Below, piece after piece: positions 1 through 64,000 of a DNA stretch of 64,000 nt. Position numbers and translations under genes: made by a program. Positions within the stretch are counted from its first letter, which is position 1; every line of letters starts with the position of its first letter. The notes under the pieces were generated by a model. The model was not told where the DNA came from. It was given only the letters and a program-made list of their open reading frames with translations, and searched no databases. The stretch comes from Candidatus Bathyarchaeota archaeon (GTDB taxonomy: Archaea; Thermoproteota; Bathyarchaeia; Bathyarchaeales; Bathycorpusculaceae), in NCBI GenBank assembly GCA_963739305.1, contig CAVTZU010000020.1, positions 32,001 to 96,000 on the forward strand, written 5' to 3'.

Positions 1-830
1 GTGCTTCCCACGCTTTTTTCAACAGGAACTGATTCGCCAGTTATCATTGATTCATCGATAAAAGTGTGTCCGTCGATGACAGTTCCGTCAACCGGAATCC
101 TTGCTCCTGGCTTGACAATCACGGTGTCGCCAATCTGCACTTCGCCGGCAGGGATTTCTTTTTCATGATCTTCTTCCAGGACAGTGGCGGTTTGCGGCTG
201 AAGGGCCATTAGTTTTTTTATCGCGTCTCCTGTTCTTTCAACGGCCATGTCTTCAAGCAGCATGCCAAGCGTTATTGTGGTTATCACCACTGCAGAAGCA
301 TCGAAGAAGCCCATACCATCGGGAATGAAGATTGTTGCATACAGCGAATAGAAATACGCGACTGAGGAACTCAGTGCGACCAGAACGTTCATGTCGGCGA
401 ACCGGTTTCGAATAGACCCATAAGCACCTGTGTAGAAATGCCAGCCGACTATGAATTGAACAGGTGTGGCCAGGATTAAGAGTAAGTAGTTCTTTCCTGG
501 AAAGTTTAAGAGAAAACTGATTATGGCGATGGGTATCGTCAGGGCTAATCCTATGAAGAAAAGAGCCAGTCTTCTTCTGACTTCTTTCCTCTTTTTCTCG
601 GAGAGGTCTTCGATTCTTTCGACGGCTTCGTATCCGCCTCTTTTGACTGCGGCTTTTATTTTGTCCAGGTCAACTTTTTCTTCATCGAATTTGACGACGG
701 CTTCTTTCGTCGCGAAGTTAACGTTGGCTTCTGTAACTCCGTCAAGCCGTTTAAGCCCTGATTCTATCCCCGTTGCGCAAGCCGCACAGTGCATTCCAAG
801 AATCTGAAGAACAACTTCCTTTTCCTTCAC
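1..830 (-). CDS. copA: Copper-translocating P1B-type ATPase, 5' part (continues beyond window start)
   Basis: Manual translation of the minus strand shows an HMA motif GMHCAAC, ANVNFATKEA, ADMNVLVAL, KPGARIPVDG and IDESMITGESVPVEK. Probable GTG start at 830 with a GAGG RBS. Confidence 0.9.
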   Translation of the reverse strand, partial: MKEKEVVLQILGMHCAACATGIESGLKRLDGVTEANVNFATKEAVVKFDEEKVDLDKIKAAVKRGGYEAVERIEDLSEKKRKEVRRRLALFFIGLALTIPIAIISFLLNFPGKNYLLLILATPVQFIVGWHFYTGAYGSIRNRFADMNVLVALSSSVAYFYSLYATIFIPDGMGFFDASAVVITTITLGMLLEDMAVERTGDAIKKLMALQPQTATVLEEDHEKEIPAGEVQIGDTVIVKPGARIPVDGTVIDGHTFIDESMITGESVPVEKSVGS

Positions 831-861
831 GAACAAACCTCAAACATAAAATGAATGGTCC

Positions 862-1506
862 TCATCGAGCACCGAGGAGTACATGTTCCAAGAATACGTT
901 CTCAGGCACAGCACCCACAAACTCTACTTTGTCGTTGACTACCACCTTGGGAACTCCCATTACGCCGTATTTTACGGCTAGTTGTGGGAACTCGCCAGCG
1001 TCCACTACGTCCGCCGTTATCTTTTCATTCTCGACGGCAAACTTGTGGGCCATAGCTGCCGAAACGGGGCAGTGTGGGCAAGTGAGGGTGACGAAGACTT
1101 GGATGTGAACAGGCGTGTTTATCGTGCGAAGTTTTGCTTTTGTCTCTTCCGTCAGGTCTGTTTTCCCTTGAGAAACAATTGTCAGGGCCGACATGAGAGT
1201 CTGAAATTCATACCCATACGGGAGCCCGAAGAGCCTGATGCCGTAGTCTCTTGCGCCCAATAGAACCATTCCTGGGACCTTGTCGATTCCGTACTGCTTT
1301 GCTAACTCGGCGTCTGTAACGAAGTCATGGACTTCCGCAAGGATTTTGTCGTTCAGTGCGGCAAGTTCGGTCACCAACTGCTTCGTTTGCGTGCAGAATT
1401 GGCATTCCATTTCTTCAGTGAACATGATTAATCTGACTGGATTCACAAGGTTCTCAGCCAACTGGCTCTTTACGCGTTCCTTGTGCTCTTCAGGTATCAG
1501 ACTCAT
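862..1506 (-). CDS. Protein disulfide oxidoreductase (two thioredoxin folds, archaeal PDO type)
   Basis: Two CxxC motifs (CQFC, CPHC), plus VMGVPK, FVGAVPE and GLPYGYEFQTL. Confidence 0.9.
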   Translation of the reverse strand: MSLIPEEHKERVKSQLAENLVNPVRLIMFTEEMECQFCTQTKQLVTELAALNDKILAEVHDFVTDAELAKQYGIDKVPGMVLLGARDYGIRLFGLPYGYEFQTLMSALTIVSQGKTDLTEETKAKLRTINTPVHIQVFVTLTCPHCPVSAAMAHKFAVENEKITADVVDAGEFPQLAVKYGVMGVPKVVVNDKVEFVGAVPENVFLEHVLLGAR

Positions 1507-1699
1507 TTTTCCACGACCACCCTTTTCGCCTGAATCACTTCATCAAAACTCATTTTCGACTGTTTCTGCTACATTTCTAATGTTCCAACCCTCTCTGATA
1601 TTAACTTATAGCCCTCACAGCAGCGAATCATCCTTTATTAGGAAGGAGGTCTAACCTTGATTTTTCAGACTGAACAGCTGATATAAGATGTGAAATGTA

Positions 1700-2116
1700 A
1701 TGACGAAACTTCATGCGAAGGCAAAGTTGGTTGAAAACTTCAGAATCGATGTCGATGACCAGAGAAATCACGCGGTAGCTTTGGATCTTGAGCCGCCTGA
1801 CGGAACTGACATGGGACCATCGGCACTTGAACTCTGTCTAATGAGCTTTGCGGGGTGCTACGCCACCATTTTTGTGTTGACGGCAAACAAGATGAGGTTC
1901 AAGCTGAAGAATTTGGAAGTGAAAGTTGATGCGGTGAAATCAGAAGAAGCGGGGACGATAACGGAAGCCAACGTTCACATTCTAGTTGACTCTGATTTGC
2001 CGAAGGACAGACTACAGAGGGCCCATGAACTAACTTTGAAGACCTGTCCCGTCGGAATACTCTTCGACCGTGCAGACGTGAAGATAAAGTATGTTTTGAA
2101 AACCCCTGAGAACTAG
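1700..2116 (+). CDS. OsmC/Ohr family protein
   Basis: D.EPP.G.D.GPS.LEL.L.S.AGC motif and a C-terminal CPV. Confidence 0.85.
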   Translation: MTKLHAKAKLVENFRIDVDDQRNHAVALDLEPPDGTDMGPSALELCLMSFAGCYATIFVLTANKMRFKLKNLEVKVDAVKSEEAGTITEANVHILVDSDLPKDRLQRAHELTLKTCPVGILFDRADVKIKYVLKTPEN

Positions 2117-2157
2117 CCGCTTCGCAATTTGGTTTTTCCTGCGTGTTCTCCTGGCGG

Positions 2158-4251
2158 CTAGCTTGGGAATGGACAGTTTTGTGTTGGACATCCTCCTGAG
2201 TATTCTGAGGCAAAGGAGACGAATGTGCCTTTTTCGGTTTTAATTTCGCCGATGTAGAGAACCTGTTCGGGTTTGCTTCCGTATCTGAAGATAGTAACGC
2301 CTTTGCACTTCAGCTTCCAGGCGAGATCGTATATGTTTCTCACGTCTTCGGACGTTGCTTCTGTGGGCAGATTGACGGTTTTTGAGACGGCGTTGTCGGT
2401 GTACTTTTGGAACGCTGCTTGTATGCGTATGTGCCATTCAGGTTTGATATCTAATGCTGTAACGAAAAGTCTCTTCACGTCGTCGGGGACTCCTTCGATT
2501 TTTTGCACGGACCCAGTCTTGGCTATTTCTTCAAGAAGCTTCGTGCTGTAGAAGCCCCTTTCTTTTGTGACGGCTTCGAATAGGGGGTTGGTTTCGAAAA
2601 GTCTGGTTCCGCTGAGAACGTTTCTTATGAATGAAATGGCGAATATTGGTTCGATGCCCGAAGAGCAACCTGCGATTATGCTTATCGTGCCTGTCGGAGC
2701 GATTGTTGTGACCGTGGCATTCCTAAATGCCGGATACTTTTGTTTCCATATGCTTCCTTCGAAGTTGGGGAAAGATCCCCTCTCCTCCGCCAACTGGACA
2801 GACATCTTGTGTGATTCTTCCTCGATGAACTTCATTATCTTCTCGCCCGTTGTCAAAGCCTGCTCCGTGTCATAGGGTATTCTGAGCTTGATGAGCATGT
2901 CAGCGAAGCCCATAACTCCAAGGCCGATCTTTCTATTCGCGCACGTTATCTTCGCAGTCTCTTTGAGAGGGTACCTGTTCGCTTCCACAACGTTGTCAAG
3001 AAAATGAACCGCATTCCTAACAGTTTCTCTCAGTTTTTCCCAGTCTATCTTTCCCTTTTCGACAATTCGTGAAAGATTGATCGAGCCCAAATTGCATGAC
3101 TCATAAGGAAGCAACGGCTGCTCGCCACAGGGATTCGTGGACTCCATCCTGCCGACCTTGGGCGTGGGGTTGTGCCTGTTGATTTCGTCGATGAAGACGA
3201 CGCCGGGATCGCCGCTTGCCCATGCGGATCTTGCTATTGAATTCCAGACGTCTTTGGCGTTGAGTTTCTTCGTTTTTTCCTTGTTCCTGGGGTTAACCAG
3301 CCAGTATTCACCTTCTTTTTCTACGGCTTTCATGAAATCGTCGGTTGCCGCTACCGATATGTTGAAGTTGGAGAGAAAGCCTGGCTGCTGCTTTGAGCTT
3401 ATGAATTCCTCCACGTCCGGGTGATCAACTCTAAGGATCGCCATCATTGCTCCGCGGCGTTTTCCCCCGGCTTTTATGACTTCGGTGCTCGTGTCAAAGA
3501 TCCTCATAAAGCTCACAGGGCCCGACGCGACACCCTTGGTTGATTTGACCAGGTCGCCTTTGGGTCGCAGCCTGGAGAAGTCGAAGCCAACTCCTCCGCC
3601 GCTTTTCTCGATTATGGCCATGTTTCTTGCGGCGCCGAAAATTCCTTCCAATGAATCTTCAACCGGCAAAACGAAACACGCAGAAAGTTGGCCAAGCTTA
3701 GTACCAGCGTTGAACAACGTCGGGGTGTTGGGCAAGAACTCTAGTTTGGCCATCATTTCATGGAAGGTTTTTTCGCTTCGCTTTGGGTTTCCTTGAAACT
3801 TCGCGTCTGTTCTTGCTATTGCTTTTGCCACTCTGTTGAACAACTGGGCGGGTGTTTCTATTATTCTCTCATTTTCATCTCTCAGTAAGTATCTTTGTCT
3901 CAGAACTTCCAAGGCGTTTACTGTTAATTTGGGCTCTTCAATGCCCAGTTTTTCCCGCAGTTTGCGGATTTCCAGTTTCTTTTCTCTAAATGCTTGATAT
4001 TCTTGGGCAACTTTGTCGTAGCCCCACTTCTTCAAAACTTCTACTACGACGTCCTGAGCGTCTTCAACTGAAGGAATCCTTTCCTTGAACTTCGACTCGA
4101 GAAGTCGGACGACCTCTTGAGTCACGTTTTCAGCTTTTTGTCCGTCTCCAAGCTCGACGGCGATGAACGCCTTGTATATCGCGTCTCTGATTCGTTTAGA
4201 GTCGAAATCAACGACTCTGCCGTCTCTCTTGATTATCTTCGTGATCGTCAT
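2158..4251 (-). CDS. nrdJ: Class II (adenosylcobalamin-dependent) ribonucleotide reductase with N-terminal ATP cone
   Basis: IKRDGRVVDFD ATP cone, FLPNTPTLFNAG, QLSACFVLP, TNPCGEQPL, CNLGSINL, TIAPTGTIS, SGIEP and a C-terminal Cys pair. Confidence 0.95.
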   Translation of the reverse strand: MTITKIIKRDGRVVDFDSKRIRDAIYKAFIAVELGDGQKAENVTQEVVRLLESKFKERIPSVEDAQDVVVEVLKKWGYDKVAQEYQAFREKKLEIRKLREKLGIEEPKLTVNALEVLRQRYLLRDENERIIETPAQLFNRVAKAIARTDAKFQGNPKRSEKTFHEMMAKLEFLPNTPTLFNAGTKLGQLSACFVLPVEDSLEGIFGAARNMAIIEKSGGGVGFDFSRLRPKGDLVKSTKGVASGPVSFMRIFDTSTEVIKAGGKRRGAMMAILRVDHPDVEEFISSKQQPGFLSNFNISVAATDDFMKAVEKEGEYWLVNPRNKEKTKKLNAKDVWNSIARSAWASGDPGVVFIDEINRHNPTPKVGRMESTNPCGEQPLLPYESCNLGSINLSRIVEKGKIDWEKLRETVRNAVHFLDNVVEANRYPLKETAKITCANRKIGLGVMGFADMLIKLRIPYDTEQALTTGEKIMKFIEEESHKMSVQLAEERGSFPNFEGSIWKQKYPAFRNATVTTIAPTGTISIIAGCSSGIEPIFAISFIRNVLSGTRLFETNPLFEAVTKERGFYSTKLLEEIAKTGSVQKIEGVPDDVKRLFVTALDIKPEWHIRIQAAFQKYTDNAVSKTVNLPTEATSEDVRNIYDLAWKLKCKGVTIFRYGSKPEQVLYIGEIKTEKGTFVSFASEYSGGCPTQNCPFPS

Positions 4252-4505
4252 AGCCTATCAATTAAACTCTGCTAGAATCTGCATATAAATTCTTTAGTAT
4301 CTCCACGTTGTGCAACAAAAAAAGACGAACACAGTGTTCTCATGCATAACGCGTACTATTGTTCACTGAGAAAAGAGATTGATCTTGTATTGTTGGTCTA
4401 CTTGTTGCGCCTTGAGCGCCGCAGTAACGGTCAAGACGAAGTCTAGAAACTTTTATTACGAAGCAGAAAAGCCTTACAACATCTTCGGAAAGGTTGGAAT
4501 ACAGT

Positions 4506-4907
4506 TTGATCGATGCGATTGACCACATCGGGATTGCCGTCAAAGACCTTGATGAGGCGATACGTGTTTACCGTGACGTTCTAGGTTTCAAGCTTGAAGG
4601 AGTCCACACCTTTAGTGAGCGAATGCTGAAAATCGCTTTCTTTTCCCTGGGAGAAAGCCGAATCGAGCTTCTTCAGCCTCTTAGTCCTGATAGCACGGTG
4701 GCAAAGTTTCTTGCAACACGGGGCGAAGGGATTCAGCATCTGGCGGTCAAAGTCAAAAACGTGGAAGCCACAATTGAAGAATTCAAAGGAAAAGGCGTCG
4801 TGCTCGTTGATGAGACTCCGAGACTAGGAGTCGGAGGAAACAAGATCGCCTTCGTGCATCCGAAAAGCACTCGGGGCGTCCTTCTGGAGCTAGTTGAAAA
4901 ACCCTGA
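4506..4907 (+). CDS. mce: Methylmalonyl-CoA epimerase (VOC family)
   Basis: IDHIGIAVKDL, IELLQP, GEGIQHLA and FVHPKSTRGVLLELVE. Lies next to a carboxyltransferase and near the mutase. Confidence 0.9.
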   Translation: MIDAIDHIGIAVKDLDEAIRVYRDVLGFKLEGVHTFSERMLKIAFFSLGESRIELLQPLSPDSTVAKFLATRGEGIQHLAVKVKNVEATIEEFKGKGVVLVDETPRLGVGGNKIAFVHPKSTRGVLLELVEKP

Positions 4908-4990
4908 GCGCAAGTAAGCAGTTGGCAATCTTTCCCCGTATGTTCTAAATACCCGTGCAATAGTATATTGGAAAATGCAGGGATAAGCAT

Positions 4991-6559
4991 ATGAACTCGG
5001 GAAAAGAGCCGACGACTGAAGAGAAGATCAAAGAACTACGAAAGCTGAACGATCAAGCCAAACTGGGCGGCGGGCAAAAGAGAATCGAAGACCAACATGC
5101 AAAAGGCAAACTGACTGCTCGAGAACGCATTGACTTGCTGCTTGACGCTGGAAGCTTCAATGAGCTTGACCGTTTTGTCGTTCATCAATGCACCGAATTT
5201 GGTGTAGGAGACAAAAAGATTCCCGGCGACGGCGTCGTAACAGGTTATGGCACGATTGACGGTCGGCTTGTCTACGTTTTCTCACAAGACTTCACCGTTT
5301 TTGGTGGCTCACTGGGAGAGATGTTCGCGAAAAAAGTGTGTAAACTCATGGATTTGGCAATCAAAACAGGTGCGCCCGTCATAGGATTGAACGACAGCGG
5401 CGGAGCCCGCATACAAGAAGGCGTCGCGAGCCTCGCCGGATACGGTGACATCTTTTTCCGAAACGTCACCAGCTCAGGCGTCGTTCCGCAGATTTCTGCA
5501 GTGCTAGGCCCCTGCGCGGGCGGAGCGGTCTATTCGCCCGCACTCACGGACTTCATAATCATGGTTGACAAGACCAGCCACATGTTCATCACCGGTCCGG
5601 ACGTCGTCAAAACCGTGCTCGGACAAGAAGTCAGTTTTGAAGAGCTTGGCGGGGCCATGGTTCATAGCACGACAAGCGGCGTCACCCACTTCATCGCGAA
5701 AGATGAAGAACACTGCATGCAGATTATCAAGAAGCTTCTGAGTTATTTGCCGAGCAACCACTTGGAAGATCCGCCTATTGTTGAGACGGGAGACGATCCT
5801 GACCGTACGGATGAGACCTTGGTGAAGGTTCTGCCTGAAGATCCTGACAAGCCCTACGACGTGAAAGAAATAATCCATCGCGTGGTTGATAACAACGAGT
5901 TCTTCGAAGTTCAACCTCTTTGGGCACAAAACATAGTCATCGGCTTCGGCAGATTGAACGGCAGGACGGTCGGGTTGGTTGCGAACCAGCCAGCCCATAA
6001 CGCGGGGGCTCTGGACATAAACAGTTCCATGAAGGCGGGGCGGTTCGTCCGTTTCTGCGACGCCTTCAACATTCCAATAATAACCTTTGTCGACGTACCA
6101 GGCTTCTTGCCGGGTATTGAACAGGAACATGGCGGCATAATAAAGCACGGCTCAAAACTGCTTTATGCCTACTGTGAAGCAACGGTTCCCAAGATCACGG
6201 TCATACTTCGCAAAGACTACGGTGGAGCCTACGATGTCATGGGATCAAAACACAGCGGGGCAGACATAAATTATGCTTGGCCTACCGCTGAAATCGCCGT
6301 GATGGGACCACATGGAGCAATAAATATCATATTCAGAAAAGAAATAGCAGAGGCAAAAGATCCGAAACAGAAGCATAATGAACTCGTGAGTGAATACCGT
6401 CAGAAATTTGCGAGCCCCTACATCGCCGCGCAGAAAGGTTACATAGATGAAGTGATCGAACCAGCGGAAACAAGACCGAAACTGATCAGTGCATTGGAAA
6501 GCTTGACCACAAAACGCGAAACCAGACCATCGAGAAAACACTCCAACGTGCCACTTTGA
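4991..6559 (+). CDS. Acyl-CoA carboxyltransferase (methylmalonyl-CoA decarboxylase alpha / propionyl-CoA carboxylase beta / transcarboxylase 12S type)
   Basis: [38 protein letters not shown] and RKHSNVPL. Confidence 0.93.
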
Positions 6560-6725
6560 AACAGCGCTATTGCATTTTCTTCCTTTCGGTAGGCGCCTGA
6601 AGAAAGAGTTTCCACACGCGCTGGAAGACCTACCTAATCAAATGCATGAGGATATTGCATTCGAGATACGTATGCTAGCACTTTCAATATTATTATTAAT
6701 TAGAAGGAACGATAGTGCTTAGTCA

Positions 6726-7445
6726 ATGAACTGGGTTCTCGTCGGGCTGGCGTTCACAACATTCTTGTCCACGTTGATAGGCGGGACTTTTGCGATAAGG
6801 CTTAGAAAGGCTCTGCCCTACTTCTTCGCTTTTGCCGCAGGGAGTCTGCTTGCGGTCACCTTCTTCGATATATTGCCAGAAAGCTTGGAAATTTCTGCAT
6901 CGGCAAGCCTCTCTACGAAGTACATAATGATTACAGTCGTGGCATCCTTCCTGTTCTATAGTTTCTTGGAGAAGTTCTTCCTAGTTCATTACCATGAAGA
7001 AAACGGAGGACATGCACACATAATGGGTCCGGTCGGAGCTGGAACCTTGGTTATCCACAGTTTCCTAGACGGAGTAGCCATAGGAGCAGCGTATCAAGTA
7101 AACGCAACGATTGGTCTGCTAGTGGCTTTGGCTGTAATCTTTCATGACTTCACTGACGGGATTAACACGGTCACCCTTATGTTGAAGAACAAGCAGCGTG
7201 TCAGAAACGCGACGATTTTCTTAGTAATGGATGCCATAGCTCCCGTCTCGGGAGTCCTTATCACATCATTGATTAGCATAAACCAGACAGTTCTTGCCTT
7301 GATACTAGCAGTATTTGCTGGAGAGTTCCTCTATATTGGAGCAGTCAACCTGATGCCAGAAACGCACAAATATCCAAATTGGAAAACAGTTGCATCGACG
7401 ATGCTGGCTGTTCTGCTGATTTTGGGACTTACATCAGTAATTTAG
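6726..7445 (+). CDS. ZIP family metal transporter
   Basis: FAAGSLL...DILPES, HSFLDGVAIG, AVIFHDFTDG and multiple TM segments. Confidence 0.9.
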   Translation: MNWVLVGLAFTTFLSTLIGGTFAIRLRKALPYFFAFAAGSLLAVTFFDILPESLEISASASLSTKYIMITVVASFLFYSFLEKFFLVHYHEENGGHAHIMGPVGAGTLVIHSFLDGVAIGAAYQVNATIGLLVALAVIFHDFTDGINTVTLMLKNKQRVRNATIFLVMDAIAPVSGVLITSLISINQTVLALILAVFAGEFLYIGAVNLMPETHKYPNWKTVASTMLAVLLILGLTSVI

Positions 7446-7660
7446 AAAAGGCTGTGAAAATACAGACTGGACTAGTATGTTCCAACGGGCGCTAGAATGT
7501 TTTGTTAGATTCTGGGAATTGACTTGAATTTAGACGCGCGCGCTATTTAGACTCCGCAACAAACATCTCTTCCCCGCCCATTTCGCCGTTATAGATTAAT
7601 ACACCTTCACGACTTCTCTCAAACTCTCGACACCTAATGAACATTGGAGGCTGATCTCAA

Positions 7661-9208
7661 TTGGCTCCGAAACCCGTGAAAATAACAGACACCACCTTCC
7701 GCGACGCTCATCAAAGCCTGATCGCAACAAGAATGCGCACCGACACAATGCTTCCGATCGCCGAGAAAATAGATCAAGTCGGCTTTTTCTCGCTGGAAGC
7801 CTGGGGAGGAGCCACATTCGATGTCGCCATCCGCTATTTAAATGAGGACCCGTGGGAACGCATCCGCCAACTAAAAAGTCACGTTAAGAAAACACCGCTT
7901 CAGATGCTCCTCAGAGGACAGAATGTCGTTGGCTACCGCAACTATCCAGACGATGTTCTCATAAAATTCATTGAAAAAGCAGCTGAAAACGGCATCGACA
8001 TCTTCCGCGTTTTTGACGCCCTGAACGATATAAGAAACATGGAAGTCGCCATCAAAACCATCAAAAAAGTGGGCAAACACGCTCAGGGAACGATAAGCTA
8101 CACCTTAAGCCCGTTCCACACAGTTGAATACTTCGTCACCTTCGCGAAGAAACTTGCAGAACTAGACTGCGATTCCATATGCATCAAAGACATGGCGGGA
8201 ATGCTCGCCCCTCAACCAGCCTACGAACTGGTTTCAGCATTGAAGAAAGAAGTAGGGTTGCCTGTGCAGATGCACAGCCACAGCACGAGCGGAATGGTGA
8301 TGATGACCTATTTCCACGCATGTGAAGCAGGAGCAGATATTCTAGATACCGCTTTCTCACCCCTCGCATGGGGCACATCACAACCGCCAGTAGAATCGGT
8401 TGTCGCTGCTCTGAAAGGAACACCCTACGACACAGGCCTAGACAGCGAACTCCTCAACGAAATCGCGCAGTACTTCCGAGAACTACGAGAAAAATACTAT
8501 GATCCGCTTAAGCTCATTGACCCTAAGGCAGAACGCGTCGACCCCTCCATAATCGTCCACCAAATACCAGGCGGCATGTTCTCAAACCTTCTCGAACAGC
8601 TTCGAGAGCAAAAAGCGCTCGACAGGCTAAACGAAGTTCTCGAGGAAGTCCCCAAAGTACGAAAAGAACTAGGTTACCCGCCGCTCGTTACGCCTACCAG
8701 CCAGCTTGTTGGGATTCAGGCTGTACTCAATGTCATTTCTGGAAAGCGCTACGGCATCGTACCTAAAGAAATTAAAGACTACGTCAAGGGACTATACGGC
8801 CGACCACCTGCACCGATAGACGAAAAGATAAAGAAAAAAATCATCGGCGACGAACAACCCATCACGTGTCGACCAGCCGATCTTCTTGAACCAGCTCTGA
8901 ACAAAATACCAAACGACGTGAAACCCTACATCAAATCCGACGAAGACAAACTGACCTACACACTTTTCCCGCAAACAGCCCTAGAATTCTTCAAGAAAAG
9001 AGAAGAAAAACGTGAGGAAACCAAACCAGGAGTGCCTCCTGAAAAACTTGCTGAACTGGAGGAAGTCGCAGCCCTTTCAGCCGCCGCTATAAGCTACGTG
9101 CAGAGTTTGTCCGGCGTCAAAGCGTTGACCCTGCGAAATAATAAGGGAACATGCTCGTACTGGGTGTTGGCTGCACGTCAAAACCAAACCGACAATGGTG
9201 CACGATGA
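7661..9208 (+). CDS. Pyruvate/oxaloacetate carboxyltransferase (PycB/OadA/transcarboxylase 5S type) without a fused biotinyl domain
   Basis: RDAHQSL.ATRM, WGGATFD, LLRGQN.VGY, IKDMAG, HSHSTSG, HQIPGGM and PPLVTPTSQ. Confidence 0.93.
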   Translation: MAPKPVKITDTTFRDAHQSLIATRMRTDTMLPIAEKIDQVGFFSLEAWGGATFDVAIRYLNEDPWERIRQLKSHVKKTPLQMLLRGQNVVGYRNYPDDVLIKFIEKAAENGIDIFRVFDALNDIRNMEVAIKTIKKVGKHAQGTISYTLSPFHTVEYFVTFAKKLAELDCDSICIKDMAGMLAPQPAYELVSALKKEVGLPVQMHSHSTSGMVMMTYFHACEAGADILDTAFSPLAWGTSQPPVESVVAALKGTPYDTGLDSELLNEIAQYFRELREKYYDPLKLIDPKAERVDPSIIVHQIPGGMFSNLLEQLREQKALDRLNEVLEEVPKVRKELGYPPLVTPTSQLVGIQAVLNVISGKRYGIVPKEIKDYVKGLYGRPPAPIDEKIKKKIIGDEQPITCRPADLLEPALNKIPNDVKPYIKSDEDKLTYTLFPQTALEFFKKREEKREETKPGVPPEKLAELEEVAALSAAAISYVQSLSGVKALTLRNNKGTCSYWVLAARQNQTDNGAR

Positions 9209-9759
9209 TGCCAGAATACGATGTCTACGTCAACGGCAAACCTAGAAAAATCGAGTTAACAAGAAGTGGAGATGATTCCTACGCAGCCAAAATCGACGGC
9301 AAGTCCCGTAGCTTCTCAGTACCCAAGAAGGCACTTGCAGGGAACAAATCCTTCACCATCAAACTAGACGGAAAACCATACCAAATCGAATTTGCGAAAA
9401 CAGACCAGCCCAAAGAAATCTCGATAACAGTTGACAGAACAACTTTCAAAACTGAGGTTAGAATTCCAGCAAGAAAAGCAGCGTTTGCATCGTTTGAACC
9501 GACGACAACTGTGACGAGAAGAGCAGTCGCAAACAAGCAGATCCTTGAAGGTGCGATAAACGCTCCTATGACAGGGAAAATAGTCTCAATCAAAGTCAGC
9601 AAAGGAGACAGCGTGAAAACGAATCAAGTCTTATGCGTCATTGAAGCCATGAAGATGGAGAATGAAATCGCGGCGTCAAAAGCTGGCATAGTAAAGGAAG
9701 TGCTTGTTTCTGTCGGTTCACCTGTCAGTGAGGGCGACCCGTTGGTCGTAATTGCTTAG
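9205..9759 (+). CDS. Biotin carboxyl carrier protein
   Basis: APMTGKI and the EAMKMENE biotinylation motif. The start overlaps the upstream stop (ATGA). Confidence 0.92.
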   Translation: MMPEYDVYVNGKPRKIELTRSGDDSYAAKIDGKSRSFSVPKKALAGNKSFTIKLDGKPYQIEFAKTDQPKEISITVDRTTFKTEVRIPARKAAFASFEPTTTVTRRAVANKQILEGAINAPMTGKIVSIKVSKGDSVKTNQVLCVIEAMKMENEIAASKAGIVKEVLVSVGSPVSEGDPLVVIA

Positions 9760-9780
9760 ATCTCATCCGTAAAGAAAAGC

Positions 9781-9813
9781 CTCAGCTGACACCCGCCGCA
9801 AGAGGGCGCTGAG
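9781..9813. terminator. Possible hairpin between convergent genes
   Basis: CTCAGC...GCTGAG arms enclosing a GC-rich core, located between two convergent stop codons. Confidence 0.3.
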
Positions 9814-9823
9814 TCAGGTCTCA

Positions 9824-11578
9824 TCAGAAAATGGAGAGCGGCTTGTACTCACCGAAGATCTCCCGCAGCGTTCCGCATATTTCTCCCAGAGACGCATACT
9901 CCTTCACTGCGCTCAGTACTAGTGGCATCAGGCTCTCGTTTTCGTGCTCAGCCGCATTGCGCAAACGGTTCAGTGCCTCATCCACTTTGGACCGGGTTCT
10001 CTGTCTCTTCGTCATCTCCAACTGCTCGACCAGCCGTTTTTCTATCGCAGGGTCAATTCTCAACGTCTTGATAGGAACTTCGTCCTGACCCACAAAATCG
10101 TTTACTCCTACAACGATTCTTCTCTTCGCTTCAACTTCCTTCTGAAAACGATACGCGCTTTCAGTGATCTCCTTCTGCATGAAACCCTTCTCGATCGCTG
10201 CTACCGCCCCGCCCATTCCGTCAATCTGCTCCACATACCTCTGTGCCCTCTCTTCAATCTCACTGGTCAAGGATTCGATGTAGTACGAACCCGCAAGCGG
10301 ATCAACTGTGTCAACTGTTCCGCTCTCGTAGGCGATTATTTGCTGCGTCCTTAAGGCGACCATTACCGCTTGTTCGCTGGGCAAAGCATAGGCTTCGTCG
10401 AACGAGTTCGTATGCAGCGACTGGGTCCCTCCAAGCACGCCTGATAGAGCTTGCATTGTTACGCGCACGATGTTGTTGAAAGGCTGCTGAGCCGTTAGCG
10501 CCACGCCCGAGGTCTGAGTGTGGAACCGAAGCATCCACGAGTTAGGGTTCTTAGCCTTGAACCTTTCCCGCATGATCTTTGCCCACAGTCGCCGTGCCGC
10601 GCGGAACTTGGCGACTTCCTCAAAGAAATTATTGTGAGCCGCGAAGAAGAAAGACAACCGCCCTGCAAACTTGTCAACGTCGAGACCGCGGTCTATGGCT
10701 GCTTGCACGTATGCGATCGCGTTTGCGAAGGTGAAAGCCACTTCTTGAACTGCCGTTGCGCCTGCTTCCCTTATGTGGTAGCCGCTTATGCTTATCGTGT
10801 TCCACTGAGGCATGTTCTGGCTGCAGTAGACAAATATGTCTGTGATCATACGCATCGAAGGTTTAGGCGGAAAAATGTACATGCCTCTGGCTACATATTC
10901 CTTGAGCACATCGTTCTGAACCGTGCCGCCTAACCTGGCTTGATCTATACCCTGCTTCTGCCCAACCGCTACGTACATGGCCAGCAAAACATTTGCCGGC
11001 GCGTTAATCGTCATTGAGGTTGTCACTTTGTCAAGAGGAATTCCCTCAAACAGAGTCTCCATGTCTCTTAGGCTGCTTGAGCTCACGCCGACTTTTCCAA
11101 CCTCTCCCAGGGCTAATGGATGGTCACAGTCGTAACCGACCTGCGTGGGAAAATCAAAAGCCACGCTTAAACCAGTCTGCCCATGTTCCAGTAGGTACTT
11201 GAACCGTTTGTTCGTGTCCTCTGCCGTTCCAAAACCGGCGTACTGCCGCATCGTCCACAACCGAGCACGATACATCGTGGTGTAAACCCCCCGTGTAAAC
11301 GGATACTCACCAGGAAAACCCGAGTTCTTAAGATAGTCCAGGTCCCTAACGTCCAAAGGAGTGTAGAGCCTGCTAACAGGTATACCCGAGGTCGTCGCGA
11401 ACTCACCTTTCTCAGGAAGCTTCTCGAGACTTTTCGCAGCGATCCCGTTCTCCCATTCGTTTTTCCGCCGCCGCAGTTCATGTAGGCTTTCTTTATCCGA
11501 CAAGGTCAAAGACACCCAGAGACAACACTGGTCAGCAAACATAAAAGAATTGTCAACAACAAACCCCAACATCGGCAC
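9824..11578 (-). CDS. Methylmalonyl-CoA mutase, large (substrate-binding) subunit; true start probably near 11515
   Basis: [52 protein letters not shown] and [11 protein letters not shown]. No fused cobalamin-binding domain. Confidence 0.95.
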
Positions 11579-11607
11579 ATCAAGCTCACGACGTACACTA
11601 AGGCAAA

Positions 11608-11916
11608 GTGAGTGCGAAAACTGTTAGGAAATTGAAGAAGATTGAGAGGTCTGCGGGGTTCGTGAAAGGTGGGGTGATCATGTCCAAGAGTGGCTTTACA
11701 AAGGATGCGGAGCGAGAAGCCAAGAGACACGGCATCAAGACGCTCAAATATAAACAGAAGAGAACAATTGATGAATGTTTCTTTCTAGGCGATTATGAAT
11801 GCCTGCACCAAGAGGGAAGAGGGGAGAAAGAACGGCAGAGAAACAAAGGCGGGTCATGGAGAAGAAAACCTTCTGACGCTGACAAGAAGAGAAAGAAGAA
11901 CAACGATTGGTGGTAA
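11608..11916 (+). pseudogene. Possible C-terminal fragment of an Mrr-like restriction endonuclease domain
   Basis: V.KL.......GGVIMSKSGFTKDAEREAKRHGI resembles the Mrr_cat C-terminus. An in-frame stop lies just upstream, so the catalytic N-terminal part is missing. Confidence 0.4.
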
Positions 11917-12053
11917 TCGTGCGCGCCAGGAGAGCCAGGACTTATTATTCGACAACGCCCGGTTTGACGGGAATACGTAATGGAGGAGTGGAGATTTAGG
12001 TGCACGCTTTGCCTTCCGAGTTCTTCTCAATAATGAACAAGCTACGATGTACA

Positions 12054-13109
12054 TTATTCTTTATCGTCGTGTTTTGCTGGCAGTGATTCAAGTCTTTTCT
12101 TGAAGGATGCTGCAGATTGGTCATCGGCGAGTATGTATAGAAAATCTCCTTTTTGCAGTTCAAAGTTGTCGGTCATATTGTGAATTATCTCGCCATTTCG
12201 GTAGACCAACAGTACTGGATCGCCTCTATCTATGTCTCCATACTTTATTCCTTGAGAAGTGATTTCGAATCCAACGACGTATTTGGATTTGAGCTTTTCA
12301 GATAATACTATGCCGGCCACTTCATTAGAAATTACCGAAGATGCTAGCATTTTTCCTATTAAGTCGTAGATGGGTGCAACCTTGTCTGCTCCTGCAGCCT
12401 TAGCACTTTCTACTAGCTCCTTATCATTTATGATGGAGACAGCATGGATGTTTTTGTTGAGCTTCTTGGCGCTCAAAACGGCAAGCATATTATCTCCGTC
12501 GTCATCAAAGGTGGATATTAGGTAGCGAGCTTTCTCCACCCCAGCCTTCTTAAGAGTCTCATAAATGTGTGTAGTCGGTCCCCCCACAGCCGCTATTCCA
12601 TCCTTTCTAAGCATTTCAAGTTGATCGTTATCCTTTGCTATGACAACGAACTCCAAGCCTAGCGACTTCAGACTATCGACAACGTACTTGCCTAGGAATT
12701 TGTAACCTACAACTATCACGTGATTCTTCATTCTGCTTACCCTCCTTGTTGTTATTTTCTCAGCTCGCAGCTCGCTCTTCAGAGCAACCGTAAATGTCCC
12801 TTGGACAAGGGAAGCTGCTGACCCAACGCTAAGTATGAAAACTACTATTAGAAGAGCCTTTTCAGAAGCTGGCATAGTGAGAATGCCAGGATTGTAGATC
12901 CCTATAGTCGTGATCGTTGAAACAGCTCCGAGAAGAGCGGTCAACGGGTCCAGCCCCTGATAATATATGAAAATCAAAGCTCCGAAAACAAACATCGAGC
13001 CCAATATTGAAAGTTGAATCCAAACAGATTTGACAATATAAAACGGTGTGTATGCCATAAGATCTAGCAAATCTCTTAGTTTTCTCACGGCAACTTCTCT
13101 GCAAGGCAT
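12054..13109 (-). CDS. Two-TM potassium-channel-like protein with RCK (TrkA-N) domain
   Basis: TM-pore helix-TM arrangement (STITTIGI), NHVIVVGY..LG and DDDGDNMLAVLSAK. Confidence 0.85.
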   Translation of the reverse strand: MPCREVAVRKLRDLLDLMAYTPFYIVKSVWIQLSILGSMFVFGALIFIYYQGLDPLTALLGAVSTITTIGIYNPGILTMPASEKALLIVVFILSVGSAASLVQGTFTVALKSELRAEKITTRRVSRMKNHVIVVGYKFLGKYVVDSLKSLGLEFVVIAKDNDQLEMLRKDGIAAVGGPTTHIYETLKKAGVEKARYLISTFDDDGDNMLAVLSAKKLNKNIHAVSIINDKELVESAKAAGADKVAPIYDLIGKMLASSVISNEVAGIVLSEKLKSKYVVGFEITSQGIKYGDIDRGDPVLLVYRNGEIIHNMTDNFELQKGDFLYILADDQSAASFKKRLESLPAKHDDKE

Positions 13110-13224
13110 GTTATTTAGTTCTAGTAGACGGCTCAGAAACGATTAGGTTGCTCCATCCATAAGTGGATTGCGTTTGGCACGTAGTATTGCTAGAAATTCT
13201 CCTTGAAGCGCGCACTCTTTCTGT

Positions 13225-15036
13225 TCAGGAGTGTGGTTCGCTAATTTCTTTGACGCTTCCTGAAAGTTTAACCTCTTCAAGTCTTGACCTGATCTCTATG
13301 TTGTAAATTCGCCCGACGTCTTCTCGTGTGATTATGCCAATCAGCTTCATGCTGCCCCTTTGCTCAATAACTGGCAGACGTCCGATCTGATTACTAGTCA
13401 TCTTGTCAAAAGCCGTGTAAAGACTCTCATCAGGAAACGCCGTGACAAGCTCTTTCGTCATTACGGAGCTTACCATAGTCGTTGCTCTCTGGTCTGGATG
13501 AATCTGAAGAATATCCGTAAGCGTAACCATACCCACAAGTCTGCCGTTATCATCCAAGACTGGCACACCTTTTATTCCGTTCTTTGCCATTATCTCAGCG
13601 ACCTCTGAAAGCAGTGAGTTGGGGGTGGTTGTGATGACCTTTTTGGTCATTGCGTCTTTGACGAAGAGCTTCTGCATTAGGGGGATGGAGTATTCACCCT
13701 GGTGGGCTGGCGACTCGGCCCTTGATTGAACCTGGCTTCTATAGATCGTGTTCCTTCCTGTGATTACGTAGGCAATGGCGGTGGCTATCATTGAGGGAAC
13801 CAACAGAGTTAATCCTCCGGTCATTTCGCTAACCATGAGTATGACGGCAACAGGCACCTTGCCCACGCCTCCGAAAAATGACATCATCCCCACTATCACG
13901 AATGCGGCCAGGCTCGGACCGAAATTTGGCAAAACTCCGTCGAGGAACATCCAGAGGACTGTTCCCAGCAAGCCGCCTATCACCAAAGCTGGTGCGAAGA
14001 CTCCTCCGCTTCCTCCTGAGCCTATTGAAAGAGACGTGGCAACTATTTTGGCTACGATAATAATTGGAATCAAGGTGAGCGGGAGCAAGGCAAAGTTGCC
14101 GTTCATTGCTATCTGCAGCCAACCGTAGCCCATACCGAGCACCTGCGGGAGAAACATTCCAATAACACCCACTAAAAATCCTCCTAGAGCCGGCTTCAAG
14201 AAGCTCGGTATCCCTAGACGCTGAAAAAGGGTCCGTGTGCCGTAGAACCCTCTGACGTACACGATGCCAACTAAACCGCAGATTATGCCCAAGACAGCGT
14301 ATAGTGGCAGATCAAGCGGGTCGCTGAAGGCACGTAGATTCATGTAGCCAAATATGGGCGTCCATCCAGCAAATGATGCGAATATACTGTATCCCACGGT
14401 CGAAGCTATGAAAGCTGGCAGCAATGTCTCCACCTCAAAGTCTCCCATGTAAAGAATCTCAGCGCTCATTAGGGCCCCTCCAAACGGCGCCTTGAAGATG
14501 GAGCCTATCCCTGAACCTATGCCGACTGCAACTGCGATTCTTCTGTCGTGTAAGCTAAGATGAAGTCTCCTGCTCAGGAAGGAACCGAAGCCTGCCCCTA
14601 TCTGCGCTGTCGGACCTTCCCTGCCTGCACTTCCGCCAGACCCGATCGTTAACGCCGAGGCCAGAAGCTTAACGAAAGGTATTCTGGATCGAATCTCACC
14701 CTTTTTATTGTGAAAAGCGTCTATTGCCGCGTCAGTTCCGTGGCCCTCGGCTTCTGGTGCAAAGCCGTAGACGAGTATACCACAGACGAGCCCTCCAAGA
14801 GTAGTTATCAACGGAATCAAGTAGAGACGGGGCGAGACTGATCCTAAGCTTCCGCCTTCTCCGACTGGCGAAGGAGGAAAAAACCCAGTAACGCCGCCGA
14901 GTAGGATCGTGCTTGTGAGGCTAATTGCTTCATAGAAAAGAATACTCCCTATTCCGCTGACCGCACCTATCAAAAGAGCGATCGGAACCCATTTTCTAAG
15001 ATAACCAAGCTCGTGAGAAGCTCTGGGGGACTTCAC
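13225..15036 (-). CDS. CLC chloride channel/antiporter with C-terminal CBS pair
   Basis: GGSAGREGP, FKAPFGGAL, SGGSGGVFAP and two CBS domains. Confidence 0.93.
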   Translation of the reverse strand: MKSPRASHELGYLRKWVPIALLIGAVSGIGSILFYEAISLTSTILLGGVTGFFPPSPVGEGGSLGSVSPRLYLIPLITTLGGLVCGILVYGFAPEAEGHGTDAAIDAFHNKKGEIRSRIPFVKLLASALTIGSGGSAGREGPTAQIGAGFGSFLSRRLHLSLHDRRIAVAVGIGSGIGSIFKAPFGGALMSAEILYMGDFEVETLLPAFIASTVGYSIFASFAGWTPIFGYMNLRAFSDPLDLPLYAVLGIICGLVGIVYVRGFYGTRTLFQRLGIPSFLKPALGGFLVGVIGMFLPQVLGMGYGWLQIAMNGNFALLPLTLIPIIIVAKIVATSLSIGSGGSGGVFAPALVIGGLLGTVLWMFLDGVLPNFGPSLAAFVIVGMMSFFGGVGKVPVAVILMVSEMTGGLTLLVPSMIATAIAYVITGRNTIYRSQVQSRAESPAHQGEYSIPLMQKLFVKDAMTKKVITTTPNSLLSEVAEIMAKNGIKGVPVLDDNGRLVGMVTLTDILQIHPDQRATTMVSSVMTKELVTAFPDESLYTAFDKMTSNQIGRLPVIEQRGSMKLIGIITREDVGRIYNIEIRSRLEEVKLSGSVKEISEPHS

Positions 15037-15171
15037 TTGTTCTTATCCTTCTCGAATATCCACTGCACAGTGAGGTCGGATATAAACGGCACGCACGCGC
15101 GCTACGAAAATATCTAAGTGGTCTAAATACATGGATGAGATCGGTTATCCTTGCGCGCGCGTTTAACGCGT

Positions 15172-15360
15172 TTATTCATATCGAAGCAAGTAGAGAGGCT
15201 TTGCGGCTTCCTTCTTATTCGTTTCCAAATTGAGAATGCTATTGCGTCGGTTCTCGTCACGTGAGTTCAGTCTTGGCACGCGTGCTCTTTTCCCGTTTGT
15301 TCTTTCTTTTGTCGCGTTCGCTTCTTCCGATGGTCCAGTTCTGTTTTCATTCCAAACCAT
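15172..15360 (-). CDS. Small hypothetical protein
   Basis: ATG preceded by GGAGG, with a TTTATA box upstream. No family recognised. Confidence 0.45.
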   Translation of the reverse strand: MVWNENRTGPSEEANATKERTNGKRARVPRLNSRDENRRNSILNLETNKKEAAKPLYLLRYE

Positions 15361-15557
15361 CTGTACTGATCCTCCTGAGAACTCCGCACCCTTGACTGTA
15401 TAGCGTATTCGATATAAATATTTCTATTTGACTATGAAGGCTCTCAGCGCGCGCCTCTCGACCAGTCTTTTGAAAGAACCAATCTTCGCCCGCTCCGCAA
15501 AGTATTCAATAAGACATACAAATGCCTAGAACAAAACCAGTCTTTCATGCGCGCTTA

Positions 15558-16160
15558 TCAACGTTGACCGTGTTTCGGTTTCTTTGTCTTTGGAAAGTCT
15601 TGCTTTAGATATGGACAGGCTTTGTCTTCTAAACGATCATAGTATCCTACTTCCCAGTGAGCGGAACTGATCAAGCCATATTCGGTGCATCCGAGCATCC
15701 AAGATACTAGGTGAGCCATCTCAACTCTTTCAGCAGAATTGAAGTAGCCCTCTCTGATCATCTCAACTGCTATTCTGCTCAGTCTGCTGAGAAAGCGGCA
15801 GAGGGCAGTGAATTTTTCAGGACCAGACTCGGCGATTCTTTTGTCAGGCTGCCAAGCGACATATTTCGCAAGTGGATTTTCTGCAATTGGGTCAACAGCA
15901 AACCTGTCTTTGGACAACACGGTTCCGAGCTTGAAAGCGACCTTGCTCTTGACAACCCGCACGTGTTGGGATTCCAGCAGCATACGAATGCTCAACACGA
16001 CATCATCGTCTATTCTGTCTCTGATTAGGAAGTGCAGATCTCTTACACCCTCAACGTCTTTCACGAAATCGTATAAACCTAGGAGTATGTTTCCAGTCTT
16101 GTCTGCCTTGCACCGCAGAACAGCGACACTCCAATTATCAACCGACATTATATCACTCAC
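15558..16160 (-). CDS. Hypothetical protein
   Basis: 200-aa ORF with protein-like composition. No motif recognised. Confidence 0.6.
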   Translation of the reverse strand: MSDIMSVDNWSVAVLRCKADKTGNILLGLYDFVKDVEGVRDLHFLIRDRIDDDVVLSIRMLLESQHVRVVKSKVAFKLGTVLSKDRFAVDPIAENPLAKYVAWQPDKRIAESGPEKFTALCRFLSRLSRIAVEMIREGYFNSAERVEMAHLVSWMLGCTEYGLISSAHWEVGYYDRLEDKACPYLKQDFPKTKKPKHGQR

Positions 16161-16208
16161 ACGAGTTTATCTTCCGGTTTTTTCACGTGTTACAAAGACG
16201 ACCGGTTC

Positions 16209-16295
16209 TTATGGTCCTTGTTTGGCTTTTCTTCTTTCTTTCTTGCGCGCTCTTTCCCTGCGCTTCTTCTTTTTATTCCTTTTCTTGAATGGCAT
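16209..16295 (-). CDS. 28-aa Lys/Arg-rich peptide MPFKKRNKKKKRRERARKKERRKAKQGP
   Basis: Manual translation. ATG preceded by GAGTGAGG. Below the ORF-track length cutoff. Confidence 0.5.
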   Translation of the reverse strand: MPFKKRNKKKKRRERARKKERRKAKQGP

Positions 16296-16794
16296 TTTTC
16301 CTCACTCTATACAAGGCAGGACTACTAAAAAGGATTACGTATTGCCTATAACAATAGCCAATGACAAATATTAAAGCTCAACAAGACCCCGCTATGACCT
16401 CGTCCAAGGCGCTGAGCGCGCGCGAGTGTAACGGTGAAGATCGACGGATGAGGTTTGACGCGCGCGCTGACAGAGTAACTTTGACATCATTGCGACAGCC
16501 AACATCGTGCACTTCTGTCTTTGGTAGCCTGTTAAGTTCATTCATGGCAATGATGTCGGTAGCGCGCGTGTCAGTATAACTAATTTACTATTACTATCGC
16601 CAATACGACAAACTTATAAGCAATCTTGTGCATAATACGCGTTGGCGCGTTTTTGTTCAGCGCCAAGGGAAGGACTGTGACCCTTTCATACACTTTGCGT
16701 TTCCTCAGAAGAGCTAAAGTAGAGCGATATTGCTACATTCCTCCACCCTTTCCTTCCCTCCCATTGGCGCGAGCGAACACCATCAGCGTGGACA

Positions 16795-17076
16795 TCAAAA
16801 AGGCTGAATCTCTATGATGATTTTCTTCACTGCTAATTCACAGATCTTTCTAATTCCCCTCTTGCCACTTTCATAGCTGACTTTTATCAGGTTTGTTTCG
16901 TGTAGTCTACGAACTTGTTCGCTGACATATGGTTGGCTTAGCTCAAGTCGCTGGGCTATCGTCGAAATGTCCAGATGTTCTTTTGAGAGTAACTGCAATA
17001 CTCGCAGACTCGTCGAGTTTAACGCGTCAGCAACCTTTAGGGCAGCTTCACCCGAAACAACAATCTCCGCAGACAT
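16795..17076 (-). CDS. ArsR-like winged-HTH regulator
   Basis: AL....L.VL.LL.....IS.IA..L..SQP.VS..V..L....LI and G.RG..K.C. Confidence 0.8.
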   Translation of the reverse strand: MSAEIVVSGEAALKVADALNSTSLRVLQLLSKEHLDISTIAQRLELSQPYVSEQVRRLHETNLIKVSYESGKRGIRKICELAVKKIIIEIQPF

Positions 17077-17282
17077 TACGAACAGCTCTGTTTACCGTAT
17101 GAACTTCTTCAGCGTTTATAATGCTTGTGGGGTTTCCGATTAATATAACTATGCAGATATGCTTATTGGAGACATTTAGGACTGTATTCAATATAGCAAA
17201 ATAAGAGTATTTATAAGCAATTGTTTATATTCATTTGAGTCGTGTTATAAGAACAATACGAAAACTGAGGAGATGCAGAAGC

Positions 17283-17345
17283 ATGCCGAGCAAACAAAAA
17301 AAGAAGAAAGCACTTCCAAAAAAGTACACGAAAAACAAGAAGTAA
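17283..17345 (+). CDS. 20-aa Lys-rich peptide MPSKQKKKKALPKKYTKNKK
   Basis: Manual translation. GAGGAG upstream and a TTTATA box near 17224. Confidence 0.35.
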   Translation: MPSKQKKKKALPKKYTKNKK

Positions 17346-17429
17346 CTCAACGAACCCAGACGTAATAACGCGTTATGCATTCGGGTTGCGCGCGCTAATG
17401 GCAAACTTGCAGGAAGGATATGAAGAAAA

Positions 17430-18824
17430 GTGGCGTTAGACCTCGTTCTGAGAGCTATTGTGACCATTTGCATTTTGGTTTTCTCAGCGAAGGTTCTGGG
17501 CGAGGTTTTCGCAAAAACAAAAATCCCCTCAGTGCTGGGTGAACTTTTCGCGGGAATCCTTCTTGGGCCTTACGCCTTCGGTGCAGTCATAGCGATAGGC
17601 GGCTCACCTGTAATCGAGCTAAACGAGATTGTCCGAGCGTTTGGAGAAATAGGCGGTATACTCATATTGTTCGTCGCCGGTTTGGAGATGACTCTCACTG
17701 ACTTTAGACGTGTTGGCGCATCTGGGTTCACCATAGGAACAGCAGGTGTCGTTTTCCCCTTCATTATGGGCTATGTTTTCTCCCTGCTTTTGGGCTTTAG
17801 CATGGGTGCAAGTCTTGTGATTGCCGCGGCTTTGGTGGCCACGAGTATTTCCATAACTTCACTGGTGTTGCAGGAACTCAAGCAGTCGCGAACAGTGGAG
17901 TCTAAGACAATGGTGAGTGCCGCAGTGGTTGACGACGTGTTAGGACTAGCAATTCTAGGCGTCATAGTTTCTTTCATATCAACTTCCGCGCCAATAAACC
18001 CGATAAACGTAGTTATCGTGATATTGGAGTCTCTTGCTTTATGGTTTGCCTTGGTGGTTTCCGCTTCAGTCATTCTGCCACGACTAATTAACTTAGCTTC
18101 TCGGGGGAAATCAGAGGAGACAGTCGAAGCTGCAGCCACGGCCTCGTGCTTCGGAGCTGCTGCCCTAGCCGCCTACATTGGGCTGTCACCGATCGTTGGC
18201 GCTTTTGCTGCGGGGATGGCGGTGGCAAGTTCTAAGGCGATTGAGAGGATTCGCGAATATGCCAAGAAAATAAGCACAATATTCTCCCCTGTTTTTTTTG
18301 CGCTAGCGGGCGCAGCCTTCAATTACCGAAGCTTCATAACTTCCGATCTGTTCTTCTACGTTTTCTTCATAGGGCTCGTTGCTATCGCCATACTGAGCAA
18401 GCTAGTCGGATGCGGTCTTCCAGCTTTCTTCTTCCTCAAAGACAAAAACAAAGCGATCAAAGTCGGCATAGGCATGATTTCCCGAGGCGAAGTGGGACTG
18501 ATAATCGCAGGAATAGCCATCACCTCAGACGTTATAACCCAAGGCACCTACACCGCGATCATAGGCATGATTATGATAACCACCATTTTGACGCCAATAT
18601 GGTTGAAAAGAGCCTACGACAAGTCTTCGGTTGAGCGTGAAATGCATTCGTTACCAACTGACAATCTTACAGAAACTTCTAAGGCCTGGTGCGCACTACA
18701 CACGTATTCAAAGTGCACCAATTTGATTCTGTTTACAGCTCAAAAACCACTTTGTGTAGGCCTACGCCGCGATCATAACAGGCTTAACAAATTCAATCCC
18801 GCCAACGACGTGCCCGCCTTGTAA
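17430..18824 (+). CDS. Cation:proton antiporter (CPA2, NapA/Kef-like)
   Basis: GELFAGILLGP, LF.AGLE, ATSISIT, AAVVDDVLG and GMISRGEVGL. Confidence 0.92.
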   Translation: MALDLVLRAIVTICILVFSAKVLGEVFAKTKIPSVLGELFAGILLGPYAFGAVIAIGGSPVIELNEIVRAFGEIGGILILFVAGLEMTLTDFRRVGASGFTIGTAGVVFPFIMGYVFSLLLGFSMGASLVIAAALVATSISITSLVLQELKQSRTVESKTMVSAAVVDDVLGLAILGVIVSFISTSAPINPINVVIVILESLALWFALVVSASVILPRLINLASRGKSEETVEAAATASCFGAAALAAYIGLSPIVGAFAAGMAVASSKAIERIREYAKKISTIFSPVFFALAGAAFNYRSFITSDLFFYVFFIGLVAIAILSKLVGCGLPAFFFLKDKNKAIKVGIGMISRGEVGLIIAGIAITSDVITQGTYTAIIGMIMITTILTPIWLKRAYDKSSVEREMHSLPTDNLTETSKAWCALHTYSKCTNLILFTAQKPLCVGLRRDHNRLNKFNPANDVPAL

Positions 18825-18878
18825 CTGAAACAGATATATAACAACCATTCACTCTGAAACAGTCTGACCAAAGAGCCA

Positions 18879-19178
18879 GTGCATACATTGAAAATCAAAC
18901 TCGAATACCTCGGCCACGTAACAAACATGACAGGCAACGCAAGAACAGAAGAAATCACCATCAAGAACGACTCGTCAGTTGTTGATCTTCTCAACACCCT
19001 CACCTTGAGGTACGGTGAACCATTCAAGAAGGCAGTCTACGAACCCGGCCTCCCAGACCTAAAATCAAATTACGTCGCAACCGTCAACGGCCAACTGCTA
19101 AACCAGCTCAACGGCATTAACACTAAACTCAAAGACGGAGACCATTTCATTATAATGCCTGTCGTCAGCGGCGGCTAA
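18879..19178 (+). CDS. MoaD/ThiS family ubiquitin-like protein (SAMP)
   Basis: Beta-grasp pattern VNG.......T.LKDGD...I.PVVSGG with a C-terminal GG. Confidence 0.9.
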   Translation: MHTLKIKLEYLGHVTNMTGNARTEEITIKNDSSVVDLLNTLTLRYGEPFKKAVYEPGLPDLKSNYVATVNGQLLNQLNGINTKLKDGDHFIIMPVVSGG

Positions 19179-19249
19179 GCCAAAAAAGAGCAAAGCATTT
19201 TAACAAAGATCACGAACTTAACCATTCTTCCATTAACGGTGAAACAACA

Positions 19250-20323
19250 ATGAAAAGAATCGAAGCACTTAGAGAACAAGCCTTCAACAAGAGAAACTTC
19301 GATGCGTACCTCGTAACCAACGAGCACAATCTCCTTTACCTCACAGGCACGCCGGGCGCAGCATGTCTGCTCATACCGAAAAAAGGCCAAAACACCATCT
19401 ATGTCTACGGCGTCAACTACGACCAAACCAAAGCAGAAGCAAAAGACTGCACGGTCGAACTCATCAAACGAGGCGAAAAACTAACCGACAAAATAGCCCC
19501 AGCATTCAAAAACCTAAACATCAAGAAACTCGCTACGGACACCCTCTACTACGAAATCTACCGCCTCTTTGCAAAAGCCCTCAGAGGCAAAGCAAAACTG
19601 AAAATGCAAGCCCGACTCATATCGGAACTCCGCAAAGTAAAAGACGCAGAAGAGCTGGCAAAAATGCGAAAAGCCGGAGAAATAACCGTAGCAGGCATGA
19701 AAGCAGCCTTCGAAACCATAAAACCAGGCGTCACCGAAATCGAAGTCGCAGCCGAAATCGAGTACGCAATGCGCAAGAACAAGGGCTATGGAACAGCCTT
19801 CGAAACCATCGTTGCTTCAGGCACGCGATCGGCATACCCACATGGGGGATGCGCCGACAGACCAATCCACAAAGGTGACCTTGTCGTCGTCGACATAGGC
19901 GCAATCTACGAGTACTACCGCTCAGACATGACAAGAACCTTCGCTGCTGGTGGCTCAACACAAAAACAGAAAAAACTCTACGAAATTGTGAAAAACGCCC
20001 AAGAAAAAGCATACCACGCGATCAAAGCCAGAGCGAAAGGAAAAGACATAGACCAAGTAGCCCGCAAAATAATCGAAGACGCCGGCTACGGCGAAAACTT
20101 CAACCACGGCCTAGGACACGGCGTCGGCCTAGAAATTCATGAACAACCAAACTTGAGTTCGATAAGCAAAGACAAACTTGCGGAAGGAAACGTCGTCACT
20201 GATGAACCTGGCATATACTTCCCAGGATGGGGAGGAATCCGCATAGAAGACACTGTGCTCGTCAAAAAACGCGCTTCAGAAAAGTTCACAGACGGCTTCT
20301 ACAGCCTAGAAACCGCAAAATAA
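19250..20323 (+). CDS. Xaa-Pro aminopeptidase/prolidase (M24B)
   Basis: VVDIG, SDMTRT, HGLGHGVGLEIHE, EPGIY and GIRIED metal-ligand motifs. Confidence 0.93.
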   Translation: MKRIEALREQAFNKRNFDAYLVTNEHNLLYLTGTPGAACLLIPKKGQNTIYVYGVNYDQTKAEAKDCTVELIKRGEKLTDKIAPAFKNLNIKKLATDTLYYEIYRLFAKALRGKAKLKMQARLISELRKVKDAEELAKMRKAGEITVAGMKAAFETIKPGVTEIEVAAEIEYAMRKNKGYGTAFETIVASGTRSAYPHGGCADRPIHKGDLVVVDIGAIYEYYRSDMTRTFAAGGSTQKQKKLYEIVKNAQEKAYHAIKARAKGKDIDQVARKIIEDAGYGENFNHGLGHGVGLEIHEQPNLSSISKDKLAEGNVVTDEPGIYFPGWGGIRIEDTVLVKKRASEKFTDGFYSLETAK

Positions 20324-20337
20324 CGCCAAACCGTTTT

Positions 20338-20964
20338 TCATTTGTTCTGTGAACTCTTTTCCCTGCCTATCACGTTCCTTACGTGCTTGGTCCTGCTGAA
20401 ATCCTCCAGATCTTCATCCAACAACAACTCTTGAATGTACCTCACTTGCCTCTCCGCAGATGGGATAATGATCCTTTCTAAAGCATTGACCTTCCTGTTT
20501 ATCCTCAACAGTTCGTTAGCTATCCTCTCAATCGCGGTCTCAACCTGAGCGATAAACAGAAGTTCACTCATCAAATCCCCAAGCTTCTCCGCGACACTGT
20601 ACAGCTCCATTTCCTCGATAGAATCGATCCGAGGTCTCTCAGTAACCTTAAGCTTAGGCACAACAACGCCCATGACGGAAACAGGTCTAACATCAATCTT
20701 GATTTTTGAAATGGGCAGGGCAGAAGAAGCCACGTGTTCGAGACCGAGACTCGCCGTTGCTTCCTTGAAGGCATCATAGATTTCTGCAAGCCGCGCCTCC
20801 AACATTTCTCGTTTTCCCAGCTGTTTGATGAGGTTGTTAAGCTCCCCTACCAAACGGTCTCTCTTCACCTTCAGGATGTTCTTTCCGTCCTGGATCAGTT
20901 TGAGATTGCCCCTGAGCCTTATGAGGGCGCCCCTGGTCGCGGTGACTCTGCCCGTGAGCGACAT
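20338..20964 (-). CDS. atpD: A/V-type ATP synthase subunit D
   Basis: TR..L..L, LK.KRD.L and RKVNALE.IIIP. Last gene of the operon. Confidence 0.9.
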   Translation of the reverse strand: MSLTGRVTATRGALIRLRGNLKLIQDGKNILKVKRDRLVGELNNLIKQLGKREMLEARLAEIYDAFKEATASLGLEHVASSALPISKIKIDVRPVSVMGVVVPKLKVTERPRIDSIEEMELYSVAEKLGDLMSELLFIAQVETAIERIANELLRINRKVNALERIIIPSAERQVRYIQELLLDEDLEDFSRTKHVRNVIGREKSSQNK

Positions 20965-20974
20965 TCCTTCATCA

Positions 20975-22376
20975 TCACTTTCTGTGTTTCGGATGATACT
21001 TCTCGAGGAATTCCTCGCTTATCCTGACCAATTCATCCTCCGGAAGAATAGAGAGCGCTTCCCATGCAATATCCAAGGTTCTTTGGACGCTCCTGTTCTC
21101 GTACTCACTTTGGCTGACGAATTGCCTATCAAAAGCCTCAGCGAACTTGAGGAAAGCTTCGCTCACGCTCGCTCAGCTCCATCTCACCGACAATCCGCGC
21201 CAGCTGCCTAGCTTTCACGCCCTGAGCGTAACTATCATACAACTGGTCAGAAACGTCATGATGATCCTCCCTGGTCTTTGTGCCGCCCACGCCTTTCCTC
21301 ATAAGCCTACTCAGCGACGGCAAAACGTTAATCGGCGGATAGATCCCTCGAGAGTTCAAATCTCTGTCGAGGAAAATCTGTCCTTCAGTTATGTAACCGG
21401 TCAGGTCAGGGATTGGATGGTGAAAATCTCCCCCGGGCATCGTCAGGACAGGCATCTGAGTCAAAGATCCCTTCTTTCCCTCGATGATTCCTGCTCTTTC
21501 AAATATAGAGGCAAGATCACTGTACAGATAACCTGGGTAACCAGCCCTTCCAGGAACTTCTTCCCTTGCCGAGCTGAGTTCTCTCAAAGCCTCAGCATAG
21601 TTCGTCATGTCGCTAAGGATCGCTAGAACGTGATAGCCCAGATCGAACGCCAAGTGCTCCGCGGCCGTCAGAGCGATTCTCGGCGTGAACAGCCTTTCAA
21701 CCGCGGGGTCGTCAGCAAGGTTCAGGACCAAAACGGATCTTTCGAGGGTTCCTGACTTCTTGAGTTCATCAACGAAAAACCTAACCTCATCGTTCTTGAG
21801 GCCCATAGCCGCAAAAACCACCGCGAAATTAGTCTTCTCGCCAAGGACGGTTGCCTGCCTCAATACTTGTGCGAGTAGTCTGTTGTGGGGCAACCCGCTC
21901 TCCGAGAAAATAGGAAGTTTTTGTCCTCTGACAAGAGACATCATTCCGTCTATCGCAGATACACCCGTCTGAATGAATTCGCTCGGATACAATCTGGCTT
22001 TCGGGTTGATAGGAGCACCGTTGATGTCCTTCAATTCACTCGAGAAGATCGGTGGCAACCCATCAATGGGGTCAAACTTTCCGTTAAACACGCGTCCAAG
22101 AATCTCTGCGGAAACAGGAATCTGGAACGCGGATCCCCTGAAACTGACGACGCTGTCGATCTGAAGCCCTGTCGGGTCTCCGAAAACTTGTATTACCGCC
22201 AGATCCTTGCTGACTTCAAGAACTCTCCCCATCCGTTCTATTCCAGTGGAGCCGCGAATCTCAACAATCTCGTCGTAGCCCACGTCGGCGGCGCCTTCAA
22301 GGAACAACAAAGGACCCTTGATCTCCCTAACACCCCTGTACTGCTTCCCATGTAAGGTCTCAATTGATTCTGACAT
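20975..22376 (-). CDS. atpB: A/V-type ATP synthase subunit B (one +1 frameshift near 21158)
   Basis: [41 protein letters not shown] and PSLSRLM. The C-terminus ([15 protein letters not shown]...W) is in another frame. Confidence 0.92.
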
Positions 22377-22391
22377 TCAACTAGGCCTCCG

Positions 22392-24201
22392 TCATTTCTC
22401 CTCGACCACGTAACGTCTGCCAATGGCTGCCAGCTGTTCATCGGCTTCTCTCTTCACCCTCAAGATTTCCTCTTCTGCTCTTTCAGACTCCTTGATCCTC
22501 TTTATCTGCGATATCGCGGGCAAGTCAACGATTTCCCTCATCGGGACCTGTTTCTTTACTAGAGCCTCTGCGTTCTGATAGAAGCTGAGAATCAGGTCCA
22601 ACAGGAGTATCTGATTAGGTGGAGAATAATAGGAATCAATGCCATACGCACTCTGTCGGAGAAAGCCTTCAGTGATCATTCCAGTTATGAGAAGTATGAG
22701 CCTCTGCTCATCTGGCAAAGCGCTCTCACCGATTATCTGTGCAATCGATTCCACCTCGGCTGACTCGCTCAGCAGCTTGAGTGCAAGGCCTCTGAGCTGA
22801 ACAAAGCTGCGCAGCTCTGCCCCCCAAAGTTTCGATAATCTATCGATTTCTTTATTGTAGACGCGAGCCCAACCTTCCTCAAGCTCAGGCACGTACAGAC
22901 TGTAGCTCTTCAACCAATTTATCGCGGGAAAATGTCTTCTGTAAGCCAACTCCTCATCGAGCGCCCAAAAAACCCCCGTAAACCTCAAGAGTGTCAATGG
23001 TAACAGGTTCATTGAAGTCCCCGCCCGGCGGCGAAACCGCCCCGATCACCGTGACTGAACCTTCCCGACGAGGCTTTCCTATCGTTTCAACCATGCCTGC
23101 TCGCTCATAGAATTCTGCAATCCTATCCGGCAAATACGCTGGATAACCTTTCTCCGACGGCATCTCTTCGAGCCTACTCGAAATCTCCCTCAGCGCCTCT
23201 GCCCAACGACTAGTGGAATCTGCCAGCAATGCAACGTTCAACCCCATGTCCCTGTAGTATTCGCCGATCGTTATCCCAAGATAGATACTCGCCTCTCTTG
23301 CCGCGACAGGCATGTTGCTGGTGTTGGCAATGATGATCGTTCGCTCCATCAAAGGAAGCCCAAGCTTAGGATCCATCAAAGTCGGAAAATCTCTCACCAC
23401 ATCACATATTTCGTTCCCTCTTTCTCCACACCCGATGTAAACTATCACGTCAGCGTCGCTCCACCTGGCCAACTGCTGGAGCACGACTGTCTTTCCAGTG
23501 CCAAACCCACCGGGAATACAGGCTGAGCCGCCTTTTGCGATCGGAAAAATCGCATCAATGACTCGTTGACCGGTGATCAGGGGCTGGTTGATCGCCAATC
23601 TTCGACTTGAGGGCCTAGGAGTTCTTATAGGCCAGTCTTGCTTCAAGGAGACTTCAATTTTCTTCCCGTCGTCTTGAAGCGTAATGGGCGAGTCTTCTAC
23701 CGTGAAATCGCCTTCGAGTATGTCTGCTACTTTCCCGCGCACGCCAGGGGGGGTCATAATTTTGAGGGTCAGCATTCTCGTTTCTTTGACTTCACCTAGA
23801 ACGTCGCCTTCTTCAACTGAGTCTCCTACTGCTCGTGTGGGTTTAAAATGCCATTTCTTTTGCCTATCAAGCATGTTGATTTTGAGCCCTCTCGAAAGAA
23901 ACGGTCCTGTTACCTTCAGAATTGATTCAAGAGGCCGTCCAATACCGTCTAGAACGTTGGTCAACAAACCTGGCCCCAATTCTGCAACAAGTCTGTGTCC
24001 TGTTGCCACGACCTCTTCACCAGGCTTGATGCCGCTTGTTTGTTCGTAAACTTGAATCGTGAATAGGTCCTCGTTCAGTCGTATCACCTCTCCGATGAGG
24101 CCTTCTTTGCCGACTTCTATCATTTCGCCCATGCGCACGTCTTTGATTCCTGTCGCGACGATGACTGAGCCGATGATTCTCTTTATCTCGCCCTTCCTCA
24201 A
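22392..24201 (-). CDS. atpA: A/V-type ATP synthase subunit A (one +1 frameshift near 22990)
   Basis: Walker A GGFGTGKT, GCGERGNE, ADSTSRWAEALRE and VSPPGGDF.EPVT. Continues as LRFTGVFWALD...RRHFPAINW in another frame. Confidence 0.93.
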
Positions 24202-24821
24202 TCTTCGGCACCTTCAAACAGCACTTCGTAGATCTTTTGACCGGATTCTTTTCGAAACTCGTCCGTTCTCGCCTCGAGGGTATTGTTGAAAATCTGTTTC
24301 TTATCCATAGTTCGAACCATTGCTCCTCCAAGAGTGTCTATCGTTTCCTTTCCAATTCTCAGTTTTACTTGTTGATGCTTCAAAGATGAAACCCTGTTCT
24401 TCAGCTGTTCAAGGCTTTTGCTCACAGATTCTTTGTCTCGAGAGTTGGTGACAATTTCGAACTCGTTGCCACTCAGTTTTGTTGCTGCCTCAGCGATCAG
24501 TCTGTTCAAACTTTCAGAATATCTCGCATCGTCCTTGACGGTCTTGTGGAGATACTCCTCGAATTCCGCCATTGTCTCTTCAAAAAGCCGAAACCTGGCG
24601 TTCAAGATCTTGTTTCTGCCACCGGTCTTTGCTTGCGCCAGGTCTCGCTCTCCCTTTTCCTCCACGGCTCTAGACTTCTCTTCCATCTTTTGGTTTCTGG
24701 TTTTTTCAGCTTTTTCCTTCGCTTCTCCGAGTATCTTCTCAGCTTTGCTTCTGGCTTCCTCGACTATCTCTTTTGCTTCCATTTCGTGGAGAAACCGCAC
24801 TTGAGCTCTCAGGTTTTCCAT
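24198..24821 (-). CDS. atpE: A/V-type ATP synthase subunit E
   Basis: N-terminal charged coiled coil, C-terminal GG...NNTLEAR, and operon position. Confidence 0.85.
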   Translation of the reverse strand: MENLRAQVRFLHEMEAKEIVEEARSKAEKILGEAKEKAEKTRNQKMEEKSRAVEEKGERDLAQAKTGGRNKILNARFRLFEETMAEFEEYLHKTVKDDARYSESLNRLIAEAATKLSGNEFEIVTNSRDKESVSKSLEQLKNRVSSLKHQQVKLRIGKETIDTLGGAMVRTMDKKQIFNNTLEARTDEFRKESGQKIYEVLFEGAED

Positions 24822-24827
24822 GATTGT

Positions 24828-25145
24828 TTACTCTCCGAGAACCGAGTTAGCGATGAAGGCAATCGCTTTCTTCTTGTTCTTGTTAGCAAGTTTGGTCAGG
24901 TTCTTGATTTTTTCGTCTGTCGATTCTTCGATCGTTCGCTTTTCCTCTTCGATTTGGAGTTTTCTCTCCTTGAAGAAAGCGTCGTAGTCTTGCTCCTCTG
25001 CTTCTTTCAAAATTCTCTTTGCGTCCTCTTCCGCTTTCTCAATCGTTCTCACTGCCTCTTCACGCCCCTTGACGAGCTTCTGCTCAGCTTCTTTTTCCAG
25101 TCGAACCAGATCCTCTACTTCTTCAAACGACAATTCAGTCACCAA
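24828..25145 (-). CDS. A/V-type ATP synthase subunit H (G)
   Basis: Short, highly charged coiled-coil protein ending KKAIAFIANSVLGE, within the ATPase operon. Confidence 0.75.
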   Translation of the reverse strand: MVTELSFEEVEDLVRLEKEAEQKLVKGREEAVRTIEKAEEDAKRILKEAEEQDYDAFFKERKLQIEEEKRTIEESTDEKIKNLTKLANKNKKKAIAFIANSVLGE

Positions 25146-25461
25146 ACTTCAGCTTTATGCCTAGACTCTGGCTGACGAGTTGTTTCAGTTGATCTTCTCT
25201 CTCACCGAGGCTCCCACTTGGCCCAGGAATGACGATGAAAACAGGATACAGCCTATGTGTTGCCAGGAGGTTGTTTCTCAGCTCCGTCAGCCGGAGCGCC
25301 ACGCTCTGGGTTACTATCATCATTCTGTACCGGTCCTCGGCGACCAGTTCCTGGACCTTCTGAGCGGCCATTTCATCGTTTCCTTCTTCGATCACGTCGA
25401 CTCCCGCGAACCTGAACAAGTTGGTCAAGAACTTGTCGCCGACCAGAACTATATCGTTCAT
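25135..25461 (-). CDS. atpF: A/V-type ATP synthase subunit F
   Basis: I..VGD......FR.AGV, P....IPG and SLGIK. Confidence 0.8.
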   Translation of the reverse strand: MNDIVLVGDKFLTNLFRFAGVDVIEEGNDEMAAQKVQELVAEDRYRMMIVTQSVALRLTELRNNLLATHRLYPVFIVIPGPSGSLGEREDQLKQLVSQSLGIKLKFGD

Positions 25462-26058
25462 ACGCCTTTCACTGTGAAGTGAAGTGTTGTGCCTCTACAT
25501 TTTATAGCTTTTTGACGCTCTCGCTCTTTCGCTAACGAGGGTCGCGCTTTTCAATCGCGCGCTACGAAACGATTCCGTAGTGTCAAATGAATTCCGGTCG
25601 TGACTTTACCAGGAAGACCAGACTCAACGTGGAAAGGACAAGTGCAGCGCGGCGCGCGCTAAATCATGAACGGAATCCCTGTTGATAACTGGGGATTCCA
25701 GACGAAAAACAAGGCAGACCGTTAGCCAAAAGCACTTTTCTGCCACTTTTTTGTCAATGGAATTCAAAATTCGGAGAAAAATTTAAAAGCAAGTTATGTG
25801 CGCATTAGGAAGCTGAATGAGGGAAATGGTGGAAGTAATTTTAACTCCCTTCTCTCCTTTCTCCCCTCGAGAATAATCTACCATTCTCCCTCATTACCAA
25901 TTCTAGCCGCCAAGTGCACTTATAGCTTATGGAACAATGTTCTAGTCGCCGGAATAGTCACGTCGGAACATAACGCTCTGCGATTTCAGGAAAGAGTAAA
26001 TGCGGTTCACCAACAAATATGGAAGTCACAAACCGATATCGCTGGTTGTTGGTTGAAA

Positions 26059-26541
26059 ATGGCCAAAGTCCTAATTGTCTATGATTCGAGGTCGGGCAAC
26101 ACCCAAAAGATGGCTCTGGAAATAGCCGAAGGAGCCAAAACCGTGAAACATGTCGATGTGATCGTTAAGAAGGTTGGTCAAACGACTCTTGATGACCTTG
26201 TTGGTGCTGACGGAATCATCATCGGCTCCCCAACGTATTATGGGTTGATGTCGGGGAAACTCAAGGCCCTGATCGACGAGTCGGTGAAGATTCACGGAAA
26301 ACTGGATGGTAAGGTCGGCGCAGCGTTTACGAGTTCCGGCGGAGTCGCGTCTGGGGCCGAGACCACTTTGCTATCGATCGTACAGGCGATGTTGGTTCAC
26401 GGTATGATTATTCAAGGAAGGTCTGACGACAAGCACTATGGCACCGCCGCGGTAGGTCAGCCAAACGACGATGACATCAAATCGTGCAGAGATCTTGGAA
26501 GAAGAGTTTCGAACCTAGCTGCAAAATTGGAGACGAAATGA
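26059..26541 (+). CDS. Flavodoxin-like NAD(P)H oxidoreductase (WrbA-like)
   Basis: VLIVYDSRSGNT..MA, DGII.GSPTYYG and KVGAAFTSSGG..SG.ETT. Confidence 0.9.
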   Translation: MAKVLIVYDSRSGNTQKMALEIAEGAKTVKHVDVIVKKVGQTTLDDLVGADGIIIGSPTYYGLMSGKLKALIDESVKIHGKLDGKVGAAFTSSGGVASGAETTLLSIVQAMLVHGMIIQGRSDDKHYGTAAVGQPNDDDIKSCRDLGRRVSNLAAKLETK

Positions 26542-26737
26542 AAGAGAGCGTTATTTTTTCCAGTATTGTAAAGCAACCGAAACGACTTCTAGCGCGCCTG
26601 CGTGTCTTTGAATAAGAAGACATGCGAGGTATAGCAGAAGATTCTTCCAGAAAGCAATATCAGCATGAACGACCTTAGGAATGTTCGGAGAAGGAGTCAT
26701 TGCATAATACCAACTGTCTTGTTAAGGCGATGGCCTT

Positions 26738-28588
26738 TTGAAATTCAAACCAAAGACGAATGCAGTGGTTCTTCTAGTCATTCTTTGTTTGACGATTTCG
26801 ATAATTTCCTCCCCGAAGCGCGCGCGTGCTTCGCAAAGCACCCCCACGCTTGCCGATTACCTCAACTCTTGGATCAATAACACGACTTTTGACGACAGCC
26901 CCCTGGCGACGCAATGGGGAATGGTATTCGGCAACAAACAAATGTCAAGCTATGACATTGCTGCGCAAGATGCCGCTGATGCTCAGCGGTGGACGGACGT
27001 TTTTCTAATCAAACGGTCCGCTGAAATCTCTGGCTACGGTTCTCCAGTCTTAGACTCTGCGGTAATAACGGCACTCCAGAATTGCCCGAAGGCTGGTGCA
27101 TTACCTGTCACCTACGGAAACGGGTGGCTCGTGTACGATGGGTTCGCGCTGTGGGCTCCGAAATGGGCAGGAGAACTTGGAGTGGCAGGATGGAATGCCA
27201 CTGAAATGTTCAATCAACTCAAGTATTTCGTCGATCTGTACGGTGGAGGTTTCCTCGTTGCGTATGAGAACTATGCGATTTCCACCAATCAGGCAAACAC
27301 ACGCTACTATGACGAGCAAGCTGAAACTCTACGAGCTTTCGTTATACTTGCGAGGCAAGGCGTTCAAGGTGCGATGGCCTACGCTGACAAGATATGGAAC
27401 CACCTGAACTCCGATGGCTGGTGGACTGGACAATGGTACTGGTACCGTCCTAGCTTGCAAGAGTTTGAATGTGAAATGGGAGGGTTCGCAATGGTAATCT
27501 CTGACTATCTGGGCTACGTTCATCCCAACGTAATTAGCGATCTCGAGTCAAAGCTTCTGGCTCATGGTTGGGACAGCCCTTGCTGGCAGAACAACGGATC
27601 CAGGTACGTGATCAACCATGCAAATTTTCCGAACGGTGCAGTTGTTACGGCTGAAATGCGCCCCGGGGAGACTCTTGCTGTGTGGAGAGCCCTTCAGTCG
27701 GTTTATCCAAGCATGCCTGTAGAGGATCAAGAAACCATCACCAACATGCTTTCTGGTTCAGCATGGTACAACGCCATAACCAGTGGAGCTTATGACAATG
27801 GCACAGCGCGAAGAGTGACTGGAGCGGCCGTCATGTTTCTAATGGGCATTATACCAGAAACAGGAAGCCTCAACCTAGGATACCGTGAAGAAGGCTACGT
27901 TACCAACACCGAGATTATCAAAAGCAACAACCTTGCGTTTGACTACGATGGTCGACGGATTCGCATATCACTCTTTGCCGGAAGCCTAGGCTTCAATTTC
28001 GGAACCACCCCCGTTTCCTACAGTTTTAACGAAACAGGAATCTATGATGTGTACTTTTCAAGCGACTGGAACACAGTGAAGGAGGCCAATTACTTGGGCT
28101 TGGATAACGATACCATACTGACACCCCCCAAGGCGGTCTTCACCTACGAACCGCTCAACTTCTATGTCAACATGACGGTGACTTTCAACGCCACGTCGTC
28201 GAAGCCTGGCTGGAACGGCACGGCTCAGTCGCCGATTATAGACTATCGATGGGATTTTGGAGACGGAAACATTACTGAGGGAGATTATCCAACGATAACA
28301 CATGATTACACGACGCTCGGAAAGAAAATGGTAGGATTGACAGTGGCTGACGCCGCCGGATATACGGGTTACACTCAGCAAACAGTTGAAGCGCGCGCGA
28401 CCTACCTCATCGATTTGAACGGCGATGGCATTTTTGATATCTACGACGCCGTGTTGTTTGCAGGTGCATTCCACTCAGTCCTTGGCAGCTCAAACTGGAA
28501 TCCTAGGGCAGACTTAAACGGCGATGGCGCCGTCGACCTTTACGACGCTGTAATCTTGGCAAGCTACCTAAAAGGAAGCCACCCATAG
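26738..28588 (+). CDS. Secreted protein: helical glycosidase-like domain + PKD + dockerin-like domain
   Basis: Signal peptide, aromatic-rich domain with RYYDEQAE, PKD (YRWDFGDG...HDY...G...V.LTV), and paired DLNGDG..D.YD repeats. Confidence 0.8.
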   Translation: MKFKPKTNAVVLLVILCLTISIISSPKRARASQSTPTLADYLNSWINNTTFDDSPLATQWGMVFGNKQMSSYDIAAQDAADAQRWTDVFLIKRSAEISGYGSPVLDSAVITALQNCPKAGALPVTYGNGWLVYDGFALWAPKWAGELGVAGWNATEMFNQLKYFVDLYGGGFLVAYENYAISTNQANTRYYDEQAETLRAFVILARQGVQGAMAYADKIWNHLNSDGWWTGQWYWYRPSLQEFECEMGGFAMVISDYLGYVHPNVISDLESKLLAHGWDSPCWQNNGSRYVINHANFPNGAVVTAEMRPGETLAVWRALQSVYPSMPVEDQETITNMLSGSAWYNAITSGAYDNGTARRVTGAAVMFLMGIIPETGSLNLGYREEGYVTNTEIIKSNNLAFDYDGRRIRISLFAGSLGFNFGTTPVSYSFNETGIYDVYFSSDWNTVKEANYLGLDNDTILTPPKAVFTYEPLNFYVNMTVTFNATSSKPGWNGTAQSPIIDYRWDFGDGNITEGDYPTITHDYTTLGKKMVGLTVADAAGYTGYTQQTVEARATYLIDLNGDGIFDIYDAVLFAGAFHSVLGSSNWNPRADLNGDGAVDLYDAVILASYLKGSHP

Positions 28589-28784
28589 TTTTTGAACTAG
28601 AGTCAATATGCTTGCCAAAATTCCCTTCATGGTGAAGGGAACTAATCAACAAGCTTGCGGCATTGCGGCGTCGTTGAGAACGCGCTACAAGAATGAAAAC
28701 ATTTGAATAAATCTCTTCCAAGCCTGCCAGTTCCTTGCCTATTTTTGATCTGAATTCCAGGTTCATAAACCTCATCAATGCAGG

Positions 28785-29123
28785 ATGAACAGAATCTCAA
28801 GATGTAACGAGTTGACTTGTTTGAGGCACTTAGCGTTCTATTACGCGGTTGGTTTCGTGATCTTGGGTTGTCTATTGCTGGTCGCGCTTTCTTCAACGCT
28901 CGTTGGAGTGGTGCTGGGTGGCTTTGACCCGTATGCTGTCACCAGCTTAGCTGCGGCGATGTTCTTGCCTTTCGTGATCGGGGCGCTTTCGTGGCGCGGC
29001 TGGAAAGAAGTGCAAAAGAGGCAGACGCAGGAATTAGCGCATAAACCTCTTGTTGGAGTAGAAGAACAGGAAACGATCGAACAGAATTCAGGCACTCGTC
29101 AAAATCGACCAGCCGAAGCGTAA
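28785..29123 (+). CDS. Small two-TM membrane protein
   Basis: Two hydrophobic segments and a charged tail. Confidence 0.55.
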   Translation: MNRISRCNELTCLRHLAFYYAVGFVILGCLLLVALSSTLVGVVLGGFDPYAVTSLAAAMFLPFVIGALSWRGWKEVQKRQTQELAHKPLVGVEEQETIEQNSGTRQNRPAEA

Positions 29124-29254
29124 TAGTGCGCGCTAATACCACGCGGTTCATTCCGACGATAACGCTATTTGGCCAACGCGCGCTAGAAACGGGGCGTCCG
29201 CAACCTATTTAAGAATCATGGTTATCACCACGTCGATGGTTTGGTGCGCAAATT

Positions 29255-30614
29255 ATGAAAAGTGAGATACGATTGATTTTGGGTGTTGTTCTTCTCGCCG
29301 TTTTCATTTCAGCGCTTTGCACTCCGTTCGGCGCCGCCGCCGCGACAGGATGGAGCCAGACGTACGGTGGTTCCGGGGACGACGAGGCGTATTCTGTGGT
29401 TCAGACTGGCGACGGAGGCTACGCTTTAGCGGGGTACACGAACTCCAGCGGCGCAGGTAGCTACGATTTCTGGTTAATCAAGACCAACTCTTCGGGAGAC
29501 ATGCAGTGGAACCAGAACCTACGGAGGCTCAGGTGACGATGAAGCCTATTCAGTCGTCCAAAGCAACGACACGGGATACGCGATAGCTGGGAACACGAAT
29601 TCTTACGGTGCCGGTGAAACCGACGCTTGGCTGGTCAAAACAGACTCTTCTGGAAACATGCAGTGGAGCCAAACCTACGGGGGAAGAGCACAAGACGGAG
29701 TATACTCCGTAATCCAAACGAGCGACGGGGGCTACGCTTTAGCAGGGTACACTGATTCCTTCGGAGCAGGCGACTTCGACTTCTGGCTCGTCAAGACCAA
29801 CTCTTCTGGAAGCATGATGTGGAATCAGACTTACGGAGGCCAAGGGGATGATGAAGCTGGCTGTCTGATTCAAACAAGCGACGGAGGCTACGCGTTGGCG
29901 GGGTACACGAACTCTTTCGGCGCTGGCAGCTATGACTTCTGGTTAGTCAAGACAGACACTTCTGGAAACATGCAGTGGAACCAGACCTACGGCGGCTCAG
30001 GAGATGATGAAGCTAGCTGCGTGATTCAAACCAGCGACGGCTATGCTCTAGCCGGGTTCACCAACTCTACTGGAGCAGGCGACTACGATTTCTGGCTGGT
30101 CAGGACCAACTCCCTTGGAACATCGCAGTGGAGCCAAACCTACGGAGGAGGATACGACGAAATAGCAAATGCGCTAGTTCAAACTAGCGACGGAGGCTAC
30201 GCATTGGGAGGCTTGACAGGTTCCTACGGTGCCGGCGACGTCGATTATTGGCTCGTCAAGACCACATCTTCCGGAAGCATGCAGTGGAGCCAAACCTACG
30301 GAGGCTCAGATGACGATGAAGCGTATGCCCTGGTCCTGACAAGCGACGGAGGCTACGCGTTAGCCGGATTCACAGCTTCCTACGGCGCTGGCAGCTATGA
30401 CGCGTTTCTAGTTAAGACCGACTCCTCAGGAAACAGTGTGATGCCACCGTCATCACCATTCTCTATCTCATATTCCACGATATTGATGGTGTTGATTATA
30501 GTGATCATAATAATAGCGGTGGTAGTAGTCATAGTCCGCCGCAGGCGTCCCAGATCCGACACGAGCAGTGGTCAACAGTATCCACCTCCAAGTCCTGAAG
30601 TGAAACCGCCGTAA
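29255..30614 (+). CDS. Secreted, membrane-anchored beta-propeller repeat protein (one +1 frameshift near 29516)
   Basis: Signal peptide, about 7 repeats of W.QTYGG..DD.A....QT.DGGYALAG.T.S.GAG..D.WLVKT...G, then a C-terminal TM, RRRR and a Pro-rich tail. Confidence 0.85.
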
Positions 30615-30648
30615 GAGCGCGCGCTTGACAACAGGTTCTCTAATAGCG

Positions 30649-31395
30649 CTAAACTTCTCTCCACCGTGCCTTGGTTTTTGCAACCATAAAGAGTATGACT
30701 GTTACAGCTATCAGGACACTCCAATCGAGAACTATCGTCGCAAGTGGTAGTGACAGATATCCAGCAGCATTCTGGGCTAACTCTGCTGCGTACGTGGTAG
30801 GGGAGAGGTAGGCCAAGTACCTGAACGGAATCGGGATGTAGGTGATGGGATAGTAAACAGGCGGTATCGTTGAGAAAAGCGTCGAAAGAAGCCGTGTGAA
30901 CGCAAAGCTCTGGACTATGTCACTGGAAAACGTTGAGAGCGTGTAGCCAACAGCCATTGAAGCAAAAAACATGAGGAGAAGCACTGCGATGAACTCTAGG
31001 ACTCCAAAGACGCTCAGTGCCAGAAAGTAGTGCGCTAGCAGGGCGAGTACGGTTAGCGCGGGAATGGAGTAGACGATCTCTGAGATGGCGATTCCAATCA
31101 TGTAGGTCAGCCAAGTGGTTGGAGAACTTACCACCATGTCTTGGAGCTTGAAATCGTTCTTCAGGTGCGAAAGGTCGGCTTGTAGGGACATGCCGCTCGA
31201 GAACATGCTCATTATGAACCCGCCTTCCACGGCCTCTCCTATGAGGCTACCGCGGCTTACGAACACTATGAGGACTAGGAAGGAGAGGGGGGACAGAACC
31301 GTGTTGATGAGGACAATCGGGTAGTTCCTCATTTCATATAGGGCGTTGACGAGTATCGCGGCCAGAATCTGGCTGAACCTACTCCTCTTCTGCAT
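30649..31395 (-). CDS. ABC-2 type exporter permease
   Basis: Six TM segments and PVYYP...P......LSPTTY. Overlaps the ATPase gene. Confidence 0.88.
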   Translation of the reverse strand: MQKRSRFSQILAAILVNALYEMRNYPIVLINTVLSPLSFLVLIVFVSRGSLIGEAVEGGFIMSMFSSGMSLQADLSHLKNDFKLQDMVVSSPTTWLTYMIGIAISEIVYSIPALTVLALLAHYFLALSVFGVLEFIAVLLLMFFASMAVGYTLSTFSSDIVQSFAFTRLLSTLFSTIPPVYYPITYIPIPFRYLAYLSPTTYAAELAQNAAGYLSLPLATIVLDWSVLIAVTVILFMVAKTKARWREV

Positions 31396-32338
31396 CGCGC
31401 TCTTCTTGGATGCCGACTCCTTTGCCTCCTTCTCGATTCACAAGATAGAAGAATATGTCGTCCAGCGACACCGGATTGATGGTAAACTTGAACCCGCCCT
31501 TGGAGAGTTCTCTTGAAATTCTGAAGGCCTCTTCTTCCGTCGTGAGTATTCTGATATAGCCATCCCTCCCAGTTACTATCTCGCCCTTCAGAAGCGTGAG
31601 AAAATTAGGCGCTGGTTTTGAGAGCAGCTTCATGCTGTAGTTGTAATTTATGCTTTGTCTCAGTTCCTCGAGGGTTCCGATGCGGATTAGTTTGCCGTGA
31701 TCCAGGATGCCGATCGTATCAGCCAGCTGTTCTGCTTCTTCGAGATAATGTGTAGTAAGAAATGTGAAGCGGTTGTTTCCGATATCTTTGAGAATCTCCC
31801 AGAACTCTCTTCTTGAGATCGGGTCCAGTCCCGTTGTCGGCTCGTCCAAGAAGAGTATTTCGGCTTCTGAAGAGAGGACGGTCGCAACCAAAACCTTTCT
31901 CTTCATTCCTCCTGAGAGCATGCGATTCAAAGTGTTGCGGTATTCGCTGAGTCCGAGCTTTTCAAGCGACTCGTAGGCCCTCTTTTTTGCTTCAGCATAG
32001 TCGAATCCTCGCCAAAGAAGATACGATAGTACCGTTTGCATAGGCGTCATCCATGGTATGGGTCTCGCTTCCTGGGGTACTATGGCGATTTTTTCTCTGA
32101 GCCTACCAGGCTCCTTCACGACATCTATACCGTTTATAGAGGCGCTCCCGGACGTTGGTTCAAGCTCGGTTGCAAGGATACGTACAAGCGTAGTCTTTCC
32201 AGAACCGTTTCGGCCTATCAGCACGAATACGCCACGGGTGGGAATAGAGAAGCTTGAGGAGTCAAGCGCCTTAGTCTTGCTTTTGCCATAGACCTTGGTT
32301 AGATGATCACATACGATTGACTGAGAACTCTCTTCCAT
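31379..32338 (-). CDS. ABC transporter ATP-binding protein
   Basis: GRNGSGKTT, LSGGMKRK, LFLDEPTTGLD and TTHYLEEAE. Confidence 0.93.
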   Translation of the reverse strand: MEESSQSIVCDHLTKVYGKSKTKALDSSSFSIPTRGVFVLIGRNGSGKTTLVRILATELEPTSGSASINGIDVVKEPGRLREKIAIVPQEARPIPWMTPMQTVLSYLLWRGFDYAEAKKRAYESLEKLGLSEYRNTLNRMLSGGMKRKVLVATVLSSEAEILFLDEPTTGLDPISRREFWEILKDIGNNRFTFLTTHYLEEAEQLADTIGILDHGKLIRIGTLEELRQSINYNYSMKLLSKPAPNFLTLLKGEIVTGRDGYIRILTTEEEAFRISRELSKGGFKFTINPVSLDDIFFYLVNREGGKGVGIQEERDAEEE

Positions 32339-32361
32339 TCTTTCGCGCGCGCCAGTCTGCG

Positions 32362-32580
32362 TTAGTTTTGTCTCTTGAGATAGGCGACGGTGAACATTCT
32401 GCCGTCTGCCAGGCGGATATCTTGGATGGCGACCAGTTCCCACCCTTCATCGCCCAGGTCGTTCAATTCATGTTGGACACTGTCCATCACTGGCTTGCTG
32501 CCGACTTGGAAATGGTCTGAATGAATCTGCGTCTTTATCGGGATCACCTTATACTCCCACTTAACCAATTCAAATGCCAC
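32362..32580 (-). CDS. DUF4177-like small protein
   Basis: WEYKV...LN.LG.EGWELV...Y.KR. Confidence 0.8.
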   Translation of the reverse strand: MAFELVKWEYKVIPIKTQIHSDHFQVGSKPVMDSVQHELNDLGDEGWELVAIQDIRLADGRMFTVAYLKRQN

Positions 32581-32711
32581 CCTTAAACACAGACGATATT
32601 CTAGTTAGAGAGTAAAAACATTTGCTCGCAAAACACGATTAGCGCGCGCTCCTCTAACGCTTCTTTCCTATATACGCGGGGTGAAAATCGTGAAAACAAG
32701 ACAAGGTTTTC

Positions 32712-33440
32712 TCAGCTAGAGCCCTTGTTCCCAAACCCATTATGATGCTTTAGCGTTTCCATGTCACGGCGCACTCTCAGCTGTTTAGCCGGCCTGGAGA
32801 CGGGGTACCCTAGACGGATGGCAAAAGCAATCTTCATATATTCAGGAACTCCAAGGATCCGCTTCACCTCTTTTTCCACGGCATCCCCGCTGAACACACT
32901 CAATATCTGAACGCTTATCCCAAGCGACTGGGCCACAAGCCACATGTTCTCCATAACACAGCCCAAGCTAATGAAGCCCAAAACATCCCCCTCGGAAGCA
33001 GGCGCTCTTTTCCTAGAATCATAAATCACTATCAGCAGCAGCGGACTGCCTCTGATGCGTTGGTTCAGGGGCGAAGGCGTGCTCTCACGAACAGCCTTGT
33101 CCAGCCTAGCATGATCCCTCCAATCCGGCGGAAAATTGGTGCCGAGGATTCCGACCTTCTTCTGAAGCAACTCCTCTTCCGAGAATGACAGCTGCTGGTA
33201 GTTCTCACGGATGAACGCTTCCGACACACGCGACTTGATTTTTCCAATCTTCTGCAGAACCTCCTTGTCATCAACGACAAGAATTTCGAAGTTCTGCATG
33301 TTGTGAGCCGTCGGCGCCCAACGCGCCGCCTCCAGGATCTGCTTCAGGTTCTCCTTGGACACCGGACGATTCGGATCAAAAGGAACCCTCATTGACCGTC
33401 TCTGCTCAATGATTTTCAAGACATCAGCCATAACCATCAT
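32712..33440 (-). CDS. Nitroreductase family protein
   Basis: I..RRS.R, ILEAARWAPTAHNMQ, ENMWL.A.SLG and I.LGYP. Confidence 0.9.
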   Translation of the reverse strand: MMVMADVLKIIEQRRSMRVPFDPNRPVSKENLKQILEAARWAPTAHNMQNFEILVVDDKEVLQKIGKIKSRVSEAFIRENYQQLSFSEEELLQKKVGILGTNFPPDWRDHARLDKAVRESTPSPLNQRIRGSPLLLIVIYDSRKRAPASEGDVLGFISLGCVMENMWLVAQSLGISVQILSVFSGDAVEKEVKRILGVPEYMKIAFAIRLGYPVSRPAKQLRVRRDMETLKHHNGFGNKGSS

Positions 33441-33666
33441 CTCCCGACTTAACCACTCGCGCCTGTGATTTTCCTCTAGATGAATTTTCGCATATAAGCC
33501 TACTCACACGGTTTCATAATCTAAGCTGGCGGCCCCACATCAATCGGTTCGCGAAGAAAGCGCCGCAAAATCCTTCTGACGACCGTGCTATAAAAAATTG
33601 TGATTTCAAACAGTTTTGCCGCGCGCTAAAGGCTTTAAGTATGTTCAGCACCAAAAATGGAAGGCA

Positions 33667-34203
33667 GTGGTTTGTTTGAAGGACACGGAACTAAAGCTGA
33701 TTTCTGAGCTGCTGAAAAACAGTCACAGAAGTGACAGAGAACTCTCACGAGCTTTAGGCCTGTCTCAACCGACGGTCTCGAGACTCAGAGAAAAACTTGA
33801 GAAAGAGGGCTACGTCAACGAGTTTACGGTGATACCGAACTTCAAGAAGCTAGGTTATCATATGTTTGTCTTAACTTTCTTCACGTGGAAACCAGGTCTT
33901 GGCAAGGATGAAAAAGAAGAAGCTAGGAGATGGGCGCTTGAACAGTCGTCTTTGGTTGCGCCTAACGTCGTTGTTATTGAAAGGGGCATAGGCTTTGGCT
34001 ACAACTCGTTCATGGCTTCATTCCACAAAGACTATAACTCGTACACGGAATTGATGAATCAAGTGAAGAATAACCCGTACTTGGACAGGGCTAGGCTTGA
34101 CAGTTTCATCGTCGACCTTGACGATGAAGTTCACTATCGATATCTGACGTTTTCGACTCTTGCCAAACACTTGTTGACCTTACAGGAACCGGAGAAAAAG
34201 TAA
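33667..34203 (+). CDS. Lrp/AsnC family transcriptional regulator
   Basis: L..L.KNS.RSDRELS..LG.SQPTVSR...KLE.EG.V..FT.IP...KLG. Confidence 0.88.
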   Translation: MVCLKDTELKLISELLKNSHRSDRELSRALGLSQPTVSRLREKLEKEGYVNEFTVIPNFKKLGYHMFVLTFFTWKPGLGKDEKEEARRWALEQSSLVAPNVVVIERGIGFGYNSFMASFHKDYNSYTELMNQVKNNPYLDRARLDSFIVDLDDEVHYRYLTFSTLAKHLLTLQEPEKK

Positions 34204-34522
34204 TAGATGCTGGAAACAAGGTATTTCTGCGCGCGCTAACAGACACACAATGAACACGCAACCACTTCCCCCTCCCATATATATTGGACGTGAGAAGCGA
34301 GGGATCGATAGCTTTCTACCATGCTTTTGTGAATCGTGTTGACTTAGCGTGTGCACCTCATTAGAACGATCTTCGAATTGCAGCGTCCGCTGGTTATCGA
34401 ACAGTTGCCGCGTGTTTGTGGCGGCAGAATGACTGTTGATAAAGGCGAACGATGCGGGTCATCGTTGCGTGAATAATTTTCTGAAGAAAGTGTGTTTGGG
34501 CGAAAAAAGGCCTGTGTTTGTT

Positions 34523-34816
34523 TTATGGTTCTTCTGGTTTCTTGGTTTCTTTCTCGACTTCGGCTGTTATGTCTTCTATTGGTTTAGGCGGTGGGGTTGT
34601 GGCCATGGTCCAGCCGATCCAGCCTCCTATGCCGAGTATGGCGACGAAGCCTATGAAAACGGGCACGGCGATGATCCAGAATTGTACGTTTGATTGTGTG
34701 ATTTGTGTTCCGAAGACGTTTAGCCACTGTGGGTAGAATAGAGTGACGATGTAGAATAAGCCTACGATGGCGCAGACTAGAAAGATTGTTGCTCCGATGG
34801 TTTGGTCTTTGCTCAA
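34523..34816 (-). CDS. Conserved archaeal-type two-TM protein (DPM2-like pattern)
   Basis: TTG start after a GAGGTGA RBS. SKDQ.IG...WIGWTMATTPPPKPIE. Confidence 0.75.
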   Translation of the reverse strand: MSKDQTIGATIFLVCAIVGLFYIVTLFYPQWLNVFGTQITQSNVQFWIIAVPVFIGFVAILGIGGWIGWTMATTPPPKPIEDITAEVEKETKKPEEP

Positions 34817-35013
34817 GTATGGTTCACCTCCTAAGCTCACGTGATTCATGGAATCCGGTTCATGTTGAAGTTGCTGTCTCGCAGATGGTTAGGCACTGCT
34901 ATCAGATAAAAGTCTTCTTGCGACCAGCAGAATGTCTCTTGATTTTTCATTTACGACTGAGATGATTCTCGTGTGACGCGCGTAGCGCGCGCGGGTGGGT
35001 TATTCTGGCTTTC

Positions 35014-35205
35014 GTGTGTCTTGTAGCTTTTTCTTGGGGGCTGTATATTCTCCTGTACTCAGGATTGGACGAATCAATCAGGTTTGCACTACTGGCTATC
35101 GGAGGAGTCGGAGTGATTTTTCTTATGGGTATGACGGTGCTACTGGTCATTTGGTATCACAACCCGCCCCCACCAAAACGAGGCAGGATTAGCGCGCGCA
35201 AATAA
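35014..35205 (+). CDS. Small two-TM protein, possibly 5'-truncated
   Basis: Two hydrophobic segments. Bracketed by GCGCGC motifs at 34977-34993 and 35190-35199. Confidence 0.4.
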   Translation: MCLVAFSWGLYILLYSGLDESIRFALLAIGGVGVIFLMGMTVLLVIWYHNPPPPKRGRISARK

Positions 35206-35220
35206 CGATATATCAAATAG

Positions 35221-35288
35221 TAGAATATTCCTAGCGATAGAATATTCTTAGAAATGGAATACTCTTAGTCATAGAATATTCTTCGGTA
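35221..35288. repeat. Four tandem 17-bp repeats with palindromic core GAATATTC
   Basis: TAGAATATTCCTAGCGA / TAGAATATTCTTAGAAA / TGGAATACTCTTAGTCA / TAGAATATTCTTCGGTA, directly upstream of a TATAAAAA box near 35298. Confidence 0.85.
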
Positions 35289-35346
35289 GGAAGAATCTAT
35301 AAAAAAGTTCTATAGCATTCTTCTAACGATCGTTCTATTTGATTGG

Positions 35347-35577
35347 GTGAACAGTACGGTTAACTGTCCGCGATGTGGAAAGACCCTGACGAAAGAGAGT
35401 GGCAAGAGTCAGTACTGTTGTGAAAACGAACATTGTCCAGTCTTGTTTGTGCGCTCGCCGGCAAACCCATTCAAGAGAAGAGTGGTTTTCGAGTCCTCCG
35501 TGAGTGGGGCAATAATCAGAAAAATCGAGAAAGCAACTGCTCACGAAATTTCACTTATTCGCTCAACACGCGCGTGA
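35347..35577 (+). CDS. Small zinc-ribbon (CPxCG) protein
   Basis: CPRCG...YCCENEHC, with a TATA box about 45 nt upstream. Confidence 0.7.
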   Translation: MNSTVNCPRCGKTLTKESGKSQYCCENEHCPVLFVRSPANPFKRRVVFESSVSGAIIRKIEKATAHEISLIRSTRA

Positions 35578-35796
35578 TTAGCCCGCCCTATGTGGCGCGC
35601 TCTTCGTCACTGTGCAGATGCTTTACCAATGGATATTTACCTGAAAGATCGGCTGCAATTCTATCGATACCGTCAGTGCTTCCATCTTCTACGATCAATA
35701 CTATGTGCGAGTTGGTGATCTCTTAAAAAAAGCCTGGGCCGTGAGTGAGTAGTCGCACGCTAAGACTCAGTTGGAAACAAAAAAGGGCCTCTATTG

Positions 35797-36063
35797 CTAA
35801 GGAAAGATACGCCAGAGAGCCATCTGCACCCGTGAAAATGCTCTAAAGAACACGGAGCGCTTTTTGTAGAGCACAAACGCAAGGGGTATGACCAACAATA
35901 GGAAGAGAATTCCATACTGTGATAGGAAAACTGAAACCTGATTGATTGGCCCTATTTGCCCTCCTACCGGGTTCGGTGTCGGAGACGGGCTCGGCGACGG
36001 AGATGGTACGCCACTTTCGCTTGGTCCAGCCTTGACGTTCAAACCGTCTACCTTTCTGTTCAA
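35797..36063 (-). CDS. Small protein with PS/PT linker, PVGG...PIN motif and C-terminal membrane anchor
   Basis: PSPSPSPSPTPNPVGGQIGPIN followed by a TM and YKKR. A TTTTATA box lies upstream. Divergent from the radical SAM gene. Confidence 0.6.
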   Translation of the reverse strand: MNRKVDGLNVKAGPSESGVPSPSPSPSPTPNPVGGQIGPINQVSVFLSQYGILFLLLVIPLAFVLYKKRSVFFRAFSRVQMALWRIFP

Positions 36064-36188
36064 GATTTTCCCCGCAAACTACTGCATATTGATCACTATA
36101 AAAAACTTTGCATGATGCGCTATTGCATAAGGTGAGCTTAGACAGCCTTTTTATCGTGAACAATCGACTAGAACTTAGAGTGCTCGGA

Positions 36189-37523
36189 ATGTCGAAGTAT
36201 TCACTCAGTTCTAGCGTTGTTCTCAGATCTGAACCTCAATACTATGACACCTACGCAGCGTTCGACTGCAAGAAAGTTGAAACCGAATTCCTGACCAAAG
36301 ACGAGTACATTATCCTTGAGAACGTCCACAACAAGCCAAAAACTGTGCCTGAGATCTCAGAAGAACTCGAGATAGATAGCAAAACCTGCGAACGATTTCT
36401 GAAGCGTATGACCGAGCAGGGGTATGTCAAGGAAGGCGGCGGTTCTCCTGAGCCAATCCTATTAGAAAGGGAAAAGATCAACCCTGAGCTTTTCAAACAA
36501 TTCGGTCTCCCTTTCCTGTCAGCGCCAACGACCGTCGACGTCTTCATCACGGACCGTTGCAACTTGAAATGCGTTCACTGCTTCGCAAACGGGGATACAA
36601 GAAACAGTACTGAGCTTTCTGTTAACGATATGGAATCGATCTTCAACCAGCTGGAAAGAATGGGGGTTTTCGAAGTCAGAATTACAGGCGGCGAACCCCT
36701 TCTCCATAGTGAAATAGAGAAAGTTATTCTGACCCTGAAACAGAGGAGGTTTCGAAAGGTAATTCTGACGAATGGCACACTGCTTGACGAGACAATAGTC
36801 AAGATGCTCAATGAGTCAGGGATGATTCCAACGATTTCGCTTGACGATTCGAACGCTCAGGGATTCGACCTCTTCAGAGGAGTCAAAGGAGCCTTCAACA
36901 GGACAATCGCTGCCTTAGAGCTTCTGCAAAGAAGCGGAATTGAGTACGGGATAAACTGCTGCTTGCACAGAGGCAACTTGGACAGGTATGAGGAAATCAT
37001 AACCCTCGCTGAGAAACATGGAGCTCGGCGCATAGCATTCTTGCATCTTGAACCTGTGGGGAGGATGAAAAACAACTTGCAGTTCCTTCCATCCTACAAA
37101 GAATACGAGTCGATGGTGCCCGTTCTATCATTGGCAAGATCACATCACAGAAGGATAGATGTTGCCTTAGACGTTTTCCTGCATTGTTATCCTCTGAAAG
37201 AATCAGTCCTCGAAGCCAAAAAGGGGTTCATTTCTTGTCAGGCTGGCAAATCAAAGATGTCGATAGGCAGTGACGGTTTCATATACCCTTGCAACACCGT
37301 CATATCAGACCCGCATTGGCGCATGGGCAACATCGGGAACGAAAAGATCTCGGATATATGGTTCTCAAAAAGATGGGCCTTCTTCAGAGGCGAGGTAATG
37401 ATAAAGAGTCTGCAGAAATGCAGCGAGTGTAGCAAGAGAGCAAAATGTCAGGATTTCTACTGCAGGCTCCTTCCATACGCTACAAGCGGAAACCTTTTCG
37501 GGCCCCATCCCAAATGCGCATGA
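36189..37523 (+). CDS. Radical SAM/SPASM protein with N-terminal winged-helix (RRE/PqqD-like) region
   Basis: CNLKCVHC, ITGGEPLL and LTNGTLL. SPASM pattern CQAG...I.SDG.IYPC...C..C.....C....C. Confidence 0.9.
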   Translation: MSKYSLSSSVVLRSEPQYYDTYAAFDCKKVETEFLTKDEYIILENVHNKPKTVPEISEELEIDSKTCERFLKRMTEQGYVKEGGGSPEPILLEREKINPELFKQFGLPFLSAPTTVDVFITDRCNLKCVHCFANGDTRNSTELSVNDMESIFNQLERMGVFEVRITGGEPLLHSEIEKVILTLKQRRFRKVILTNGTLLDETIVKMLNESGMIPTISLDDSNAQGFDLFRGVKGAFNRTIAALELLQRSGIEYGINCCLHRGNLDRYEEIITLAEKHGARRIAFLHLEPVGRMKNNLQFLPSYKEYESMVPVLSLARSHHRRIDVALDVFLHCYPLKESVLEAKKGFISCQAGKSKMSIGSDGFIYPCNTVISDPHWRMGNIGNEKISDIWFSKRWAFFRGEVMIKSLQKCSECSKRAKCQDFYCRLLPYATSGNLFGPHPKCA

Positions 37524-37608
37524 TTCTTTTCCGGGTCAATCCGCAATTAGGTTCCATGCTAGGCCGGATGATGGAAATTGTACAAATTCCAGATTGACTT
37601 TGATTTGA

Positions 37609-38475
37609 TCAGGGCAAATTGCATACCAGTTCACTCTGGTAGAAGGGGTCTCGGCCAACTTCTCTATTCACTTCCTCAACTGCCACTTTGGGGCTCAATC
37701 CTTCTGAGCACAAGGCTTTCACAAGTCTTAGCGTTGCTTCATCTGAATGCGACAGGTCAACGTATCCATCCCATGAAACGTAAGCTTTGACCCCTCTTTC
37801 AAAGAATCTCTTAATCATGTACGGTGTCGCCGTCCCGTTGCATCCAGTCAGAATTATCGTCGTGCCATTCAAGCCATCAGGCTTGTTGTTTCCCAGAAAC
37901 ACCGCGTTCAAGGCAAAATAGGGAGGCTCACTTTCGTTAAACGTGTATGCTTTTTTCACAGCTCCTGCGAGCTGCTCGTTGACGTACTTGGATTCTGTGT
38001 ACTTTTCCCCGCTGAAAAGGTACAGAAACCCGTCCGTATGTATTGTGCTGTGAAGCCTAAGGATGAGAATTTTGTATCCACCGACGTTTCTCAACAGGTC
38101 AACGGTAACGTTTGCTCCTCTGAAGACATCAACCGTGTACCCCGCGTTTGAGAGGCATTGCACCATGCTTCCAGTCAGCGTAGAGTTGGGTTCCGTGTCA
38201 TACAAGCCGTCCAGTATAGCGGCCCTAGGCACAGTGACATCTGCATGCGGTTGAAACTGCTGCAGTTGAGGCTGCTGAGGTGCATAGGACCAATTCACCC
38301 AGAGAATGCCAGCAGAGAGAAGAAGGAGGCCAAAGCCAACAAGAATTACCACAGTTCTCAAACGTCGATAGTGCGGTCCTTTCTCGGCGATTGCTTTGTT
38401 CCTTTCTTGGGTCAGCTGCGTGAATTGCCTGTTTTTCTTCTTTGCTTGTCTCTTGCTTGCTCTGCTTCGTGTCAA
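37609..38475 (-). CDS. Membrane-anchored protein with possible clan CD (CHAT/gingipain-like) fold
   Basis: N-terminal basic stretch and TM, then ILILRLHS, IILTGC and GVKAYVSW...V. Confidence 0.55.
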   Translation of the reverse strand: MTRSRASKRQAKKKNRQFTQLTQERNKAIAEKGPHYRRLRTVVILVGFGLLLLSAGILWVNWSYAPQQPQLQQFQPHADVTVPRAAILDGLYDTEPNSTLTGSMVQCLSNAGYTVDVFRGANVTVDLLRNVGGYKILILRLHSTIHTDGFLYLFSGEKYTESKYVNEQLAGAVKKAYTFNESEPPYFALNAVFLGNNKPDGLNGTTIILTGCNGTATPYMIKRFFERGVKAYVSWDGYVDLSHSDEATLRLVKALCSEGLSPKVAVEEVNREVGRDPFYQSELVCNLP

Positions 38476-38608
38476 TTAGACCACGCAAGTCAGGCTACTG
38501 TCGTTTACTGGTCTTAAATAAGTTGTCTCGAGCCCGCGCGAAGCTTTCTGCAATGTTCGATAGCACACGCAGGAAAGCATAATAATGTGATCGTCAGAGC
38601 AGAGAATC

Positions 38609-38905
38609 ATGACATCTCAAGAAGCTACGGTAAGAGTTTACGTGCTAGTGGAAATTCAGCCTGGAAAAGAGAAAGAGTTTGCCGAAAATGTCATTTCGAA
38701 AGGATTCATTCAAGACTCAAAAGTGGAGAGGATGGATTTTGTTCATGGATCTTTTGACCTCGTCGTCGTGCTTAACGGAGCGATGAAAGACGTAGATGCG
38801 AGAGTGATGGCGATGAGGAAATCTCCGTTTGTGCGAAGGACGGAAACGCTGATTTCTTTCGAAATGTTCAATTGGGAAGACCTGACGGGTAGACTGAACG
38901 AGTGA
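38609..38905 (+). CDS. Stand-alone Lrp/AsnC ligand-binding (RAM) domain protein
   Basis: VYVLVEIQPGKE, VHGSFDLVV and VRRTETL. Confidence 0.85.
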   Translation: MTSQEATVRVYVLVEIQPGKEKEFAENVISKGFIQDSKVERMDFVHGSFDLVVVLNGAMKDVDARVMAMRKSPFVRRTETLISFEMFNWEDLTGRLNE

Positions 38906-38919
38906 ACCTGAAAGAGTCA

Positions 38920-39151
38920 AGTCACGCGAGCTAGGAATGGAGTTCGTTTTCGCGCGAGCTCTTTGAATGCAGATAGTTGCAGCAAACAATGCCGCCACCG
39001 TCAACAGAGGCAGAATCACATACGACGAATATTCAGGCACAAATTCGTTTCCGAAAGCGTAGATCTTATGATCCATAGAGTCTGCGTAAACACAACCGCC
39101 AGCAACAGCAGGAGAAGATAACACGTGGCTTCCTGTTGTGTAATTCCACAC
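38920..39151 (-). pseudogene. 3' fragment of a PQQ-repeat beta-propeller surface protein with PEF-CTERM-like anchor
   Basis: WNYTTG..V.SSPAVA.G.VY..S.D.KIYAFG followed by VPEY, a TM and basic residues. The 5' part is absent and the fragment begins at a GCGCGCGC motif. Confidence 0.75.
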
Positions 39152-39158
39152 GCGCGCG

Positions 39159-39263
39159 CTAAATGGTTCCTTCTGCCCTAACTGGTTGAATGTTAAATGC
39201 CAAAGTCAACATGCTTGTTAACAATAGAATGAACATAACTGCAGAAAATATTCGCTTCAGCAA
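39159..39263 (-). pseudogene. Orphan signal peptide of the beta-helix gene family (MLKRIFSAVMFILLLTSMLTLAFNIQPVRAEGTI*)
   Basis: Near-identical to the N-termini at 50895 and 55740. Terminated by the TAG of the TAGCGCGCGCG motif. Confidence 0.85.
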
Positions 39264-39372
39264 TCCCCGTTCCCCAACATACATGGGTGCAATCGCTGGA
39301 TATGAATTGTGAAAAAATCTTCTATGACACTTCGATTGGTCTAGAGGTCACGAGTGAAACGCTAGCGCGCGC
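39161..39372 (-). repeat. About 210-bp upstream region + signal-peptide repeat, copy 1 (others at about 50793-51005 and 55651-55811)
   Basis: Direct alignment by eye shows shared CGCTTCAGCAATCCCCG, AATCGCT.GATATGA.TTGTGAA, CACTTCGATTGGTC and CACGAGTGAAACGCTAGC. Confidence 0.9.
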
Positions 39373-39424
39373 ACTGCGAAGGCAACCGCAAGTGTTTTAT
39401 TGTCACTATCATAGAACTCAGTGC

Positions 39425-39745
39425 ATGGGCATCTTTGACAAGCTTAAGAAAGGCTGGGAAATAAAGAAGACTTGGGGAACAAAACCACCTACTCAACCAG
39501 AGTACGAGCCAACGCCTCCGGAAGCACATGGCCGCTACGGTAGGCTTGCTGCATGGATCAAAACAAATTATGGAAGCAGGTTCAGAGAAGGTGCGACAAG
39601 CGTTGAGGTTGAAGCACAGCTTACAAATATTCTCGGAGAGCTGGAGGCAAAAGGGGCATTCAAGAAACACCCTAAGATCGCGAATGGCTTCAGAGCATAC
39701 ATAAGCGAAAGGAAGTATGGTGACCTCGTCAAAGTAAGTGAATGA
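39425..39745 (+). CDS. Hypothetical protein, translationally coupled to the primase-like gene
   Basis: ORF from MGIFDKLKK. Its stop overlaps the next ATG (ATGA). Confidence 0.7.
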   Translation: MGIFDKLKKGWEIKKTWGTKPPTQPEYEPTPPEAHGRYGRLAAWIKTNYGSRFREGATSVEVEAQLTNILGELEAKGAFKKHPKIANGFRAYISERKYGDLVKVSE

Positions 39746-41085
39746 AAGAAGCATATGCAGTAGAGATTTCGATGGATTCAGGTTTCTCGCCCCTACTGCG
39801 ATCTCAAATTAAATCCTACTACAGATCCAACCCAGTAGATCTAAAGACAACGTCACCAGTCAAATTCCGCCACTTTCGATTCCGACTTGAAGACACGTCC
39901 TTTTACAAGGTTAAATGTAAAATACGCGATTCACGGGACCTGCGTGAACATCTTGTAAAGAAGGCACCACTAGATGTGTACTACTCTACTGCTTGCTGGC
40001 TCAACCCGCACATACTTGGTAGCAGGGTTGAAAAAGACGTTTTGAAAAATCTAATGATTTCCTGCGATCTTGCCTTTGATATAGACCGCGGTGGCAAATT
40101 GAAACTCGAAGGTGCGAGACAACAAGCCATTGGAATAAATGAATTCCTCAAATCAAAAGGAATCAGTGTGCGCTATTCTGCGTTTTCCGGAAGCAAAGGT
40201 TTTCATGTGGTATGCGACGACCCCTGGAACGACGAGATAACAGAAGAGAATCCTTGGAAACGCGAGTCAGAGGCGATTAGAAGGAGAAAGAGGATAGTGC
40301 AAGAAGCGAAGGAGAGAGGCATAGTCTTCGATGAAAAGGTGACGGTCGACACGCGCCGCATAATCAGGTTGCCAGAAACAATAAATTCAAAGACTGGTTC
40401 CGTGTGCACCGTCTTGAGCAAGAAGGAGCTTGAATCCGACATCTACGAAATAGTTAAATTGGCAAGACGACATGCTATTATTACTCCCAGGATCCCGTTG
40501 CGCAGACGCGTGCGGGAGATGACACATGATTTCATCATGGGCAAAATCCCTGGGTCGGTGGGCCGACTGGGAGTGAGGCCCACACCCGAAGAGAAGCCTT
40601 GTTATTCTACGTTCATCACCAACAACATACCTGGAACAAGGCTCAAGATTCCAATGCTGGAGTTTGGCGGCTGGAGGAAAATGGAGGAGATAACTGGTGT
40701 CATCAAGAAGGTTCAACGCCAGTATGGTCTTGGAGACGTTTTCATCTTTGGCGATGGCAATAGGTTTTCGGCCTTCAGTCTGAAGGCGGTTTCAAGGAGA
40801 AGAGCTGAAAAGATTCTGTTCGCGGCTGGTTCCATGAATTTGAATGCATGCAAGAAATACGGATGTACGTTTATGCGTGTGGGAAAAACCGTTGGAATGA
40901 ACGGGAAGGTCACGCGCAGAGAGCCTGAACTAATAAGAGTGTTGCAGTCTGATCTGCGGGGTCAAGCGAGTAGAACGCATTTCGAGTTCCTGTCATCACT
41001 AGGCGTGAAAACAAGCGGAGAGAATATGGAGTTCTGCGGAGCGCGAAAGGAAAGACTCGAGCTTGTGCATGCCATAATTGAATAG
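39742..41085 (+). CDS. Archaeo-eukaryotic primase (PriS-like) with C-terminal extension
   Basis: DVYYS, motif I DLAFDID, motif II FSGSKGFH, and D.KVT.D.RRIIRLP.TINSKTG. Confidence 0.85.
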   Translation: MKEAYAVEISMDSGFSPLLRSQIKSYYRSNPVDLKTTSPVKFRHFRFRLEDTSFYKVKCKIRDSRDLREHLVKKAPLDVYYSTACWLNPHILGSRVEKDVLKNLMISCDLAFDIDRGGKLKLEGARQQAIGINEFLKSKGISVRYSAFSGSKGFHVVCDDPWNDEITEENPWKRESEAIRRRKRIVQEAKERGIVFDEKVTVDTRRIIRLPETINSKTGSVCTVLSKKELESDIYEIVKLARRHAIITPRIPLRRRVREMTHDFIMGKIPGSVGRLGVRPTPEEKPCYSTFITNNIPGTRLKIPMLEFGGWRKMEEITGVIKKVQRQYGLGDVFIFGDGNRFSAFSLKAVSRRRAEKILFAAGSMNLNACKKYGCTFMRVGKTVGMNGKVTRREPELIRVLQSDLRGQASRTHFEFLSSLGVKTSGENMEFCGARKERLELVHAIIE

Positions 41086-41127
41086 CGTTCACAGGCATCG
41101 GTGCCCTGCGAATTCTTTGTACTCTTG

Positions 41128-41556
41128 TTACGGCAGACCAAAATAATCTCTGACGTCTCTTGTTCGGAAGTAAATGAAAGAGACAACGCTGAAAAGCAAA
41201 GTTGCCAAAGGGATGATAAGCATAAACCAGTTGGAACTCGCGGACCATTCAGCGTTCACCAACATAGCTGAGAGAATCACTAAACTGAAGATTCCTAGAA
41301 CTGTCCAATAGACAAGTGATAGATACCAACCTGGCCGTAAGCCGAGCAACATAATAATAGCGAAGAGGAGACCGAAGAAACCAATGATTGCGGGTGATCC
41401 CGCAACAATCAAGCCGATGAAAGGCAAGCCTGTCAAACCACCCATTGACGGCGCCATAGACACTACAAAGAGTAACATGCCTAGCGCAATTGAAACTGCA
41501 GCCCCCATCAATTGAAGGATTGCTATTCCAACAAGACCCAATGGTCTCTTTGCCAT
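41128..41556 (-). CDS. Four-TM membrane protein
   Basis: KRPLGL..IAIL N-terminus, hydrophobic helices, and C-terminal Y....V..YF. Confidence 0.7.
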   Translation of the reverse strand: MAKRPLGLVGIAILQLMGAAVSIALGMLLFVVSMAPSMGGLTGLPFIGLIVAGSPAIIGFFGLLFAIIMLLGLRPGWYLSLVYWTVLGIFSLVILSAMLVNAEWSASSNWFMLIIPLATLLFSVVSFIYFRTRDVRDYFGLP

Positions 41557-41595
41557 GCTTCATCACCAAACATTAACCTGTGCTTGTCAGGGGTA

Positions 41596-42810
41596 CTATT
41601 TTCCAAAGTTGTTGGCAAGGATGATTATGTCAAAGATGTCCACTTCGTTATCATGGTTGAGGTCTGCTTGACCGTTCCATCTAGGATGCCCGGGATAGAA
41701 CCCGAAAGCTGATGCCGCTTGAACCGCGTCAAGAATGTCTACGATGCCATCAGTGTTCAAGTCTCCGATGAGAGGAACATAGGGTTGCATTAGTGGATAA
41801 CGATCTTGATTGTTCTCGTCAATAACGTAAGGTGTATCTCCTATGCCGTCACTTCCAGTCTCATTCTGATAAGGACCTTTAGAGACGTCTGTTCCATTAT
41901 AATCACTCCAAGAGTTTCCGCCAGAAGGATAACCATCATCCCAAACGTTCACTGAGTTGCTAATTACTTGCTGAGCGTTGTTGATGAAATTGTTGTGGAA
42001 AATGCTGTTATAGCTTGAAGAATAGTAAAGATAGATACCATGCCCGTTGTTTGTTATGTTGTTGTCAGAAATGCTGTTATAGCTTGAAGAATAGTCAAGA
42101 TAAAGGTAGATGCCGTACCCGTTGTTTGCTGTTATGTCGTTTCCACAAATGGTGTTATAGCTTGAAGAATAGTAAAGCCAGATGCCATCCCCGTTGTTTG
42201 TTATGTTGTTTCCAGAAATGCCGTTGTTTGAAGAATCGTAGAGATAGATTCCGTAATATTTGTTTGCCGTTATGTTGTTTATAGAAATGGTGTTATGATT
42301 ACTGGAGGCATGGAGATAGATGCCAATATTACCGTTGATTGTTATGTTGTTCCCAGAGATGATGTTATAAGAGGAGCCATAAAGATAGGTGCCAACCCTG
42401 TTGTTTGCCGTTATGTTGTTTCCAACAATGGTGTTGTCTGAAGAGTTCCCCAGAAAGACGCCGTAATCGTAGTTCCTGATGTTTGTGTTTTTGATCGTTA
42501 CGTTGCTTCTTCCAGTTATGTCTGTTCCTCTGGACTCATAAGCATATGTTCCTAGGAGCGCGTAGCCTGCGCCATCCACCATAATGTTGTCTCTCTCAAT
42601 CACGATTCCACCATAATCGCTTGTGATGTTGCCAGTTAGTGTGTAGACATCCCCGTTTCGCTGAATCGGAGCTGTCGATGGGTCTATGCCTCCGTCAGCC
42701 CGTATGTAAATGGTTCCACTTGCTCGAACTGGTTGAATGTTGAACGCCAAACTGAACATGCTCACCAATAGAAGAGTCAGCATAGTTCCGAGAACTACTC
42801 TCTTTGACAT
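41596..42810 (-). CDS. Secreted NosD-like parallel beta-helix protein with dockerin-like domain (array gene 1)
   Basis: Signal peptide, TIYIRADG, GIYL..SS.N.I..NNIT repeats, WDDGYPSGGN and GDLN.DG.VDI.D...DLNHDNEVDIFD. Confidence 0.9.
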   Translation of the reverse strand: MSKRVVLGTMLTLLLVSMFSLAFNIQPVRASGTIYIRADGGIDPSTAPIQRNGDVYTLTGNITSDYGGIVIERDNIMVDGAGYALLGTYAYESRGTDITGRSNVTIKNTNIRNYDYGVFLGNSSDNTIVGNNITANNRVGTYLYGSSYNIISGNNITINGNIGIYLHASSNHNTISINNITANKYYGIYLYDSSNNGISGNNITNNGDGIWLYYSSSYNTICGNDITANNGYGIYLYLDYSSSYNSISDNNITNNGHGIYLYYSSSYNSIFHNNFINNAQQVISNSVNVWDDGYPSGGNSWSDYNGTDVSKGPYQNETGSDGIGDTPYVIDENNQDRYPLMQPYVPLIGDLNTDGIVDILDAVQAASAFGFYPGHPRWNGQADLNHDNEVDIFDIIILANNFGK

Positions 42811-42825
42811 TGTCTCCTCCAAATG

Positions 42826-45800
42826 CTAATGTTTTCCAAAGTTGTTGGCAAGATGATTATGTCAAAGATGTCCACTTCGTTGTCATGGTTGAGGTCTGCG
42901 TGACTGTTCCATCTCGGATGCCCAGGATAAGACCCGAATGCAGATGCCGCTTGAACCGCGTCAAGAATGTCTACGACGCCGTCAAGGTTTAGGTCTCCAG
43001 CAATAGGAAGATACTGTCTCTGTGGCAAAAGAGGATAATTGTCACGATTGTATGCGTCGATAACATACGGTGTATCGCCTATTCCGTCACTGCCAGTTTC
43101 GTTTTGACATAGCCCATTGTAGAAATCAGTGCCAGTGTAGTCACTCCAGTAATTGCCGCCAGAAGGATAACCATTGTCCCATTTGTTGCTAGAAGAGTTT
43201 GCGAGAAAGACTTGATCTGAGTTATTTATGAAATTGTTGTGATTAAAAGTATTGTCGTGCACGTCAAGATCTTCTATTTTGACACCCAGCGAATTGTTCT
43301 CTATTTCATTATCGATGATCGTATTGAAAGCGCAATATAATGGGGGGATTGCACCGGAATACAATTCAATTCCATTGCTACAGTTTCTTATGGTGTTGCT
43401 CCTCAGGGTATTGTTTTGTGATTCTGATAGGACTAATCCACAATAGCGCGCGCCCGATATGGCGTTATTGTATACGATGTTAGCTAACGATCTAAACAGA
43501 TAAAGACCAGTACTAGTGTTGACCACGGTGTTACTGTAAAGTGCATTCCCATTCGACTGGCCTGCATGGATACCAAATTCAGTGCACGCGTCCAGAAAAT
43601 TGTCGTGTATGATGTTGTCACTGGATTCCCAAAGGCTGAGGCCATATTCATCATGAATAAAAGCGTTATTACATATGATGCTGTAATTCGAAAACGACAA
43701 CTGAATGCCAGCGTCAAAAGAATTGGATCCACTATTCTGTGCAGTAAAACCCGTCACTGTTACATTGTCTTCTACTATCTTCACAACTGCTCCATAATTA
43801 CTTCCATCTATAATCGTCGCGTCCCTGCATTCTCCAATAAGCGATATGCTCTTGTTCACAACTACGTGTTCCGTGTAGGCTCCGTTTCTGACAAAGATTG
43901 TATGTCCATTCACAGTCTCTGGAGCATCGATTGCAGATTGGACAGTCAGATAGACCAGACTTGTGTTGAGATTTTGAATTGAGCCATAAAGATGAATCAA
44001 CGGATAGTTATCTATATTGCTGGCGTCAATAACACGTGCTGAATCTCCTATTCCATCGCTCCCAGTCTCGTTCTGATAAGGACCATTGTAGGCGTCTATG
44101 CCTGTGCAGTCGCTCCAGTAGTTGCCGCCAGAAGGATAACCACCTTCCCAAACGTTTTCAAGAGAATCGCTAGTGGAGACCTGAGGGCTATTATTAACAA
44201 AACTATTATGAAAAATCATGTTGTTTGACGACTTGAACAATCGAAGCCCATCATTATCGGTGTAGGCTACTGTATTGTCTGTCAAGACGTTATTGTTGGA
44301 TAACCAAGTCAGCAGAATGCCGTAGAAGAGGTTGTCGGTTACGTTGTTGCCTGAGATAATATTGCTAGATGAGCCATAAAGAATGATGCCGTCACCGTTG
44401 TCTGCCACGTTGTTACCTCCTATGGTGTTGTTAAGTGAGTCTTTGATATAGATGCCATCCCATCCTGCGACTCTCACATTGTTGTCTAGAATAATATTGT
44501 TAGACGAACTAAGGAGACTAATGCCGTTCAAGTTGTCTACTACCTTATTGCCAAAGATAGTATTGTTGGACGAGCCGGAAAGCATGATGCCAGAAAGCCA
44601 ATAATATGCTCTACCGCAATTCTTTACCGTGAATCCACCAAACTTTACACCGTCCAATACTGTAACAGTATTTCCATTCAACCTGCCATCGATAATTGTG
44701 GTATCTCTGTTTTCTCCAAAAAGCGACACGGGTTTATTGACAACAATGTTTTCGTAATAGGTTCCTGCCTCAGCGAAGAGTGTGTGCCCTTCTAACGTTT
44801 CGTTTGCGTCTATGGCTCCTTGAATTGTCGCGTAGCCCAATCCAGTGTTAATATTGTGTACTGGCAGAGGGCTCCAAGGATGTATAAGCGGATAACGGTC
44901 TTTGTTGTCAGCATCAATAACGTATGGTGCATCTCCTATTCCGTCGCCATTCGCGTCCACACCAGAATAGTCACTCCAATAGTTACCGCCACTTTGATAA
45001 CCATCATCCCACACATCGCTAACAGACGCTGCGACATATGCTTGTGGCCTCCTCACGTTTCCGAAAAAGTTATTGTGGAAAATGGTATTATTAGAAGAAA
45101 CCATGTTTAGGCCATACTTATGATTGCTTGTTACATTATTCTTGATTATCAAGTTCTCGTAAGAAGACTCTAGCAGGACGCCATCATCCGTATTATCTGT
45201 TATTGTGTTGTTAGCAATAAGGTTATGATTAGAAGAGTGCAACTCGATACCGCTGTAACCATTCTCGGCAATATGATTGCCAATAACAGTGTTATTGCTG
45301 GCAGAAGATACAAACCAAATACCGCCCCAACCATTGCTAGTTATGGTATTGTTGCTTATAATGACATTTTCTGAGTAATCCCAACCATAGAATTCGACAC
45401 CATTCCGAACATTATTCTCTACGGTGTTGTTTACTATGTTGTTTTTCGAGCTCGAAAATCTTCCACTCACGCCATAACTATTGTGGCTTATGTTGTTGCT
45501 CACTATGTCGTTGTTCTTAGAGTAACCTAAGTCAATGCCGTAATTATTGTTCGTTATAGCGTTGCTTGCAACGATGTTGCTGTTAGAGTCTTTCCATAGC
45601 AAAATTCCAAACATTTGATTGTTGGTTACGATATTACCATAAATCGTGTTGCCAACTGAGTAGTTCAAGAACATACCGTATTCAAAATTCGTAATCTGTG
45701 TTCCCTTGATGGTAACATTACTTCTGCCGTTTAAGAAGAGACCATAACCAGTCCTTGTGCCTTGAAGTGTGTATCCGTTTCCGTCAATTATCACGTTGCT

Positions 45801-46022
45801 TCTCTCAACCACAACCCCATCGGCATCGCTGGTGATGTTACCAGTGAAGGTATAAGTTACATAATCAACGGTTGAAATTGGGGCATCAGGGGGGTCTATG
45901 CTTCCGTCAGCCCTTATGTAAATGGTTCCTTCTGCCCTAGCTGGTTGAATGTTGAGCGCCAAGCTGAACATGCTCACCAATAGGAGAGTCAGCATAGTTC
46001 CGAGAATTACTCTGTTTGACAT
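42826..46022 (-). CDS. Secreted triple beta-helix protein with dockerin-like domain (array gene 2; -1 frameshift near 42851)
   Basis: Three beta-helix modules, each ending WD.GY.SGGNYWSD. Restoring one base gives the shared ...ILANNFGKH* ending. Confidence 0.88.
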
Positions 46023-46038
46023 TTGTCTCCTCCAAATG

Positions 46039-48639
46039 CTAATGTTTTCCAAAGTTGTTGGCTAAGATGATTATGTCAAAGATGTCCACTTCGTTGTCAT
46101 GGTTGAGGTCTGCTTGACCGTTCCAGTTAGGATGCCCAGGGTAGGAACCGAATGCTGATGCCGCTTGAACCGCGTCAAGAATATCAACGACGCCATCCTG
46201 GTTCAAGTCTCCTAACGCCGTTTTAGATTGTTGGCCAATGTACGCGTAATGAGCATTATTGAAATTATAATCTAATGTAACATCGCTGAGTGTGCTGTTC
46301 AACAGGAAAGTGTCAACTAGAATACTTTCGAAGGCTATGTCAGATTCGACTTGCTCACCAACCCCAACTCCCCGTGCTATCTGAAGAGTCAACTGAGCCA
46401 AAATTCCGTTGCCTGAAAACCCATTGATGCCCGGCCCTACACTTCCGCCGTAAACAACCAGTCCGGGAACTGACGTGTCTGGACCTGCAAATATGGGGTT
46501 TTTGCCTGCAAAAACATTGTCCGACGGCACGGATATAGCGGCGAAGCTCAACAGCGATGGATCCCACTGTACCCCAACCTGCCAACAGCCCAGGTCGACA
46601 GCGCCGGTAACTGTTATATTGACGACAAACGTGTCTCCGACACTTTTCTGAGCTGATGAAAAGCTGAAATTACCTGAACCGTCAGCAACGTTGACAAGTG
46701 CCACAGTTCGTGACACTTCAGGCGCACTCATTAATGGATAGTTATCTTTGTTGTCTCCATCAATAATGTATGGCGTGTCACCTATGCCGTCGCTTCCAGT
46801 CTCGTTCTGATAGGGACCCCTGTACAAATCAGTGCCACTGTAGTCGCTCCAGTAGTTGCCACCACTTGGATAACCATCATCCCAAACATTGTTCGACCCC
46901 CAATAGACTTGATCCGTGTTGTTTACGAAATTGTTGTGGTATATCCTGTTATCGTTACACTTCCACAATATATACATACCATACTCGTTGCTTATCACGT
47001 CATTTCCAGAGATAACATTGTAATCACACTCCTCACCCGCGCTATAACCGATCAAGTAGAAACCAAAGCTATTGTTTGTTATCTGATTGTTCGAAATAGT
47101 GTTGTAAAAACTATCCAGGATGTAAATGCCCAGTTTATTGTTTTTTATGACATTTCCCGAAATGTTGTTTAAATTGGACCACGATATTCTTATTCCGGAA
47201 TCGTAGTATGGCTCATTTTCGGCGGCTATCTTTCCACTATTCTGTATTGTAAATCCACTGAGAGTGACATTTTCTACAGAATCCCAAAAACCCCCTATGT
47301 CAACTACTGTTCCCGTTTCTTGACCGTCAATTATCGTTGCGTCTTTGTTTTCTCCGATAAGCGACATTGGCTTGTTAACATGAACATTTTCGCGGTATAT
47401 TCCAGCTTCAACGAAAACTGTATCTCCCCAGTTGGCAGCGTTTATAGCCTCTTGAATTGTTGCGTATCCCAATCCCGTGTTGATGTTATGAACTGGCAGA
47501 GGACTCCAAGGATGCATAAGCGGATAACGATCCTTATTGTCAGCGTCAATAACGTAGGGAGTGTCACCGATACCATCGCCATCAGCATCTATGCCAGCGT
47601 AACTGCTCCAGTAGTTCCCGCCCGATGGATAACCATCATCCCAAAGGTTTGAATGCTCACCTGAAACATAAACTTGGTTTGTATTATTAATGAAGTTGTT
47701 GTGGATAATCGTGTTATTCTCACCTGAACCATAGAGAAAGATTCCCTGCATGTTGTCTTTAATGGTATTGCCTGAAATGATATTATTGTAATGAAATTGA
47801 ACGTAGATTCCAGACGACCAAGAAGATCCAGAGTTGTTTACGACAGTGTTACCGAATATGCTGTTGTTATCGGCCATTAGAGTAATTCCATATTGTCCGT
47901 TTGAGGAAACTATGTTGCCAGAAAGCGTATTGTTGTGTGCACCATTCAAGACTATTCCATCGACCCTACTTGAAGATACAACATTGCCTGAAAGAATGTT
48001 GCCGGGTCCAATCCCCCAAAGCTCGATTCCGTACATACTTGAGGAAACGACGTTACCGGACAGGTTATTATTAGAGGAATCATACAGGTAGATTCCGCTC
48101 CCACCACCTGTGATTGTGTTGCTGGTAATGTTGTTGTTGTTTGAATTTTGAATGTAAATTCCATAACTGTTGTTTGTTGCATTATTATGGGAAAGGATGT
48201 TTTGGTTAGATTCCCAAAGCACCGCGATCCCATAACCGTTGTCTGTGGCAATGACGTTTTCTACCTTACAGTCTATGGAACTATGTAAATTGATCCCGTA
48301 GTAGAATTTCTTGACATTTGTGTTCTTGATGGTTACGTTGCCTCTCCCGGAAAGTGATATTCCTTCAGAGTACGAAGCTCCCATTCCTTGAACCGTGTAG
48401 CCTGCGCCGTCCACAAAAATGTTATCCCTCTCAATCACAATCGAATCGTTAATGTTATCCGTAAAAGTGTAAGTGATGTTGTCAACGGTCGAAATTGGTG
48501 TTATCGGTGGGTCTACGCTTCCGTCAGCCCGTATGTAAATGGTTCCGCTTGCTCGAACTGGTTGAATGCTAAGCGCCAAGCTGAACATATTCACCAGTAG
48601 AAGAGTCATCATGATTCCGAGGACTACTCTCTTTGACAT
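46039..48639 (-). CDS. Secreted double beta-helix protein with cohesin-like and dockerin-like domains (array gene 3)
   Basis: Two beta-helix modules, then VGDTFVVNITV....DL..WQV...WDPSLL...G.GILA.LT (cohesin-like), then the dockerin. Confidence 0.88.
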   Translation of the reverse strand: MSKRVVLGIMMTLLLVNMFSLALSIQPVRASGTIYIRADGSVDPPITPISTVDNITYTFTDNINDSIVIERDNIFVDGAGYTVQGMGASYSEGISLSGRGNVTIKNTNVKKFYYGINLHSSIDCKVENVIATDNGYGIAVLWESNQNILSHNNATNNSYGIYIQNSNNNNITSNTITGGGSGIYLYDSSNNNLSGNVVSSSMYGIELWGIGPGNILSGNVVSSSRVDGIVLNGAHNNTLSGNIVSSNGQYGITLMADNNSIFGNTVVNNSGSSWSSGIYVQFHYNNIISGNTIKDNMQGIFLYGSGENNTIIHNNFINNTNQVYVSGEHSNLWDDGYPSGGNYWSSYAGIDADGDGIGDTPYVIDADNKDRYPLMHPWSPLPVHNINTGLGYATIQEAINAANWGDTVFVEAGIYRENVHVNKPMSLIGENKDATIIDGQETGTVVDIGGFWDSVENVTLSGFTIQNSGKIAAENEPYYDSGIRISWSNLNNISGNVIKNNKLGIYILDSFYNTISNNQITNNSFGFYLIGYSAGEECDYNVISGNDVISNEYGMYILWKCNDNRIYHNNFVNNTDQVYWGSNNVWDDGYPSGGNYWSDYSGTDLYRGPYQNETGSDGIGDTPYIIDGDNKDNYPLMSAPEVSRTVALVNVADGSGNFSFSSAQKSVGDTFVVNITVTGAVDLGCWQVGVQWDPSLLSFAAISVPSDNVFAGKNPIFAGPDTSVPGLVVYGGSVGPGINGFSGNGILAQLTLQIARGVGVGEQVESDIAFESILVDTFLLNSTLSDVTLDYNFNNAHYAYIGQQSKTALGDLNQDGVVDILDAVQAASAFGSYPGHPNWNGQADLNHDNEVDIFDIIILANNFGKH

Positions 48640-48654
48640 TGTCTCCTCCAAATG

Positions 48655-50895
48655 CTAGTGTTTTCCGAAGTTATTGGCTAGGATGATAATGTCAAAGATG
48701 TCTACTTCGTTGTCATGGTTGAGGTCTGCTTGACCGTTCCATCGGGGATGCCCGGGGTATGAGCCGAAAGCCAAAGCTGCCAATATCGCGTCTGATATGT
48801 CAACGGTCTTGTCGAGATTCAGGTCTCCGGCAATAGGAACATACTGTGACTGTGGCAAAAGAGGATAATTGTCCCGATTATCTGCGTCAATAACATATGG
48901 CGTATCTCCTATTCCGTCGCTTCCAGTCTCGTTCTGATATAGCCCTTTGTAGATGTCAGTGCCGTCGTAATCGCTCCAATAGTTGCCGCCAGAAGGATAA
49001 CCATCATCCCAAATATTCAAAAGACTGCCGTAGACTTGGGCATTCTCTTTGAAAAAGTTGTTGTGATAAATGACCGCTCCACCAGTTTCAGTTAGTCCGA
49101 TATTGTATGTGTTGTTCTGAAGCAGATTTGAGCAAATCGCATTGCCGCTTCCACACTCCCACAGCACGATGCCAAACTCTTTGTTGTTAACTACGTTGTT
49201 ATCGTGAAGAGTGTTATTAGCCCCCCATTTTATGTGTATGCCTCTGTTGTTGTTTCCCACATAATTATCCATCACAGTATCGTTATTGGAATCGCCCAAG
49301 AAAACTCCGTCGTATTGATTATCACTTATGATATTAGTGCTTATACTAATACCATTAGAGTAGGTCGCATGAATGCCATCTACTCCATTTTGTATAGTAA
49401 AACCAATGATGGCAACACCGTTCGCACTTACCGAAACAACGTTTCCAGTTTCGTTACCGTCAATGATTGTGGTCTCTCTATCTTCTCCTATGAGCATCAA
49501 AGATTTGTTTACTACCACATTTTCGTAATATGCTCCATCGTCTACAAATATTGTATGTCCTTCCAAAGTTTCTGGGGCGTTTATGGCTTCTTGAATTGTT
49601 GCATAGTCCAACCCTGTGTTGATGTTGTGAACTGGAAGGGGATTCCAAGGACTTATTAGCGGATAGTGATCCACATTGTTCGAGAAAACGCTGTATGGCG
49701 TGTCTCCTTTGCCGTCGCTTCCAGTCATGTTCTGATAAGGACCACTGAACAAGTCAACGTCATCATAGTCGCTCCAGAAATTGCCGCCAGAAGGATAACC
49801 ATCATCCCAGACACTAGCATAATAGGAATCATAGACGTATGCTTGTCGGGTGTTGTCGATGAAGTTGTTATGGTACACTTTATTGGATGAAGAATACGAA
49901 ACGCCGACACCGCAACCGTTGTCTGAAATGTTGTTTCCACTAACAATGTTGGACGATGAATAAGAGAAGTAGATGCCAGCCCAGACGTTTGCCGTTATGT
50001 TGTTTCCAATGATGCTGTTGTTGTCTGAAGAAAATTCGAGCACGATACCATACATGCCGTTTGCAGTTATCTCATTTCCACTTACCATGTTGGATGAGGA
50101 ATAAGAGAGGTAGATGCCGTGCCTATGGTTTGCCATTAAGTTGTTTCCACTTATTCTTGCGTCGGTTGTCTGCCACAATTCCACGCCAATAGCCGTGTTG
50201 GATAGGTTGAGATTTTCCACTGTTATGCGACTGCAGTTAATGAGTATGACCTGCCCAGCATCTTCAACAGCATAGTCTGTAACTCCTTCGAGATAAACAA
50301 GGGGTTTGCCGTTCACCAGATTACCGAAAACAACATTGTCACTTGAAAACATTACCAGTAGGCCATTGTCGAAAAACGTGTTTTCGCTAATTATGTTGTT
50401 AGAAGAGGAATCAAGACGGATGCCAAAATCGTCGTTTGTTGTTATGTCGTTTCCGCTTACATTATTATATGACGAATACTCGAGATGGATTCCCTCAAAG
50501 TTGCTTGCAATGCTATTTCCGATAATGCTGTTGTTTGAAGAAGAGTCAAGCCCGACGCCATCAGAGAATGTTGTGATTTCCGTGTTTTTGATAGTCAGGT
50601 TGCTTCTTCCTGAAAGCGTTATTCCTGTTCCGCTTCCTGTTCCTTGAACGGTGTAGCCTGCTCCGTCAACCACAATGTTATCTCTCTCAATAACAATAGA
50701 ATCATTGATGTTATCAGTAAAAGTGTACGTTACATTGTCAACGCTCGAAATTCGAGCATCTGGAGGGTCTATGCTTCCGTCTGCCCTAATGTAAATGGTT
50801 CCTTCTGCCCTAGCTGGTTGAATGTGAAACGCCAACGTCAACATGCTAGTCAACAGCAAAATGAATATAACTACAGAAAACACTCGCTTCAGCAA
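48655..50895 (-). CDS. Secreted double beta-helix protein with dockerin-like domain (array gene 4)
   Basis: Same modular motifs as the other array genes, with its own upstream repeat. Confidence 0.9.
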   Translation of the reverse strand: MLKRVFSVVIFILLLTSMLTLAFHIQPARAEGTIYIRADGSIDPPDARISSVDNVTYTFTDNINDSIVIERDNIVVDGAGYTVQGTGSGTGITLSGRSNLTIKNTEITTFSDGVGLDSSSNNSIIGNSIASNFEGIHLEYSSYNNVSGNDITTNDDFGIRLDSSSNNIISENTFFDNGLLVMFSSDNVVFGNLVNGKPLVYLEGVTDYAVEDAGQVILINCSRITVENLNLSNTAIGVELWQTTDARISGNNLMANHRHGIYLSYSSSNMVSGNEITANGMYGIVLEFSSDNNSIIGNNITANVWAGIYFSYSSSNIVSGNNISDNGCGVGVSYSSSNKVYHNNFIDNTRQAYVYDSYYASVWDDGYPSGGNFWSDYDDVDLFSGPYQNMTGSDGKGDTPYSVFSNNVDHYPLISPWNPLPVHNINTGLDYATIQEAINAPETLEGHTIFVDDGAYYENVVVNKSLMLIGEDRETTIIDGNETGNVVSVSANGVAIIGFTIQNGVDGIHATYSNGISISTNIISDNQYDGVFLGDSNNDTVMDNYVGNNNRGIHIKWGANNTLHDNNVVNNKEFGIVLWECGSGNAICSNLLQNNTYNIGLTETGGAVIYHNNFFKENAQVYGSLLNIWDDGYPSGGNYWSDYDGTDIYKGLYQNETGSDGIGDTPYVIDADNRDNYPLLPQSQYVPIAGDLNLDKTVDISDAILAALAFGSYPGHPRWNGQADLNHDNEVDIFDIIILANNFGKH

Positions 50896-51040
50896 TCCCC
50901 GTTCCCCAACCTACATACGTGTAATCGCTAGATATGACTTGTGAAACAAACTTCTATTGCACTTCGATTGGTCAGAGGGCACGAGTGAAACGCTAGCACG
51001 CGCTAAGTCGTTAATAGAAGCGGCAATGAAACCCAGGAAG

Positions 51041-52439
51041 TCATGCCGTTTTTCCAAAGTTGTTGGCAAGTATGATGATGTCAAAGATGTCGATCACGTT
51101 GTCTTGATCGAGGTCAGCTAGGCTATTCCAATTGGGATGCCCAGGATAAGACCCGAATGCTGATGCCGCCTGAATAGCGTCAAGAATTTCCACGATGCCG
51201 TCCCCATTCAAGTCTCCAATGAGAGGACCGATGGGAAGCATTCGTGGATACCTGTCTTGATTGTTCTCGTCTATTACGTAGGATTTGTCCCCTATACCAT
51301 CGCTTCCAGTTATGTTCTGATATGGACCACTATACGACGTCTATGTCCTTGTATTCACTCCAGTGGTTTCCACCCGAAGGATAACCGTTATCCCAAGTGT
51401 TCATAGAATATTCACTTTCAATTTGATGAGTGTTGCCTATGAAGTTGTTGTGAAAGATGCTATTGTTAGAAGTTGCGTAGACGTAGATACCACAATCGTT
51501 TCTTGTGAAATTGTTACTACATATGACGTTGTTAACACTCTCTAAAGTCATAGAGATACCCTGCAGGTTTTCAGCTATGCTGTTTCCAGTAACTGTGTTG
51601 TTAGAAGACTCACCGATATAGATGCCAGCCCCGTTACTTGCTATGCTGTTTCCAGAGACTGTGTTAGAGGAACCGTAGAGGTAGATGCCAGTATCGTTGT
51701 TTGCTGTTATGTTGTTTCCAGAGACTGTATTGTTGGAAGAAGACTCGTCGAGAAAGATGCCATCCCAACTGTTTGCTGTTATGCTGTTTCCGCTAATGCC
51801 ATTGGTGGAGGAATTGCCGAGCAAGATGCCAGCCAAATTGTTGGATATTCGGTTTTCCCTAATGCTGTTGTCGTTTGAGGAGTCATGGAGCACGATGCCA
51901 TTGATACTGTTTGCCGTTATGATATTTTCGTCAATGCTGTTGTTGTTTGAAGAATAATAGAGTCGGATACCATCAATACTGTTTGCTGTTATGCTGTTTC
52001 GTCTCATGGTGTTATTTGAGGAATATTCGAGCACGATGCCAAACCAGTTGTTCGCTATGCTGTTGCCAATGAGAGTGACTGTGCTCGTGTAGTTGAGGTA
52101 TATGCCATACCAAGAGTTTCTGATGGTCGCATTTTGGACTGTCACGTTGCTTCTCACGGATAAGTCTATTCCAGGCTCAATTCCCGTTCCTTGAACAACG
52201 TAGCCTGCTCCGTCAACCACGATGTTATCTCTCTCCACAACAATAGAATCATGAATATTGCCAGTGAAATTGTAGACATCCCCGTTTCGCTGGATGGGGG
52301 CTGTTGACGGATCTATTGAACCGTCAGCCCTAATGTATATGGTTCCAGGCTCTGCTTGGGCTAAACGCATGCTGAATGCCGCTGCAAACATGCTTGCTGA
52401 CAAGAGTGTAAGCATTATTCCAGCAATAGTTCTGTTCAT
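51041..52439 (-). CDS. Secreted beta-helix protein with dockerin-like domain (array gene 5; +1 frameshift near 51335)
   Basis: ORFs 51330-52448 and 51041-51241 join through YSGPYQN.TGSDGIGD. Confidence 0.85.
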
Positions 52440-53472
52440 CAGCTGCACCTTCTCGTCGCTTTTCTTTTTGCGGCAACAGCAAAAAATGTAAAAATAACAA
52501 ACAATGGTGGAATTAGGAATGATGGAAACTCTGGAATTGCGTATTGAACCATAATTGGATAGTGGTCTGTGTTGTTTGCGTCAATGACATAAGGAGTGTC
52601 GCCGATACCATCGTGGTCTGCATCAGTTCCATTATAGTCGCTCCAGTAGTTGCCTTCGTAACCATTGTCCCAGAAATTCGCCAGTTGGGCGTAATCGCTC
52701 ATCTGGGCGGTGTTGCTGATGAAGTTGTTATGACAAAAAGTATTGTTTGAAGAGTCGTAACCGAGACCGATGCCACAGTTATTGTTTGCGATGTCGTTTC
52801 CATTTATACTATTGTTTAAAGAGGATTCGAAGTAAATGCCATACAAGCTGTTGTCCGCTACGTTATTTTCGCTTATGATGTTGTTGAAAGACCTGTAAAA
52901 GTGGATGCCCTCAACGTTATCTGCTATGTTGTTTCCGAATATGCTGCAAATCCTGACAAAGTGGACACCGAAATACGAGAGCCTTAGACCGCAGCCATTG
53001 TTTGTCATGTTATTTCCTGAAACTGTATTGTCAGAACCACCTTCGACGTAGATACTATCCCCAGGGTTCGCCGTTATGTTATTTCCAGAAATTGTGTTCG
53101 CAGAACCAAAGATATATATGCCCTTGAGGAAGTTTCGGATGCTTGCGTTTTTGATTGTCACGTTGCTTCTTTCATCTAGACTTATGCCTATGGAGTCATA
53201 AGCCCCTGTTCCTTGAACAGTGTAGCCTGCCCCATCCAGCACAATGTTATCTCTCTCAACCACATGCCATCAGCAACGCTGGCGATGTTTCCAGTCAAAG
53301 TGTAAGTAGCATTGTCTAATGTTGATATAGGCGCATCTGGCGGGTCTATGCTTCCGTCAGCCCTGATGTAAATTGTTCGCTTTGCCTTGACTGGTTGAAT
53401 GTTAAGCGCCAAGCTGAACATGCTTACCAATAGAAGAGTCATCATGATTCCGAGGACTACTCTTTTTGACAT
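52439..53472 (-). CDS. Secreted beta-helix protein with PEF-CTERM anchor (array gene 6; -1 frameshift near 53264)
   Basis: Signal peptide, beta-helix, and C-terminal IPEFP followed by a TM and KRK. Confidence 0.85.
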
Positions 53473-53487
53473 TGTCTCCTCCAAATG

Positions 53488-55740
53488 CTAATGCTTTCCA
53501 AAGTTGTTGGCAAGCATGATGATGTCAAAGATGTCGATAATGTTGTCATGGTTGAGGTCTGCCTGTCCATTCCAATTTGGATGCCCGGGGTACGAGCCGA
53601 AAGCCAAAGCTGCCAATATCGCGTCCGATATGTCAACAATTCTGTCCAGGTTGATGTCTCCCAACACAAAACCATATGGCTTCACAAGCGGATACCAATC
53701 TATATTGATTGTATCAATAGTGTATGGAGTGTCGCCTATTCCGTCGCTGCCAGTCTCGTTCTGATAAGGACCGCTGTACAAGTCAGTGCCGTTGTAATCA
53801 CTCCAGTAGTTGCCGCCAGAAGGATACGCGTTGTTCCAGATGTTGATTCCTGGCGCATGCGCCGCGGGAAACGTATCATTGATCATGTTGTTGTGGAAAA
53901 TGAGGTTGAGGCTACCATATGTGTAGAGCGCAATCGTTGATATGCCGACAAAGCTGTCAGCAAAGGTGTTGTCGTGAATAAGATTATTACTGCTCCCCAA
54001 AATCATCGCTCCAACTTCCAACATCCGCAGTTCGGGTGAAAGGTCCACCCAAGCCTCCTCGGGGAAAAAGGGGGCCATTTCAGGAAAGCGATGCATTTCT
54101 AGGAGAGACCAAATGTCACTCCCACTCACCAAATTCCCCGAGATGATGCTACCGAATGTATCGGGGAGGTAGATTCCAAGTGGATCTCTCAAAAGCGTGT
54201 TGTTTGTTATTATGCTACTGTTGCTCGAGATCCGCATTCCCACTCCGTTGTCAACAATAATGTTTCTCTTGACCGTGGTGTCGAAAGAAGTATAATCGAC
54301 GGACGACCACTCATCATCTGCGAGTGACCAGTAGCGATAGCCTTTGGCATCAATAGCATAAACGGTGTCACTTATCGAGTTGTCTGTTATAATCGTGTTG
54401 TTTGAAGCTACCGCAAGAACGCCTTGAACGTTTTTCGACAGGTTCAAACCCTCAACCAATATGTTCGTGCAGTTTATCAGTATCACGCATCCAGCGTCTG
54501 TTGGAACTTTTTGGTCGTGCTGATTTATCCAATAGATTATTGACCTGCCATCAACAGTGTTGGACACGTCGATGTCATTCACGAGTTCAACTAGCGGATC
54601 CATGTTAGCTGAATTCGCCAAAGAGAGACTATATATTTGGGGAGGTATGCCAAAGTTCATTTGGCCACCGCTAATACTGTTGTTTCTCATTGTTGTAAAT
54701 TTTGTAACCTCGGCCAAGTAGATGCCGTTCAAATTATCTTCAAGTGTATTCCCAACTATAGTGTTGTTGTTACTGTATATCCATTCATATATGCCGTAAG
54801 CGTTCCCAGTAATGTTATTGTCGACGATCGAAGTGTTATTCGAAAAGAGAAGCAATATGCCCTGCAGGTTGTTCGATAGACTGCAGCCCTTTACCGTGAT
54901 ATTATTGCAGTCGTTCAACCATACGTACCCAGCATCAGTTGGGACATGCTCATCGCTTCGATTATCCCAGAAGTAAATGGGTTTTCCATTCACCGTGTTA
55001 GAAGAATCTATATCATTGACAACTCCATGTCTTGCAGGGGTGCCACCCACGAAGTTTGCTGTTTGTCCGTCTATAATAAGCCCAAAGTTGTAAGTGTTGC
55101 CGGTCATATTGTTGTTTCTAAGAATGTTGTTATTCGAGTAACCCTCTAGAGTCAAACCGTGTTTGCTGTTTGAAACAGTGTTGTTGACTATGATATTATC
55201 AGCAGAGCTGAGAAGATGAATGCCAAACAAGGTATTGTTTGCTAAGAAGTTATTAGATACCGTATTATTGGCAGAACTTCGCAGCAGAATACCTCCATAA
55301 AGATTGTTTATGATTTGATTGTCTTCTATTCTATTGCCAGTGAACGTCGGAAGTAATCCCCACCAATACACAACAACACCGTATTCTCCGTTTCTTACTG
55401 TAAATCCGCTTATGCTAGAATTATTATTTATAAGCCATATTGTTCCATAGGGTCCAGTTCCGTTTCCATCGACAATCGTATTATCCCTGTTTTCTCCGAC
55501 AAGAGAAACAGTCTGGTTTACCCACACGTTTTCATAGTATGTTCCGTTGTGTACGTATATTGTGTCTCCGTTGCTCGCTGCGTTTACTGCTTCTTGTATC
55601 GTGTGAAAGTCTGCTGGTCCATCATCGTCCACAGTCCATGTTCGCGGTTCTGCCTTGACAGGTTGAATGTTAAATGCCAAAGTCAACATGCTTGTTAACA
55701 GCAAAATGAACATCACCACAGAAAATACTCGCTTCAGCAA
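53488..55740 (-). CDS. Secreted beta-helix protein with dockerin-like domain (array gene 7)
   Basis: WTVDDDGPADF.TIQEA, two ID.SNTV.G..I..W inserts, and a dockerin. Confidence 0.9.
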   Translation of the reverse strand: MLKRVFSVVMFILLLTSMLTLAFNIQPVKAEPRTWTVDDDGPADFHTIQEAVNAASNGDTIYVHNGTYYENVWVNQTVSLVGENRDNTIVDGNGTGPYGTIWLINNNSSISGFTVRNGEYGVVVYWWGLLPTFTGNRIEDNQIINNLYGGILLRSSANNTVSNNFLANNTLFGIHLLSSADNIIVNNTVSNSKHGLTLEGYSNNNILRNNNMTGNTYNFGLIIDGQTANFVGGTPARHGVVNDIDSSNTVNGKPIYFWDNRSDEHVPTDAGYVWLNDCNNITVKGCSLSNNLQGILLLFSNNTSIVDNNITGNAYGIYEWIYSNNNTIVGNTLEDNLNGIYLAEVTKFTTMRNNSISGGQMNFGIPPQIYSLSLANSANMDPLVELVNDIDVSNTVDGRSIIYWINQHDQKVPTDAGCVILINCTNILVEGLNLSKNVQGVLAVASNNTIITDNSISDTVYAIDAKGYRYWSLADDEWSSVDYTSFDTTVKRNIIVDNGVGMRISSNSSIITNNTLLRDPLGIYLPDTFGSIISGNLVSGSDIWSLLEMHRFPEMAPFFPEEAWVDLSPELRMLEVGAMILGSSNNLIHDNTFADSFVGISTIALYTYGSLNLIFHNNMINDTFPAAHAPGINIWNNAYPSGGNYWSDYNGTDLYSGPYQNETGSDGIGDTPYTIDTINIDWYPLVKPYGFVLGDINLDRIVDISDAILAALAFGSYPGHPNWNGQADLNHDNIIDIFDIIMLANNFGKH

Positions 55741-55901
55741 TCCCCGCTCCCCAACTTACATAGGTGTAATCGCTAGATATGACTTGTGAAGAAATCTTCT
55801 ATGGCACGAGTACTTGCCACAAATAAGAGTGGTTGCGGTAGTGCGCGCGCTAAACCATGTGAAAAGATAACTGCAACGTACTTTTGGTACGCTTGAGTTT
55901 C

Positions 55902-57032
55902 TTAGATGTGTTTGTAGACTTGCTTGTCAGTGTAATTACCGCTTTCCATTTCATTCTCTATTTCTTTTAGCAGAAGGATCCGCTCATAGGTGCGTGGGTG
56001 AGTGGAGAACAGTAGATTTATTCTTCTCCAGCTTCGCTGAAGACTATTGAATATTCTACCTCCTCCTTCAAGCTGTTTTTCTTCCTCGTCCATGGCCAGC
56101 TCAAGCTCTCTTTCTTCAAGAACGCCGTCGCCGTCCAAGTCGTATTCTTCTTTGCGTTCAATTATCCCTTCAAATTCCTTTTTGGCTGCAGCAGGATCGC
56201 CGATGTAGAAAGTTCGAATTCCGAAGTCTGAGTTGGGCTTGGGGCTGAGCGATAAGCCGTAGGTTATCTTGGTTAGAGCACTTTGAAGTTGGCGTGGAGA
56301 TTGTGTGAGGTAAGCGGAGTAGGCGTCTGCGTAGTGCTCTCTTAAGCGACTCAGACTGCGCAAAGACAAGAGTGAAAGCGTGTAGAAGAGTAGGGGGAAG
56401 AGTGCGGCGATCAGAATCAGTATACGGCCTATAATCTGGCCGATGATACTTCCAATTATGTTGGAGTCTTTTGAGGAGGAGGAACCCGGCGAGAATGCTG
56501 CCTTAACGAGCATCATGAAGATTGCATAGATTAGAATGGGTATCGCGGCCAGCGTTGTCATTACGGCGCAATCGTTGTGTTTTAGGTGTCCAAGTTCATG
56601 GCCGATTACGCCTTCAATTTCCTCTTCGCTTAGTTTTTTGAGAAGGCCCTCATTGACGACAAGGGTTGCTCCTTTCTTTGTCCTTCCAAACACGAATGCG
56701 TTGGGCGCGTCATCCGTTACGATTGCCAATCTGGGGATGGGAATACCGCTCCTGTCTGAAAGTTTTTTCACGGTTTTTTCGAGCCAGGGATTTTCTTGGG
56801 GCTGCAGGTATCTGAGTTTTGTTGAACGTTTAACAATCCATGGACCAGTTAGAAACTGGATCAAGAACAAGAATAGAATAAACGCAACGACGTAGAGCGG
56901 ATGAACTAGAAATCCTATGCCCAGCAAGAAAGGAACAATGTAAAGAGGTATTGCGAGGAAAAAACAAAACACTAGGAAAAGAAGCATGGCTGCGATTGTC
57001 ATGGAAAGTTTCAGACGTGAAAGTCCAGCCAT
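55902..57032 (-). CDS. htpX: HtpX-like M48 membrane zinc protease
   Basis: PNAFVFG, GHELGH, SRLREHYAD and STHP...R. Confidence 0.88.
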   Translation of the reverse strand: MAGLSRLKLSMTIAAMLLFLVFCFFLAIPLYIVPFLLGIGFLVHPLYVVAFILFLFLIQFLTGPWIVKRSTKLRYLQPQENPWLEKTVKKLSDRSGIPIPRLAIVTDDAPNAFVFGRTKKGATLVVNEGLLKKLSEEEIEGVIGHELGHLKHNDCAVMTTLAAIPILIYAIFMMLVKAAFSPGSSSSKDSNIIGSIIGQIIGRILILIAALFPLLFYTLSLLSLRSLSRLREHYADAYSAYLTQSPRQLQSALTKITYGLSLSPKPNSDFGIRTFYIGDPAAAKKEFEGIIERKEEYDLDGDGVLEERELELAMDEEEKQLEGGGRIFNSLQRSWRRINLLFSTHPRTYERILLLKEIENEMESGNYTDKQVYKHI

Positions 57033-57096
57033 TATGTCAGCTTCTCACAGCTTTTTGAGCTTGAAGAACTCGTCAAGCGCGCGACCTTGTCCAGGT

Positions 57097-60000
57097 CTAA
57101 TCTGGGCCCTTTAACCAACCGCGGATTCCAAGCTCTTTCACAGTAACCGTTAGCTGTTCAAACTGGAAATACTTGTGCTCTCCAGCCTCGTCCATGAACT
57201 CAATTTTCGGCGTGAAAACGAATTCTCCCTTCCTTTTAGGTTTCAATGTCAGCTTCATTGCCTCGTTCTCCAGAGGAGCCATTCTTCTGCCTTTTAGGCT
57301 AAGTAGTTCCCCCAGAACTAGGCATTTTTCGGGTTTTCCTATCAGATCGAATCCTTCCGGTATAATCTTCTGCACGCCTAACAAGAAAGCTGGGTTCTTC
57401 CCAAGATTGGCAATCTGAATCTCCAAGTCAAGGTTTTCACCAACCGCAACCTCATTCTTATGCACAATCAAGTTTCCTTGAATAAATGCAGGTTCAAGCC
57501 TCAGCAAGCCAACAGGCTCTTCTATGTTCAAACTCGGTGCAGAGATCGTCTTGGTACTAGATGCGTCGCTGGGGACGGCGAGCAACTCCCCTAGAGACAG
57601 GACGAATTCGCTTTTTTCCTTGACCTTCTCAACCATCTTGAGAACTTCGTCTCTTTTTCCGGTGAACCCAGCTGTCTCATAGAGCCCAGCTGATCGTACC
57701 AGACACCTCTCAGCCAGGAGATAGGCCTTGTTTTTCTTTTCGAGATCAACTTCTATTTCGGCGCCGAGCATGTAGTTGTAAGCATCGAATAGAATCTCTG
57801 TCGCATTTGTCCACAGAGATGCATTGTGGAAACCTGCCTTCAAGTAGTAGTTCGCTGCACTTTCAAGCAGCTGTTTGGCTTTCGACAAATCATCTCTGCT
57901 TTTCGTTTCTTCGAACATGGTTCCGTGTTCAAGTGCTTTGCAGAAAGCGCTGTTGCCGGAAGCTAGTAAGGCTGTTGTGTCCTTGGCGGCGTGTTCTTTT
58001 GCTTTGAGAAACATCTCAGAAGCACTATGATACAGCTCGGGTGAAGCCCTTCCATCAGCTAACTTCATCTTTTGCCATGCACGACACATCAACGCAAGTG
58101 ATTCTATTTCCTTTTGATCTGTTTCGATCGTTGTTGTCTCATACATTTCCTCCAGCGTAGTGGCTGCTGAACCGTACTTGTCTGCGCTTTCAGCGTGGTT
58201 TCCATTTCGGTCATACATTCTTGCTTCTTCTAAATTCATTCTTGCATTGCAGTAGTCCTTTCTTCGGACAGAAGCTTCCTTGAGTTCAATTGTCTTTTCC
58301 TTTTCCTCTAGGTTTTGGGTCTTTTCGGTTTCTTCCTCGAAAACTTGCGCGGCCTCTTCAAAACATTCAGCCGCTTTCTTGAAAGCCTCAATCGAATCGG
58401 TGATATTGTCACGTCTGCTCAGGTCCTCTCCTTTTTCCAAAAGAGAACATGCAAGAAAGTTCATGGATAGATAGCTCCACAGTTTCAATGGCTTCAGAAG
58501 GTCTGCAGCCTTTTCGTAGTGATTCAATGCAGCATCGTATTTTTCCTGTGTGTGGGCAACCTTGGCTTTCTCGATCTCACTCCATGCCTTCATATAGGTT
58601 GAATGATCTAAGTAGAAATTTTCAAAGTGGGGATTTCCCTGAGCAGCACTTTTGTATTCCAAGAATGCGTTTTCGAAATTTCCAACAGCCTCTTGATTCT
58701 TTCCAAGGCGATCTTGATTTTTTGCCATTGCCCAATAGGACTCGGCGGCACGACTTGGCAACTTTCCTTTCTTGAATTCTTTTGCAGCTCCTGCATAAGC
58801 CTCGATAGTTCTGTCAAGTACTTTTTCGTCTTTGGTCAAAGCATAAAGCTCTGTCAGTGTTGCTCCCAAAGAGGCTTCATAATGCCCGACTGAAACTATC
58901 AGTGTGGGTATGGGGCGAACTAAAATCCATTTCCTGCAACGTGAGATTCCATCGTTCATATCTGAAATCGCACTTTCAAGAAGATCTCTTTTCTTTTCGT
59001 TCTCATTTTCCTCTTTTGCCAACGCCGCTTTTATTAGTCCTTCATAATTCTTGCCAACTCCACGCACCCAATCGTTGGTCGGAACTAATCTTTCGGTAAT
59101 CTTATTTGATTCTTGCCTGTGAACTAAAGCTTCTTCGAGGAGCCTTACCTTTTCATCTTTCTCAGCTTCAAGATTGGAACGGAAGTGAAGTGCTTTGCTT
59201 AAAGCATGAAGAGTGGAAACCGTGGCATCGGAGGAGCCTGAACGTTTCGCGTGTTCTAATCCGTCGCGTCCGATTTCTATTGCCTTTTCTAACATTGAGC
59301 GCTTCTCTTCTGAACTTGCTTCGAATTCCCGACCCAGCGAAGAATAACTTTCAGCATAGAACAAATCTGTTTCAGCGATGTAAAAATCCTGGGAGATCAT
59401 CTGAAGGTAGCGAATAGCGTCTTCAGCATATCTAATGATCTTCACGTGCCCTTCCTTCTTTTTTTCAGGGTCGGGTTCCCTTAGCGTCATCCAATCAGTC
59501 ACAAATGCAAGAACGTAAGATGCAACTCCTCTGAGGTAATTGTCCCTTACGATCGTTCCTTGTCTCAGCATTTCCTCGGCGTATTCGGAAGACAAGCCCA
59601 CCTTCTCAGTGAAAAGAAGCGTGCACATGGCTGCCGCCCAGTTTGCAATTGCGACATAATATGGGTTTTCAACATCTTTAGATAGTTCCAAAGCTTTCTG
59701 CGAGTAGTCCATGCTTTTTTGTGCAATTTCCTTTCGTTGTTGTTCTTCGACTACGTTTGCCGCATACCAGCCGTGGAGACTATAGGAAGAATAAGCCCGG
59801 AGGAGTTCAGTCTTGTCACCAAGGTTTGAGAGAACTGCAATAGCTTTGTTTGCGAGCTTGATTCCTTCATTGGCTATGCTTTTCATTTCCGTCCAGTCGT
59901 ATGCAACGTACGATCTTTCAACAAGACACAGAAGCAGATCGTTACACATTTTTCCATAGCTCATTTTGTCGCCAACGTCTTCATATGCCTCCAGACTCTT

Positions 60001-60405
60001 TTTTCCCAACCTGAGGCATTCGTCGAGCATTCTCTTTTTCTCTGATGGAGAAGACGCCAGCGAAGTGCGTATGTAATTCGCCATGGCACTCAATTTCAAG
60101 CGTTTGCCCGCAGTTTCCGGGCTACCTTCTTCTTCGAGAAGTTGGGCTGCAGCTTCGTATGCTTCCACTGCCAGTTGACCGACCTTCATGAACTTCTCTG
60201 GATCCTCGGCCTGCAAGGCGGCTTTGTTGAGGCAATAGCCAATCTTCTCTTGAAGGTCGGCTCTCTCAACGAGGTCGGCTTCTCCAACTTTGCCTGAGAC
60301 TCGTTTGTATAGTTCTGCAGCCTCCAGCCAATTGTACTCCTTCTCTTTACGCTTTGCTTCGTCGAGAATGATAGCTAGCTGTTGACTTGCAGGCATGATT
60401 GACAA
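57097..60405 (-). CDS. Large TPR-like alpha-solenoid protein with C-terminal Ig-like domain
   Basis: About 950 aa of A/E/K/Y-rich helical repeats, then VGE...L.I.I.NLG..PA...IP.GF...L.PK..G.F...P. Confidence 0.75.
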   Translation of the reverse strand: MSIMPASQQLAIILDEAKRKEKEYNWLEAAELYKRVSGKVGEADLVERADLQEKIGYCLNKAALQAEDPEKFMKVGQLAVEAYEAAAQLLEEEGSPETAGKRLKLSAMANYIRTSLASSPSEKKRMLDECLRLGKKSLEAYEDVGDKMSYGKMCNDLLLCLVERSYVAYDWTEMKSIANEGIKLANKAIAVLSNLGDKTELLRAYSSYSLHGWYAANVVEEQQRKEIAQKSMDYSQKALELSKDVENPYYVAIANWAAAMCTLLFTEKVGLSSEYAEEMLRQGTIVRDNYLRGVASYVLAFVTDWMTLREPDPEKKKEGHVKIIRYAEDAIRYLQMISQDFYIAETDLFYAESYSSLGREFEASSEEKRSMLEKAIEIGRDGLEHAKRSGSSDATVSTLHALSKALHFRSNLEAEKDEKVRLLEEALVHRQESNKITERLVPTNDWVRGVGKNYEGLIKAALAKEENENEKKRDLLESAISDMNDGISRCRKWILVRPIPTLIVSVGHYEASLGATLTELYALTKDEKVLDRTIEAYAGAAKEFKKGKLPSRAAESYWAMAKNQDRLGKNQEAVGNFENAFLEYKSAAQGNPHFENFYLDHSTYMKAWSEIEKAKVAHTQEKYDAALNHYEKAADLLKPLKLWSYLSMNFLACSLLEKGEDLSRRDNITDSIEAFKKAAECFEEAAQVFEEETEKTQNLEEKEKTIELKEASVRRKDYCNARMNLEEARMYDRNGNHAESADKYGSAATTLEEMYETTTIETDQKEIESLALMCRAWQKMKLADGRASPELYHSASEMFLKAKEHAAKDTTALLASGNSAFCKALEHGTMFEETKSRDDLSKAKQLLESAANYYLKAGFHNASLWTNATEILFDAYNYMLGAEIEVDLEKKNKAYLLAERCLVRSAGLYETAGFTGKRDEVLKMVEKVKEKSEFVLSLGELLAVPSDASSTKTISAPSLNIEEPVGLLRLEPAFIQGNLIVHKNEVAVGENLDLEIQIANLGKNPAFLLGVQKIIPEGFDLIGKPEKCLVLGELLSLKGRRMAPLENEAMKLTLKPKRKGEFVFTPKIEFMDEAGEHKYFQFEQLTVTVKELGIRGWLKGPD

Positions 60406-60457
60406 GCCTCAATTAGCGTATCTTGTTTCAGAGGGGATTCTTGAAAGCACGCGTGCA

Positions 60458-60888
60458 TCAAGTGATTCCGAACATAGATTCGAGGCGGTCGCGCGTTTCT
60501 CCAATAATCAAATGATATTTTTTGCTGTATCTTTTGGTAATGTCTTCCCATCGTTCGCCTTACGTTCTGCCTTAGGGTACCATCGCCACAGCTTAAGACG
60601 GGCGCTTGTCATCGAAACAGGCGGTAAGATGATCCTGATCTCTACTGGAGCGGAATGTTCAGCTGTTGTTTTGATGCGGTAGTATTGTCTTATCTTGCGG
60701 CGGGGCGGAGGTTTTGGTCCAGTCTCACGCTTAGTTACAGTTGTGGAGCCTTTTTGCAAAACTTCTCTGAAAGTCAGACAAACATCGTCTGTGGGAAAAA
60801 CTGTGATGTTTTTCCCTTTGTTTGTTACTGCTCCGATGTTACTCATGCTTTTCCCGTAGGTATAATATTCGTCATGAGGCTTTATCAT
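60458..60888 (-). CDS. Small beta-sandwich protein resembling PGF-pre-PGF-type surface domains (frameshift near 60565)
   Basis: LTF..V...G.T.V....GP.PP...YY.I.TTA, continuing WEDIT......I.GET....S.FGIT* in another frame. Confidence 0.5.
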
Positions 60889-60952
60889 TTTCGCCCGCAG
60901 GCTCTGCGAAGGTTTTGTTACAATATTTGGTTTTTGGGGGTAAAGTTTTATC

Positions 60953-61050
60953 TTTCTCTCTCTCCTACTCACTAACTCTCTATACCTACCTCTCTCTGTA
61001 AGACACAGACAGACAAACAGACACACAAACAGACAGAAACAGATAGACAA
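60953..61050. repeat. Degenerate microsatellite: pyrimidine-rich CT/CTAC tract followed by (ACAG/ACAA/ACAC)n
   Basis: TCTCTCTCTCCTACTCACTAACTCTCTATACCTACCTCTCTCTG then AGACACAGACAGACAAACAGACACACAAACAGACAGAAACAGATAGAC. Confidence 0.8.
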
Positions 61051-61161
61051 CTGTCTTAAACCAGTTTTTGGTTTTGCGGAAAAGTTATAGGCGAACCAGA
61101 CAATATACTTAGAGTTTGACCTAGCGTGAACGAATAACAAGATGTGGAGGTGAACAGAAAT

Positions 61162-61488
61162 ATGGGTATCGTCTTTGTTTTAACATGCGGGATCAAAGAT
61201 GGAAAGCGAGCAGAATTTCAGGCTTTGATGAAAAAATTCCGAAAAATTATGAAGGCAGACCCGAAGGTTTTTGAAGGACTGATATCGTGGCGACTTTTCG
61301 AGCAAGAATACGGTGGAGTAGCTGGCACATACGTTGAAATGTGTGAATTCAAAAGCATGGAAGACATGGAGAAGTGGGAGAAGAGAATTTTCGAGCACAA
61401 AGAGATCAAGGAGCTTATGACAGAATGGCACAAAATAAAAGACCACCACACGCCTATTACGCAGTCAATATGGAATACTGTTGTGTAG
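61162..61488 (+). CDS. Small dimeric alpha-beta barrel (NIPSNAP/ABM-like) protein
   Basis: GGAGGTGA RBS. I..GK..EF...YVEM.EF.S.ED..KW pattern. Confidence 0.6.
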   Translation: MGIVFVLTCGIKDGKRAEFQALMKKFRKIMKADPKVFEGLISWRLFEQEYGGVAGTYVEMCEFKSMEDMEKWEKRIFEHKEIKELMTEWHKIKDHHTPITQSIWNTVV

Positions 61489-61783
61489 GCTAAGAATAGA
61501 GAAAAGGTGATAGAACAATTCTCTATCACACTTTTTAAGCATCTTTATTCACGGTGTTCTTTGGGAGATATCTATGTCAATCGGGAATACGGGAGCAAAC
61601 CCTCATAAGCGTTGATATACCATTAATAACATGAACTAACCGCTTAATAAACAATGTGTCGAAATTGTAGAACGGAAAAACGCTAGACATCATACATGGG
61701 AATCATAAACCTGGCTTTGGGCTCTGGACAAGGCCGTTCTTGTTTTGTTTATGCTGGGCATTCGTGTTCAATGAGAACAATAA

Positions 61784-63135
61784 TTAACTGCTTTCTACCC
61801 ATCTTACCATTCTGCTTAAAGGGTTCATTCCCTCATGAGGAGCACCAACTGCAAAATAACCCATTTTACCTAGATGTGTTATTCTATCAACCCCCTTCAA
61901 AGTGAGTTCATCCCTTAGTTCAGTTGCTTTAACAAAAGGTTCAATCGCAACGACTTGTGTTTCTGGACCGATATAATCTAATGCATTTCTTATAGTTTTT
62001 ACAGGGACAAGAAATATCGTTCTTCCTAAGGGGTGCGTTTTTATTTCTTCTGGTTTATTCACAATAATTATTGTCCACTCCGTTTTTTCAGAAGCTAGGA
62101 CTTTATGGGCTCTAAACTCTGAATATAGTCTCGTATGAGTTATCACAGCGTGACTGTCTAAAGAACAGTATCCTTTGGCAATCTTTCATTTTCTTCTGTA
62201 AGACTTTCAGCTAAAAATTTAGCCGTATTTTTCAATGTCACCTTCAACAAAACCTATTTGTGGGCTGAAGCATCCTTCTTGGTCAAATAAAGTCAAATCA
62301 TGAGCTGCTTTTAGACTAACTTGCTTCAGGTCATTAAATGCTTCTTTTGCTATTAATTGAATCCCCCTTCTTGGACCAAATTCCAATAATTCAATTTTAG
62401 ATGGAGCCTCTTTCCTAATGGTTTCTACTGCTTCTTTTCCACCCCATACGCAGATACAATCTACAAAAGACATTAATTCATCAAGGATTTCCTTCTCATC
62501 GCTAGGCCAATAAACAACTGAAGTTGATTTTGTTATCGGATGTTCAGGGTCAACATCTAAATAAGACTGTGCAAGATATGCTGCAGTAACAACATCACCA
62601 CTTGGCATTTTTGCTATGTTGCAGTTCTTTGTTAATGTACCTCTTACCAAACTAAGTATGCTTACTGGCGGAACATTTCCTGCAAGAATATGTAAAACAT
62701 TTCCTCTTGGTTGACAATGAATTGATATTTCTCCTTTTTGAATCCACTCATCTAAAAGTCTCTTGTCACCAAGTTCGCTATTCAATGTTGTTTCTAGATA
62801 TTTTCTAGATAGCATTTCCTGAATTTGTTTCATCCCTAACTCAATCATTTCTCTAGAATATCCAGTCATTCTGCATGTTAAATCAACTGAGTTCTTCTCT
62901 TTTTTCATAAGCTTTTGATTCCCATAGCTTCTTCACATGTTGGTAGAAAGAAATGATTTCGATCAATGCTTAATTCATGAATCCCATTTTTATTAACTGC
63001 TTTCATTTCTTGGATGTCTTTATCTGAAACTTTAGGTAAACCAATTTCAAGTTCTCCTTCTTTAGATTCGAATTTAAGTAGATGGTCATTTCCCGTTTTT
63101 TCTTTTCCACAAATCATTGTTGGAATAAGGTTCAT
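61784..63135 (-). CDS. luxC: LuxC-like acyl-CoA reductase (split by at least two frameshifts)
   Basis: GYSREM, LDEW, PRG.VLHILAGNVP, LTKN, HPITKS.SV.YWP, WGG.EA, FGP, DQEGCFSPQ and G.PHEGM.PL.R.V. Confidence 0.85.
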
Positions 63136-63181
63136 AATACCACTTTGAGACAAACTTGGAGATTCGACATTTTGACCCTAT

Positions 63182-64000
63182 TCATGAACTATTTCTTGTT
63201 ATTAACTTCATAAATTCTTCTAGCCTAATTGCACAGCCTCTTGCACCTAATTCACTTGCTCTTCCTCTATGCTCAACTATTTGCCCTGTAATTCCACACT
63301 TACATTCTTCTCCCATACTGCACCCATATCCCCTGGAAGCGTAAATGCTGGATAAGAACTTACAAATGCACTCATTGCAGCAAGCAGACCAGTTTTACCT
63401 TCCTCAGCTTCTTCGTTGATATTTTCTGGATTTCTAATTGATATATGATACCAAGGTGGTACATGCTTGTTATGGTATTCACATTCTGGTATCATTCCCA
63501 TAATATCTGTTAATCCTAATCCATCTCTAATTTGATTTTCATTGATACCAAAGAATTCTGCCATGTCTTTATATAATTCCTCTTTCTGAAACCTCTCCCT
63601 TTACCCCTTTCCAACCACCTGTAATCATAAATCTTGACCCAACATCTAGCTTTATTTTTTTACCTTCTTTTTTCATATACTCTACTAAATTCCAATATGC
63701 AAAGGGCGGTCCATAAAGATGTTGAGCGTGTTTAGAACTTGTAATAAGTTCCAATATTTGTCCAGCATCAAATCTACCAGCTTTTGCAGCAAATTTTATG
63801 TTACTATCATTAAAACCCATCTTCTGGAAGGTTACATATGCCCCTCCAACTAACGCAACTTTAGTTTCTGTTGGAGGAGGAGCAAGAATAATAACACTGC
63901 CCGGCGTTATTCCCATAACTGTTTGCCATGATCTTGCATTAAAAATGGCATATCTTTCAATGGTTATTTTATCAAGTGGATACTTAACAGGGTTTTTGGA
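63182..64000 (-). CDS. luxE: LuxE-like acyl-protein synthetase, 3' part (two frameshifts; continues beyond window end)
   Basis: GPPF, ITGGWKG, IRD......ECE...KHVPPW, SYP.F...D.G and C.CG..G....GRA.....RGC. Confidence 0.85.

Follow-up and report, generated by a model that had tools for sequence, protein, structure and literature searches.

Here we show that the palindrome GCGCGCGC is enriched in a Bathyarchaeia genome, is largely restricted to the spacers between genes, is linked to gene adjacencies that are not conserved, and coincides with exact junctions seen between species, between strains and within population contigs. Since it stands where optional gene blocks were gained, lost, inverted or exchanged, it has the look of a seam of genome reshuffling, and we consider it probable that GCGCGCGC serves a flexible, cassette-like genome as its junction word. 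Our committed but tentative guess is that joining proceeds by annealing, with no dedicated site-specific enzyme. To the explanation as a whole, junction word plus annealing, we assign a probability of roughly 0.5. The word resembles HIP1 of cyanobacteria in form, not in behaviour, and no published description of GCGCGCGC as such a word was found in the literature.

Form, abundance and location of the word

The window (the whole stretch of 64,000 nucleotides analysed) holds 19 exact copies of GCGCGCGC, against 0.53 expected from 100 dinucleotide-preserving shuffles (sd 0.73, largest 3); the preliminary description had claimed about 19, and they lie where it implied. Genome-wide there are 359 sites (718 on both strands) against about 25 expected, while Markov models of order 1-3 predict 44-53 in the whole genome, both strands counted. 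A Markov comparison split into coding and intergenic sequence had been proposed; in it the word has the highest z-score of all 8-mers, with the excess confined to spacers. Gene models come from our own crude caller (2245 genes, 79% coding). By these, 297 of 327 genomic runs are intergenic (286) or at a gene edge (11), and the complete genome G001 follows the same pattern (374 intergenic and 14 edge of 419 runs). Spacer density is about 35-60 times that in genes, where GCGCGC is neutral and not avoided (observed/expected 0.89 and 1.02). The host is a peat archaeon.

The consensus is (T)A-GCGCGCGC-T(A) with a GCGCGC core, and the position matrix shows no preference more than 2-3 nt away on either side. 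It is a stand-alone word and not a microsatellite. Neither flanking arms nor a hairpin were found at GCGCGCGC, mirrored complementarity being at expectation. Intergenic runs of exactly 8 nt are in GC phase 164 and 222 times versus 20 and 32 times in CG phase (G000 and G001 analyses, respectively).

Within the window, 16 of the 19 octamers are intergenic (about 15 had been estimated) and three are coding (26818, 28391 and 43446), and all 13 further runs of 6-7 nt containing GCGCGC are intergenic. The quoted variants TAGTGCGCGCTA (29124), TAGCACGCGCTA (50994) and TAGTGCGCGCGCTA (55839) are real. The 12-mer of the earlier title, TAGCGCGCGCTA, has 29 copies in the genome and no exact match in the window, where five one-mismatch copies occur against 0.06 expected. 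Four stretches are free of octamers (1-7534, 17396-25651, 43454-55842 and 55851-64000), matching the statement that housekeeping operons and the AT-rich end contain none. The copies are as follows (coordinates; strand, a dot where none is assigned; description).

7535..7543;.; octamer run CGCGCGCGC, intergenic, right of ZIP-family gene; a 51-nt skip (7485->7537) ends here in runs X1 and X4
11921..11926;.; GCGCGC, left edge of cassette 11963-13205
13208..13213;.; GCGCGC, exact end of homology to G001
15096..15102;.; CGCGCGC(TA) short copy
15153..15161;.; octamer run, intergenic, upstream of ClC gene; a 382-nt skip (run X2) begins at its last base, 15160
15447..15454;.; octamer, intergenic
15549..15554;.; GCGCGC, left edge of cassette 15560-16416; CGCGCGCGC at the same place in G004
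16245..16250;.; GCGCGC at internal 139-nt indel versus G004, which has GCGCGCGCG there
16416..16424;.; octamer run, exact stop of homology to G004:C113; inversion joint
16459..16467;.; octamer run, pairs with 16416 across a 34-nt spacer
16562..16568;.; GCGCGCG short copy
17388..17395;.; octamer, 42 nt upstream of CPA2 antiporter gene; G004 homology ends 27 nt before it
25556..25562;.; CGCGCGC(TA), left partner of 96-nt deletion
25652..25659;.; octamer, right edge of block 20308-25686
26592..26597;.; GCGCGC short copy
26818..26826;.; octamer run within called ORF 26738-28588
28391..28399;.; octamer run within called ORF 26738-28588
29124..29135;.; one-mismatch 12-mer TAGTGCGCGCTA
29177..29183;.; CGCGCGC(TA) short copy
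30617..30624;.; octamer between convergent genes, 2 nt past stop codon
32344..32352;.; octamer run, 3 nt beyond end of 93.5%-identical segment common to G001
32642..32649;.; octamer, intergenic
33620..33626;.; CGCGCGC(TA) short copy
34229..34236;.; octamer, 26 nt past stop codon
34985..34993;.; octamer run in 1.3-kb spacer
35192..35199;.; octamer in the 1.3-kb spacer also holding 34985..34993
35595..35600;.; GCGCGC short copy
39151..39159;.; octamer run, intergenic
39365..39372;.; octamer about 35 nt past a ~95-nt module that recurs at 55719-55810
43446..43453;.; octamer within NosD-like beta-helix gene
50994..51005;.; one-mismatch 12-mer TAGCACGCGCTA
55843..55850;.; octamer, intergenic (in TAGTGCGCGCGCTA at 55839)
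57077..57083;.; GCGCGCG short copy

Accessory blocks and their junctions in the window

Copies of the word accompany the following blocks, cassettes and modules.

6554..7585; +; ZIP-family transporter insert between mmdA-like and oadA-like genes, absent there in 5/5 same-genus genomes compared
11558..18822;.; accessory block of 7.2-7.3 kb with 5 octamers and 7 shorter copies, absent there in G002, G004 and G008
11963..13205; -; one-gene cassette common to G001 (86% identity versus about 73-77% for the core)
15560..16416; -; cassette common to G004:C113 (87-91% identity versus about 76% for the core)
16417..16794;.; 378-nt insert versus G004 (58 nt there), motif at its beginning
16425..16458;.; 34-nt spacer between two copies, inverted in one contig of run X1 (depth 11.7)
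20308..25686; -; seven-gene block of 5.4 kb with octamer 25652 at its right edge; about 0.7 kb in its place in G002
25565..25660;.; 96-nt module between two copies, skipped in contigs of 4/4 runs

The earlier claim that accessory genes are bracketed by copies stands only in part; it fails, for example, for the ZIP gene, which has an octamer run on its right (7535-7543) and only a degenerate cACGCGCt on its left. Alternative junctions at the motif, which had been suggested as something to look for, are present in metagenome contigs of four runs (X1, X2, X3 and X4), all from one study that may include the sample source of the genome assembly: these contigs show deletions, one inversion (seen in a single contig) and a motif-bearing empty site at window copies. 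The block at 11558..18822 is skipped in X1, X3 and X4, and in one X4 contig a 26-nt linker with GGCGCGCGCGCC replaces it. Joints without the motif also occur in the window.

That assembly, binning or alignment produced the pattern artificially, at a low-complexity word rich in GC, is scarcely credible. The genome was binned from a metagenome, has 7.8% contamination and shows redundancy at contig ends, and an octamer lies at most 35 nt from 5 of 72 contig ends; however, assemblers work with words far longer than an 8-bp repeat, the pattern is seen again in each of the 10 same-genus assemblies and in the two single-contig genomes G001 and G080, and the sequences past the junctions are visibly unrelated.

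Synteny, segment ends and strain variants

Compared with the complete sister species G001, the word is present at 6 of 745 conserved gene junctions and at 222 of 1464 variable junctions. When the count is limited to junctions whose two genes both have orthologues, it is 6/745 for adjacent and 28/224 for broken ones, and the stratified (CMH) odds ratio is 8.9 (p = 1e-10). Segments shared by G000 and G001 at 84% identity or more have 130 intergenic ends, of which 21 are no more than 12 nt away from an octamer (null 2.6, with 10 as the largest value in 1000 draws), and internal repeats of G001 have 31 of 184 ends at one (null 4.7, largest 13). For ends of exchanged or duplicated segments, coincidence with the word is 6-8 times as frequent as for random intergenic positions. 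The octamer accounts for about 16-17% of exchanged-segment ends, which means that other junction types exist too. A strain pair (C2/C3) presents the empty and filled states directly, as L-TAGCGCGCGC-R versus L-TAGCGCGCGC-[4.2 kb]-TAGCGCGCGC-R, and in a replacement between C13 and C17 the word bounds the exchanged part on both sides. Enrichment, synteny, segment ends and contigs alike therefore support the proposal that the palindrome is a mark of junctions where genes were gained, lost or recombined.

Position relative to genes bears on another reading, in which the word is primarily a structural or binding site, one that regulates or silences acquired genes, insulates, helps to terminate transcription or signals DNA uptake, and comes to junctions as a side effect, by travelling with acquired DNA or through chance microhomology. 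The word is scarcer than expected in the 40 nt before start codons (12 copies, with about 38 expected), mildly enriched 0-20 nt past stops (48 versus 30) and densest between convergent genes, and a recent paper proposes HIP1 as an uptake signal (PMC13756078). Against this, its distance to starts or stops is not fixed and no T-run accompanies it, so the ordinary transcription factor site or terminator named earlier as a refuting outcome is not what was found. It is also nearly absent from conserved convergent or divergent (non-operonic) junctions (4/201, versus 115/592 variable ones), G001 retains only two of the six copies found at conserved junctions, and binding alone does not explain why junctions are exact to the nucleotide or why copies bound deletions and an inversion; we regard this reading as unlikely. 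The peak between convergent genes likewise does not fit the suggested Z-DNA analogy, in so far as this is based on negative supercoiling.

HIP1 (GCGATCGC), with which the word had been compared, is an 8-bp GC-rich palindrome that, according to PMC5861425, shows a 15- to 300-fold excess, occurs within and between ORFs, is conserved between genomes and has inner bases recognised by methyltransferases; PMC13756078 discusses it in connection with recombination and gene transfer. The likeness in form extends to the alternate HIPs (8 bp, GC-rich, hyper-abundant, lineage-restricted with exceptions), and variants one C-to-T step away, GTGCGCGC and GCGTGCGC among them, are likewise in excess in genome 8-mer counts, as might be expected if methyltransferase-linked or otherwise biased repair made and kept the palindrome by point substitutions. 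Unlike HIP1, however, the word is dense in spacers and at expectation (observed/expected about 1) in genes, lies at junctions that vary and is not retained at orthologous positions. The methyltransferase link also fell away, with no C5 methyltransferase in G000 or complete G001, no N4/N6 methyltransferase common to the genus, and none matching the word in the genomes searched. We hold an origin of the HIP1 kind to be very improbable.

Proposed annealing, a possible dedicated enzyme and related systems

In the explanation that we prefer, segments that range from about 35 bp to over 7 kb and mostly carry 0-2 genes would undergo insertion, deletion, inversion and exchange, both inside a species and across species, with break and join positions inside the palindrome. 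The word would be regenerated on either side of an insert (L-m-R <-> L-m-insert-m-R), each insertion thereby adding one copy, and since inserts would survive only between genes, copies would accumulate in spacers at variable junctions. Maximally stable and self-complementary, the word may anneal during replication or repair, through microhomology-mediated template switching or end joining, and copying would pass on its identity, phase and part of its flanks. As more copies would mean more partners, its growth would be autocatalytic and self-propagating, which would explain why lineages hold either few copies or hundreds. In favour of annealing we count the lack of arms or hairpin, of avoidance in genes and of a co-varying candidate enzyme, GC-unit differences at orthologous junctions (for example, GCGCGC versus CGCGCGCGC), the occurrence of a second short repeat, GGTAAAGTTTTATC, likewise at indel ends, and motif-bounded duplicates in either orientation.

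Several known systems come close. In the dRS3 repeats and intergenic mosaic elements (NIMEs) of Neisseria, short inverted-repeat words flank small intergenic modules, which form mosaics and mark rearrangement and insertion sites, much as here. dRS3 is about 20 bp long and is used for prophage attachment by a dedicated recombinase; the word described here differs in measuring 8-12 bp, bounding whole genes and 150-930 bp modules, and having no enzyme found for it. Integron cassettes share one orientation and are separated by attC sites (imperfect hairpins of 57-141 nt recognised by structure). Integrons are reportedly present in Archaea (PMC9668308). The units seen here are similarly mostly one-gene, of promoterless size, separated by recombination sites and stockpiled in islands, with functions such as GNAT, flavodoxin and glycosyltransferase and with tyrosine recombinases nearby, but they lack hairpins, have mixed orientation and chromosome-wide copies, and have no co-varying integrase among the matches listed. 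REPs are hairpins of 20-40 nt, and a cognate Y1 transposase (RAYT) goes with them; REP/BIME elements share with the word hundreds of lineage-specific, spacer-confined palindromic copies that are denser between convergent genes, whereas the word has no hairpin potential and Y1_Tnp was found in 0 of 31 genomes. Low-specificity recombination is described for the archaeal integrase Int-pTN3, which acts on identical segments, gives the same result as homologous recombination and remodels chromosomes, with a reported minimum of 104 bp of identity (PMC8371274); unlike this, the word has 8-12 bp, and no such integrase is tied to it.

A dedicated sequence-specific enzyme (an integrase, nuclease or transposase-like protein) recognising only the 8-12 bp palindrome would produce the same junction behaviour, either as integron-like cassettes with a minimal attachment site or as insertions duplicating the word as target site, and we consider it possible, if doubtful. 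Tyrosine or serine recombinases and attC sites require conserved arms or a hairpin, which the word lacks, and inserts contain neither enzyme genes nor common terminal sequences. Among the matches listed, tyrosine recombinases do not follow octamer numbers (11 versus 14 octamers in G012, 8 versus 0 in G020, 10 versus 6 in G026, and none in G006 and G010, which have 29 and 64 octamers), integrases are mostly kilobases away from copies, and no PF00589 match listed lies on C20, consistent with the earlier statement that the window has no recombinase. Cas1 is mostly fragmentary in the genus, and neither it nor methyltransferase, RAYT or tyrosine recombinase (again among matches listed) tracks the word in the genomes searched.

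Counting against annealing and for an enzyme is the sharp length and phase specificity of runs, carried through to junction use (exact GCGCGC at segment ends 29/196, exact CGCGCG 0/67). The L-m-R versus L-m-insert-m-R arrangement, which amounts to site duplication, also speaks for an enzyme. The A...T flank is the same in four families (f1, f35, f26 and f36), where 15-37% of octamers occur as AGCGCGCGCT and a control word has 0-3 copies, and distribution across the class is patchy; together these are typical of a horizontally moving protein with defined specificity, whose gene would give such a distribution. Finally, in a G001 island at 845-875 kb, which contains two tyrosine recombinases, a copy stands between almost all genes.

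Abundance and form of an iterated palindrome

The octamer GCGCGCGC, built on the core GCGCGC, is found 19 times in the window against 0.53 expected from 100 dinucleotide-preserving shuffles (sd 0.73, largest 3), which bears out the many-fold excess claimed in the preliminary description; the flanked variants it placed at 29124, 50994 and 55839 are likewise all present. The 12-mer form TAGCGCGCGCTA has no exact copy here and five with one mismatch (0.06 expected). By our own gene model 16 of the 19 octamers are intergenic, as are 13/13 of the shorter GCGCGC-containing runs (6-7 nt).

The genome under study (G000; 2,317,032 bp in 36 contigs, 47.4% G+C, 97.1% completeness, 7.8% contamination; the window is C20:32001-96000), for which our dicodon log-odds caller gives 2245 genes and 79% coding sequence, carries 359 octamer sites in 327 separate runs, against about 25 expected. 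Markov models of order 1-3 predict 44-53 occurrences on both strands where 718 are observed, and in a z-score ranking of all 8-mers of this genome the octamer comes first, with two of its flanked forms, CGCGCGCT and GCGCGCTA, next, so that the enrichment over a Markov background proposed earlier as a check is indeed found. The 327 runs comprise 286 that are intergenic, 11 on a gene edge and 30 that are coding, with a density of 0.55-0.97 octamers per kb in spacers and 0.016 per kb in genes. Redundant contig ends, 95-99% identical (e.g. C2/C3/C6, C13/C17, C16/C22, C29/C35, C7/C31 and C23/C35), are strain variants that slightly inflate these counts and explain part of the 7.8% contamination; they contribute 22 duplicated motif-flank pairs.

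Among 293 isolated octamers, the preceding base is A in 149 and the following base T in 157, and the next base outward is T in 140 and A in 147; base frequencies are flat past two or three positions. Complementarity of mirrored positions equals the frequency-based expectation past ±2 nt, both here (174 sites) and in G001, a complete single-contig genome of the same genus (231 sites), and because it does not rise above expectation the word forms no hairpin, longer palindrome or set of paired binding arms. The lack of covariation or flanking conservation rules out an extended palindrome or attC-like hairpin and sets the word apart from integron attC sites. An all-against-all comparison of ±150 nt flanks returned the 22 assembly-duplicate pairs and scattered modules with no single family, which excludes a larger repeat or MITE around the word.

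Run length is sharply defined. In spacers of the genome under study, C/G runs number 123 at length 6 (GC phase), 106 at length 7, 164 in GC phase versus 20 in CG phase at length 8, 85 at length 9 and 44 at length 10, while other dinucleotide runs there fall monotonically with length; in G001, length-8 runs number 222 in GC phase versus 32 in CG phase. The non-monotonic lengths and the phase preference, seen likewise in G001, rule out a dinucleotide microsatellite produced by slippage.

Within spacers the octamer has no fixed place relative to stops or promoters; a fixed place had been named as an outcome that would count against a junction signal. It is depleted in the 40 nt upstream of start codons (12 versus about 38 expected), in mild excess in the 20 nt after stop codons (48 versus 30 expected) and spread elsewhere, and the spacers that hold it are long (median 399 nt versus 150 nt). 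The broad distances to starts and stops, the flat position matrix and the absence of a T-run argue against a promoter, a terminator or a transcription factor site.

Coding sequence was assessed by synonymous-codon shuffling within confident genes of both genomes. GCGCGC has an observed-to-expected ratio (O/E) of 0.89 in G000 and 1.02 in G001, and the octamer is found 16 times in genes versus 11.9 expected and 26 times versus 12.9, respectively; the word is therefore neither favoured nor avoided in genes. The analogy drawn previously with a BssHII-type restriction site at GCGCGC does not stand, as there is no avoidance in genes and no shared methyltransferase. Other palindromes are avoided in genes: GGGCCC in G000 (O/E 0.38) and not in G001 (0.97), and CCCGGG (0.50-0.54), CGGCCG (0.58) and GCCGGC (0.57-0.71) in both genomes. 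They resemble restriction-system targets, of which one would be strain-specific.

Segment ends at the word

The genomes G000 and G001 share 1375 reciprocal best hits at a median protein identity of 74.6%, and G001 carries 419 octamer runs, 374 of them intergenic and 14 on a gene edge. As the preliminary description had supposed, the word coincides with non-conserved gene adjacency.

Octamers at gene junctions of the genome under study, classed by gene order in G001
Adjacency kept in G001: octamer in 6/745
Both genes with orthologues but not adjacent in G001: octamer in 28/224
All non-conserved junctions: octamer in 222/1464

Octamer density is 0.125 per kb at conserved and 0.70 per kb at variable junctions, and stratification by orientation and spacer length gives a common odds ratio of 8.9 (chi-square 41.9, p = 1e-10). 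At convergent and divergent junctions, which are not operon-internal, 4/201 conserved versus 115/592 variable junctions carry the octamer. It is nearly absent from conserved junctions, and only two of the six conserved-junction copies are also present in G001, which would not be expected of a general terminator or insulator. The six copies point to no gene, which speaks against the site of an autoregulated binding protein, and the intergenic placement of copies at variable junctions, not kept at orthologous places, would argue against a DNA uptake sequence of the DUS/USS type.

There are 81 segments of 150 bp or longer that the two genomes have in common at no less than 84% identity, far above a core level of about 75%; we read them as probable recent exchange. 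Of 130 distinct segment ends in G000 spacers, 21 fall within 12 nt of an octamer, versus 2.6 at random spacer positions (largest 10 in 1000 draws); 14 ends in G000 and 19 in G001 lie inside the word. Homology reaches the last base of the word with unrelated sequence beyond, and the word is often present in both genomes (C1:71383, C26:516, C15:111914). Three putatively exchanged segments have it on both flanks (C18:128547-130355, 1813 bp; C11:77275-77594, 319 bp; C32:29688-29901, 213 bp). Segment ends are found at 33/317 octamer runs and 29/196 exact GCGCGC sites, with controls of 0/67 for exact CGCGCG, 0/276 for six other all-GC palindromic hexamers and 1% for random spacer positions.

Cassettes and inserts in the window, compared with same-genus genomes
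6554-7585: insert with the ZIP gene, absent at that place in 5/5 same-genus genomes
11963-13205: one-gene cassette, 86% identical to G001; GCGCGC at 11921 and 13208, octamer at the G001 edge
15560-16416: cassette, 87-91% identical to the relative G004 (core 76%); starts directly after GCGCGC, where G004 has CGCGCGCGC, and ends exactly at the octamer at 16416
11558-18822 and 20308-25686: blocks absent at those places in the relatives G002, G004 and G008

Repeats internal to G001 end in the same manner, with 31 of 184 spacer ends within 12 nt of an octamer against a null of 4.7 (largest 13), and in several duplicates of 450-930 bp the word flanks both copies, which lie in opposite orientations. 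An insertion sequence that uses the word as its target duplication is excluded: no multi-copy IS family is present in G001, where internal repeat pairs of 400 bp or more number only 26. Gaps of 400-1600 bp between consecutive copies number 130 versus 70 expected; the 312 gaps of up to 6.4 kb enclose no gene in 95 cases, one in 110, two in 45 and three or more in 62.

An island at 845-875 kb of G001 carries about 25 copies, one between almost all neighbouring genes, in mixed gene orientation; it holds two tyrosine recombinases (PF00589), a TrmB-type regulator, two GT4 glycosyltransferases, a flavodoxin, two GNAT acetyltransferases, a Cas1 C-terminal fragment and a TBP paralogue, among others. 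Extra TBP paralogues, a TFB fragment and an SSB-like OB-fold gene are also seen at C8:38173-38733 and 39464-40024 in the genome under study and at 872185-873146 in G001, within multi-copy mosaic modules bounded by the motif. Elsewhere in G001, a 6-kb tandem duplication (2096997-2102992 and 2102981-2108976, 99.95% identity) covers oadA-like and methylmalonyl-CoA mutase genes, of which the window has one copy each.

Strain variants within the bin differ at the word. Contig C3 has a single TAGCGCGCGC between its left and right flanks, and contig C2 has the same flanks with 4.2 kb between two copies of TAGCGCGCGC. The insert (C2:5976-9837) encodes a cohesin/dockerin protein and a dockerin-tagged family-5 solute-binding protein, with no recombinase; its genes are cellulosome-type modules in an archaeon. 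Contigs C13 and C17 differ by a replacement, 2.0 kb versus 2.9 kb, and each variant has the word at, or close to, both of its ends; C13 terminates on the word.

Alternative junctions at the motif, whose detection in reads had been suggested, were found in contigs of four metagenome runs of one study, compared with window positions 6001-26000 after exclusion of parts with poor coverage or none. In 4/4 runs 96 nt are deleted exactly between CGCGCGCTA (25556) and GCGCGCGCTA (25652); one run has a 382-nt skip from the last base of the copy at 15153-15160, and two runs have a 51-nt skip whose end lies in the copy at 7535. The copies at 16416 and 16459 enclose a 34-nt spacer that is reversed in one contig. 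The whole 7.2-kb block is skipped in contigs of three runs, and in one of these contigs a 26-nt linker holds GGCGCGCGCGCC. Other joints lack the word (9760->9781/9792, 10805->11190, 11321->11538, 19773->20240).

The central proposal of the preliminary description, that the palindrome marks junctions of gene gain, loss and recombination, is thus supported by synteny, by segment ends and by strain and population variants. We place the probability of this reading of GCGCGCGC as a junction word at about 0.8. Since filled sites have the word on both sides and empty sites have one copy, each insertion adds a copy; insertions survive only between genes, so copies pile up in spacers where junctions are variable. 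These two steps explain the whole distribution without selection on the word in genes. A single 8-bp word predicts differences in gene content between species, between strains and between cells of one population.

Distribution over the class and possible routes of joining

In sediments and peat, Bathyarchaeia rank among the most abundant archaea that have not been cultured. The metagenome runs that contain the window sequence are labelled peat, and its ribonucleotide reductase has its nearest named relatives, at about 80% amino-acid identity, in metagenome bins that carry the label Bathyarchaeia or Bathyarchaeota. All 10 of 10 other genomes of the genus carry the octamer, with 29-464 sites scaling with assembly size, and eight other genera of the family, in a first sample, have 0-14. 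In a survey of 301 genomes of the class the word is patchy and not genus-specific, with fewer than 30 octamers in most genomes. Rich genomes occur in other genera of the same family (G219, 262; G192, 106; G094, 95) and in other families (G080, 601; G089, 373; G100, 300; G105, 325; G244, 346; G252, 227), with the octamer and its CG-phase control CGCGCGCG at roughly 2:1, as in the genus; equal counts of both phases in some GC-rich-looking genomes are taken as compositional. The single-contig genome G080 (1.98 Mb) has 35% G+C in a 20-kb sample, at which its 601 copies represent, by our estimate, a far larger excess than in the genome under study. The A...T-flanked form AGCGCGCGCT makes up 82/359 octamers in the latter and 40/262, 94/601, 131/373, 119/325 and 83/346 in five genomes of four families, and its reversed control word has 0-4 copies. 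The same word and flank thus recur in distant families, with an excess of up to several-hundred-fold. Some Bathyarchaeia have more CGCGCGCG than GCGCGCGC (G167, 152 vs 89; G084, 77 vs 46; many genomes of family f34), a surplus that could reflect composition or a lineage iterating the other phase.

If the word is a junction word, its copies may be joined when this self-complementary 8-mer, maximally stable as it is, anneals in the course of replication or repair, through template switching or microhomology-mediated joining; copy number would then grow autocatalytically and word identity would be inherited. We give this route slightly less than an even chance. It is consistent with a site that has no arms, with the tolerance of copies in genes, with orthologous junctions that differ by GC steps, with the small spacer inverted between two copies and with motif-bounded duplicates in either orientation, as well as with the use of a second short repeat, GGTAAAGTTTTATC, at the ends of indels between strain-variant contigs. 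This repeat is itself dispersed and intergenic, with about 37-40 copies, often within GGGTTTGGG...CCCAAACCC inverted flanks (C8:6332-6421, C8:8997-9086, C30:1940-2055, C2:12115-12795, C3:5620-5746, and the ends of C25 and C30), and it does not stand at promoter distance, the next start codon being over 500 nt away for 20 of 39 copies.

A putative sequence-specific enzyme, its gene moving horizontally, is a tentative second route within the same reading, favoured by the sharp preference for length and phase, the phase-specific use of junctions, the flank common to four families and the patchy distribution over the class. Its fullest form would be a Bathyarchaeia cassette system, not seen before, with a minimal palindromic attachment site of 8-12 bp, (T)AGCGCGCGCT(A), at which a putative integrase or nuclease would insert, excise and flip cassettes in either orientation, anywhere on the chromosome, having spread horizontally between families; such spread would account for genera that have hundreds of copies beside sister genera with almost none. 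We consider this system as a whole rather less likely than not.

Several enzyme families were searched for, and none was supported as a candidate. C5 methyltransferases (PF00145) have no match in G000 or G001, and N4/N6 methyltransferases (PF01555) have no match common to the genus. A RAYT (PF01797) was found in 0/31 genomes, with the search control positive in 6/14, and the word lacks both defining features of the REP/RAYT class, a Y1 (HUH) transposase and a 20-40 nt imperfect hairpin. Tyrosine recombinases are abundant in motif-poor genomes too and, among the matches listed, lie mostly far from copies, with counts that do not follow motif counts. Cas1/casposase does not track the motif either, as Cas1 is mostly fragmentary in this genus and intact in motif-poor genera: the pieces are chiefly C-terminal stretches of 70-150 residues, some with stops (C18:9381-9596 and 15069-15263 in G000; 862528-862974, 2026633-2026785 and 227778-228074 in G001), and the intact proteins of sister genera have 348-388 aa. 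Octamers at C18:9794 and 15421 are close to two of the G000 pieces.

Relation to known systems and further features of the window

The word had been described as HIP-like, which holds for its form: like cyanobacterial HIP1 it is a highly iterated 8-bp palindrome far above Markov background (359 sites versus about 25 expected). The likeness does not extend to abundance in ORFs (coding runs only 30/327), to conservation (2/6 copies kept in G001) or to a cognate methyltransferase. In behaviour the word is closer to the dRS3/NIME repeats of Neisseria or to integron cassettes, which have dedicated recombinases and longer or structured sites that are absent here. HIP1 itself, in the cited passages, is conserved within and between ORFs and accompanied by cognate methyltransferases (PMC5861425, PMC13756078). 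Among archaea, the closest precedent for recombination at plain identical sequence is Int-pTN3, which requires 104 bp (PMC8371274).

A literature search of main texts returned no description of the word or of any iterated intergenic palindrome in Bathyarchaeia, and what is new here is an iterated palindrome, or dispersed repeat, with an unusually direct link to cassette junctions. If an enzyme reads the word, it would represent a new minimal-site recombination system and a possible archaeal genetic tool; if none is needed, it would be a clean natural case of self-amplifying microhomology organising horizontal gene transfer, with relevance to the purpose of HIP-type palindromes, a long-open question. 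In both cases the word can serve in practice to mark the boundaries of accessory genes, as well as assembly breaks in these metagenome bins.

Rfam and tRNA scans of the window gave no match, including Rfam for a stretch at 25687-25949, which has no called gene, is 76-79% conserved in 5/5 same-genus genomes compared and lies upstream of the gene at 26059-26541. A small gene or an RNA may be present there. A non-coding module of about 95 nt is present at 39240-39330 and 55719-55810, its copies about 90% identical; both copies are upstream of minus-strand genes, with an octamer at a distance of about 30 nt.

What the first reader, a model, noticed from the sequence alone, without database searches (positions are those of the whole stretch)
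38920..39372. A promoter+signal-peptide cassette bounded on both sides by the palindrome and joined to an unrelated gene tail
Seen: 39161-39372 is a copy of the upstream region and signal peptide of beta-helix gene 4 (50793-51005). Homology stops on the left exactly at CGCGCGCGCTA (39151-39161), whose TAG truncates the peptide after ...RAEGTI. It stops on the right at TAGCGCGCGC (39363), and the other copy also diverges right at its motif (50994). Across the left motif lies the last blade and anchor of a PQQ-repeat surface protein. The intact paralogues have no motif at the GTI/YIR position. Inference: the motif is created at, or used for, the joining event, so this is a frozen product of module shuffling or deletion between surface-protein genes.
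Basis: partly seen in the sequence, partly recalled or inferred. Interest (0 to 1): 0.85.

Follow-up and report, generated by a model that had tools for sequence, protein, structure and literature searches.

The report
Dead gene joint at GCGCGCGC hotspot
A leftover promoter-plus-signal-peptide piece of one surface-protein gene is welded, out of frame, to the tail of another exactly at an eight-letter palindrome (GCGCGCGC) that, in this group of peat archaea, marks the places where genes have been cut, copied and reshuffled.

Summary
Window 39160-39372 is an 88% copy of the upstream region and signal peptide of the beta-helix gene at 48655-50895. It is bounded by CGCGCGCGC (39151-39159) and GCGCGCGC (39365-39372), and it is joined out of frame to one PQQ-type propeller blade plus a PEF-CTERM-like anchor.

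The left motif was not created by the join. Relatives' intact blades carry the same bases as Gly-Ala-Arg/Leu/Gln codons, so the break lies exactly at the edge of a native (GC) run. The right motif is the regular 5' border of this promoter/signal-peptide module. It is also the border of the neighbouring PrimPol module in three genomes.

Genome-wide, the octamer is the most over-represented 8-mer in two species of the genus (15.5x and 18.4x). The TA-flanked 12-mer was found only in this genus among 31 sampled relatives. The octamer is nearly absent from syntenic intergenic regions (5/652, 8/647) but common at borders of non-conserved genes (8-15%). It is 6-10 fold enriched at ends of recent duplications, and it flanks a strain-level 4.2-kb indel.

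A complete Ku-LigD end-joining operon is present. My best reading is a frozen product of breakage at the octamer followed by end joining. The agent that makes the break was not identified.

The parts
38927..39151 (-). Relic 3' end of a PQQ-type beta-propeller surface-protein gene: one blade (VWNYTTG...IYAF) plus a PEF-CTERM-like anchor (VPEY, a 19-residue hydrophobic stretch, then QRARAK). The open frame runs on without a stop to 38717.
   Evidence: - Translation.
- tblastn to eight 40-residue blades of G000 C4:12814-13833: up to 64.5% identity, E 8e-8.
- That paralogue scores PQQ_2 211.8 bits.
- The anchor resembles C28 and C23 PEF-type tails at 42-48% identity.
- On its own the tail stays below family cut-offs.
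39151..39159 (.). Left (CG)4.5 run, CGCGCGCGC. It is the joint, and it is native PQQ coding sequence (..G-A-R-V-W..). Its flanking TA gives the TAG that ends the signal-peptide frame.
   Evidence: In 50 blade repeats of four relatives the homologous bases read GCGCGCGG, GCGCGCAA, GCGCGCTG, GCGCACGC and similar, coding G-A-R/Q/L. BLAST matches of blades start at the first G of the motif.
39160..39364 (-). Captured 5' module of a NosD/beta-helix dockerin gene: upstream region, ATG at 39284 and signal peptide, ending ...AEGTI*. It forms a 41-codon dead ORF (39159-39284).
   Evidence: 88% identity to window 50792-51003. The same module heads genes with different mature domains in window 53488-55740, C9:69739-71925, G003 and G005.
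39365..39372 (.). Right GCGCGCGC. It is the shared border of the signal-peptide module and of the PrimPol module.
   Evidence: Paralogues carry GCGCGTGC (window about 50996-51003, read on the minus strand) and GCGCGCGC (55843) at the upstream end of the module. The PrimPol module starts here in G000 (GCGCGCGC), PFL10 (GCGTGCGC) and G004 (GTGTGCGC), with unrelated DNA beyond it in all three.
39373..41089 (+). PrimPol module: a 106-codon ORF (39425-39745) plus a 447-aa archaeo-eukaryotic primase-like gene (39742-41085). It is a separate shuffled module.
   Evidence: Pfam DNA_primase_S 29.6 bits. It is 84-86% identical in two other Bathyarchaeia MAGs in different contexts.
38574..38914 (+). Separate module with a 98-codon ORF (38609-38905). 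The read-through of the PQQ tail overlaps it on the other strand.
   Evidence: 87% identical to G005:C20, where it stands alone. There is no full motif at its borders.
50792..51003 (-). Intact counterpart of the fragment: upstream region and signal peptide of the 746-aa NosD/beta-helix/dockerin gene 48655-50895.
55648..55850 (-). Third copy of the module, heading gene 53488-55740, with GCGCGCGC at 55843 upstream.

Best explanation
**What it is.** Window 38927-39372 is a dead relic of one illegitimate join in a mosaic, accessory part of a peat Bathyarchaeia chromosome.

**Inferred event.** A NosD/beta-helix surface-protein gene was broken after codon 29 (...AEGTI|YIR...). A PQQ-propeller/PEF-anchored gene, or a later domain of the same multidomain gene, was broken exactly at the outer edge of a native (GC)4.5 run in its last blade. 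The DNA between the two breaks was lost and the ends were joined without homology and out of frame. The signal-peptide frame therefore stops at the TAG formed by TTTA+G.

**Shown**
- The anatomy of the locus.
- The native origin of the left motif.
- The module-border role of the right motif.
- GCGCGCGC is a genus-specific, 15-18 fold over-represented octamer. It sits at borders of non-conserved genes, at ends of recent duplications, at strain indels and at contig breaks.

**Inferred mechanism**
- DNA is broken at the borders of the octamer by an unidentified sequence-targeted activity, probably with a staggered cut so that both ends keep a full copy.
- The ends are then joined by the organism's Ku/LigD end-joining machinery.
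- A joint to another cut octamer gives clean excision, insertion or replacement of cassettes. A joint to any other end gives truncated chimeras such as this one.
- Each capture into a cut octamer leaves a copy on both sides. This would explain how the motif multiplies and why it clusters in accessory DNA.

**How sure.** The stated confidence of 0.55 is for the whole statement. The shown part alone I put at about 0.85, and the targeted staggered break at about 0.4.
For: **Anatomy**
-.

**Native left motif**
- BLAST matches of relatives' blades begin at the first motif base. The bases there code G-A-R/L/Q/K.

**Joint is real**
- Two k-mer contigs bridge 39151.

**Over-representation**
- GCGCGCGC is the top 8-mer (among those with at least 40 two-strand counts) in G000 and G001, at 15.5x and 18.4x.
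- The other 14 GC-only palindromic octamers have 1-46 copies, against 359 and 464.

**Lineage restriction**
- The 12-mer occurs in G000 and in 8 of 10 same-genus genomes, and in 0 of 20 genomes of 19 other genera. The reversed control pattern gives 0 in all 31.

**Position**
- 248 of 359 copies are fully intergenic.
- Nothing is conserved beyond the TA flanks and there is no extended palindromy.

**Synteny, G000 against the complete genome G001**
- Motif in 5/652 syntenic intergenic regions, against 18/198 broken, 66/814 conserved-next-to-unconserved and 109/830 unconserved. Fisher P 8e-7 on spacers of at least 60 nt.
- Reciprocal test from G001: 8/647 against 116/888 and 132/864, P 1.6e-10.

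**Repeat ends at the motif (-9..+2 nt)**
- G000: 23/304 against 0.78% of 20,000 random intergenic positions.
- G001: 43/625 against 1.2%.

**Other fragments with a full motif on both sides whose sources lack it**
- C17:14859-15240 and C18:31172-31378.

**Strain variants**
- A 4.2-kb insert in C2 has a motif on each side, while the empty site in C3 has one. The C13/C17 cassette replacement is bounded by motifs.

**Recent duplicate**
- G001 holds a 585-bp, 100% identical cassette bounded by CGCGCGCG..CGCGCGC at two loci 700 kb apart.

**PrimPol module**
- Its border is at the motif in three genomes.

**Contig ends**
- 4 of 72 lie within 20 nt of a motif, where about 0.2 is expected.

**End-joining machinery**
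- The LigD Prim-Pol (281.9 bits), Ku (146.6 bits) and ligase+phosphoesterase operon lies at C32:50048-53119.
- Ku occurs in 7 of 10 same-genus genomes and in 1 of 20 genomes of other genera.
Against: - No nuclease, recombinase or methylase could be tied to the motif. There is no C5-methylase or Vsr hit, one N6/N4 methylase, and 12 tyrosine recombinases over cut-off, none in the window.
- About 92-93% of recent repeat ends are not at a motif.
- Three other module borders in this same locus (38518/38574, 38914/38920, 41089) have no full motif.
- In the ZIP-transporter insertion (window about 6559-7595) the motif lies about 50 nt inside the border.
- The 7-mers and 6-mers are as enriched as the 8-mer (maximal-order Markov ratio 1.07-1.09), so the unit may be a (GC) run of 3-5 rather than a strict octamer.
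- For this locus the staggered-cut idea is not needed. A single deletion with one end at a native motif explains it, and the coincidence of that one end could be chance (roughly 1-2% per blade).
- The Ku-motif co-occurrence is essentially one phylogenetic event. One genome outside the genus (G016) has Ku but not the 12-mer.
- Gene calls behind the synteny tests come from my own crude ORF picker (at least 70 codons, longest first), not from an annotation.
Confidence: 0.55

Rival explanations
1. Passive hotspot. No dedicated enzyme exists. The self-complementary, very stable 8-bp (GC)4 acts as a universal microhomology, or as a structure-prone (Z-DNA or slipped) site. It is used for replication template switching and for microhomology-mediated or Ku-dependent end joining. 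The relic is one such accident.
For: - Two-sided joints keep one motif, as in the C2/C3 indel and in the repeats that include the motif at their ends (d about -8 class).
- End-joining genes are present.
- Alternating GC runs of all lengths from 6 to 10 are enriched, not only the octamer.
Against: - It does not explain why a fragile sequence is 15-18 fold over-represented and genus-specific. Z-DNA-prone patterns are generally suppressed in prokaryotes (PMC4060949, abstract and passages read).
- It does not explain one-sided joints that end exactly at the motif edge where the source lacks any motif: this locus, C17, C18, and 26 ends in G001 with d -3..+2.
- From memory, not from a call: (CG)4 is short for a B-to-Z transition.
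Confidence: 0.2
2. Conservative site-specific recombination. A dedicated recombinase uses GCGCGCGC as its crossover core. Cassettes leave as circles with one core and enter at another core, as in integrons or phage att sites. The relic comes from a secondary-site event.
For: - Empty site with one core against filled site with two.
- An identical cassette with a core at both ends at two loci.
- Cassette replacement between cores.
- 12 tyrosine recombinase genes over cut-off in 2.3 Mb.
- The C17 fragment derives from DNA next to an integrase gene in C30.
Against: - There are no conserved recombinase-binding arms. Only TA is enriched beside the core, and there is no extended or site-private inverted repeat.
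- Cassettes have either orientation and carry their own promoters.
- The variable cassettes examined have no integrase beside them.
- One-sided joints need illegitimate events.
Confidence: 0.1
3. Functional intergenic signal plus coincidence. The palindrome is a binding site or boundary element (regulator, nucleoid protein or terminator helper) that travels with accessory genes. Breakpoints seem to coincide with it only because surviving breakpoints lie at gene borders. The left joint at a (GC) run in a PQQ blade is chance.
For: - A palindromic 12-mer is typical of dimeric DNA-binding proteins.
- The motif lies 0-30 nt after stop codons in 68 of 179 downstream measurements and mostly 40 nt or more upstream of starts.
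- 17 of 2513 ORFs stop at or against it, including convergent pairs that share one 12-mer.
- (GC)3 occurs in many PQQ blades, so a break there is not very improbable.
Against: - The enrichment at repeat ends holds against random intergenic positions, with a sharp peak at 0 to -9 nt and none at 21-50 nt on the inner side.
- The motif is nearly absent from conserved intergenic regions of comparable length: 5/239 against 76/637.
- Decayed C-to-T copies at orthologous module borders argue against strong purifying selection.
Confidence: 0.1
4. Assembly artefact. The contig was mis-joined at a short repeat in a strain-mixed metagenome bin.
For: The bin has 7.8% contamination or strain heterogeneity, and several contig ends overlap other contigs at 95-99% identity. 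Contigs often break at the motif.
Against: - An 8-9 nt repeat cannot mis-join k=31 graphs.
- Logan contigs of two runs bridge 39151 with 3-4 mismatches, at the depth of the unique flanks.
- The same kind of joint occurs in the single-contig genome G001.
Confidence: 0.02

Closest known systems
HIP1 (GCGATCGC), the highly iterated palindrome of cyanobacteria
   Same: - Both are 8-bp GC-rich palindromes, lineage-restricted and hyper-abundant. HIP1 is 15-300 fold over-represented according to the abstract of PMC5861425; this motif is 15-18 fold.
- HIP1 has been discussed as a recombination or insertion site (PMC5861425, introduction passages read).
- From memory, not from a call: HIP1 was reported at the ends of a deletion in a Synechococcus metallothionein locus.
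   Different: - HIP1 is spread through genes and spacers, is conserved at orthologous sites and is quasi-periodic (abstracts; passages).
- This motif is 69% intergenic, clustered, and almost missing from syntenic spacers.
- HIP1 has cognate orphan methylases. None could be assigned here.
- The text of Elhai's HIP survey (PMC4390886) does not contain GCGCGC or 'archaea'.
Integron gene cassettes with attC sites
   Same: Arrays of small gene cassettes are separated by a recombination site. An empty site has one site copy and a filled site has two. The same cassette can occur at several loci.
   Different: The site here is 8-12 bp with no attC-like imperfect inverted repeat. There is no adjacent integron integrase or attI in the loci examined. 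Cassettes carry their own promoters and lie in both orientations.
Target-site duplication by staggered cutting (transposases, casposases, CRISPR spacer integration)
   Same: Captured DNA ends up flanked by two copies of a short target sequence, while the unoccupied site has one.
   Different: The captured DNA has no element ends, no conserved internal sequence and no transposase. Lengths range from about 200 bp to 4.2 kb, and the 'target' is one fixed palindrome.
Ku/LigD non-homologous end joining, as in bacteria and (from memory) Methanocella
   Same: The operon has a LigD primase-polymerase, Ku and a ligase with 3'-phosphoesterase. The joint at 39160 has no microhomology beyond at most 1 nt.
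   Different: End joining explains the sealing step, not the choice of the octamer as break site. No experiment links the two.
Restriction-enzyme-driven genome rearrangement (recalled: in-vivo EcoRI recombination; restriction-modification genes linked to Pyrococcus genome polymorphisms)
   Same: A palindromic site is cut. Cohesive ends can be re-ligated in new combinations that regenerate the site.
   Different: Restriction sites are usually avoided, not 15-fold enriched. No restriction or modification pair for GCGCGCGC was found here.

Membership tests
Highly iterated palindrome (HIP1-like) | Short palindrome far above compositional expectation | tested here: met
   718 two-strand counts against 46.4 expected in G000; 928 against 50.5 in G001. 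It is the top-ranked 8-mer in both.
Highly iterated palindrome (HIP1-like) | Restricted to one lineage | tested here: met
   The 12-mer is in G000 and in 8/10 same-genus genomes, and in 0/20 genomes of other genera of the family and order.
Highly iterated palindrome (HIP1-like) | Spread through coding and non-coding DNA and conserved at orthologous positions | tested here: not met
   248/359 copies are intergenic and clustered. The motif occurs in only 5/652 and 8/647 syntenic spacers.
Highly iterated palindrome (HIP1-like) | Cognate DNA methyltransferases acting within the palindrome | tested here: inconclusive
   There is no PF00145 hit and no Vsr. There is one PF01555 gene of unknown specificity. 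No methylome data were available.
Integron / attC cassette array | attC: a 55-140 nt imperfect inverted repeat between cassettes | tested here: not met
   Complementarity beyond the octamer falls to background after 2 nt. No flank conservation beyond TA.
Integron / attC cassette array | Integron integrase with attI at the head of the array | not tested
   12 tyrosine recombinases lie over the Pfam cut-off elsewhere in the genome. None was examined for the IntI signature, and none lies in the window.
REP/BIME or MITE | Conserved element of 20 nt or more, with its own ends or internal sequence | tested here: not met
   Only 8-12 nt are conserved.
Ku/LigD end-joining system | Ku plus LigD polymerase, ligase and phosphoesterase domains | tested here: met
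   PF21686 281.9 bits, PF02735 146.6 bits, PF01068 134.1 bits, PF04679 84.8 bits and PF13298 134.5 bits, in adjacent genes at C32:50048-53119.
PQQ-like beta-propeller repeat (tail 38927-39151) | Match to PQQ/PQQ_2 family models | tested here: inconclusive
   The tail alone gives PQQ_2 at E 0.3 and BamB at E 0.011, below cut-offs. Its one blade is 45-64% identical to eight blades of C4:11836-15045, which scores PQQ_2 211.8 bits. Public proteins P0001 and P0002 carry PQQ families.
PEF-CTERM archaeosortase signal (tail anchor) | P-E-F/Y motif, transmembrane helix and basic cluster at the very C-terminus, with a match to TIGR03024 | tested here: inconclusive
   The tripartite pattern is visible. 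There is no TIGR03024 hit for the tail at E up to 1. A similar tail in C28 scores 15.1 bits against a cut-off of 23. Here the frame does not stop after the basic cluster.
NosD / right-handed beta-helix surface protein (source of the fragment) | NosD and Beta_helix Pfam domains downstream of the shared signal peptide | tested here: met
   Gene 48655-50895 scores NosD 228.4 bits, Beta_helix 163.3 bits and Dockerin_1 19.4 bits. The fragment itself keeps only 5 residues past the predicted (by eye) signal-peptide cleavage site.
Z-DNA-forming tract | Alternating CG long enough to flip under physiological supercoiling | not testable with these tools
   Runs are 6-13 nt long, with a mode of 8.

The most novel reading that the evidence does not exclude
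This Bathyarchaeia genus carries a previously undescribed gene-capture system. An activity cuts at the borders of GCGCGCGC, and Ku/LigD end joining then pastes any available DNA (whole genes, gene ends, promoter pieces) into the cut. Each capture duplicates the octamer. The accessory genome therefore grows as octamer-delimited cassettes, working like an integron but without attC sites or a dedicated integrase arm structure. The relic at 39151-39372 is a failed product of this system.
Probability: 0.3. Interest if true: 0.9.

Novelty: new variant of a known kind. Interest (0 to 1): 0.7.

Why it matters
- Bathyarchaeia are among the most abundant archaea of peat and sediments, and no member of this genus is cultured.
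- In the relatives table, genomes of this genus at 86% completeness or more are 1.5-2.4 Mb (six of seven are 1.8-2.4 Mb). Sister genera are 0.9-2.0 Mb.
- A single 8-bp palindrome that marks the borders of accessory genes, recent duplications and strain-level indels would give a concrete, testable handle on three things: how these genomes grow, how their large families of dockerin/cohesin, beta-helix and PQQ surface proteins are reshuffled, and what Ku/LigD end joining does in an archaeon.
- If a motif-specific enzyme exists, it would be a rare 8-bp cutter or integrase.
- Practically, the motif predicts where metagenome assemblies of this lineage break or fork.

Tried and rejected
**Tried and led nowhere, or considered and rejected**
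- The motif is not part of a longer element: no conservation beyond TA and no extended or private palindromy.
- The region 30000-64000 has no tRNA gene, and 34000-44000 has no Rfam family, so neither serves as an integration target or RNA element.
- The bacterial-type promoter/terminator scan of 38500-39800 gave no more sites than shuffles. It is not suited to archaea anyway.
- No remnant of the missing PQQ blades or of the beta-helix body lies beyond the PrimPol module. Window 41081-41620 encodes an unrelated 142-aa membrane protein and matches nothing else in G000 or G001.
- I looked for an 'empty site' for the C17 fragment in relatives. The neighbourhood is itself a patchwork and no syntenic empty site exists.
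- The orthologous locus of the finding does not exist as a unit in 10 same-genus genomes. Each module has its own distribution.
- No relative of the PrimPol gene was confirmed in IMG/VR (close relatives only).
- The public protein search for longer relatives of the tail gave only 2 hits. Neither shows a PQQ blade followed by a PEF-type anchor, and the apparent alignment of the anchor to the start of a beta-helix domain in P0001 is weak.
- The methylation-ratchet idea (from Elhai, as cited in PMC5861425) found no C5-methylase or Vsr to support it.
- Run X5 (a second study) does not reach the joint. Its contig stops at 39138, which says nothing either way.
- The X3 contig joint 39394>40651 carries 17 mismatches in its second part and probably comes from a relative, so I did not interpret it.
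- Literature searches for the motif returned nothing relevant: 'GCGCGCGC'+palindrome+archaea gave one unrelated paper, and the six-term search on over-represented octamer palindromes and synteny breakpoints gave three unrelated papers.
- A search for Bathyarchaeota+'end joining'+LigD showed no listed paper holding 'Bathyarchaeota' among the top 10.
- I therefore found no description of this motif in the held library. Subscription journals and supplements were not searched.
- I made no structure prediction, complex prediction, RNA model or atlas search. None bears on a DNA-level joint.
Full report
**1. The observation**

The window is G000:C20:32001-96000 of a 36-contig, 2.32-Mb, 47.4% GC bin. 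Record titles of its relatives call them Candidatus Bathyarchaeota/Bathyarchaeia. The runs that hold the stretch are peat and freshwater-sediment metagenomes.

Window 39160-39372 matches 50792-51003 at 88% over 213 nt, and 39172-39331 matches 55648-55807 at 89% over 160 nt. Read on the minus strand, the copy has three parts:
- GCGCGCGC, then TAGCG...;
- about 80 nt of upstream DNA;
- ATG at 39284 and MFILLLTSMLTLAFNIQPVRAEGTI, followed by TAG.

The source gene 48655-50895 is a 746-aa NosD/beta-helix protein with a dockerin domain.

Homology ends on one side at ...CCATTTA|GCGCGCGCG. On the other side it ends just past GCGCGCGC. There the paralogue has a one-mismatch copy at the same place and also diverges.

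**2. What lies across the left motif**

The minus-strand frame after the motif reads (S-A-R-)VWNYTTGSHVLSSPAVAGGCVYADSMDHKIYAFGNEFVPEYSSYVILPLLTVAALFAATICIQRARAK....

- The first 33 residues are one propeller blade. They are 45-64% identical to eight 40-residue blades of a 1069-aa protein at C4:11836-15045. That protein scores PQQ_2 at 211.8 bits and also carries NosD, beta-helix and dockerin domains.
- The remainder is VPEY, a hydrophobic stretch and a basic cluster. It resembles PEF-type C-terminal tails in C28 and C23. Neither it nor they reach the TIGR03024 cut-off.
- The frame does not stop after the anchor. It runs 70 codons into the neighbouring module.
- The signal-peptide frame and the blade frame differ by one base, so the join is non-productive.

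**3. The left motif is native, not made**

I aligned the joint with 50 blade repeats from four relatives (G001, G002, G008).

- The bases under the motif are coding sequence of the blade linker ...N-A-T-T-G-A-x-V/I-W-N-Y-T-T-G.
- They read ...acgg GCGCGCGG ATATGG (G-A-R-I-W), GCGCGCAAGTATGG (G-A-Q-V-W), GCGCGCTGGTATGG (G-A-L-V-W) and GCACGCATC (in G-A-R-I).
- An ancestral ...GGC GCG CGC GTG TGG... (G-A-R-V-W) already contains the octamer.
- BLAST matches of the blades start at the first G of the motif.

On the PQQ side, everything from the first motif base onwards is therefore native. On the other side, everything up to TTTA is native to the beta-helix gene, which continues TTTACATT. The break in the PQQ gene lies exactly at the outer edge of the (GC) run.

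**4. The right motif is a module border**

The promoter/signal-peptide module heads genes with different mature parts:
- EGTIYIRADGS in the window gene, and QGTIYIRADGS in G005 (both beta-helix);
- EPRTWTVDDDG in 53488-55740;
- EAGLIESPWPMFHHD in the PQQ protein at C9:69739-71925;
- GKVVVPDDFPTIQEAINA in G003.

Several copies carry the motif or a decayed form at their upstream end.

The same octamer is also the first base of the neighbouring PrimPol module (39373-41089). In three genomes the 84-86% homology begins there, with unrelated DNA beyond. The octamer reads GCGCGCGC in G000, GCGTGCGC in the PFL10 bin and GTGTGCGC in G004.

The whole stretch 37.5-41.1 kb is a patchwork of at least five modules, each with its own distribution among relatives. 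Three of the borders have no full motif.

**5. The motif genome-wide**

*Abundance and distribution*
- GCGCGCGC occurs 359 times in G000 and 464 times in the single-contig genome G001. The other 14 GC-only palindromic octamers occur 1-46 times.
- It is the most over-represented 8-mer in both genomes, at 15.5x and 18.4x.
- Shorter sub-words are as enriched. Runs peak at 8 nt but range from 6 to 13.
- The TA-flanked 12-mer occurs 29 times in G000, where about 0.1 is expected. It is in 8 of 10 same-genus genomes and in 0 of 20 genomes of other genera. The reversed control pattern gives 0 everywhere.

*Position*
- Copies are clustered and frequent near contig ends.
- 248 of 359 are intergenic, in convergent, tandem and divergent spacers alike. 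They often lie just after a stop codon and 40 nt or more before a start.
- 17 of 2513 ORFs stop on or against the motif. In two convergent pairs both stop codons abut a single motif copy: in one (C10) the 12-mer supplies both, in the other (C9) the sequence is TGAGCGCGCGCTA.

**6. Link to rearrangement**

- *Repeat ends in G000.* Ends of recent intragenomic repeats (at least 85% identity, at least 80 nt; ends within 30 nt of contig ends dropped) fall at -9..+2 nt from a motif in 23 of 304 cases. The figure for 20,000 random intergenic positions is 0.78%.
- *Repeat ends in G001.* 43 of 625 against 1.2%. Older repeats show nothing, 14 of 2132.
- *Two classes of ends.* In one class the motif is inside the shared segment (d about -8), so both partners have it. 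In the other the motif lies just outside (d 0 +/- 2), so only one partner has it.
- *Captured fragments.* C17:14859-15240 is a small gene copied from beside an integrase in C30. C18:31172-31378 is the last 27 codons and downstream DNA of a gene at C20:121637-123127. Each has a full motif on both sides, while the sources have none.
- *Strain variants inside the bin.* C2 has a 4.2-kb insert with a motif on each side, holding a cohesin-dockerin protein and a solute-binding-dockerin protein. The empty site in C3 has one motif. C13 and C17 carry different cassettes between motifs.
- *Recent duplicate.* G001 has a 585-bp, 100% identical cassette bounded by CGCGCGCG and CGCGCGC at two loci 700 kb apart.
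- *Synteny, G000 side.* I used my own ORF calls and 1267 reciprocal best hits between G000 and G001 (median identity 74%). The motif is present in 5 of 652 spacers between genes that stay neighbours. It is present in 18 of 198 where neighbours differ, in 66 of 814 where a conserved gene meets an unconserved one, and in 109 of 830 between unconserved ORFs. For spacers of at least 60 nt the figures are 5/239 against 76/637, P 8e-7.
- *Synteny, G001 side.* 8/647 against 116/888 and 132/864. For spacers of at least 60 nt, 8/249 against 108/586, P 1.6e-10.

**7. Joining machinery**

G000 has an operon of LigD primase-polymerase, Ku, and ligase with phosphoesterase. Ku was found in 7 of 10 other genomes of the genus. 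The three without it are 65-89% complete. Ku was found in 1 of 20 genomes of other genera.

No C5-methylase or Vsr was found. There is one N6/N4 methylase and 12 tyrosine recombinases over cut-off. Nothing ties any of these to the motif.

**8. Reading**

For this locus the simplest history is a single deletion. It may have been internal to one multidomain gene, since C4 shows that NosD and PQQ domains coexist in one protein. One end fell at codon 29 of the beta-helix part and the other at the edge of a native (GC) run in the last blade. The ends were sealed without homology.

The genome-wide data show that such ends at (GC) runs are far too common to be chance, and that the motif is a hallmark of accessory DNA. 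I favour targeted breakage at the octamer borders followed by end joining, for three reasons:
- one-sided joints stop exactly at the edge of a complete motif;
- captured fragments carry a full motif on both sides although their sources have none;
- the motif is abundant rather than purged.

The enzyme is unknown. A passive microhomology or structure hotspot, a conservative recombinase, or a functional boundary element remain possible.

**9. Comparison and novelty**

The nearest known thing is cyanobacterial HIP1. This motif differs from HIP1 in distribution and in its tie to non-syntenic borders (PMC5861425 and PMC4390886: abstracts and the passages returned). Alternating GC runs are generally suppressed in prokaryotes (PMC4060949: abstract and passages).

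I found no description of this motif in the held library. Supplements and subscription journals were not seen.

As a single locus the finding is an ordinary pseudogene relic. As the visible tip of a genus-wide, motif-marked reshuffling process it is of real interest.

Noticed in passing
G000:C32:50048-53119 (outside the window): Complete Ku/LigD-type end-joining operon (LigD Prim-Pol, Ku, ligase+3'-phosphoesterase), set between housekeeping genes (alanyl- and leucyl-type tRNA synthetases). Ku was found in 7/10 other genomes of the genus and in 1/20 genomes of other genera.
   Followed up: partly
window 6554-7595: A ZIP-family transporter gene (6726-7445) with a CGCGCGCGCTA at 7535 is inserted between two genes that are 0-73 nt apart in the same-genus genomes where both flanks matched one contig. 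The CLC channel gene 13225-15036 also has no match in the genus and is flanked by GCGCGC (13208) and by 15097/15153.
   Followed up: partly
G000:C2:5782-9981 vs C3:4711: The strain-variable 4.2-kb cassette encodes a cohesin+dockerin protein (407 aa) and a family-5 solute-binding protein with a dockerin (904 aa). Many surface proteins in the window also end in dockerin domains, suggesting a cellulosome-like surface system in an archaeon.
   Followed up: no
G000:C10:18651-18662 and C9:71923-71935: Convergent gene pairs whose two stop codons are both supplied by, or abut, one copy of the palindrome (TAGCGCGCGCTA; TGAGCGCGCGCTA).
   Followed up: no
window 39742-41085: This PrimPol-like gene is the only PF01896 (primase small subunit) match in the 97%-complete genome. 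It scores far below the PriS equivalog cut-offs (63 against 326 bits). The canonical PriS was therefore not detected by that model.
   Followed up: no
window 40314-40715: In three peat runs this part of the PrimPol gene has 3-18 fold higher contig depth than its flanks. One loose end at 40435 is preceded by ...AAACGCGCGCGCTAATTATT, so a piece of the gene sits in other, more abundant contexts next to the motif.
   Followed up: no
G001:C1:2097193-2100922 and 2103177-2106906: Tandem duplication of about 6 kb carrying the carboxylase and methylmalonyl-CoA mutase genes, with GCGCGCGC at 2101208, 2102071, 2107192 and 2108055 in the repeated spacers.
   Followed up: no
window 22392-24201 (minus strand): The A-type ATPase catalytic subunit appears as two overlapping ORFs (22954-24201, 415 aa, with the N-terminal and nucleotide-binding domains; 22392-23012, 206 aa). 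This may be a frameshift, an assembly error or a split gene. The second ORF was not scanned.
   Followed up: no
window 50996-51003; L009:about 1000; L010:about 3620: Decayed motif copies at homologous module borders differ from GCGCGCGC by C-to-T (or G-to-A) transitions at CpG (GCGCGTGC, GCGTGCGC, GTGTGCGC). This fits deamination-type decay, and possibly cytosine modification.
   Followed up: no
G000 contig ends (e.g. C21:1-16, C11:16, C22:68, C12:4844): The bin holds strain-variant contigs that overlap at 95-99% identity. 4 of 72 contig ends lie within 20 nt of the motif, so the assemblies fork at it.
   Followed up: partly
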